A stretch of DNA of 64,000 nucleotides. Origin: Perna viridis (taxonomy: Eukaryota). The stretch spans positions 16,182,001 to 16,246,000 of the forward strand of contig CM074511.1 of the NCBI GenBank assembly GCA_037379345.1, given 5' to 3'. This document shows, piece by piece, positions 1 through 64,000 of this stretch; position 1 is the stretch's first letter; every line of letters starts with the position of its first letter. A model generated the notes under the pieces. The model saw only the letters and a program-made list of their open reading frames with translations. It was not told where the DNA came from and ran no database searches. A program made the translations under genes and the position numbers.

Positions 1-759
1 GGTTCAGTAGTTGTGGCCTTTAAAAGTATCGTAAATTGCAGAACAAATACTTGATAATTTGACACAAGCTTTATATAGATGCACCAAATTGTGGGATCTA
101 ATTTATTGTAGCAGTTTTTACTCAACTGCTTGTTACAATCACTTGATATTTAAAACGATCTTCCTATAGGTTTGGCATGTTGTGAATTTTTATTTTGGAC
201 TGTTGTGACAAGTGTGGCTTCCTGTTTGCGAACTGTTTATATTTTTATTGTACACTTAAGTTTATGTATGGCGGTATTACTTGTGGGCTTTGTTTCAGAG
301 ATTAATTTTTCAGTTTTATTTGATAATGAATAATTTTCATATGTTTTTTTTTTCTATCTATAGAAAAATAACTTCAATCACATGACGCACACTTTATAAT
401 CAACTTGGCTTGTAAATTTTCAAGTTTGCACCATGGGCATTTAATACAGGACATTTGTATTGTGGTTGATTGGGAGGTATCAGTTGTGATTTGGTGGTTA
501 CAAGTATGAAAAATGTTTGGTTTTTTTGGCGGTGTGATATAAACAGGTATTTTCATCTTCAAAGTAGAATAGATGCTTTCATCTATGATAAAAGTTACAC
601 CCATTTTATTGCAACTGTCAAGTTATTCCTTTAAAAATTATAATTATAGCAGAAAATAAAAATAGCTAATGCAATAAGTTAAATATATTTAAGGTATCAG
701 TTGTAGGATCTATCCTTTTAAATCAGAAATTCAGTAATTGAGATTGGGCCCTACCCCAG

Positions 760-960
760 GGCTTGACATTTACCGGTGCACCTGGTCCATGCTCCCAGTT
801 TTTAGTAGAGTGCAAGTTGCTCATTTACTTTTGTTACTTTGTATGTATTATTTTAGTTACTTTGTGTTCTTTTGTGGTCAATTTTCCATGTCTGGTCTTT
901 GTCCCTGGATAACATTCTATTGATTTCTGCTAGAATCTTGGTTCCCTTGATTACTCTTTC
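760..960 (+). repeat. Dispersed SINE-like repeat, copy 1 (QARS1 intron)
   Basis: accggtgcacctggtccatgctcccagtttttagt...ttgctcatttacttttg...gtccctgga...cttggttcccttgattactcttt. Homologues at 13459, 23236, 28449 and 61775. Confidence 0.75.
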
Positions 961-2567
961 TTTAAATTATGTGAACAAATATGCATTGTATTTGTGTTAA
1001 TAATACAAATTACAATGCTAAATAAGATATTCATTTGATTATCTATGGATGTATGTTGTATTCTGAGTATTTTGCAATGATTTGTCACAAGAAATATAAC
1101 ATTATAAAAAAAAACCAAATCAGTCCGTGAACATTTTGAACATCATCCAATCCAAAAATTTGGTGCATTAGAATGGACACAATTGTCTGGTACCACATGT
1201 GTAACATATCTTTATTTCACATGTCTTGATATCTTGGAACATTTTTAATCAAGTTTATTTTTCTATATGATATATCTCTACTTTCTTTAAAAAAAAAATA
1301 AAACTTAATGGATAACATTCAGATTATTTCAAATCTGTTGCAATGATATTTCATTTGTAATCCTCTTCACAACTTCACAAATGTAAAATTGATATAAAGT
1401 AACAGTTTTTGTTGATAACAAGTACACTATGTATAGATATGCACCTGATTTTATCTGATCAATGCAGAGAATTTTTTTTTTTCTGACTAAGATAAATCTA
1501 GAAGTTTTATTTCCAGTGTTAGGATTAATGAAATGTATGATAATTTGATTCAGAATTATATATTTCATTTACATTTTCCTATTTTTAATAAGAAGTCTGT
1601 ATACTGTACTTTCTTTATCTAAGTTAGAGTGTATTATTGTTTTCATATTAAATATTACAATGTCAACTTTGTCTGACCTATTGTATTTATGGTAACTTGG
1701 CTGTTATTTTTACAGCATTAGTCTTTTTAACACAATCGTACTACTAATTTGCATCTGTCCACCCACTAATGTTTAATAGGAGAATTATTTACAAGTAGTT
1801 GCATAAAATACTTCAGTGGTATAGTTTTACTAACTTTGGCTTCAATGATAAAAGTCTTTATGGTTAAAGATTTAAGTTATATAAGACATTCACTAACAAT
1901 TGTAGTCACTGCCACTGTGCCAAATGTGATATTAATCTGATAGTGGCTGTTGTTTAGCTCAGAATGAGAATGAAGTGTTAAGTTGGAGTACATTTTTTAT
2001 GGGCGAGCTAATATAAATTCTCAGTGTCTTGGTTTTCTTATTAATCTCTGATTCACACAGATTTAGGTCTAAACAGGTTCTATCAAGGGATTATAAATAT
2101 TCTCCTCCAGAAATACATGGAATTTTTGTAATAGATGTTGCATATCAATCAGATATTACTGTATAATGTCATACATCACAATAAAAAACAGATCTGTTTA
2201 GTGTATTATTTGTTTTGCTGTTGTGACTTCAGCATCATGAATTACTTCTGAAATGTGAGGTTCTTTTTTCAGAATAAAGTTCTTAATCACTAAAGACCAG
2301 ATTGTCAATACTTTTTCTCAACTATGTCAAAAATATATCTACAAATTACAACACAGCTGTTATTGTTTTCTTTGCTTTTTTCTCATATAGTGATAATTAT
2401 GTGCTCTTTTGATATTTCTATGTAAATTATGTCTAACTATTTACAGATGCAAGTCATCAAATAAAATAAAAATATATCAACAAAACTGTAAATAATTACA
2501 TGAGCTGTAACATCTGGTTCATTAGTCACATGACAAAAGTTGATGATCATGTGATTTATGTTTTCAG

Positions 2568-2693
2568 AACTCTATGTCAGTGATAACCAATGCATATGTG
2601 GATGTGTCAGTAAAGAATGCCAAACATTTTGACAAGTTCCAGTTTGAGAGAGTTGGTTTCTTTAGTGTTGATCCTGATACAAGCCATTCAAAG
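2568..2693 (+). CDS. QARS1: Glutaminyl-tRNA synthetase, penultimate coding exon (NSMSVITNAYVDVSVKNAKHFDKFQFERVGFFSVDPDTSHSK)
   Basis: ttttcag acceptor, AAG|gtatga donor, 126 nt, phase 0/0. FDKFQFERxGFFSVDPD is the metazoan GlnRS C-terminal anticodon-binding-domain motif. Upstream exons were not found in 1-2567 and probably lie left of the window. Confidence 0.95.
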
Positions 2694-3152
2694 GTATGAC
2701 CAATTGACTTAAGTAATTGGACCTCTCAATATTATCTGTAATTGAAGGTTATTTTGTAATGTACTATTCAGGCACAGATCTAAGGACAGGCATGCTTGGA
2801 CTATCTCCCCTAAATTTGGGTAAAACTATTTTTGGCACGAGATCTTGATTTTTATCAAATTCACTTTGCTTGGCATTTAATTTTATTAACACACCTCCCC
2901 GAATCATGGATTGGCCTGTGCTGTTGCCTATTATAAGTACCATACATGTAAAAAGTTTGTGCTATATTAAGAAAAGAAGTTTAGGAAAAATCATTATGTT
3001 TCATTTTTGTTTTTCATAGAACATGTTTTTTTACACTAGATATACTTATCAACAAATTTAACCTTTAGTTTATAAAGTAGAACATATAATATCACATTTA
3101 AATGTTTTGCAGAGGTGGATGAATAAACATCGATCCACTTGTTTTGTTTCAG

Positions 3153-3203
3153 ATGGTGTTTAACAGAACTGTAACATTAAAGGAAGATCCAGGAAAGAAA
3201 TAG
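3153..3203 (+). CDS. QARS1: Glutaminyl-tRNA synthetase, last coding exon (MVFNRTVTLKEDPGKK*)
   Basis: gttttgtttcag acceptor. VFNRTVTLKEDPGK matches the C-terminus of animal GlnRS. TAG at 3201-3203. Confidence 0.95.
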   Translation: MVFNRTVTLKEDPGKK

Positions 3204-3231
3204 ACAGTGCAATGTACTTACCATAACTCTG

Positions 3232-3237
3232 AATAAA
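3232..3237 (+). promoter_or_regulatory. Candidate polyadenylation signal of QARS1
   Basis: AATAAA 28 nt after the stop codon, followed by T-rich sequence. Confidence 0.5.
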
Positions 3238-3933
3238 ACAGAGCAGGATTATTTATTAAATTAAAATTTTAATTTTATGACATACAATTTTCATTTTCCT
3301 TATATAAAAAATGCTGCAGATCTGTTTTTTCCCCTCATCATTTTGTCCACATATTAAGTATACGATAGAAATCAATTTCTTTACCATAATGTCATCACTC
3401 AGTAATTTAGAAAGCTATTGTCTATTTTTGTTAACAGGGATGATTTTTAGCGGAATTCTGCTAATTGAAATCTGGATTTCACCATTACGATTCTTTATTT
3501 TTACAGTTATTCATTTTCGACTTTACCAATGTCTGCTTTGTTTGATGACCTCGTAAAATCATCCCTGTGTTAATGCTATGAAGAATTATACTTATGAATC
3601 TGAAGTACGTTTGTGTTCTTAAATTTTGAATTTTAAATAAGCTGTTAATGTTTCTCTGGGTATCCTCTTAACCACTGCATAACACTACAAGTCAAACTTC
3701 CAAGAAAATTTAAATCTGTTGTACTAAATGTCCATCCATTCAGATTTCACTGCAAATTTCTCTAGCCCCAAAAGAATGGATTGATTTAACATTTTGTGTG
3801 TAGCTGTATATAGATACAATTTATGTTGTAAATTATTTTGGGTGCTGTTTGATATCAACTTCCTATTACTTTGGACTTAGCCACTTTTTACAAAATGAAA
3901 TGATAGAGAAAATGTTCATTACAAAATCTTGTC

Positions 3934-4037
3934 TCCCAATAAGGCAAAACTCTCATCTCCCGGCTCCCAACAAGGCAAAACTCTCAGCTCCTGGCTCCCA
4001 ATAAGGCAAAACTCTCGCCTCCCGGCTCCCAATAAGG
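3934..4037. repeat. ~30-bp tandem repeat, ~3.4 copies
   Basis: ctcccaataaggcaaaactctc..ctccc/tgg repeated. Confidence 0.85.
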
Positions 4038-4838
4038 TTTGTAAATCTTGTTCTCAATCTATTTTTTATCAGAAATTTTTACTATTAACATCAAAATCCG
4101 AAGACCAATTTGTGTTTAGTTTGCTACCCCTAGATACATCAATGCATGGTTAGCAAAATTTGTCTATTATGAGTTATCAACAAACTCATTTAATGTGGAA
4201 ATAATTGTAAATGTCATATTTTTATCTTCCAATTTATGCAAATGAGATTTTGCTGACAAGATTGTAGTCCTCAACTTAGTAAACAACCAATACCTTTGAT
4301 ATGGACCCATTTTCATACAATCACAGGGTCACGTGACGAGACTTGCAGGCCATATGGATTGATTGATTTCAAATTTGGTGTGTGGCTTCATATAGATGGG
4401 GCATATGTTATAAGTAATTTTCATTGCTCTTAGAATATCAGCTTCCTGTATGAGTTTGGATATTCCAATCCAACACATGTAACGTCATTTTTTTTCATAT
4501 ACCAAAAATTCGAATTGAAATGGAACTGCTTAGTTTTCTTATCACATTCACTAGAAATTAAAGTTTTAAAATTGGATAACTTAACTTTAGAGTGCATGTT
4601 AATTTCACATTAAAAAATATCCATTTCTTTACAATTATTTACATGTACATTTAATACATATACAATGCTTTTAACTACTATTTGTTTATGTCAGCAATTT
4701 GAGTACTTCAGACCAAATGTGAAGGAACTCAGACTGTGATGAAAATGCATGCTGGGCTGGCAGAACATGTTAAATATAAGGTTTAATGGGGAAAAAAAAA
4801 ATGCAGAATCTTGTAGGCCTTGTCCTTCTGGCAATCCT

Positions 4839-5156
4839 GGGTGCATTTCTTTTACCTGAAGCTGAAAAATGTTTCAAAAAACAGAAACATGATTCGGTGA
4901 TTAAAAATACAACATTTGAGAAACTGTCACATGTTTCAGTTTCTATCAAAACAAACATGTTTCAAAAGTAACAAAATGGCTTGGTAGCGAAGCAAAATAA
5001 TATCGGGACCGGTTTCGGTTTGTGTTTCAGTTTGAAACATCAATCACTTATGTTTCAAATGTTTCGATATCATGTTTCTGTTTCAAGTAAAAGAAACAGT
5101 GAAACATGAAAATGATTCAGAATCATGTTTCAGATTAGGGTAAAAGAAATGCGCCC
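4839..5156. mobile_element. MITE with GGG termini (PIF/Harbinger-like)
   Basis: TIRs GGGTGCATTTCTTTTACC / GGTAAAAGAAATGCGCCC (17/18), extending imperfectly inward. Interior built from tgtttc/gaaaca motifs. Confidence 0.7.
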
Positions 5157-5374
5157 TTGCAGACGAAGGTATCCAGGAAGGGTTTCCTACCGAAATGAAT
5201 TTAATATGGTTCCAGAATTTGTTAATCAATTGAAAGAAATTGTTCAAAATACACAAATGAAAATTGAATACAAATTTCACTACCATAGAGATAAAAACTA
5301 AGGTTAGTCGAAAAAGAATTGTTCAGTGTTGTATTCAATAAGAAGAAAAACTGTTAATTCGATTATCCATTTAA

Positions 5375-7725
5375 AGTAGTCTGTCCGCCACGCTTAATGG
5401 CACTTACTTTGTCTTACCTTACTTTTAAAGGATATTAAACCGATAAAGTAATTTAAACTGTGCACGATGTTTATGTACATAGGTTACAGACCACCAATTC
5501 AACCAATGAGCATTTGGAACGTACGCAAAAATAGTCCTACGCAGAAATTACCCCTGTTCCTCATAGTGCTGTGAAAAAAGTTCTCATCTTATTTAAAAAA
5601 TTGAAACAGTTTCTGAAAGGAAAAACATTTCTGTACATTTTATAGGTGCATTTTGCTTCTTGTGATGTGAAGCCTAATCTCCATAATGATTTTTAAATAT
5701 ACCCCTATCTTGTGAAAACACTTGGATTTCCCATGCTATTTATAGACCCTTCACTTCCGGTGACCAGTACTGCACTGCAAGTCTGCTAACCCCACATGCC
5801 ATTCTGAGGATTGTGAGCTGACATATGTAGAATCATGCTGATATATAGTCATCTGCAGGTTAAAGTTAAGGTAAAGTCCAGAGAAGCCATTGAATATTGT
5901 GAAATTAGCATAGAAGCCTATGGGAAGTGGAATTAGTGGTTTTTAGCCTTAAGATGAAGCCATGGCAAAATGAAAAGTTTCTTGAAATAGCTTTAAACTA
6001 CTTGAAGATCTTGTTAACTTTGCCATGAGAGGAATACACTACAAAAATCCTTCAAAATATGCATTTTTTTAAGTTATAGGTCCAAATTATGGAAAATTGG
6101 TCTTTTTGGCTGATTTTTATGTCCTATCTTGTAAAAAGTGTAGAAAATTTAGTAAAAATATCAAATATTAAACTTTGAGGGCTATATTTACCTAAATATG
6201 GTAGTAATAAGCACTTGAAATCAAGTTTTGTGTAGATTTGAGCAAAAATTAGGTTAGAAATGAGGAAAAACTCACTTTCATTACTGCGGTTAAGGCCATA
6301 TAAGCATTCCCCTATGGCAACATGGAAAATCCATTATTGAGCACTTTTTTTGCTTTAGGTGCCCTTTACTGGTCATGTTTTAATGTGAAAACACTGTATT
6401 TACAAATTTAAAGCCAAATATATCACCTTTTGTGAAAATTTAAAGATTTAGGATTTTTGACATGTGATCAAGAAAAAGGGGGAGGCATGTCAGAAATAAA
6501 TTTTTAAAAATAGACCAATTTCTCAGAAAATGATTACTTTTAAAACTATTTCTTCATTAATATTGTTAAAAAACAAGTTGTGATTGATATTTTTTATTTG
6601 AAAAGTCAGAAAAAGTTCTTTGCAAATATTTAATGCATTTCAGTATGGTAGAATATTTTCACTTTTTTGCTCGCACAACTTGGTTACCCTATATTTAAAA
6701 ATCAAATATTTAAAAAAGTACTTGTCACATTTCACTGAAACTTTGCAAATGCATTCAGTATGTGTGTAGGAAGATACCTGTATAGTTATTTATTTTTTCT
6801 AAGACAAAAAGTGACTCTTTAGGTTACAGACCACCAATTCAACCAATGAGCATTTGGAACGTACGCAAAAATAGTCCTACGCAGAAATTACCCCTGTTCC
6901 TCATAGTGCTGTGAAAAAAAGTTCTCATCTTATTTAAAAAATTGAAACAGTTTCTGAAAGGAAAAACATTTCTGTACATTTTATAGGTGCATTTTGCTTC
7001 TTGTGATGTGAAGCCTAATCTCCATAATGATTTTTAAATATACCCCTATCTTGTGAAAACACTTGGATTTCCCATGCTATTTATAGACCCTTCACTTCCG
7101 GTGACCAGTACTGCACTGCAAGTCTGCTAACCCCACATGCCATTCTGAGGATTGTGAGCTGACATATGTAGAATCATGCTGATATATAGTCATCTGCAGG
7201 TTAAAGTTAAGGTAAAGTCCAGAGAAGCCATTGAATATTGTGAAATTAGCATAGAAGCCTATGGGAAGTGGAATTAGTGGTTTTTAGCCTACATATTGAA
7301 GATGTGCACTTCTTATTATTGAGAAATTCGGTTAATTTTTACCTACGTGTTCTATATGTTGAACTTCGCAATTTTCGTCATGGACAGTATCTACATTGTG
7401 TTATCTGCACAAACTTTGCATAATTTTTATATACATGTTGAAAATGTGTGCCTTGCATTCTGAAACAAAAATTACAATTATTTTGGTATGAATTTTGATC
7501 TATTGAATTTAGATATGTTCAGCAATATAAAACAACGCTGTCTAGCACTTTCAAGTATAATTAAACGTTATGAATGCTGAATCACTGGACAATTTTTCGT
7601 AATGCTTTTGCAAAATTATACTGATGCTTTTAATTCCATCGTTAACATTTAGTTAAGTTCAAGTAGACAATAGTTTATCAATCTTAATGAGAAGAAAGAT
7701 TCCGTCACCTGCGGGTGAACTTGTT
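5375..7725 (+). mobile_element. Degenerate Helentron/HINE (pearl-like) repeat that hosts the KolobokP-like insertion
   Basis: gtctgtccg seed at ~5379. Repeated aaact..gcac...catattgaagatgtgcac units, one split by the insertion. Terminal palindrome tcacctgcgggtga followed by acttgtt. Confidence 0.5.
5481..7290. mobile_element. Non-autonomous composite DNA transposon with long terminal direct repeats (KolobokP-like)
   Basis: Direct repeats at 5481-5949 and 6821-7290 are identical by eye except one base in an A-run. Each has its own imperfect TIRs (AGGTTACAGACCACCAATTC / GAATTAGTGGTTTTTAGCCT, 16/20 match). ACAT flanks both outer ends. The 871-bp interior has no ORF. Confidence 0.8.
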
Positions 7726-9979
7726 CACAACCTTTGAAAATTCCATAATACCCAAGTGCTTGATAATAAAACGGTAAGGTTAGAAAAGTTTATAACATAG
7801 TAATTTACAATAAGTAGTTTATCAAAGAGATGGATGATTCACATTTGAAATAATTGAAATTTTCGGACAACTGGACCGAAATAATTTTTTTAAGAAAGCA
7901 ATTGGCCCTACGAGGGTCCTGGAGTTATTACTCGCATTTATGGAAATAAGGAAGGAAGAATGGCTATGTACGTGTGGTTGAATAATTTCTCCTTCAAAGT
8001 AACTACTTTTCTTAATTTCTGTAATTAACCTTTTCCCGAGATATGTGGAAATATCAATATTTATTTGCAACACGCTGGATGATTTTCCGATTTTTGTCGT
8101 TACTTTTCGGCCAATGCGTTTCATATAACTTTTAAAGGGGGCCATGGTCGACAGCGCTATTAAAATCAAGACAAAAGACAAACCAAGGAAAACGACATTA
8201 CACTACACTGAAACACAGCGACTAAAAGAACATCGAAAAAAAGAAGATAAACAAGTGCTTGGTAATAAATACTTAGTTTTGTAATTTTCCTAAATAAAAA
8301 AACTTAATTGTCTTCATGTTAGTGTTTCCCTTTTGTCATGCTCCATTGTATAAATGTGGGGCTCTATGGCAGGCGATAATTTCGGCAATAAATATAATAA
8401 AATTAAATGATTTTTTTTTGTCGACTGACTTTAGTATACCATTATAATTTTGACGAAGTGATGAATGTATTTTTAGAAATACATTGGTTGTATTTTAGCA
8501 CTTAACAATTTAGCTTTCTTTTAGTGCAGATGAAAATAAACAATAAGCTTGCTCGCTCAAGAATATTGTATTATAGAAACCGGGAAATATTTTCGCCGCT
8601 TGCTTACGACTATAGGAAGCTGATAGCATAATTCAGCTATCCCAGGACGTTGTCGTTTCTTTTCTCACTTAATTGGAGCCGACAGCATCATCAAATCAAA
8701 AGACCCAAAAACACAATATTATGCAAGAGAAACAGTGATAAAACATTTTTTACTTCCTACAATCCTGTGACCTTTATACTTCCCCCGGGAAGGTACGCCA
8801 AACTTTTCATATGTAAATGTAGCGTTGATTTGATTATTTAGATGGATAAACAACACTTCGTACCATGTATCTTAATGTTTTATACTGTAAATTGCTGATT
8901 AGTAATATTTCCCATGAAATGTTCTACATGATCAATGGTCCAAGACTGGCCTGTATGACCAACGTTTTTTTGTTCTTTTTTGTTTTTGTTTTTATTATTT
9001 TTATTAAAAAAAAAACAACGATTCCGTTCATGAAAAGCTTCCGAAGTGAACTGTGGAATAATTTTGACTTAGGGGCGTCATACATTGTGTTTGTGTTTTT
9101 TTTTGTTGTTGTTGTAAAAACCAGAATGGCGTGGTATTATGTGGTGCCATGCGTAGTAATTGACAGGTATGTGTACGTTCCTCTGTCCAAGTGACAGTCT
9201 TTCAAAAGACTACTTGATAAACATTGAAATATTTGTTTCACGTAAGCATACTTGTGTAGAACTAAAAACTAAGATCTATTTTCAACACAGTTTTGGATAT
9301 AGGTCATCCTTCTTTTGTGATAATTTCCTGATGGTTATATAAGAACAGTTCGAATATTCAAACGTTGCACAATTGTCTAGTGCCATAGAATAAATATTTT
9401 AAGGCTTCAAGAAAATGTTCAAGGTTCAATTATCCAGTATTTTAGTTTTGCCGCCCACCCTCTTTCTGTGGTTTTGATTTTGTGTATAGTTCATTCTGCC
9501 CGACATTCAGTGTGAAGAGATATCGCTTAATATGCCTTGTTTGTTTATGTCTAGAATAACTTTGAGGATGTAAGTAAACTTTTTTAATTGTAAAACGAAA
9601 TAGCAACAATAAACATTTGAAGACATAACCATATTGCTCGTATATGTGCTCGTGATTACTATAAACAACACTTTTACAATAACAAGAACGATCTCTCAAT
9701 AGTGATGCCTATTTGCCTTTGTTAGGTACACATGCAGTGCATATGAAGTTCCTGTAGATTTTTTTTCAATGGCCATGCTAAATCAATGAAATATGAATAT
9801 TACATCACACGCGTGTGACCCCATATCACATTGTTTGCTCAGACTATCACATTTATATCAGATGCAGCTACTATGGAATGCTATTATCTCCCCTTAACGA
9901 TCCGACGAACGTTCGTTTGATCAGGACGTCAATTCCGCGTGTCGACTAACAGATGAGGTACAAATCCAAGATGGCAATA

Positions 9980-10201
9980 TCAATGCAGAGGAATGTTATT
10001 GCACGTTGTAAAGATGTATATTATTTTTATTATGAATAAAGAATGTGACATAGATACGGCAGAGTTTGACCCGTCACTGGCATTGTCATTCAGATTATGT
10101 CGCACTTGAATTTTATGCTGAATACTGTCTGTAATAATATTCTCTCTGTCAAGTTCTGTGGTTATCTGCACGACCGTTAATGCTTCCGTTGAAGTTGATA
10201 C
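9980..10201 (-). CDS. Gene A exon 6: S/T-rich stalk plus GPI-type C-terminal signal (VSTSTEALTVV...ASDGSNSAVSMSHSLFIIKIIYIFTTCNNIPLH*)
   Basis: tttttttcag acceptor, phase 0, 222 nt to TGA. Small-residue cluster followed by a hydrophobic tail. The spliced CDS totals 888 nt = 295 aa. Confidence 0.8.
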   Translation of the reverse strand, partial: VSTSTEALTVVQITTELDRENIITDSIQHKIQVRHNLNDNASDGSNSAVSMSHSLFIIKIIYIFTTCNNIPLH

Positions 10202-12008
10202 CTGAAAAAAAAGTAGAAAATATCCAACGAAAATTTCAATATGCATTTACCCTTCATTTTTACCTTTTTAAACCGAACGCGGTAAATCATATGGTATAGC
10301 CAGTATTTTCACAAAAAGGAGGCATTCCAAAACAAGTCAAAATTGGCACAATACAGAAATAAAGATTCCTATCACTGCTCCACGACTTGAAGGCGCTTCC
10401 CGGAAAGATACCTAAATGTTTATTTCTTCAGGCCGAGACTGGGAATGAGTGTTAGACAAGTGATTCAAATATAACTGATGAAAACGTTCCCATGGTATAT
10501 GGAGTGAACACGATAGTTGTAATATGTTATTACCAAACTAGAAAGACATTAATTAAAATAATTGACACGAAATCTGAAATATATATTTATTAAAGTCTCG
10601 CGCTATTGTTAAATTTCTCAGATTAGAAACGTTTGCCAAATTGAACGCTTTTTTGTCTACACATTTTAGTATTACGAAATAATGCTCTCATTTTGAGTGA
10701 AACGAGTACGCATGAGAAGACATAAATAAAAGCATCAGACAAGTTATTGTTATCAAAGACAACAGGAAGCCAAAGGAAAAACTATTTTTTTCTGCCATAT
10801 GTTGTATAACTTTGTGTGAATCTGGAATTATCAAATATTATCTAGAACAAATCACAAAACACATTGCAAATTGTTTTAACAACAGTGATGATGTGGTGTA
10901 TAATAATGCCATCTTCACCTGGATACTGAGTGAAGAATTGTCACTTAAGACTACCCACATCGATAAATGAATTTGTGCTCGCTGTTTTATGATAGAAAAC
11001 GCATAAAAAGCCGTTTTTGATATCGATGCCGAAATCACGACTCAGTTCATTTTGTAAACTTTTACACGAAGTGGATGTACACTTTCACTTTAAAGAAAAC
11101 AATGAGATTAAAGTCCAAATTGTTATATATCAAACACTTATCTAGAAAAAAAAGAATGCTATTGTTTTTATCCGGTTTTAATCATCAAAAACACAAGCAC
11201 AAAAACCCTTGATAATAAGGACTGAATGTAACTGGTGTTTTTCTGTCCGAATCATGAAATAGTCACTTAAAAGAAGACACGTTTTTCAAGAAAGACAAGA
11301 TCAAGTATAGAGACACAGTAAAATAACACCGATACTAACAAGAAATGCACGAACCGGGTTATATTTCACTGAATATTTTAACAGTCGGACCTACATGGCA
11401 GTGATTGTGTGAAAAAAAAACAATATGAAGGGTTTTACGACATGAGAAAGGAGATAAAATTTATTCCCCGATGGAGCTATAAAGTTTCACGTCGGTGATA
11501 TGTTCTTGATGCATGACAAAATGAGGCTTTTTGATTCATTCTTCAAGTGTTTAATTGGAATGCCATTTAGTTAACATATGAAGAGCAAAATACATTATGC
11601 AATTATTTGAAATGATACATCGCTTTTAAGATAATGCAGTTGAACTTAAAACATCATGTACTTGCATACTTTCCAATAATTTCAGTTCAAGTTATTCTTG
11701 TAAAGACGGCAAAATTAGAAACGAGGAAAATTAAAGGTATTTACTTATTATTTAGCATCTTTCAGCTACTATGAGTCTACGAAATAAAGACAACTTCCAG
11801 ATACCTTTTCAGGGCCGATAACCAGACTCATACTAGTAGTTAAAGAATACCACAACCGTCGAGAGAAGACAAATCAGTTAAATTTCAAATTCCTGCTTTG
11901 AATTGAATCGCTAAAAAGTTATTGATACAATCTCAGTTTATGTTTCTGTGTGTGTGTGTGTAATGCAGCAGCAGAAAAGTAGAGTCGTTTAATATGTGCA
12001 ATACTTAC

Positions 12009-12153
12009 AAATATCTGAGCGTCGCGATTGATGTCACAATCGCTGCTCCGTCTGATCATTGGTTTTACTAAGACCGGTACCAATTTAGCGGCCTCGTTGT
12101 CACATCTTCTCTCAATATTTGCCCTAATACAGTTTAAAGTTAATCTGAAATTT
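12009..12153 (-). CDS. Gene A exon 5 (NFRLTLNCIRANIERRCDNEAAKLVPVLVKPMIRRSSDCDINRDAQIF)
   Basis: ttttacag acceptor, gtaagt donor, phase 2->0. Homologous to gene B exon 5 (CI..NI...C..EA..LV, RS.DCD). Confidence 0.9.
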
Positions 12154-12492
12154 CTGTAAAATCAATAAAAAGAAAAATGTTTCAAGTTCATGAATTTATG
12201 TGAATGCAAATCAGGTTTGAAGACTTCTTCGACTTATATGAAGACTTATTGTCTCTGCAACCGTGAAGATAACTTAACTATTGATGTACGCCACCGTCAG
12301 CATTAATGGACTTTAGATTTCATTTGTTGAACATTAATAAGCCGATTTCCAACCTTGAAACGTACCAGGTGTATTTTGTTCAGCATCTATTAATATCCTT
12401 TAAGAAAATATATTTTTCACAAACGATCATTTGTTCGAAGTCGGAGATAACGAGAAGAACGTACTTAAAATTGCTTTTATGTTAAGGATCAA

Positions 12493-12600
12493 GGCATCGT
12501 TTCACAAACCACTCGTAAGACTTGCGTACACGCAAATCTTTAACAAACCAAAGGTACCCACCTGTATACAAGTCTTACTTAAGCTTTGTTATACGATGCC
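12493..12600. mobile_element. ~105-bp MITE, family shared with 35131-35233
   Basis: TIRs GGCATCGTTTCACAAA / TTTGTTATACGATGCC. The interior aligns in reverse orientation with the 35131 copy. Confidence 0.7.
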
Positions 12601-12965
12601 AAATATACTATGTTACTTCCGGGTTGTTACATGCACAATGAAGCTCAGTAACGATGAAAACCAAACATCAACGTTGTGTTTTATTATCGTGTTTTGCCAA
12701 CGCCTCTGTCGTTTGAATTAAACGGCTTGCCAAATACCAACAAGAAAGCAAAACAAAATATTAAGAATAATAAATATTGACCTCTGTTCAATATATTTTT
12801 TCAATTTAGATATCTCAGATTAGTGTGGACAATAATTGTGCAGGCAATTGTGAATACAAATTGGAACATAAAGATTAAACAGTTATTACAACTTTCATAT
12901 TTTTGGAACATGTGAATTTCGCGTATGAAACATTTCAATTGACAAGATACATAATATATACGTGC

Positions 12966-13095
12966 CTACAAAGCTGAGACAAAGAATAGTCATCAAATCT
13001 TGACATGAGTCTGACAGATGAATTCATATTGTCCTCAAAACATCTCTCGGAATTACTCCGAGACATCAGAAAACATGTCATATGTCTTGCATATA
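12966..13095 (-). CDS. Gene A exon 4 (VYARHMTCFLMSRSNSERCFEDNMNSSVRLMSRFDDYSLSQLCR)
   Basis: tttcag acceptor. 130 nt, the same length as gene B exon 4, when the GC donor AG|gcacgt is used. VYAR and SERCFE shared with the paralogue. Confidence 0.9.
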
Positions 13096-13458
13096 CTGAA
13101 ATGAGAAAAAAAAACAAAGCTATTAATTCATTCAGATGCATTAATTTCGAAATTGCTTGTCTGATATTGGTCTTTAAATCTTCAAAATGATTTGAGTTTA
13201 TATTGATATGGAAGATTTATTCATTGTCTGATTCTTATTTCTCTTAGATAATCTCAAGTCGAGGAAGTTGGACGACTTGTCTCTCTTATATAATCTGGAT
13301 CACCTCAAGTAGTCGATATCATGACAGTAAATAAGATCACAGGAGTTCCCAGCTGACCGGTATATCATATTTACGGTATAATAATGTAGCATGTACTTCC
13401 TACACGTTTATATTTCATGGATAAGTTACACTTTGTATTATTAAATCTTATGTTTGTA

Positions 13459-27624: not shown

Positions 27625-28236
27625 CACTCCTTGAGACGTTCACGTTTCCCATTTTAGGGTTCGTGCATCGTTTATCATGCGTTTACACATCATTTTGCGT
27701 TCGTTTAAACGCACGATACGAGCGTTCGTTTATTTTTGTACTTTGATTATTTCCTTGATTTAACTTTCATTTTTATATTTTTTTGCTGTTACTAATCTTT
27801 ATATTTTCATTAATTTCATTTTCTATTTTTTTCTTTCGTCATTATTTGTTATTATTATTATTTTTCATCGTTCGTCTATCATGTGTTTAAACGCACGCTG
27901 TGAGCGTTCGTCTATCGTGAGTTTAAACGCACGCTGTGAGCGTTCGTGTATCGTGCGTTTAAACGCACGCTAGGAGGTAGACCTAGGGTAAGGATAAGTC
28001 TATCAAGCTTTCAGTTGACACAGAATGAAATCAATCAAAGTTACTTTGATGCTTACATGACATTGATGTAAAATGCTGAATACAAACGTTCCAATGATTT
28101 TTAAGAGTTATGTTCCCTACCCTAGGTCTACCTCTTTAAACGCACGATAGAAGCGTTTGTTTATTGTGCGTTTGGTGAGCGTTTAGCGTTCGTTTAGGTA
28201 TCATGCGTGCGGGAAACCTAGGCGTCTCAAGGATTG
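27625..28236. mobile_element. MITE with internal tttaaacgcacg repeats, interrupted by a second MITE
   Basis: TIRs CACTCCTTGAGACGttcacGTTTCCC / GGGAAACctaggCGTCTCAAGGATTG. TATG on both flanks. ~36-bp tandem units at 27870-27970. Confidence 0.7.
27972..28136. mobile_element. Kolobok-like MITE, internally deleted copy
   Basis: TIRs AGGAGGTAGACCTAGGGTA / TACCCTAGGTCTACCTCTT. The interior is nearly colinear with 47490-47703 but lacks ~50 bp after the left TIR. Confidence 0.75.
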
Positions 28237-28448
28237 TATGTTTCCACTGAAGCCATTTTCTATCAATGTACGTAACTTTTGTAATCTCGCATATTGTTCA
28301 TGCATTTATTGAAAAAAAAACACAAACAATAGGTACTTACTAGCATAATTATGGTGGTGACGCAGGCCCAGACATTTCAAGTTTGTATTGTATTTAAACT
28401 TATATGAAACAAGATTTGAGTTTTTAACGTCATTCTTTACATGATCTT

Positions 28449-29125
28449 AAAAGAATAATCAAGGGAACAAAGATTCGAGCTCAAATCAAAAGAATATAAT
28501 CTAAGGATGAAGAAAGGGAAGAACATGAAATAACCAAAATAACGAGTACAAAAAAAAAGGAAATGAGCAACTCAGCCTCCTCTAAAAAGTAAATGAGCAA
28601 CTAGGACTCCTCTAAAAAGTAAATGAGCAACCCACACTCCACAAAAAAAGTAAATGAGCAACCCACACTCCATTAAAAAGTAAATGACCAACTCGGACTC
28701 CTCTAAAAAGTAAATGAGCAACCCACACTCCACTCAAAAGTAAATGAGCAACTCGGGCTCTTCTCAAAAGTAAATGAGCAACCCACACTCAACTAAAAAG
28801 TAAATGACCAACTCGGACTCCTCTAAAAAGTAAATGAGCAACCCACACTCCACAAAAAAAAGTAAATGAGCAACCCACACTCCACAAAAAAAGTAAATGA
28901 GCAACCCACACTCCTCTAAAAAGTAAATGAGCAATCTACACTCCATTCAAAAGTAAATGAGCAACCCACACTCCACTAAAAAGTAAATGAGCAACTCAGA
29001 CTACACTAAAAAGTAAATGAGCTACTCGAACTAGATTAAAAAGTAAATGACAAACTCAGACTCCACTAAAAAGTAAATGACAACTCAGACTCCACTAAAA
29101 ACTGGGACTGTAAACCAGGTAATTC
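28449..29125 (-). repeat. Dispersed SINE-like repeat containing an ~18-copy, 30-31-bp minisatellite (28553-29100)
   Basis: Unit aaaagtaaatgagcaac(ccacac/tcggac)tccact. Both flanks continue the same dispersed repeat seen at 23236-23470. Confidence 0.9.
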
Positions 29126-29894
29126 GGTAATGTAACTCCAACGATTGCTAAAACTGGCACCCTAAACTTACCTAGCTGAATCATAAAAATATCACCGTTC
29201 TCAACTCAGCGCTTAGATTCGCACGAAAATCGCTGATTTTCATTTTTAATTGAAAATAATAATGTACGAAACGTTGTTCAAGATGTGTTGCAATTCATAT
29301 AGTCGTATTAGTTTTTCGTGATTACATGTATATACAATTGACTGTCACACGCACGTTTTGAACAGGACGAAAAAGTATATTTTTGACAGCTTTTAATATA
29401 TAAACAAATGAAGCGGAGATCATTACATTTAAATTGTCCATATTAAGTTCTGTATAAAGTCATTGTGTTTTCATTCGTTCATGATTCATTTATTTCTATT
29501 TTCAAAAAATATTTACAAACGCTGCTGGCCCTAACATCTCTGGTTTCATTTTTAAAAAGTGAGTTTATCCATTGGTATAGTAAACAAAAATACTTAAAAG
29601 TATTTCTGTTTTTTCACAGCTTTCTGCATTTAAACATCACTTCTAAATATGAAGAAATTTCTGATCTGGATGTAATGAGTGCTCAACTCCAAATCGTGAG
29701 AAATGTTATTTCTTTGACATATTTTTTCAAACTGATTATTTGCATCATTGACGGTGCCCAGGTCGATTTACATGTCTGTTACTGTGTATGTAACTACTTC
29801 CTGAGATCTAGTATGTTGTGTCTTTAAGTCTTTGGTATAAATGTGTGTCTATTGTCTCTTCCGATATAATAAAACACTTACTGACTCTATATTC

Positions 29895-29992
29895 GAGAAT
29901 ATGGTAAGTTTATTTTCCCCGAGGTATAACTATAGTCTTGGGGCATAGCCGAGGGCAATAGTTGTAACCTCGGGAAAATGGACTTACTATTC
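29895..29992. repeat. Imperfect ~95-bp palindrome (foldback element remnant)
   Basis: aatatggtaagtttattttccccgaggtataactat ... atagttgtaacctcgggaaaatggacttactatt. Confidence 0.6.
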
Positions 29993-31522
29993 CCCTTATA
30001 CCCAGTATATAAGAATAAAATATACCCAGTGCCTCGGTTATATTAAGACCCAGAGTATGTTTTTCGAAACATGTCGTAGTACGGCTCTAAGTTATCTGAG
30101 ACTTACATGAAGTTTAAGAGTGTACCTTTGTTAGTATTTATCTTATTTGTGTGTCTGTATGTGTGTGTGTGCGAAGAGATTGCATGAGAATAACATTTTG
30201 CTGTTAAGTGGATTATATGATATTATGGCTATTCAAATTCTTTAATTTGCAATTGGAAATAAAATATACTACATATAAGGTTGTACATTTATTCTAATAA
30301 AACTTGTACAGGGAAAACAGACTTTCCTCAAGAAATGAAACATATGTAATCCTTGTTCTCAAATGTTTGCATGGATCTACATGAATTTGGTTTGACTTTT
30401 AGCAAAATTTAATGTAATAGTTTCATTGCATTTCAACTTCCATTATATAAAACATGCTCTGTGTGCAATATATTTTATGATTTTCTTAACAAAAGACCGT
30501 CAACAAATACCAAGATTCCTGTAATCTACAATCTAGGATATGACATAAGATGGTCCATAAGGGCCTATTGTTAAGACGTAGGAAATGATATGCTGAAAAT
30601 ACAAGGCAACAAACCGAGATCATCAGAGGACAGTTAATGAATACATGATAGGGAAATCCATAAATGGTAGGAACATCCTGAACTTCTACCTTTCACATGA
30701 AATTCAGGATAATAACTTCAGATGTATTCCTTGGTATGACATGAGCCTGAGATTGTTATTGTGTTCCTTGATATGACATAACCCTGAGATTGTTATTGCC
30801 ATAACACTTAAGTTTTTCATAAAGATGTATACACTTGTTCTTTGAATTACGCCAGCATAATTAAACTTTTAAAAAAGTACTGTCGATCTGGTACTTACAA
30901 AACCCGCATTTTATTATTATAAACAGATTTTTGCTACTTATATGCGGACAATTTTATTTATTACATGGACGGTTTGGGAATTACATTTTAATTTATAAAG
31001 ATATTTTTTCTAACGTCACACAGAAATTGTTCGAATCATTTCCAGGGACCAGAGCATACACATAACCAATGCGCAAACAGTGGTGAAATAATAAATATTT
31101 AATTTCTGTTTTGTTTGTTTTTTTTGGGGGGGTGCGAACAAAAATAATATATTTGTAACACTCGTGTAGCACAACTTACTTGTCTGAAATAGTTTTAATA
31201 ATTAGGGCTATTTTTATCCCTTTATTTATCTTTCTCGTTATCACACGATCCGGGCACACGACACTTTCCTTTGCTGTCGTTCCGTTTACGTATTGTTCAC
31301 CTGGATTCACCACCACTGTCTTGAATGTTAGTATTCTGTATGTTTTATTATTTTTTTTAGATATTTTGTGCTTTTCGATTTGTTTTTGTTTTGTTTTTGT
31401 TTTGTTTTCGTTTCGTTTAGTTTCGTTTTTTTTTTTGTTTATGACTTGTTTTTTTTTTCAGTTTTGTGTTCCCCATGTATATACATGTACCTCATCCCAA
31501 GTCAGGGTTTTGGAAGGATGTG

Positions 31523-31585
31523 GATTGATCGATTGTTGGGGTTTAACGCCCGAGCAGTAATATTTCAGCTTTATTCAGGCGATGA
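31523..31585 (-). repeat. SINE 3'-tail fragment (second family)
   Basis: Reverse complement matches 44997-45066 (ctgaata.agc.gaaat.tt.ctgctcgg.cgttaaaccccaac plus a simple-repeat tail). Confidence 0.65.
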
Positions 31586-34500
31586 AAGGATTACTCCTAC
31601 AACGTAAGCGGTTGGAATTCTGTTCTTTCATACCCCAACCTCTAAATTCCGAGCGCAATATTGCATACCGCCCGTTCCGCCTTTCTTTGATGTCGGCAAA
31701 ATTATTTTAAAATATTTACCATTTAAAAGATTTTATACAGTTACTTTACCATAACACGAGATAAGGTGAATAAATAGAAGAAAACAAATGACCTATCTGA
31801 TTAGGAAATCCAGCAATCCTGGAAATCCTTTGTTAGCAGGCTAAATGAACTTCAAATTTGGTTTTTAGTTTTTCGATTGTGTAATTCCGGTTGATAAAAT
31901 TACGGATATTAAAATTTACGAAACGAACATATTAAATTAACCAACGAATTGCCTTTATCAACTTTAAAGTTCGTTTTCTCAAAATATATTGTATTCCGTG
32001 AAATTAGTGACCAAATTCAGAATGGCTGCTCACTTTGAAAACTGTCTTTATTATAAATGTTTTTTAGGTAACAAAAAATTAGGACTTTTAACGCTTGAAT
32101 TCCGATAGGTTAAAACTTCTTTTATACAAATAAAAGACTTAAAATATTTTAAAACACATGATTAGCTAATTCACATTTGCGGTGGCCTTCAACATGTCAG
32201 ATGCTAAGAGGTTAGGATGGCACCTATTCAGAAAATAGCTTGCCAGACAACCTCCAGCACTGTTGGAGTAATGGAAGGATGTGGAATAAAACAAAACACA
32301 AATGGCATTTTGGGCTATCAACTGCTTCTGTCGAGTGAAATACTACTAACACATATTTTTCCAATATTTTATCACAAATAAAAACAAATTTGCTTTGATT
32401 AACGAGTACATATAAGATATAATTATGATAACAAATGTAACAAAATAACGAAAAATGAAATATTGCAAAAATAAGCAAAAAGAACGACAACTCAAATCTA
32501 CATAGCTTGTGAAATAAATGGTTATTCCCCTTGGGTCACAATCGCACGGAATGTTTAAAAACTATAAATATTAAAGTCAGTAACATTGTTTTACATATAC
32601 TGCTATTCCATAAACTGCTTCCTGAGTTACTTATATTGTTATATTTTGACCCTGATGTCGATGTCTGCTGAAAAATAAATTAAAACATATTTATTATATG
32701 CGTGGGTATGAACAGAAAAATCACAAAAATATACTGAAAAGCCAACAGAACACCGACAAGCATTCAAAGCGGATTTAAACAAAAACAATGTCAGCAAAAC
32801 AAGTATAATCACATCTTTAAAGTAGAACTAAAGGTGGTCTGAATAAAAGAGTGTCAGGTCCGGAGAAATTTGTTTTTTGCTTTTGTTTTTGTTTTTTGTG
32901 TGTGCAAAATTGGCACATGATAGCCTGAAAACCCCTTTTTGTGATGTCAGTATTAACACCATTTAAAATATTTCTATATTCACCACCTGCTCAGTATAAG
33001 TTAAGAAACGCATTAAAACACTAAAAAAGTTTGTGCTATTTAACACATTAAAAACCTGCATGGACGTGATTAAGGGGTGGCATAAGAAGCAAAGGAGCCT
33101 TTGTGTTAATAGAAAGCTACTTTTTTTCTTTGCTCAAATATAAACTTTCATGTTATATAAAGAATATTTTCCTTTCTCATATGAAGAATGAATTTGGGAA
33201 TTATGTATATAATCGTCTTTCACATCAACATGGATTACATTAATAACAGTATAAAAACCGTTTAAGTACTTAAGAATGTTGATAAAATGATGATATAGTC
33301 TTAAAGGTGTTCTCGGCTGGTTATATAATGTGACTTGAAAGTTAAAAAAATGTGACACAAACGCTTCAAAAGCTTGAAATAAGCTTTTAAATTTGAATAT
33401 ATTAAAATCATTCACAACAAAATATCCTCTACGGTTTTATACCCATTCCACCTAAAATTTGTACCTAAAGCTTTGGATTAGAAGTGATATGCGCCACTAC
33501 GCATCAGTTGTGTCCATTTATACCCCAACACTGCCATCATATTTCAGAGCGAAGACATGAAAGTGACAAAACCCTGCCCTACGGGAAGCAATAAAACCAA
33601 TACCCAACTTTTCGTAGTTAATAAAAGCAAACTAATCTTCTTTTTCTAGGGATATAATAAAAGTACAAAAGGCATTTCATCATAATGAATTAAATCAGTG
33701 CCATATTAAGCCAGGGACATCTTTTTCCGAAACTTAAATCGCACGATTGAATTTTGATCTTGGTTTTATCCTAAATAGAATAATTAACGTCACACTGTGA
33801 TAGCCAGTGAAGAAAATAACGTCAACAAATTTTTAATATCGTAATAAATAACCTTTTTGTGTGGTCTAATGGTTAATTCTCAAGTGCAATGCTTGAAGTA
33901 GCATCCTACTCATTTAAGTTGTGATATACTGCAATGCGCCCTGACATTTAATCTTCATATCAATTAATTCGATACATATTTTGTTGGCAGTTATATATAA
34001 TTCAAATATTGCTTATCATTAATAAGTTAAAGTGTTCGCTGACATTTGGCCTTAATTCTTTTTCGAGTGATTTTGGTTTATTACGTTAACATCATCTGCT
34101 TAGTTTTTTTTGTATATTCCAAAATATTAATTAGTTGAATATCATGGTACTAATCAATTTTGTCTTCGTTTTTATACATGCTAATAGCCAAATTTGCCAA
34201 TATGTCAACCTTAAAGATACCAATGGTAATTATGATTGAACCCCACATGTTAATATAATGTACAAATGCATCCAGGAAAATAACGCTAAAGGCCATAGTA
34301 AATATTTCCGTGGGACAGTGGTCACAATGTGCATTGTTGATCTTTAATTCGCATGTGCATTCTCATAAACCTTAACTTTTCCATTTTTATCTTTCTGAAA
34401 CTGAGAAGAACTCGTTGAAACATAAAAAGGTTCAATTTTAACCCCTGCTAATTCAAAGGGAATTTCTCTGTAATTAAAATACAAAACATAAAGTATTTAA

Positions 34501-34902
34501 AGAAAAGATTCTACAAAAAGTTGTCATTACAATTAAAATTTGTTCGATTGGATAGTGAATGTAATGTTCAAATAGTTACCAAAGAAAGGAACATAAAAGA
34601 AATACAGACATGTAAAAAGTCTTATGTTGACTTCCGACACCTAGCACGTGATATGCAGACGGTAGTTCATATAAACGAATTTGAAATGTGTCTTCCTCAT
34701 TTATTTATGTCTTTTTGTACCTATAAGTCACGAGTTTTTAGTTGATTGCATTTCCGGGTTATGTCAATAAATTTCTCGTCTCACCTCGGTCATGTTAAGT
34801 ACTACATTAAAATGGACCAGTTCAACTATACTCGGGTAATGCTAAATCAAAATACGTCTTCCAGCTATTACCTATTATATCAAGATATTAAGCATTTTTC
34901 TT

Positions 34903-35051
34903 TTAAGTTTTACATATTGCAATGAAATAAAAACCTATGAGTAAGTTATACGAGTCGGTGGATTGTGTGCTTGTTGACTTTGGAATTATATCTCTTGGAC
35001 CACTATTGTATTTTTCGCAGGTTCTAATTCGTGTCCCCGGTATCTTCAGAG
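34903..35051 (-). CDS. Gene B probable terminal exon with GPI-type tail (LKIPGTRIRTCEKYNSGPRDIIPKSTSTQSTDSYNLLIGFYFIAICKT*)
   Basis: S/T cluster then hydrophobic tail. FYFIAIC aligns with IYIFTTC of the gene A tail. The acceptor is ambiguous (35051 phase 1 or 35043 phase 0, both weak). Confidence 0.5.
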
Positions 35052-35130
35052 CTTATAATTCAGACAAATTTTACTGCATATATTTTCTATTTTTCATTAT
35101 ATTTTGTACATTAATAATAATTATACACAT

Positions 35131-35233
35131 GGGCATCGTTTCACAAAGTTTATGTAAGACTTACTTGGTAAGTCCCTTTGGTTTATTAAGGATTTACGTG
35201 TACATCTTACGAGTACTTTGTGAAACGGTGCCC
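35131..35233. mobile_element. ~103-bp MITE (GGGC termini, Harbinger-like)
   Basis: TIRs GGGCATCGTTTCACAAAGT / ACTTTGTGAAACGGTGCCC (18/19). Confidence 0.75.
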
Positions 35234-35763
35234 TGAATGATAATGTAGTTGTTTTTAATATTTTCCTATCCTTTTGTACGCCTCCTTGAGAGGAAAAAAA
35301 AAACAGGAATGAATTTTCTTTAGAGTGACTAATGACTTTACTGAGTAAACTTTAATGAAGAAAAAAAATTGATCTTCTGAGAGACAACTTTACCTTATAT
35401 CTAATGTTATATTATATGGAAATGAAGTAAATCTAATTGAAATGTACCATTTAACACAGAACATAAATCAGTCTTTTGCTTCAGGGAATTTTCCTTTTCT
35501 ATCAAAACAAGTTGAATACACATGACACTATTTGTCACACTTTAACTTGAACAATCCGATATGACAAAATAGTATGCAAAGATGCATTATTATAATTAAT
35601 CTTTCTCGTGTCAAACTAGTTTTTACTATCTGCTCCCAAGCGAGGAAAATGCGTATTTTTGTTTCTACTTGCGAGGTTCCGTGTTTTACATTAGTTTTTT
35701 TTTTGTTTGTTTGTTTTTTTTTTTTTATAAAAATATACTACATTAGCTCAACAACAAACCTAC

Positions 35764-35884
35764 ATCTATGGCGTAACATTTCGTATTCAAGTTTTCGAAA
35801 GACCATCCTTAATGTTTTCAATATGCTGTTAGTTTTAAACGGAATTTTCATATCAGGAGGTTTCCAGGGAGAAGTGTGAGTTGT
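35764..35884 (-). CDS. Gene B possible stalk exon (TTHTSPWKPPDMKIPFKTNSILKTLRMVFRKLEYEMLRHR)
   Basis: Open 121-nt phase 0->1 segment (aatcag acceptor with weak pyrimidine tract, gtaggt donor). It would bridge exon 5 to the phase-1 acceptor at 35051. No counterpart in gene A. Confidence 0.3.
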
Positions 35885-36094
35885 CTGATTGTATCTGTCA
35901 TAATTTAATGATTTGAAGAATTACCCCTTCTAGCCGTGAATCCCATTGATTTCACTATATTATGATTATTGTATTGACCATGATTTCATCTGAATATGTT
36001 GAAGTATAGGGAGATGTTTGTGGAACTGCAAATTGTTTTTATCGAGATAAACATAGTATGACCCTCTTTACCCCAGTTCTTAATTCGTACTTAC

Positions 36095-36233
36095 CTGTAA
36101 AGGCACGTCTTTATCACAATCTTTGCTACGTTTTATAGAGGCTCTTATTAAAGTATCTACCAAGCTTTCGGCCTCTGGACCACATTTTAAACGGATATTT
36201 GTGCTGATACAGGAATTTAAACTCTTCATTTCA
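36095..36233 (-). CDS. Gene B exon 5 (EMKSLNSCISTNIRLKCGPEAESLVDTLIRASIKRSKDCDKDVPLQ)
   Basis: atttcag acceptor, CAG|gtaagt donor, phase 2->0. Paralogous to gene A exon 5. Confidence 0.9.
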
Positions 36234-37845
36234 CTGAAATATAATAATAAAAAAGAATAAATAAATGAAATCAGATGCGTATCTTATATTTCTTATCAAA
36301 ACCACATATTCTCTAATGTTCATTTGATACCAGACCATGGTATGGTATTTTTTAACATTAAAAATAGTTTAAATCTGCAACAAATGCACTCATTTGCATA
36401 TCATAAGCTCATTCGTTTTTTTCTATATATTTGCTGCTGCCTTCTTAATCCATATATGCACTTTATGTCAATAGAAAACAGAGTTCTGCACAAGTGCACA
36501 ACAGTAGGCAAGCACATACTACAAAAGTGAGTGATGCTGTGATTGCATGTTAAACACAAAAGTCGACAATACCTGCAAAAAAAATCAAATGCAGCCAAAT
36601 TATGAAGCGGCCACTGAATTCGGAAAGTAATTTTTACCCTAGATATCAATTTTCATCGAAATCAATCCATGTTTAAATTTAACCGACTTTGTCTGCAATT
36701 TTGAAAAAAAAAATGGCGGCTTTGTAAAAAAATGTTTACGCCTGTGATAGCAGCAAGTCAAGAAATGCTTTTTGAAATATTTTCATACAACTGAATAATT
36801 TTATACATTTTTATTAAAAAAATTATTGTTTTGTTTTGAAATTTCGAAAATTGCATGCACACCCCCCTCAGCATGCTTGATTTTGTAGCCAAGTTTGGTA
36901 TGAATTGAATAAGCGGTCTCCAAGTATTCGCTCTGTCATCTTTCAGAAGAAGAAAAAAAACTTCGTTTTGGCGACTTAATAATAAATGTGAAATAAAAAC
37001 CATCAATTTTTTTTTTGTTCTTGAATCTGTGAGAAACGAAATGTTTGGTCTGGTTGATCATTAAATTATGACTGTTTTGTGGATGCTTCATTGCAATAAA
37101 GTTTTACGTTTATATCTAAGAGAACATTGCGGTCCTCATGCTGTGGTGGAATTTTTCAATTTTGTGCCCTGTTGTCTTATCAATCCTAAATAAGAAGCAA
37201 TTTTTAATGTAATTATTCAGCAAAGTTTTTAATTAGTTTATAGAGGCGTAACGTACTCTGTTCCAATCCCAGGTACGTTGTTTACTTATCACTGGTGCAT
37301 AACAGTAGAGATATCGGAATTCTGCTTCTTGTAAACAGAGAACATAGCGTGTACGATATAGGAACTCCATGATAATTTGTATTTTAAGGACTTTGTAGCT
37401 TCCGTATGTTGTAGAGTCATCTACTTTAATTTCAATCTATCACAGGACTTCGAAACTCGTACAACTTGTCAATCAGTGGACATTCTTGTCATTAAGAATA
37501 TTAATTCCGAACACACACACAACCACATTATTGTTACAAAAAAAATCACCGTTTTAAGCTTTTACCACAGAGGCACGATTTAATTTGCGATTTCAAGGAA
37601 CTATAAATAGAAATAGCATAGTAACAACAGCTAGTAAACGACACAGACCGTCGACAAAAATTTGAAAAAAAATAAGCTAAAGAGTTATTCTCATGGGACT
37701 TCGCAAGCAGTTAAGAATAACCGGAGTCTGAAGTCATTGTTTTAGGTTCCGTGTTGGCGAGGCTAGTCTTCGAACCAGAACACCTCTGCTACATGTATGC
37801 AAATCATAAGCAATTGTATTATGTCCACATTTTATTTTTACTTAC

Positions 37846-37975
37846 CTACAAAACCGGTTTAAAGGTTTATTAATAACATCATCAAGTTCTGAAACAGCTA
37901 GTTTCATTTTTGTTTCAAAACATCGTTCAGAGTATTGTCCATGCTGTATAAAACAGTTATTATTTCTTGCATATA
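37846..37975 (-). CDS. Gene B exon 4 (VYARNNNCFIQHGQYSERCFETKMKLAVSELDDVINKPLNRFCS)
   Basis: tttttcag acceptor, AG|gtaagt donor, 130 nt, phase 1->2. Confidence 0.9.
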
Positions 37976-38033
37976 CTGAAAAAATAAAGCAAATCATTAT
38001 TGTTATTAAAAAAAAATAAGACACGATGTAGTT

Positions 38034-38470
38034 ACTGAAGAGTACAACATACCGAAGAGCACATCAGACCAAAGAGTATACCAGACCGAAATGGACAACA
38101 GACCAAAGCGCACACCAGACCGAAGACGTAGAGCAGACCGAAGAGTACATCAGACCAAAAAGTACAACAGACCAAAGAGTGCAACTGACCAAAGAGAACA
38201 TTACACCTAAAAGCACACAGACTGAAGAACAAATCAGACCGATTAGTACATCAGACAAAAGAGCACATCTGGCCGAAGAGCACCTCAGACCGAACAGTAC
38301 ACCAGATCAAAGGGCATACAAGACCGAAGATTACACCTGACCGTAGAATAAATCAGATCAAAGAGCACATCAGATAGTTGAGTACATGAGACCGAAGAGC
38401 ACATCAGATAGTTGAGTACATCACACCGAAGAGCACATCAGACTAGAGTACACCATACCAAAGAGTACAT
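38034..38470. repeat. 18-bp minisatellite (~24 copies) in gene B intron 3
   Basis: Consensus cagaccgaagagcacat(c), degenerate. It accounts for the spurious ORFs at 38032-38258. Confidence 0.9.
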
Positions 38471-39800
38471 AACTTAAGGTATTTCAGGCGATTTTAAATC
38501 AGCGTTATTTGCTTGTTTTTGTTTTTCTTTTGCAAGAAATATAGAAAAATTGCGTTTATATATAAATATCTATGTCCTAAATGCCCGCTATACTTCACGA
38601 TATAATATATAAAGTACAGAAATTGTAATATTAAGTTCATTTTATTTTTTGTTTGTTTTATAAACGTGAATCCTGAATATGTTTTCGAACATTTAACTGG
38701 TCTTTGATATTACCATGTAACCTTTGTGGCATATTAGCATTCTGCCATCAAATTACTGTGTGTTTTGGCCATTACAAAGACAGGTCATGTTTTTATTGGA
38801 AAGAAAAGCATAGCTCTTTTGCCATATCAAACAAAATGAAGGTTCAGACATTCTTTTCAATGATGACAAAAACCACCGACTCTGGAGATGTCAGACTGCT
38901 AAATAATTCTGTTAAAGCTTTTTCAAAGTATATTCTCGAATGGTTTGCCAGATTGACTTTCTCAAAAAGGCATTTTTTGTTTTTTTTTTACGTATATGAC
39001 ATGTGTGTATGTGTATGTGTATGTGTTTATGCGAATTCCAAAGTTGTTTCCCATATGTCATTACATACTTATGCTTGCTTTGTTGTTCTGTGATATGTTT
39101 ATGCATATTTTGATTTATTAAAGAATCTTTGGCTTCAAATTAGCAAAAATGTCGTTTTGATAAGATTTAAGTTTGAAAAATGACGTAAATCAGCAAAAAA
39201 CAGAGATAGCAATGTTTTAAATTTTAGAATCTTTTTTCATTTTAACCTTGATGTTTTCAGAATGGAGTACGTCATGATTAGCTTTTACAAAGAACACGAA
39301 GTTGTTAATTCCATCTTTTCTTTTTCTGTCAAGTACTTCCGCTTTGCTCCATTAATCTCTAAAGTTAAAGTAAACAACACGATACCTGTCCTCTTGTATT
39401 CACATAAACGTTTTCTTTGCACTTAGAATAAAATTAAACATAACAAGATTTGCATTTTTGCAGGACATATAAACTAAGTAAAGATTTATTGCCAGACTCT
39501 CTTACTGTTATCACAATGATTTGATTGCGTTTACGAAATATTTGTCCGGGTTTTAAGCGACCCCCAAAGGTTTCCGATGACAATGAAATGATTATGTAAT
39601 GCACTTTTATGTCAGCAAGTTGTAAGCAAATGTCATTGTAACAGTGACAGCAATAAGTTACAGAATTTAATTTTAAATAGCTTTCGTGGGGCAACATGTT
39701 TCTGTCCATTTTTTGTCTTGAAATATTGTCGATTTATGGTCCAGTTATGCTAACTACATGTATGCATTGACATAGCAGTTGTGCTAATTTGTTATCTTAC

Positions 39801-39946
39801 CATCTAACATATTGTCATCTTTGCATAATTCAGAGGAATCGGTTTGTCCTGAATGTAATGTTACTAAGGCAACGTCTATCTGACTCTTTCTTCCTGGGCA
39901 TTGACCATGAAAATCTCGGATGCATTTGAACGCTGCTTTATAGGAT
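39801..39946 (-). CDS. Gene B exon 3 (SYKAAFKCIRDFHGQCPGRKSQIDVALVTLHSGQTDSSELCKDDNMLD)
   Basis: ttttacag acceptor, G|gtaaga donor, phase 2->1. Paralogous to gene A exon 3. Confidence 0.9.
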
Positions 39947-41926
39947 CTGTAAAATATAAAAGCAAGCACATGTTTTCAAATACATGTAACGAGTTTAGTG
40001 TAACTAGTGGACAGTCGTAAGATGCAAAAGTTATGCACAAAGACTTGGTGGTTTTGAAATAACATTCACTGTACTACTTAGCTGTATTATCTCCGCAACA
40101 TCAAAAGACTGTTACAGTATTGTGGACATTTTGATCTAAGCCCCTCCCCTTGTCTCGAAAAAAGAAGGAAAAAAATTCAGTCATATTCTCAATGACCAGG
40201 GATATTTTATCCCAAATCATGACACTTTAATTTACAGTTTGGTGCTCTTTTCCCTGCAAAGTTCATTAAAAACATCTTTCAGCAGGCATAGCTGATATGG
40301 GGAAGATTATAGGCTGGTGGGTCCTGTCTTCTAGCTATTCCTTTCTATAGGAAATAGTTGTTTTTTTTTAATCTTGTCTAGTGCACTGTATAATTTTATT
40401 GTGATTATAAGCTGACATTTTAAAAGTTTTTTTTTCTGCCATGGCACTTGATATGGATCTATTAGGTGGTAAACCTACATTTAACCGAACCATACATAAA
40501 ATTCATTATGAAGAAGAAGATTTCTTTATCGATTATTTAAACATATTTCTTTATAATATGGTTGTTTTTATTCCATGATAGGTACAACATGTTGTGCCTA
40601 CTTGTTACCATGGAAACTACAAGAGCCTAATACTTAAGGTTGCAAAATGTCCTCATGCAGTTCATTTTGGAAATGATTTTACTGTTAAATTGGCCAACAT
40701 GGATTTTTCTAACATCTCCGATTAACAACTGTTTGATTTCACTTCCTTCATAATTCTTAACTCGTTTATAAATATTTTACAAAACGGTTATGATGTCAAA
40801 ATGACGCTTAAAGGAATAAAGTGAGATGTCTGACATACTTTAATAGAACCAGTAATTGATATTTGATCGAGAGAAAAATATTCGTACTCTAAATCATAAC
40901 TCAATTCTATAATGACATATGAGCTTAAAGTATGTTAACGATCATAATTGGCAGATAAATTGCTATATTCATGTTTTATCGCTTCGATTCCAATGAAAAA
41001 CGACTGTTACCAGATATGTTAATTGTCATATTTAATAAGTCTGTTTTGAACGGCTATGAAATAGACTGTCACAATTTGTTAATTTGAGGTATTTTTATCA
41101 TTTAAGAAACCTTAGATAAATTCAAGTGTATTAATTATTTCGTTTTTAAGGTCTTCGATAACAAATTATGATCTCTGCTATGTCAAATTGTTTTGTATTG
41201 AAAACACAAAATGTATTTTTCCGCCCAATTTTTTTTTTCAGCGGCAGATTAAGGCCAATCATGTTTATGTGAATAGGAAAATAATTTCCATGTCGCCAAG
41301 AGGGGTGTAATTACACCGTTTAATACCCTTTATCCACAAGTTAGATATAAACTAAAATCCCCCGTCGATATTTGAAAGAACCCATTTAAAAACGCCCTGG
41401 CAAATCTTCAATTTATGAAATTTATTAATGTTTTAAGTAGTTAAATACAAGTCGGTTGGGAGCATCCTACACTCATGGGATGTAGTTTGTTAGCAACCAG
41501 TGCCGTGCTTTTTCATAAAAATTTGATAGAAATTTAATAATTTCTGTTCTTAGCCAAAGTTATAAAACGGAAGTTATGATAAGTTATGATATCAGTCAAG
41601 AATAAGCCTGTAGGGTTTTGATGGGGCTGTAATTTCCTTCTTTGAAATCAACTTGGCATTACTACATTTACATGTAAATACATGTAACTTCTTTTGAATC
41701 AAATTTGACAAATGGTAATGGTTCTCTATCAAGGTTTCAACATTTAGACTCTTTCAATTTTGTATGTGTTATTGTTTAGGTGTTTTTCTGAAAAATCCAT
41801 TTTGATTTGTTTAATTACAGATGTCTCTAAATAGAGTAAATATACTACTCATTCAACATTTCAATATTCATACAGGACTCAATTAACAAATCTGTCTCAT
41901 ATCCAAATAACAGCCACCATACTTAC

Positions 41927-42080
41927 GCGCATAAACGTCGAACGTTTTCCACGTCGACACCAGAAAAGAAAGTTCTATCAGTCTTGTGTATATGGTCTAG
42001 CCACATGTGGTATTGATTAAAGCACTCGTTGGTGTAACTATGGACATCTACTGAACAGGAAGAGTAACATGTCTCTATAA
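41927..42080 (-). CDS. Gene B exon 2 (IETCYSSCSVDVHSYTNECFNQYHMWLDHIHKTDRTFFSGVDVENVRRLCA)
   Basis: gtttacag acceptor, gtaagt donor, phase 1->2. Paralogous to gene A exon 2. Confidence 0.9.
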
Positions 42081-44996
42081 CTGTAAACAAAAACAGAATT
42101 TTATAAACTTTGAAATATCTGATTGGAAGAGTACAAATGCACCCGGTGTGAAATTTTAGTTCTACCGTGGTTGGAATGTTAATATATAATTTTATCGATA
42201 GTAAACTTGCATGGAATTAGCAGATGTATCATTAGTTTATCAAATGTCCAGACTAGAACATGTTTGCTGAAAAAAAAGATGCAAGCATTTGGCAAGTTTC
42301 CTATTAACGATATAATAACAAAGATACTTGCATTGAGTGGCAAGATTTTTCTAAATGATAGTCGTACAAAAAAAAAAGCTGAGTTTAATATTTAAGCAAC
42401 TCAACGATACATGAACTAAACTAAGCCTAAATCGTATGCAAAAAGGCATTAGTTTGCATGTATCTGTTACAGAGACCACAAAGGATTGGGTTAAATATCA
42501 CAGCGTTATACCGCCTTAAAGAAAATAAGACCAGGAAATACTGTTGCAGCATCGCTTGCTCGAATTAATAAAGACGGATGTTAAGTTGTGCACAAGATGT
42601 TTATACACATGTACATTTAGTCTTTCACAACGTAAATGATTGGACACCCATGGGATTGTTCTAAGGATGAATCAGTGTAAGAAGGTGTTAAATATGTACC
42701 TCGGTCTGTAATCCAACTCAATACGAACTACATATTAACTAGTGTCGTAAAATGTTATGCTTTTTATCCCCTTCTCAAATCTCATTTACGACATTATTTA
42801 TGAGGTCACTGAAAAAAGGATATCTCAAGCGTGTAATTATACTGGCACCACGGTGTAAGTCGGTGTAATTAATACACTGTTGAAGTGAAACCAGGAGTTC
42901 AAGTAATGTTGAAAGCTTTTTCACGAGAGTTATACATCAGTAATGTCAGCAATTTTCATTTAAAAAAATCCGTTTTTATAACTTATAGTTAGCCAAATGA
43001 TTAACGGATTGTACGATATCCTTAAGGTTATTTAAGTTCAGGGCATAGTCCACCAAATCCTCTGCTTGTTTTCGGAGGCTTTAAGTTTCGAAATTTTAAG
43101 ATTTAAAATGTAAGTTGACTACACCATTCTTGGAACTGAATTCAGTTGAGAAATTTCTGTCCTCTGACACGGTAAAATTACCGACATGTATTTAGTAAAA
43201 ATGTATGGAGGTACATTATATGAGTAAGCAAATGTGTTGTCGTTTGATAAAGACACGTCTTGTATTCCATAAATTAATACATGCAGCTTTTTTCGCCAAC
43301 AACGTCGTGTGTGTTATGATATTACGACTTTCATAAACATTCTCCAAGAATGACAACACAAGAAAACATATTAGCATTAATTAATGTTGTTTTTGTTTTT
43401 AATTAGTCACATATTCTTTATGGCTGTAATAAGTCACTTATTAAAATTCTCTCGTCAAACTTTTGACAGTTGGTCTGGTACAGTGTGTTTCCACAACCAG
43501 ACAATGATCAACATAAGTCAAATTAAACATCAGGCAGTTGGTTAGGCATGTTTTAACAACATTATAATGAACTACCTGCTAAATATCAGAAAGTTCACAA
43601 TTGGTTATGACAATGCTCAAGAAGTAAGTAGTCTTACTAAATAGCAAGTAAATTGTAAACAAGACAAACAATTATATCTACAGTAACCATCCCCACTAGA
43701 TATCAGGCAGTTTAAAACAACTGGTTACGAATAAGTGATTTCGTGATTAAAAAATGTGTCGAAATTGTTATTCATCCTTGTAGCCTCTTTCAAATCTGAT
43801 GAATGAACGGAATAATATAGAGAAAAGGTCGAGTATCTTATTTTTTTTTATATCTTGGCGACGTCTGTAACGAGAAAGATTTAATTCTATTTACATCGAG
43901 TTTTTGATAAGCCAATTTTACTGCTTTTAATTCGAATGAAAAATCATTACTTTAAAACTACATTTACTTTTAAAGCAAAAATAATCGAGATTTAACGTTA
44001 AAATAGAAAATGCCATTTTTGATAGACACGATTTTATAACAGTTGATATTTGCTTTGATTTCATTTCAATGCTTTTGCACGAGGACAACCACGCTTTGCA
44101 CAAGCTAAACAGCTGTGCTGTAGTACTAAGTATAATTTACCAGTACAGTTTTGATAAACTGTAAAAACTAACGTTCTTGGAACATAAAGCTCGTGTTCAA
44201 TAGATATAACCGTTTGATGTAATAGGACAGTATATATATTAATGATGATTTAAATAAATTCTATTTCTATAGAAAATATTAGTAATTATAATTCTGTTGT
44301 AATTCAAGACTAGAAACTCGAGCGAGTTTTATGTAACAATGACTCAAAATTTTCTTCAAAAATTACATAATATACATTTGCAGAAAATGTAGGTTCAACA
44401 AGTAAATACGATCTAGTAAACTACTATAATGCCAAATGTTTTTCTCTGATCTCTTCGCCTCCGAGACAGATCTTTTTCCTATAAAACATCACTTCTAAGC
44501 AAAGTTCCATTAACATTCCCTATAAACTATCTCTAAGGGGCTTTAAAATGCATTTTATTTAATTAAATGCAAAATATCTCTGGGATACGGCGTAACTCGA
44601 TGTAATTATATTTGATAACATGTAAACAAAACATTGACTCTTAAGAAAGCAAACTACATGCATGTGTATACAATTAATATAGTTTTATCGTCATGACATA
44701 TACTATGAATGAAAACAAAACTTCGAACGATTATGTTTAGGATGAAAACATTCTATTCACTAATAGCGCTATGAAGTTTTTGTATACACCAACATATTAT
44801 CTGGGTCAAAGGATTGGATTCAGGATGGGTAGAGGTACAACGTGCATATAATATTTATTAATTTTATTTATTATTATTATCATTATCATCATAATTATTA
44901 TCCTGTAACTAGGCTTCTACTGTACACATAAATTATGTCAAATAACGCGAAGCTTTATTCCTCCACTGCATAATAACGTCTCCTGGTTACTTTTTT

Positions 44997-45066
44997 CGTC
45001 TGAATACAGCCGAAATGTTGCTGCTCGGACGTTAAACCCCAACAAACAAACAAACAAACAAACAAA
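44997..45066 (+). repeat. SINE 3'-tail fragment with (CAAA)n tail
   Basis: ctgaatacagccgaaatgttgctgctcggacgttaaaccccaa(caaa)n. Homologous to 31523-31585. Confidence 0.65.
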
Positions 45067-45914
45067 TACTTTTTCAGTTATGAGCAAAGTCAAAACAGGA
45101 AACAGATGACCAGTTTATAGTTGCACACGCCAACTGCTGCACTCAAATTACTGCTAAAAAATCAACTTTTTAGGGCAAATTTCGCATGTTTTATTTAGAA
45201 AATGGGGTTGCATGATACAAACAAATCAAATAAATTTAATATTTTCCGGCAATATACATGTATTGCATATCTATTCGAATCGCCGTTTAAAGAATCTAAT
45301 TAAAAACGAAACAATGCAAGTTCTAGTCTACACCGACAGTAATAGGAATGAAGCCAGTTTTTTTTTTAATTTTATTTATTGTATTCGATAAAAACTATTT
45401 TTTCTATCTTCTCAGAAATCATTTATGAGCAAACTGATCGTGATGCACGGGCAATAAAACCTGTTATAAAATTAATAAATTACTGCAAATCAGTGTTAAG
45501 ACGGGTGAACATTTGTTTCCACACGTCTCGTTACAGTGTTTGGCCATCTATAACTCCCAACTGTCAAGAATGTTACACCTGCCGCGAGTCGGGCGCACAG
45601 TAAATCATTGCTAAGAATTTTCAGTATTCGCCATTCTTGCTTCCTTGGAAGCTGAAAGAATTTAGAAATCTCCATTACACAAAGATTTGCCTTCATAAAG
45701 TGCACACTGCATGAAATGACTTTCCACAAGTTTACTAGTTTATGATGCTAATAAAAATAGAACAATTACACAAGATTCGTATAAAGCAACATCGTACAAA
45801 ATATGCAGATATAATCAAATGACCCTTACCAAGAAACTAGTTGAGCAAAACTAGAAAAAAATACTAACTAGATTAAGTCAACTTACTTTGTCTAAGATAC
45901 TGGTCTATCCTTTA

Positions 45915-46132
45915 CAGTGAAACCCGTCTGAACAGAATCTCTTAGTGATTGGAGGAATTGTTCGGTTTAAGAAGGTGTACGTTTAATATAGGTTCTAAAT
46001 GTACTTGAATTTCGAAAGAATTCTGGGCGGTGTTCGTTTTAAATAGGTTCAAAATGTACTTGAATTTCGGAAGAATTGTGGTTTGGACAAGTCATCAGTT
46101 TATTCAGGGTTCGGTTTATACAAGTTCAACTA
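45915..46132. mobile_element. Tc1/mariner-type MITE remnant
   Basis: TA|CAGTGAAACC start, degenerate inverted right end, internal ~46-bp duplication (ataggttc.aaatgtacttgaatttcg.aagaatt). Confidence 0.5.
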
Positions 46133-47489
46133 ACAGACGCTTAAGTAAGTACGTAAAGTACGTAAAGCAGTTGGAATGGACAACTAGAATTGCCATTGCA
46201 AGCAAAAGCGAATGTCGCACCGGTAACATTTTCAGTTTTGATTTTTTTTTTAAATACATAGTAATGAAGTTCGGTATAATAGTTACATTTGTTGAACGTT
46301 TTGTTATTAGTCAACAGTAGTTTTTAACATGTTTAATATTCCACAGACTAAATTGCTTTCTGGTCTTTATTCATGCATTATGCACAGTATCAACACTTTG
46401 TTTATTTTGGCTTAGCTTATAGGATCATGAGTTCTCAATTTTTTGTCTATAGCCCATGGACACAAGCAGTTCATTTCGTTTAAATCGTAAATTATTTTGT
46501 AGATCACAAAAGATTCGTACATCAAATCGATTCTACAAGTTTATTTTTGTATCAAAACATTCCGTTCATTTTCATTTCAAACGATTACATTATGTGCATG
46601 AAATAGGCAATTTCCCTCCTCCTTAACCCAAGTTCAAATTTTTAAAAGGCGGTGAGATTTCATGGCCTATGTCAATATTTATATTGTAGAAAATCAAACT
46701 AATTTACCGTACGCCAACTGACATTGAGTAGTATTACAAGAGAGATAGATTACTAAAGAAAAATAACTATTCGATATGTTTTTATACAACAAATGACATA
46801 AAAGCTCTGCGATCGAAAGGTGGACCAAGGGAATTTTCAATTTTCTCGGAGATTCGTGCATTTAAAAAACGGAATATTTAAATTTCCAAGTCTAAAGTAA
46901 ACTTTATGATTAAGTTTTCTAAATAACTTTTACTTAATGGACAAAATGAAAGGGATCGTGGTCGTCTTTAATCCCCCTGTCAATGTTGGCATGTCTGTGA
47001 TGCAGACGACTTCTGTTAAAGGTGTACATAATGTCAAAACAAAGCAGGAATGACTTAAAACGGTCGGTCAATAGACGAATCCTCATAAATTGTAGTATGT
47101 GTGTAGGCTTTTATATTTTAAATGTGAAACTGAAAGTGGAAAGCATACAGCGTGTGATATGGAATCCTGGATGTTTATGCAAATCTAGTTCAATACAACT
47201 TTCTCTTTCAAGTCAAATCTTGGAAAGACATGGAATTTTGTTCCTTCCCTTTTTTCTTAATATATTTCCGGTTTATTCGATAATTCATTTTAAAGAAAAA
47301 AAACATTTTGTCATATGATCGTCTTTCTCATTTATCAATTTACAGGGCATTATTTTAGATCAACTATCAATTGTAATATATCAGCTGAGGAGAGAAGAGG
47401 GTAGTATCTACCAACAAATCCTGTAATATTTCTTACTGACAATGAACTTTTCTTAGCTTTACCATATTCATCGTTTTTCGGCTCTTTTT

Positions 47490-47703
47490 AGGAGGTAGAC
47501 CTAGAGTAAGGGACATAACTCTCAAAATCAGTGATATGATTGTATCATATTTAATTTCACCAAAGCCTATCAAACTTTTATTTGAAACAGAATGAAATCA
47601 ATCCAAGTTACTTTGATGCTTAGATGAGATTGATGTAAAATGCTGAATACAAACGTTCCAATGATTTGTAAGAGTTGTGTCCCTTATCTTATGTATACCT
47701 CCT
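47490..47703. mobile_element. Kolobok-like MITE, longer copy
   Basis: ~40-bp imperfect TIRs starting AGGAGGTA, TTAA-like flanks (ttta / ttaa). Homologous to 27972-28136. Confidence 0.75.
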
Positions 47704-48159
47704 TAATTGTTATTCAGTAATTTACATACTCTCGTGAAATCTAATGGATGAAAAGATCGCCCCATAGACTGTGTCTTCAGTATTTAATCAGAAGTTTGGC
47801 AACTAGAGTTGTCCTGGTGATACTGGGAGTAGATTAAATGACAATGAAACTTATCAATAAGATATTTCCTATTTCGAATACAAAAAAAACTTCCACAAGC
47901 GCAGCATAATACAACCACCGCCATTTGAACTCTAATCATTTCAAGCCAGTGTGGACACAATACTGTTTTTGACATACTTAAACATAAGGACTAATAGTTC
48001 ATTATGAGCTCAACAACTCATTTAGATACAATATTGCACAATATAATTTTGAAATTCAATTAAGTACAAAGTTCTGCCTCTGGGTTCTTTCGTGGATTAC
48101 TTTTTACCTGATTATCTCAAAAACAATAAATGACGGAGTAAATTTGCTGAGCTCATGGA

Positions 48160-48322
48160 AAGGCAGGGATTTTCATAAGAAATCCAATTAAAAAACAATC
48201 CAAATCGCACTAAAATGAAAAAGTAGATTTTGGGGGGGGAAAGGCAGGGATTTTCATAAGAAATCCAATTAAAAAAAAATCCAAATCGCATTAAAATGAA
48301 AAAAAAGTAGATTTTTGGGGGC
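48160..48322. repeat. ~80-bp tandem duplication
   Basis: aaggcagggattttcataagaaatccaattaaaaaa.aatccaaatcgca.taaaatgaaaaa..gtagattttggggg occurs twice. Confidence 0.85.
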
Positions 48323-51300
48323 TTGGCACCTTGCAACTTGAAAACCAGAAGAGATATCTGAAATCTAATTGAAAAATGCAGGCAGGCGCTTTCTTGAGGA
48401 ATCTAATACAATTTTTTTTCAAAATCAGACTAGAAATAAAAATGTATTTTTTAGGGTGTGGACTCACTTTGACCCCCATAGACTGACAGTGCTAATTGCC
48501 ATTTAATCTCTGTTGAATATACTTAAAACAGAATTTCACACGAAACAATTTTTTTAAAAAATTCAAAATTGAATGAGAAGTAAATCATCTAAATTAATTT
48601 TGAATAAACATATTTTAATAATTTTTCACCATTTTTTACAAAACGGTAGGGACCGGTGACCCCAATTTAGATACCAAACTTCCTGTAGCCGCAGGACTTC
48701 CTATAGTAACAATATATGAAAATTTCATGACATTCGGTTCACTAAAACTTGAAATATGGCACGGAAAAGTAAAAAATAACAACGACGACCACGACATCAT
48801 AACGTAATACATTACATTGCAGGGTTTTGGCGTTAAACATCATTTTATAAAATACTTATACAAAAAAAAAAGGAAGTCAAAAACTAAATGTGAAAGAAAA
48901 TCGCTAACATACTGCGTTTGCTTCAGCTTCTTACGAAGAAATCTATGTAGACAAGACCCAATAATACAGATTTTACGAAAACTGTAGAAACATTCTAGAC
49001 ATTTTCATACTTCATATTTAATAAGCTGTGAGATGTACAGATAACAGTTACTATTGTCTACGTTATTTTACTTTTTGAAAGAACATTTTATTTTTAAGCC
49101 AATATATGCCCAGGGACTATTAAATGGACAATGTGGTGTAATAACGAAGTAACAGAGACAAGGAGGCGTTTACGGGTCATTTAAGTTCAGAATTACAATA
49201 GTGTATTGGTACAACTAAGCGTTTGGACATTTATTGAGATATGTTACCACATGACTAATATCTGACGTTTATCTATGTTATAAATTGCCCAAGAAACAGA
49301 TGGACGAATTTCGTGTCACAAGCCGCTTTCACGGCAGTTTATTGCTGGTTTCTGAGACATGTAGCTTAAGTGCAAATATTAAAATGTAAGACATGTTCAC
49401 AGTAAGATGATCCAAATGGACAAGACAAGATAAGGAAATATTACATATGGTGTGGAAAGAGAGGGCATTCATTGCACTGCCATCCCAACAGAATATCTGT
49501 ATTTTAAGTTCCGTCATTTTTTAATGCGTTGCTCAATTAATAATATCACAAAACTTCAGCTAAATTTACTAGACAACATTTACTCCTAGTTTTAAGAATA
49601 TTTGACTGGACTTCAAAACAAACCAAGATGTTTAAACATTTGCTAATAATTTCTATATAAAAATAAATTCTGGTCTTTATAATGTATCTCTTCCCCTGGC
49701 CTGTATAGTATGTGCAACACTGAATAATTGCGATTTGAATTTCAAGTCGTATTAACTTGAAATGTACACTCTTTCTGTCTATAGAACTCGTTAGTCCTTA
49801 TGGACGTTAAAATAGGATTGTAACAAGTCAATTTATGTTGGTAGAAAATATTTACATTTTTGTTCCAATTATCGGTCATTCAACAATAGTTAGCATTTTT
49901 ATTTATGCTCTTTGTCATACAAGTTACTTAAATGACAAGAAGATATTACATGAAACCCTAAACCTGAAACTCAATACACTGCATAGGTATGCTAAATTAT
50001 TCCTTTAATTGACATGGTGTCTTACTCTATAATTTTCTACCATTGTTTTCGTGATATCAACTTTAAACTGTCAAATAAAAGTGTGATATATCACAGCATA
50101 ATGCAGATATCATACTGTTTGCCGTTTTCTAATTTTACAATGCAAACAAATGATAACTAATTTACAAATATACATGTCAGCGTGACATTTGAACTAGGTT
50201 TAGCACCGACATAAAAATTTCAAGTATATTTTCATTCTCCTTTCTCTGGTTGCAATGCAGCCTTTCAGTGTGTTGGTTAGGTCTCCATGTATAACATTAA
50301 ATATTTTATCCATTTTCGGCCTCTTGTCAATGAAAGTTTTGTCTTAAATACCTTTTTACTAAGTACATGTAAGCGTGACGCAACGATTATATAAAGGTCG
50401 TGTTTTTTTTCGGATTTACCATTGGAAAAGAGTGATTAGCTCTATTTGGCAGATTAATATATTTGACATTTTTTCAAAGTGTAGATATGGATTTTTTTCA
50501 TTTGATACAAGTCTAATTAAAAGTTAATTATAAGAAACAACTCTCTGGTTGAGAAATATAACTAATATTAACTAAATAGTCCCCATTTTACAAACTTTTC
50601 TCTTTCAAAAAACTACCATGTCCACAAGAACATGCCATCATATAGATACCGAGTGGTAAAGTTGAATGTATCAACCTATCGCAACGGTTTTGTTTTCATC
50701 GTAAATCCCGCTAATATTTAACAATTGTAATCCATATATGTCAGGTTTAATCTTCAGCCACAATCGATATGTGCTACCCCCCCTGGCGGTATTTGTCTGA
50801 ATTTAGCTAGAATAATAAAAATGTCACAAACTTCGTAACACAAATTTTCTTCTTTTTTTCAGTTTGAATTTTTTATTTGCTGTCATTTCTCTGTATGTGG
50901 TCATGGTCTGTCTAATCAGTCATCATTGAAAAAAATAAAAGTAGACCTTATGTTTGTTGAAATCTAGCAAAGCCTCTTTAAAATACAGGTATTATGACAC
51001 AAAACAAACACTTAATATATTTCAATATTTACTTTCTAATATTACATGCTAGTAATATGAGGAACAAACAATAAAATTCTTAATCACTTCATGACCGCTG
51101 CCTACTCCAGACCTCTTGATTTTATAAGATTATCGGTATCGATCATGTTAATCGCCACTCAAATGATTTTTAAGCTGATCATAATAAAAATCTCAATTTC
51201 ACATTATCCGCTGTATTTAAATTAAATCAGGCATTTATGGACAACGATAAGAAAAGTTGAAGTAAAGGGTTAGCGGGCAGTTTAATGTAATGTGTGTATG

Positions 51301-51871
51301 TTAGTAAACGATAAAATAGCCCAGATATCTTTAGATCTGAAAGAATGTTTACATTATTTGCTCTTTTGAATACATTTACGGCTTAAGACTATAAACACCG
51401 TCTGGATATAGATACTTAAACGGTGTACCTTGATATAGGCTAGTACTAAATAGCAAGTAACATCAACTCGACAAATAATTACAACCCATAAACTCCGTTA
51501 TTTCTTTCCCATTTTCGGTCTCAACAACATTGCACAGTCGCTCGGCTGAAGATGAGAAGGGTGGGTTAGAAATCATCATGACTTGGCATCCAACCGTCAG
51601 CATCAAGCTGTATATATTAGGTTATTGACACGTAATGAGACACCACGCAACAACGCAAGCCTTTTATATGCATTATTACTTTAGATACATGTACAACGTC
51701 CTCACGGTACTCAGGTACTGAGGATACATGTACTTCTGAATATCATTATTGAACGGAACTTCAACTGTAATGGAAGTCTTTTAAGTTTTAAGATATCTAA
51801 CCAGGATTAATAATCAACCGAATGATGTTTGATTGATTTCCTTGTATCTTGTGTTTGACAATTTTTTCTAA

Positions 51872-51944
51872 CTACATGTAAGTCAGTAGAGACTTGCCCA
51901 TGACTACCTACATGTAAGTCAGTAGAGACTTGCCCATGACTACC
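51872..51944. repeat. 36-bp tandem duplication
   Basis: ctacatgtaagtcagtagagacttgcccatgactac x2, exact. Confidence 0.85.
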
Positions 51945-54900
51945 AATTTTGAACTGGTGTGTATGAAAATTTTTTTAACCTACACCAATTCAATCATAGG
52001 TTCTACCTTAAACTTAGTTGCATGTACCAAAAGTGAATAAATGGAATTATCACCACATCTTTAACGTGAGTACCACGTGGACCTACAGTATGATATACAA
52101 GAAATATTTGCCCCGCTTAAGACTCGGGAGAAATCATCATCTACTTCTCCCTTAAGATATACTCCATTTAGATGACAGCACTCCCTAATGCACAAATCAT
52201 AAAAATTATAATTTCCAGCACGATTTCATGTTCAGCAAAATATTACATAAACTGGCATGTGTCTATCAGGCTATTTAGCAATCACCAGTTCAATTAAACA
52301 GTTTATCTACAATTATTGAGATAATTTAGACAGAGCCAGGATGCTGCACAATTTTATTTGACAGGCATCAGATTGTACGGCGATGCTAATTCGCCAGAGG
52401 CTTAAAGATGAAATGAATAAAATGGCTTTTGCTTATATAAACAACCACGCAGATGTTTTGGGAACATATGACTTCAGATCTTTTGAAGGATCTCACTATA
52501 AAGCAGATCACTCAAGAAGTTTAGTTTGATTAGATTTCTAAGTGGAAAAGATGCTTGCCCTGGCACCAAAAGAGATTCCTTAGTTTGTAATAAGCTTCTT
52601 CCTGACTATCCTACAACTTCTCTTGGACTCTCCTACCACCGTATAACAAGCTTTGTCCCATGTCCCATGTTCTTAACTTATGTGTTGCTACATTTTTAGG
52701 TAGATTTCACTTGTAGTCTCCATTTGATTGTATAATTTCACACGACTATCGAGTTTATTTTTGTTTTTTCTTCGTGTGTCAGTTTTAAAACAAATTAAAT
52801 ACGAGACAGCAACAAGAGCTTCTTCTCAATGAGATGACAGAACTATTTAATATAGTTATACTACCTCGCTTTTCGGAGCTCGCTAATTTTGAATATTATT
52901 TTTCAATTTTTGGGGTCAAAATTATTTTTGTTCCGAACATTACATTAATCAAAAATAATTTTGAAAATAATGTTAGGTTGTAATTCGGATAAGCCCGCTA
53001 ACTCACAAATGACAATTATTTCTCCGAAATTTTAGATATTACAGATGTTGCTAATGAAAAAAATGCTCTAGATAAATCGAAAGTAATCCATTCAGCGTTC
53101 TTGTCGAGATCAATGGCTAAATTTCACCAGGGTTTACCATTTATAGATATGAACAAACACAAACACGCGAGGCCAGTCTAGTCATATTGACTTGCCATCT
53201 ATCACATACGGCCACGACAAGTCTGAAACCGCAGGCACAGAAAAGGCTTAACGAGACGATTTACAATTTTATGAGCATCTTAATATAAACCAAACGTAAA
53301 CACAGGACTCTAACAGTACTTTATCTAATAATCTTCGCAATGATTTATAAATGGAGAGCGGAAAGGAGAAGACTGTATGTTTACAGACCATCGTTTAACG
53401 AGAATCCAATCTAAACCTATACAAATACATTACAATAAGACTTCAAACGGTCTCTATGACATCCTTATCGCAGAAAATGTTGAGAACAGGTAAAAAATGA
53501 ACAGGTGAGAAATGGAAATTGATAAAAAGTTAAATATTGACTTCGTGTTGTATTTGTACCAGGTGGATCGAGTCGGGGAAAGGTATAGAAAGGAACGTGC
53601 ATCCTTTCTTATAATCACAAACTCTTCCATTTTAATAGAAATTCATAATTGTCACATCATTCAACAATACCCATGATTTAGAAAGCTTATCATACGTTTG
53701 TTTTGTTGAACAAAACAAATCTGCTCAAAATCGATATTCTTTGCTTCATTTTGCTTTATACATAAAAAAAACTATTAATCCTGCTTTGCGCATACATGTA
53801 TGACCTCTTCAGAAGACGATCAGTACTCCGTTATTTCCCGTTATTAAATAATCGGTATTGCCTAAATTACAGTTCTGTTTATAGGTGCATTGTCGTGCAA
53901 AGACTTCAAAGGCCTCTAAAAATAAGTACCAACCCGAATTTGGTTGTCAAAAAGAAGAGCTGCCGTGTTAAAATTTAAAGAAAAAACTGTCAGAAAATTA
54001 ACCACTTTGTAATTAATCAACAAAGTTAAAATTCCATTAAAAACTACTTTCTGGAATAAGTTTACCTAACGGAAGTGTAAGATTAGAATTGTCGACATTA
54101 AAGTTTCAAATTGACATATTTTTCATCCTGTCAAAAAATTGGATCAAGTGTTGTAATTAATCTTGAATGTGCTTCATAAGTATTTTCATTATTAATGAAA
54201 CGTCTTGGAATGTTTAAAGTGACTGATAAACTCGAATTGAATATAAACCGTCTTCCGATGTATTGCTGTAGATTGACAAACGACCTTTCCAAAAGAGCCC
54301 GCGGGCAACATCATAACTTTATATCTTCTTGTTATCTGCTGTATATATTCCATTCAGAACACACTAAAACCCGGACACTTAAAATCCTATACTTTTGTTT
54401 GAAAAAATAAGCTTATATAAAGAAGCAATTAGGTGGCTAATATAGGATATGAACAATCATTAATCCCTGTTTTTTTCTTGTCATTTCTGATCTTAATGTT
54501 TATATTAACTATACAAGTGTGACTTCTTATTTTAATTTCTGCCTTCTAATAAAAATCATATTGTTGATCCAAAAGCAGGCAATTACTATTCATAGCTTCA
54601 AAATTATTCTGTGATAATATTGCAATATTGCATTATATATTTTCACAAATCTACATTAAAATTTAAGATTAGCTGTATGCATTTTTCACTAATCGGTTTT
54701 AAAACAAATGTTTAATTTATGAAATCTAAAAATCCATTTATTTTAATCACCAGGCAAAGTTTCCTGAAGTTTTTCTATCAGTTTCGTAAACATTTATATA
54801 TTAAGCTATCTCTCATTTATACATAGTTCGATAAGATAGCAAACTAGAAAATAGTTTTGTGGGAACTATTTGATACAAGTTAAAATACATCAACCACTTC

Positions 54901-57112
54901 GAGGTCTGATCCTACTTTCAACGTGATATTTTTAAGCGGTCAATAACCTTTTCACTGAGTCGTCATTTTTGGTTTTACATTTAGCAAATATAATATCCTT
55001 AAATTATTTTATTCCAAACTGATTATACAATCCAAATACACAAATGTAGAATGGTTATCTCTCTGACTTGGCGCGCCGTATGTTGATGACCAGTTTAGAT
55101 TCGATCCAATTTTTTTCTCGGAATCAAAACTTACTACTGCATGCTTCTACCCCATCATGTCTTATAGTGGCATATCAATAAAGAATGAAGATCTATTTGT
55201 CTAGCACAAATAAATTGATCTTGGAATGATCAGTCATCCAAAGTAAAGGCATTAATAATTAATTAATTTTCCGGTGCAGATTTCAGAGTGATTAACTCCC
55301 AATAAAGTTTTCAGACCATTTACACCTAAGAACAAATCATCAAATTTCTCCCATAATCCTGATTAATATTTCAGGATACATTTCGAAGCAGAGACGGCAC
55401 TGGATTCATTTGCATATCCTCAAATGACCCGGAAGTATTACCGAGTGTTACTGGACAGAGGACAGGAAGGGCTATACTACATATCATTTCCGTACGACTA
55501 ACGCTAAGTGACGTGTTGACATGACTGATGACCATTTTTCGGACAATCGAGCAAACCATATATAATTATCTTAGAAAGTGTCACGGTAATAAAAAAAAGA
55601 CGAATACGTTTTCAAAAGAAATAAACGAGCATTTTTTCCCATTCTTTAAAAAGAAATTTGGTTTTTGCGGTATCACATTTCAAGTGATCATGCAAAACTC
55701 TGTTAAACTTACGATTGGTTTATACCTCGTAGCAACAAATCATTTTCTGTTTGACTGGACACTAGACTGACATTATCATTGGACAGTAGAAATGTAGGGA
55801 AAACAAATTAATCTAACAGATGACACGGTAATAAAAATCAAGCCTTGTCCCATGTCTGACTATCCTTAAGGTTTATTAGTGTCCATATCTAGCTGTCCAT
55901 TAGAATTATTGCTGAATTAATAATACACCAAAGCTGTTGGAAAATATAACCGCGCGATTTAGAGTTGGGAATATATGCAATTGATCTGATATAAAGGATA
56001 TGTATATTGAAGTCCCAAAGTCGTCTAATCAATGAGTATTATTCACGGAATTCCATATAGATGATAAAAACGATAAGAGAAATTGTAAAAATGGAATATA
56101 AATCGTGGCCTCTGACGAATATCATACTAGAAATACGGTGCCAGGATGGATAAAAAAGGAGGATAGCAATACACATAACGCTAATTAAAGCAACAAATCA
56201 AATTAAAACGCATCAACTGAATTTAATAACAACGTCCCTGTTGTTCACTATTCTAAAACATTCAATACCATACCAAAACAAACGTGAATGTATAAAATCC
56301 AAATGTTTACAATAAGAGAATGAATCAATGATAATTAATTGAACATATTGGTTACTTTTCGCAGAATAGAAATGAATTAAGGAACGTCATCAAATGGAAA
56401 TATATCATTAAATTAACTTAACACTACTTTAAAATCACCAAACTGGTGATGCCTGAAGTGATCAAAATGTAACTTTCCCAAATATGACGACAAATTCAAG
56501 TTTTTCACTAAATGACAAAATAGTTACTGTAATTTCCCCAAGCATAACATTTCAGTAGCCCATCAATCATAACTAATTATTACTGATAGGTATAAATGTA
56601 TACTTGACAGATTAACATGAACGAATCTAAAATCCTCAAACTGCAACCTTAATGTGAATAAAGAATAAATGCAATTCTCTTTTTTATCATAAAACTTAAC
56701 GTATAACAAGTTTGCGAGAGAAAAAAACTATGTTACTATCGCTTTCTTGATGGGTTCTTTCTATTTATGTATAGTTACCCCATACATGTACAGGAATGAC
56801 AATTTGGTGAAGAGAAGGAATCCGAGTGTTTTGGGGGATTCGTTTGAGTATGTTAGTATTTGCAATTGATCTTAGAAAAATCCTTTTAATATTGAGTCAA
56901 CAAAATGGCTTTAAATGAAAGCATTTTTATTGAAAGTTAATTTGCCCTTTCTTGCATGTAGTAATGCACAGTATTTACAAAAAGCTTTGTAAGTGTTAAA
57001 CAATACACTGCTATATCTGCGTAAGTCAGAATCTTGCAATTATGTAGTAAAATCCGAATGCAAATACTCGAAAAATGAATACAGTATTAATAGAAAAAAT
57101 GTCAATACTCAC

Positions 57113-57185
57113 ATAAAAATAGCAATACAAAATTCCAGAAAACAAAATGTTTCAATTGTATACGAATTGGAAGTGAAGAAGACAT
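57113..57185 (-). CDS. Gene B exon 1: signal peptide (MSSSLPIRIQLKHFVFWNFVLLFL)
   Basis: ATG at 57185, 73 nt, donor gtgagt. Phase 1 joins exon 2 to give ...FVLLFLFIETCYS. It was the only strong-donor, phase-compatible signal-peptide exon I found upstream of 42080, and implies a ~15-kb intron. Confidence 0.7.
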
Positions 57186-57320
57186 TGCTGCACTTTTCAC
57201 AATCTAATTATGTATTATCTCTAGACTCCATCACAATATACCATGTGCTTGTTGTACATAACATGTATGTAGTTAGTAAATTATGTTTAAATTCCAAGTC
57301 ATACTTTATAACATAAGTTT

Positions 57321-57369
57321 GTATATATCACCGCCCATTTAACTGACTACAAACAAGCTACCGACCAAT
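57321..57369 (-). promoter_or_regulatory. Candidate core promoter of gene B (inverted CCAAT box, GC box, TATA-like)
   Basis: CCAAT at 57365-57369, GGGCGG (minus strand) at 57331-57336 and TATATA at 57322-57327, 140-185 nt upstream of the ATG in a plausible order. Confidence 0.35.
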
Positions 57370-59517
57370 CGAAATAAGTGATATTAATTCGCTGTCAGAT
57401 TCGATAAAGAACAATTGACCCGTGATCTTAAGGTCATACTACATGGTGCTTGAAAAGCAATGCACATTTTTATTACGATTGTTGAATCAACAACGACTGT
57501 GCTCTTTTTAAAGTTAAGTAGCAACAAATAGTCGATTAGACTGATATCGACGAGGTTTCTTCTTTAGAATAAGGGATTTGTAACGTTTTCCTGAGCGATA
57601 CACAATACAACATTATTACGTTTACTGTGTAATAACAAATGACAACTGTCTCAGACTTTCTGTATAAAATGTTTTTGGTCTATTGTCCTACATAGTATGG
57701 GTATATCCACATTATTTCTAACTGATTAAACTCCAAGATCTGTCACTTAACGTTCACTTCCTACAGCTTGTGAATCGTGCAGTCTCATTAATGAAAAATA
57801 TAAGAAAGCTTACATAATAATGATAAGAAATAAAAAAGTTTATTATCGGACAAAAGTTTGAATCATGTAACTATTGGAAAATCATAAACGCAGAATTTTT
57901 TGTGTAGTTTTTGAAAAATTGTAAAAAAAGATACGACTTGCACATTGTTACCAGTATGAAAGCGTCACTAGAAGTACTGAAAGTTTAGAAGATCTTTATC
58001 AGCTGTTAACAAGGTTGTGGTGTAAAACTTTAATTATAGGTGGTAAGCAGGTAGGAAACGATGGAAAAAGATTGGAATTTAATGGATTGATTAGAGTGTA
58101 ATTTGACAATTACTTTCTGCTTTGGACGTCTGGCTTGTTGCTCGGTTGATAAAAAATATTGTTATGTAACAGATTTTTTTTTACCATAATCAGATGTGAG
58201 TGGGTAGATTGAAACAGAACTCGTTACTGTATATGGAATACTTTGTTCCCAATAAGGATGCTTATTCCATTCATTATAAAACATTTCCGTGAAAAGTTAA
58301 GCTTGGCATTTTTCATTACGGATATTGTTTGGTCTATTTGAAAGCCCGAGATACGTTATACTTTATAAATATTTCAATCATGATTTCGTCTAAACAAACC
58401 TAAGCATTCAGCGATATAGTACTTGTTTATTCCTATGAAATATCTATTATTCAGAATGAGAATTCTCCATTATGAATTCTTCGTTGTCTTATAAAGTGTG
58501 AGATTATAATTGTACGTACATATTGGTTTCATAAAGCAACACAGCTTTAGATATACGGGTATGGATAATAACAACATTACCGAATTGATCAACTCTCTAG
58601 GCAGTAGCCAAAGGAAATTCTGTATAAAAAGTGACAATATCAGGCTACAAAAGGGAAAGTTGGAAACCACCGCAATGATCTTGACTTGGTACAAGCATTT
58701 CCGTTAGAAATGGTAAATTTATGTCACAACAGCTTTAAGTGGAAAGGTCAAGGTCAGATCCCAGCAGAAAAAAAAACACGACTATGCAACTGCTGCTGTT
58801 TGTAACTTTTTGTAATTGGCGGGTTTATAAGTAGGTCATTGAATTACATGTTTGAATCATTATAGGAATATTTCCAGTTAATATATATAAGACTTGAATG
58901 AGAACAGTGAGAATGTTTTATATTAACATTTAAAGAACTTTCATTGTTGAAGATTTGTGGATGATAAAGTGAAAAAAAAAAACATTTGTTTTTTTATGTA
59001 ATTAGTTAAACTATTCTTAGAATTTAAATAAAAAAACAGTTGCAATGTGGATATAGCAAACTACCTACACATAAACACAGGAAGAAAAAGTATGTCCACA
59101 TTTGAAAAGTAAATAACACAAAACATGAAGTTGGTTTAAAGGTAAATTTAATGTTCCAAAAGTTTCGACCATCAGGTCCCCGTTAGCAGAATTATTAATA
59201 AATTGAAGACCGTAAAACATTAGTAGATAAGAAACCCAAACCATCTAAAAGTGCAAGCATGAACCAAATTCATTGGCAGGATTTAACCTCCTTTGCTAAA
59301 AGTTTCTTCTTTCTTCTCCATAATTTTTCTTTATTGTTTAAATGTTCCCATTTTGTGGGTGGGGGATTTTGGTTAATTTGTGACTTTAATATCATTGTAT
59401 ACGTAGTAAAATCGTGTTAAGGGAATACATGGTATGAAGTTTTTACTTTTATAGTATTTCCAAATTAGTTGTTCTACGTAATACAAGAAGAAATTTTGGG
59501 GAAAGTTACCTAAAGCT

Positions 59518-59521
59518 AAAA

Positions 59522-59556
<35 letters not shown>

Positions 59557-59558
59557 AT
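59518..59558. repeat. (AAAT)n microsatellite
   Basis: About 10 perfect units. Confidence 0.9.
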
Positions 59559-61774
59559 ATTTAAATATATATATTCTGTTAAAATATATAAAATATAAGG
59601 AATATATGACAATATGGACCCAAGCTGCTTCATTATATTGAAGAAGAGAAAAGATGAAATTATCTCTGTGACATACAATACAACCGATAAATTAAAAATA
59701 AGATTTTTGAATATTCGTGTGTTTTTTTTCAGCTTAGTTTTACTGTACCTATGAATCTTTAGTATCATGAAAATATTAAATATGATTGCATATGTATTTG
59801 TTCATTTTTGTTTTAGTATACAAACGTATATAGGAAGTATGGTACCAAAGGTCAATGCTATCTAGAATTGTTCTGGTATCAATCAGCCATGATCGCCTAT
59901 CTGCAAAGTCATAATGGAAATTTGCTATAGAAGAAAATGCACTGTTATATAAACAAAACACATCCCTTTCTTGTTTAGTTGTCTTGAAAAAAATGTCCCT
60001 GCCGAATCATCGTATAACAGAAGTCACAAGTCGTATATTTGTAGAGATATGAGAAAGACATCGTAGTCTGTAGTGCAATCTGCCGCAAGCCTTTAGAATA
60101 GATATTGGTCGTGTGTGTTTCAATGTGTTGTAGTGAACCTTGTTACGGGATGTTATGAAAAGTAACTGCGTTTCTGTGACAACAACAATAGAGATGTGTT
60201 TTATGGAAAGACCAGTAAATGGTGGGTATTTAATAAAGTGTTTTTAAATATTAGGTCTCAATACCATTATCGCTATAATTCAAAACTCACACGATAAGAT
60301 TAAGTATTTCTTTTATTCCGTAGTTTCAAGCAAATATAGAAATTCTTTTGTCCCTTCCCCAAACTTCATTCAAGTTTATTTTCATCGGTTATTGGCTGAT
60401 TACTCAAATGTGGAATAGTGCATTTCCACCCGTGGTTTTGAAAGCACATCTGAAAGCGTATGGTTAATCTGAGAAAAATAAAAAAAAACATTTACAATGT
60501 CGCTAGTATCAGTTGACAATCTGCCCATGTTTAGTGTCGGTGTTATCTCCTAAATCTTTTGGAAACAACATGTAAAGCATGAAGAAAATTAAAAAATCGC
60601 TAAATGAGAATGTGTGTATTAAGGTGATTTTGCATTCCCTATTCATAACACGAACTTAGCAGAATAGAATCTATAGAAACTATTTTTGAGCTGTTGAACG
60701 TCACATTACTTCTCTGTAAGTGATCTATGGGCATGACGTTGTCGGCTCCACAAATAAAACTGCTAACAATTCAGAAAGTGTTGTTTGCAAAGGATTTCGT
60801 CTAATGTAGACGATACAGTTGCTGATATAAGCGAGACGCCAGAATTTTCAAAGTATGAGCAAAACATATAAATATTGTAAGACTAAACATCAATATAAAA
60901 CTTGACTAATCCATAGATATTTAGATTTCATCCAATGATATGATATGTAAATGCATACATGCCCTGATAAGACGACGACAAGTCACTATAATACAAATCG
61001 ATGGGTTTTTTTTTTAATTATAATACATACCTTGTATTCATTTTCTTATAATGTTTATCTTATTTTTGTACAAATTTGTATTTAACAGTTGTTCGTTATG
61101 GTTTAGGAAAAAAAATAATAAAGGATCACTCTCATTTTGCTTGCTGAAAGTGCTCCCACTTTTTCCGAGTTGGACTTTTTATGATAGTTTATACATTGGA
61201 TTTAATGGAGCATCAGATATAAATATGCTGAACCAAGATAATTTGCACAAAAATTTCTGAAAAGAACACTTTTTTCGTACATAGTATTAAAAATTGAAAT
61301 TGGCAATTGTTACTCTTCGCCCCTTTCTCATCTTATGATGGTCTTATTAAGGGTTCTGGTCAAAATTATTAGTTTTGGATTTGTTTAATACCATAACAAA
61401 TACAACTGTGACACTTTGGATAATGCTTCAAAAGAAGTCATGTTATACATCTGCACGTGCCATGTTTGGAGAAAATATTCCGAAGTAGCAAAATCTTATG
61501 AATACCAATTATGTTTACAAAATTATCTACTATTGAATTTAGAGGCTTGATGGTTTCCGTACAGTCTGACGGACGATCAAGTATAGGGCAACTAGACCAA
61601 TTTCTTTAAATAAAATGCATGAGTTAATGTAAAATATTGGGTAATATTTGATTTATTTTTATTTGGAATTCAGCCAAACCCTAGAAAATAAAAACCCAGA
61701 ATATCTATAATATACAAATTGTAAAAAAAAAACAAAGACTAAAACAAAACAAACTTACTTTTTCTGCTCTTTGT

Positions 61775-61843
61775 TCAGTTGTTTTCCCTGGATTGTGATT
61801 TTTTTTATTGAAATTTTAATCCTGGTTCCCTAGAATTCCCTTG
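61775..61843 (+). repeat. Dispersed SINE-like repeat, degenerate 3' fragment
   Basis: ttccctggattg...aatcctggttccct resembles the 3' part of copy 1. Confidence 0.45.
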
Positions 61844-64000
61844 CATGTTTTATGCATTCCCAACAGTAACCATGCATGTGAGAAGCGGGCTGTTATTAGA
61901 AACGTATACTTTCTTAGAATTTTCATATCTTAATCTTACTTGAAAAAAAAGACCTAAATTGATATATAGTGTACAAAAATGTTGGGCAATTCATATTCAG
62001 GAAGTAAAGACTCATAATTACTGTACAAGTGAACTCATTGCCAATAATTTCATTTTTTAAAAGTGGTATATTTTCATATCGTTAACTTTCTTTTCGTTAC
62101 AGACTTCTATAATTGTTACTGGTAGCTACCTAATTTCCAGAGAAAAGCTTGACTACCTTTTGTTGTAGCTATGCATTTAAAGACAATTTTTGAAATCAGA
62201 ACTCAAATGGTGTTACAAATACACCAATTCAGATAAAAATAACCAGAAAAAGATAATGAAGTTTTCCCAAATGTCTCTGACGCCTGGTTAAAACTATGTT
62301 GAAAAATAAAAACAAACGTATAGAGCCTATTCTACCAGAAAGCTATAGTTTTTTTTTCGATTCTGATTGTGTCTCTTTTATTTTGGTTACATATACATGT
62401 ATGAGAAAGGTTGATTATTGTGGTTTTATTTCTTTCTATGACTATTACAATTTTTTTTCACTAGATTTGGCTGTCTAGGTGTTTTTCTCATTCACAAAGA
62501 TGTACTTTGCAAGGGAATTTGGGTTATACTTTACAGTGAAATACATACAATTTGATAGACCTGTGTTCATTACTTTTCTAATCAGCTCCTGGGATCATTT
62601 TTCCACATTTTTAGCAATTTCCCATTTTAATTAAAACAAGGAAAACCAGAAGCAGAATATACAAAAAAATTAGAATGAGAACACAAACGACAAATACTAA
62701 TTTACATTAAACCAATATTCATTTGCATGAAATATATAATTAACATGCATGTCATTCAAAGCTTTCAATATTTAGGATGAACTACATATTCCTTCAGACT
62801 AACTTTGATGACGCATGGAGCAATCAAATTAATTAATCTTTCCTTCTATAACTTACTTGAAAGCAGTTTAATTTTATGTATGACGGAAGTCATGCTCATC
62901 GTTTAGACAAGAATTCCACGAAGATTTCTGTCAATTCTCCAATAAAACAGACACGCATAGTGAAACATATCTTAGAAAGTATTGGATACAAAAGAGATAC
63001 AAAAATCACTGACGAAAGTGGCCATATTGTTGGATCTTTTCTTCTTTGATACACATTAAACAAAATTCATCATAAGTTTTATGTTATGTAGCTTATCTGC
63101 TTCGTTGAAGCTCCATATATCTTTTTTTTCTGTTTCAAAAGGACTATGTATTGCTCTCCGAAGATAAATATTGTTCATTCTAAGAACATGATTTCTTGAA
63201 CAGCTTTGTGTGACATTTTTTATTTGTAAAAACAATTAAAAATACCTACTGACTTTCAATGCATTTAAATAGATGGTTTCAAACATGTGACTTCTTCTGT
63301 AACCAAATTGTCAAAAATGTTTATATTAGTAGGGAGAAACAGAGTAGAAAAAGTCATGCCCATTTTTCTTCTTTGTAATGAAACGAAAAAAAGTGCGAGT
63401 TCCAGATGTACTTTGATTGAGTGCATGAGAGGAACTTGACACCGAGTTTTTTTTAAAGAGAGTATTGACCCTTCCATCTAAGTGCTTTTATTTATATCAA
63501 TTCTTGCATTTGCGTAGCATAAATTTATCACGTGGAAATGTTACAACAAACCCATTGTAATGCCCTTATTTTTTATGTAAATTAGTCAATTCCATTATAT
63601 GGCATAATATAGAAATACTGCATCACTCTCCTTATACTGAAAGTTTCGAAATTATTGCGTGCAATATCATTTGCAGTTTTGACATCTTAGTTAATAATGC
63701 GAGTTTTGGTTTTGTGATTTTCTTAAAAAAAAAAGGTCCACATTTATGTCAGAAATTTCACATTGCAACTATCAATTACTGCATTTTTTTTGCAAGAATT
63801 AACTTAATCAATTTTTTTAACTTAACAATGTGTCTTGAGTAGTTTCCATTGATATCTCTCCTACATATAATATGATACATTGTAATACCATGAGTTGCAT
63901 TTCATCTGATATGTACAAGGCTTGTATAATACCTGTAGGAAACCATTGTATTTTTTTTTCTGTTTTTACTTTTAAGTTTTTTGCAAAGTATCAAAAAAAG

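What the first reader, a model, noticed from the sequence alone, without database searches (positions are those of the whole stretch)
9980..57185. Hidden tandem pair of signal-peptide, double 6-Cys-module, GPI-type surface proteins with neuritin/RGM-N-like cysteine spacing
Seen: two minus-strand genes invisible in the ORF track assemble cleanly from splice sites, with identical intron phases (1,2,1,2,0). All 12 mature Cys are conserved. Module 1 is C-x10-C-x30-C-x8-C-x7-C-x24/25-C, then a 14-aa linker, then module 2 C-x10-C-x23-C-x8-C-x8-C-x21-C. The paralogues are only about one-third identical over the core by hand alignment (shared GVDVE, LCKDD, VYAR, SERCFE, RSxDCD), so this is an old, maintained duplication. 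Knowledge: vertebrate neuritin/CPG15 is a GPI-anchored protein with one C-x9-C-x24-C-x8-C-x7-C-x27-C module ending LFELC (here LSDLC/SSELC). C-x8-C-x7-C also marks the BMP-binding RGM N-terminal helical bundle, and invertebrate DUF19/DUF1397-type proteins have similar Cys frames. Inference: an uncharacterised invertebrate family of two-domain neuritin-like surface ligands or co-receptors.
Basis: partly seen in the sequence, partly recalled or inferred. Interest (0 to 1): 0.8.

Follow-up and report, generated by a model that had tools for sequence, protein, structure and literature searches.

The report
Tandem DUF19/DUF1397-type surface glycoprotein genes
Two neighbouring spliced genes in this mussel-like bivalve encode small cysteine-rich, probably GPI-anchored surface proteins; they are real, but they belong to a named and unstudied invertebrate family (DUF19/DUF1397), so the neuritin/RGM link is only a weak resemblance.

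Summary
Two minus-strand paralogues, gene B (57185..32536) and gene A (15290..9980 plus an unfound first exon), assemble in frame with intron phases 1,2,1,2,0. Their cysteine spacing is 10,30,8,7,24/25 | 14 | 10,23,8,8,21, and they are 34% identical over the core.

Stranded RNA reads confirm the A4-A5-A6 splices, including a GC-AG intron. Full-length orthologues (60% and 54% identity) support the other exons.

The pair lies in the same order and orientation in Mytilus californianus. A family profile finds only these eight core exons in the 723-Mb genome.

The family occurs in bivalves, a chiton, gastropods and a brachiopod. Every named member is 'uncharacterized' or, once, 'DUF19 domain-containing'.

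Pfam places the family in the DUF19/DUF1397/CPG4 group: 28, 21 and 18 of 41 members match, and one match exceeds the curated cut-off. RGM_N gives only short sub-threshold hits on the C-x8-C-x7/8-C segment (13 of 41). NRN1 matches 3 of 41.

AlphaFold2 models are confident and all-helical. No solved fold stands out, RGM included.

The two 6-Cys modules are homologous (hhalign 94.6%). GPI anchoring is inferred from C-terminal tails only.

Verdict: new members of a known, uncharacterised kind, of modest interest. The same scan had already noted the internal duplication on this window.

The parts
57113..57185 (-). Gene B exon 1: ATG plus a hydrophobic signal-type N-terminus (24 codons + 1 nt), donor TAT|gtgagt, phase 1
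   Evidence: Scan for ATG, hydrophobic stretch and phase-1 donor. It joins in frame. The B model aligns with the Mytilus orthologue P0009 from residue 9 on.
41927..42080 (-). Gene B exon 2: first half of module 1 (C-x10-C-x30-C, GVDVE motif)
   Evidence: matched by the family profile in the own-genome search.
39801..39946 (-). Gene B exon 3: second half of module 1 (C-x7-C-x24-C, LCKDD)
37846..37975 (-). Gene B exon 4: first half of module 2 (VYAR, SERCFE)
36095..36233 (-). Gene B exon 5: second half of module 2 (C-x8-C-x21-C, RSKDCD)
32536..32667 (-). Gene B exon 6: Ser/Thr/Asn-rich stalk, small-residue stretch, C-terminal hydrophobic tail and stop
   Evidence: Scan for a terminal exon. In frame. 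The tail aligns with the Mytilus orthologue to its last residue.
15134..15290 (-). Gene A exon 2: first half of module 1. Acceptor 15290 is preferred over 15281 because it matches gene B's N-terminal register.
   Evidence: RNA depth 1.9 in run X22 only. Profile match.
13673..13821 (-). Gene A exon 3: second half of module 1
   Evidence: No read evidence. Supported by gap-free alignment with orthologues across both junctions.
12966..13095 (-). Gene A exon 4: first half of module 2; ends at a GC donor (TTGTAG|gcacgt)
   Evidence: Joint 12153|12966 with ends CT..GC on the + strand in 8 stranded RNA reads. The M. californianus orthologue has GT at this site.
12009..12153 (-). Gene A exon 5: second half of module 2
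   Evidence: Both flanking joints are seen in RNA reads.
9980..10201 (-). Gene A exon 6: stalk, GPI-type tail and stop. The 3' UTR runs on below 9750.
   Evidence: Joint 10201|12009 in 4 reads and one X4 contig; depth continues to 9750.
22756..22807 (-). Unverified candidate for gene A exon 1 (17 codons + 1 nt, hydrophobic, donor CAT|gtgaca, phase 1)
   Evidence: Heuristic scan only. No read or homology support. The implied 7.5-kb intron resembles the 7.8-kb first intron of the M. californianus orthologue.

Best explanation
These are two tandem paralogous protein-coding genes of a lophotrochozoan family. The family is a distant branch of the DUF19/DUF1397/CPG4 group of secreted 12-cysteine proteins. 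Gene B has a hydrophobic signal-type N-terminus; gene A's first exon, and so its signal peptide, was not found. Then comes a ~175-residue all-helical ectodomain built from two homologous 6-Cys helical-bundle modules, presumably with three disulfides each. Each module is encoded by two exons, so the domain arose by internal duplication. A disordered Ser/Thr/Asn-rich stalk with N-glycosylation sequons follows. The protein ends in a short hydrophobic tail preceded by small residues, which is the form of a GPI-attachment signal. Inferred mechanism: the protein enters the secretory pathway, is disulfide-locked and glycosylated, and is transferred to a GPI anchor. It is then displayed on the outer leaflet as a rigid helical binding module on a flexible stalk. 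The likely role is an extracellular binding or adhesion partner that could be shed by anchor cleavage. The gene models, paralogy, internal duplication, family placement and helical fold are shown. The anchor, the disulfide pairing and any ligand are inferred.
For: Exons join in frame with matching phases. Spliced stranded RNA reads support A4-A5-A6. The full-length models align with independent database proteins: A at 60% identity to P0001 over 256 aa, and B at 54% to the Mytilus protein P0009 over 250 aa. The 177-aa core aligns without gaps to Pinctada, Solemya and Ylistrum members. In M. californianus the same B-then-A pair lies on one strand, 18 kb apart, with six coding exons each. Only these eight core exons match the family profile in the whole genome. 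Of 41 members, DUF19 matches 28, DUF1397 matches 21 and CPG4 matches 18. The DUF19 and DUF1397 alignments span both modules, and P0015 scores 30.4 bits against a cut-off of 25.7. PF07165 is precomputed for 4 of 13 relatives. UniRef names the Elysia member 'DUF19 domain-containing protein'. Atlas neighbours are CPG4- and DUF1397-type clusters scoring 0.89-0.92. Module 1 against module 2 gives hhalign probability 94.6%, E 7e-8, with all six Cys in register. AlphaFold2 models of the A-type and B-type orthologues have pLDDT 82.6 and 85.2, with the core mostly above 90, all helical and a disordered stalk. In 25 of 43 sequences a hydrophobic stretch ends within 8 residues of the C-terminus, usually after N/S/G-rich segments.
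Against: The window's own joined proteins were never scanned against Pfam or folded, so placement rests on orthologues. The A-type orthologues score below the Pfam cut-offs (20.7-21 bits), and the B-type orthologue matches neither DUF19 nor DUF1397 directly. It is linked to them only through its clear homology to A-type proteins. No signal-peptide or GPI predictor was available. Gene B's tail ends in a conserved KHS(V/I)RL, which is unusual for a GPI signal. Gene A's first exon was not found. RNA depth was low, about 2-4 reads per exon, and no tissue information was available. No function is known for DUF19 or DUF1397.
Confidence: 0.8

Rival explanations
1. One reading: the 6-Cys module is a true homologue of the neuritin (NRN1) and RGM N-terminal domains. 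On this view the proteins act as neuritin-like neuronal surface ligands or BMP/receptor co-factors.
For: RGM_N is the fourth most frequent Pfam match, in 13 of 41 members at E<=10 (best 0.0063), whereas unrelated families match 1-2 members. The hits always fall on the C-x8-C-x7/8-C segment of module 1 or module 2. NRN1 matches 3 of 41, best E 0.03. A neuritin-1-like cluster appears at rank 16 in the Atlas with score 0.77. Each module superposes on small helical bundles. The proteins share a GPI-type tail with neuritin and RGM.
Confidence: 0.2
2. The proteins are soluble secreted or matrix glycoproteins, or proteoglycan cores, like the insect 27-kDa hemolymph glycoprotein (DUF1397) or nematode CPG-4. 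The C-terminal hydrophobic stretch would then be a propeptide or weak membrane tether, not a GPI signal.
For: The closest Pfam families are known from secreted material: centipede venom, insect peritrophic matrix and hemolymph, and large families of secreted nematode proteins. The stalks are Ser/Gly/Asn-rich. Several family members lack a convincing tail.
Against: Most members, including both window proteins and their Mytilus orthologues, keep a terminal hydrophobic stretch behind small residues. A purely soluble protein would have no reason to keep it.
Confidence: 0.2
3. The genes are annotation artefacts or decaying pseudogenes assembled by chance from splice-like sites.
For: RNA depth is low. 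Exon A3 and all of gene B have no read support in the single stretch that could be laid.
Against: There are no frame breaks. All 12 Cys are intact. Orthologues with identical exon structure occur in Mytilus, and the family spans three phyla. Spliced reads exist for gene A.
Confidence: 0.02

Closest known systems
Pfam DUF19 (PF01579), the nematode secreted 12-cysteine domain
   Same: A single extracellular unit with 12 conserved cysteines. The alignments span both modules (for example profile positions 1-157 on P0022, P0002 and P0029). It matches 28 of 41 members. One gastropod member already carries the name.
   Different: Every score shown is below the curated cut-off of 23.2 bits (highest shown 22.8). 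The mollusc proteins add a glycosylated stalk and a GPI-type tail. There are two copies per genome here, against about 51 genes in C. elegans.
Pfam DUF1397 (PF07165), the insect 27-kDa hemolymph glycoprotein family
   Same: Near full-length alignments (profile 32-207 of 207) in 21 of 41 members. P0015 is above the cut-off and Pecten P0056 is at 25.5 against 25.7. Both groups are secreted glycoproteins.
   Different: The insect and centipede proteins are reported from soluble or secreted material. The window's A-type orthologue scores 20.7 bits and the B-type does not match.
CPG4 (PF15481), C. elegans chondroitin proteoglycan 4 domain
   Same: It matches 18 of 41 members, often with two stretches, one per module. 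A CPG4-named cluster is a top Atlas neighbour.
   Different: All scores are far below the cut-off of 32.7 bits. No glycosaminoglycan attachment has been shown.
Neuritin/CPG15 (PF15056) and the RGM N-terminal domain (PF06535)
   Same: A similar 6-Cys frame with the C-x8-C-x7-C core. They share a helical character and a GPI-type C-terminus. There are recurrent faint RGM_N hits.
   Different: These have one module, not two. No score is significant, no structural match was found, and there is no RGM C-terminal part.

Membership tests
DUF19 (PF01579) | About 130-160-residue extracellular domain with 12 conserved cysteines (stated from my own knowledge of the Pfam description) | tested here: met
   Twelve Cys are invariant in at least 42 of 43 sequences, including both window proteins. 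They span about 176 residues.
DUF19 (PF01579) | Score at or above the curated cut-off (23.2 bits) | tested here: inconclusive
   It matches 28 of 41 members at E<=10, best E 2.9e-5. The highest score shown is 22.8 bits (P0005), and the A-type orthologue scores 21.0. The window's own joined proteins could not be scanned.
DUF1397 (PF07165) | Score at or above the curated cut-off (25.7 bits) over most of the 207-position profile | tested here: inconclusive
   Met by P0015 (30.4 bits, profile 34-207). Four relatives carry a precomputed PF07165 hit. The A-type orthologues score 20.7 bits, and the B-type has no match.
Neuritin (PF15056) | Match to the NRN1 profile | tested here: not met
   It matches 3 of 41 members at E<=10, best 0.03, and none at E<=0.01. 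The genome-wide exon-level search found nothing.
Neuritin (PF15056) | Small protein with a single 6-Cys module followed by a GPI signal (architecture stated from my own knowledge) | tested here: not met
   Every member has two modules. The proteins are 250-320 aa long.
RGM (PF06535 plus the RGM C-terminal domain) | RGM_N match above the cut-off (24.2 bits) | tested here: not met
   The best individual score shown is 15.3 bits (E 0.025); the best E among the 41 members is 0.0063. Matches cover 24-49 residues on the C-x8-C-x7/8-C segment only.
RGM (PF06535 plus the RGM C-terminal domain) | C-terminal RGM domain with the autocleavage site (stated from my own knowledge) | tested here: not met
   No RGM C-terminal family appears in any Pfam scan. 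A short disordered stalk follows the Cys domain.
GPI-anchored proteins | N-terminal signal peptide plus a C-terminal small-residue site, a spacer and a terminal hydrophobic stretch | tested here: inconclusive
   A hydropathy heuristic gives an N-terminal hydrophobic stretch in 32 of 43 sequences and a C-terminal one within 8 residues of the end in 25 of 43. Both window tails fit the pattern. No SignalP or NetGPI was available, and gene A's N-terminus is missing.

The most novel reading that the evidence does not exclude
The 12-Cys DUF19/DUF1397/CPG4 domain is an internal duplication of a 6-Cys helical-bundle module that shares ancestry with neuritin and the RGM N-domain. If so, these two-copy, GPI-type mollusc genes would be the nearest invertebrate counterparts of neuritin. 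They would also give three 'unknown function' families a testable role as membrane-tethered signalling ligands or co-receptors.
Probability: 0.15. Interest if true: 0.6.

Novelty: new member of a known kind. Interest (0 to 1): 0.3.

Why it matters
The finding adds a clean, low-copy lophotrochozoan branch to a large group of secreted 12-cysteine proteins of unknown function (DUF19, DUF1397, CPG4). This branch appears to be conserved as a tandem pair. The exon structure and a profile comparison both show that the 12-Cys domain is a duplicated 6-Cys helical module. With only two copies per genome, the family is easier to study than the ~51-gene nematode family. The suggested tie to neuritin or RGM would be interesting for the origin of those vertebrate signalling proteins, but the evidence here does not establish it.

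Tried and rejected
- Pfam on the eight single exons gave nothing.
- Own-genome searches with PF07165, PF01579 and PF15056 gave only noise or nothing at exon level.
- A single-exon protein search of the genome found only itself.
- Gene A exon 1 was sought three ways: hydrophobic-ATG and donor scans, tblastn with orthologue N-termini, and motif regexes. None gave a convincing site.
- The word-indexed protein search with the family alignment reached no further than with one sequence.
- PDB sequence searches with one protein and with the profile found nothing.
- Foldseek against PDB had no match at E<=0.001.
- Literature searches linking neuritin, RGM, DUF19, DUF1397 or CPG4 found no functional or structural study of this domain. 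One preprint on a nematode Cys motif proved unrelated.
- QARS1 synteny was not confirmed: no recognisable flanking gene was seen among long ORFs or within 10 kb of the Mytilus genes.
Full report
**What is in the sequence**

The window is AT-rich (about 31-33% GC) eukaryotic DNA. One set is near 15.2, 13.7, 13.1 and 12.0 kb (gene A). The other is near 42.0, 39.8, 38.0 and 36.1 kb (gene B).

Extending each open frame to the nearest good splice sites gives exons with strong acceptors and donors. They join in frame.

- Gene B: 57185..57113, 42080..41927, 39946..39801, 37975..37846, 36233..36095, 32667..32536. This gives 257 aa.
- Gene A: 15290..15134, 13821..13673, 13095..12966, 12153..12009, 10201..9980. 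This gives 267 aa without its first exon.

Intron phases are 1,2,1,2,0 in both genes. Cysteine spacing is 10,30,8,7,24/25, then a 14-residue linker, then 10,23,8,8,21. A and B are 34.5% identical over 177 residues with one gap.

**Handling of the joined models**

The joined protein models were built only inside scripts, from the window file. They were compared only locally. They were not sent to Pfam, structure prediction or any database search. For those steps, single exons by reference or orthologue ids were used instead.

**Transcript evidence**

About 17 runs of the same organism hold roughly the exonic share (0.13-0.16) of the words of 9900-15400. Two raw stranded RNA runs and two contig sets were laid on 9750-15749.

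- Coverage with the first mate on the + strand, as expected for minus-strand RNA in most stranded libraries, falls on exons A6, A5 and A4. In run X22 it also falls on A2.
- Joint 12153|12966 was seen in 8 reads. Its ends, CT..GC on the + strand, show a GC-AG intron on the minus strand.
- Joint 10201|12009 was seen in 4 reads and one contig.
- Exon A3 had no clear coverage. Its bin is swamped by a repeat at 13452-13574.

**Homology support and family range**

A profile of exon 2 of both genes found 53 proteins among 1.84 billion representatives. Most are 250-320 aa and match near the N-terminus.

The A model aligns with P0001, a protein from a 940-nt transcript-type contig, at 60% identity over 256 aa. 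The B model aligns with P0009, a Mytilus protein, at 54% over 250 aa from residue 9 to the last residue. The 177-residue core of A aligns without gaps to the Pinctada, Solemya and Ylistrum proteins, so the exon joins are exact.

Named members come from these groups:

- Bivalves: Mytilus, Pinctada, Ostrea, Crassostrea, Saccostrea, Pecten, Mizuhopecten, Ylistrum and Solemya.
- A chiton: Liolophura.
- Gastropods: Haliotis, Nucella and Elysia.
- A brachiopod: Lingula.

All are labelled 'uncharacterized' or 'hypothetical', except the Elysia protein. UniRef calls that one 'DUF19 domain-containing protein'.

**Tandem pair and copy number**

In M. californianus the B-orthologue and A-orthologue lie on the same strand, 18 kb apart, B first as here. 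Each has six coding exons and a long first intron.

In the tree, window A groups with the Mytilus A-type protein and P0001. Next come oysters, then Pinctada, then scallops. Window B groups with the Mytilus B-type proteins at 100/100 support. That clade sits on a long branch outside the remaining mollusc clade.

The duplication therefore predates the split of this species from Mytilus. How much older it is remains unsure because of the long branch. The family profile matches only the eight core exons of A and B in the whole 723-Mb genome. This is a lower bound by the tool's own caveat.

**What family it is**

Single exons hit nothing in Pfam, but full-length family members do. Counts among 41 members at E<=10:

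| Pfam family | Members matched | Best E-value |
|---|---|---|
| DUF19 (PF01579) | 28 | 2.9e-5 |
| DUF1397 (PF07165) | 21 | 3.2e-7 |
| CPG4 (PF15481) | 18 | 8.8e-5 |
| RGM_N (PF06535) | 13 | 0.0063 |
| NRN1 (PF15056) | 3 | 0.03 |
| Unrelated families | 1-2 each | - |

The best DUF1397 match, P0015, scores 30.4 bits against a cut-off of 25.7. DUF19 and DUF1397 alignments cover both modules end to end. RGM_N alignments cover only 24-49 residues, always on the C-x8-C-x7/8-C segment of one module or the other.

The Atlas search gives CPG4- and DUF1397-type clusters as nearest neighbours, scoring 0.89-0.92. A neuritin-like cluster comes only at rank 16, scoring 0.77.

The proteins are thus a distant lophotrochozoan branch of the DUF19/DUF1397/CPG4 group. 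The A-type orthologues themselves stay just under the curated cut-offs. The B-type reaches these families only through its clear homology to A-type proteins.

**Architecture and fold**

All 12 cysteines are invariant in at least 42 of 43 sequences. Module 1 and module 2 profiles align with hhalign probability 94.6% and E 7e-8, with all six Cys in register.

AlphaFold2 models of the A-type orthologue P0001 (pLDDT 82.6) and the B-type orthologue P0070 (pLDDT 85.2) are all-helical. The core is mostly above 90. A disordered stalk and a terminal helix follow.

- Foldseek against PDB gives nothing at E<=0.001.
- No PDB sequence matches.

**Ends of the protein**

Gene B starts with a hydrophobic signal-type segment. 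Both genes end in N/S/G-rich stretches followed by a short hydrophobic tail close to the C-terminus. Most family members do the same. Sequons and Ser/Thr/Asn-rich stalks are present.

This is the form of a GPI-attachment signal, but no predictor was available. Gene B's conserved terminal KHS(V/I)RL is unusual for such a signal. Gene A's first exon was not located. The best heuristic candidate, 22807..22756, has no support beyond its shape.

**Mechanism and verdict**

The best-supported reading is a secreted, disulfide-locked, glycosylated helical ectodomain tethered by a GPI anchor, acting as an extracellular binding module. Gene structure, paralogy, internal duplication, family placement and helical fold are shown. 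The anchor, the disulfides and any ligand are inferred.

The neuritin/RGM idea survives only as a possible deep relationship at the level of the 6-Cys module. Membership of either family was tested and not met.

These are new members of a known but uncharacterised kind. Orthologues are already in public annotation. Interest is modest.

Noticed in passing
window 26898-27181 (-): A full-length 7SK RNA gene lies between gene B's last exon and gene A's exon 2. It matches Rfam RF00100 at 60.8 bits, E 2.8e-13, over model positions 1-331. It may sit inside gene A's unfound first intron.
   Followed up: no
window 13452-13574: A short repeat inside intron 3 of gene A has very high RNA depth on both strands in all four runs, up to about 26,000 summed contig depth. 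Most reads run on into unlike sequence, so it is an interspersed element transcribed elsewhere, not part of the gene. It hides read support for exon A3.
   Followed up: partly
window 12965-12966 (-): Intron 4 of gene A uses a GC donor (TTGTAG|gcacgt), confirmed by 8 spliced reads. Gene B and the M. californianus orthologue have GT at the same site.
   Followed up: yes
L003:32750-33150 and L003:35460-36120: In the M. californianus A-orthologue, short tandem copies of the start of exon 4 and of the end of exon 5 lie in the flanking introns. Several of the copies carry stops.
   Followed up: no
window 28480-29030 (-): A tandem-like run of ORFs encodes repeated ECGLLIYF-type peptides in the intergenic or intronic space between the two genes. 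It looks like a satellite or a transposon remnant.
   Followed up: no
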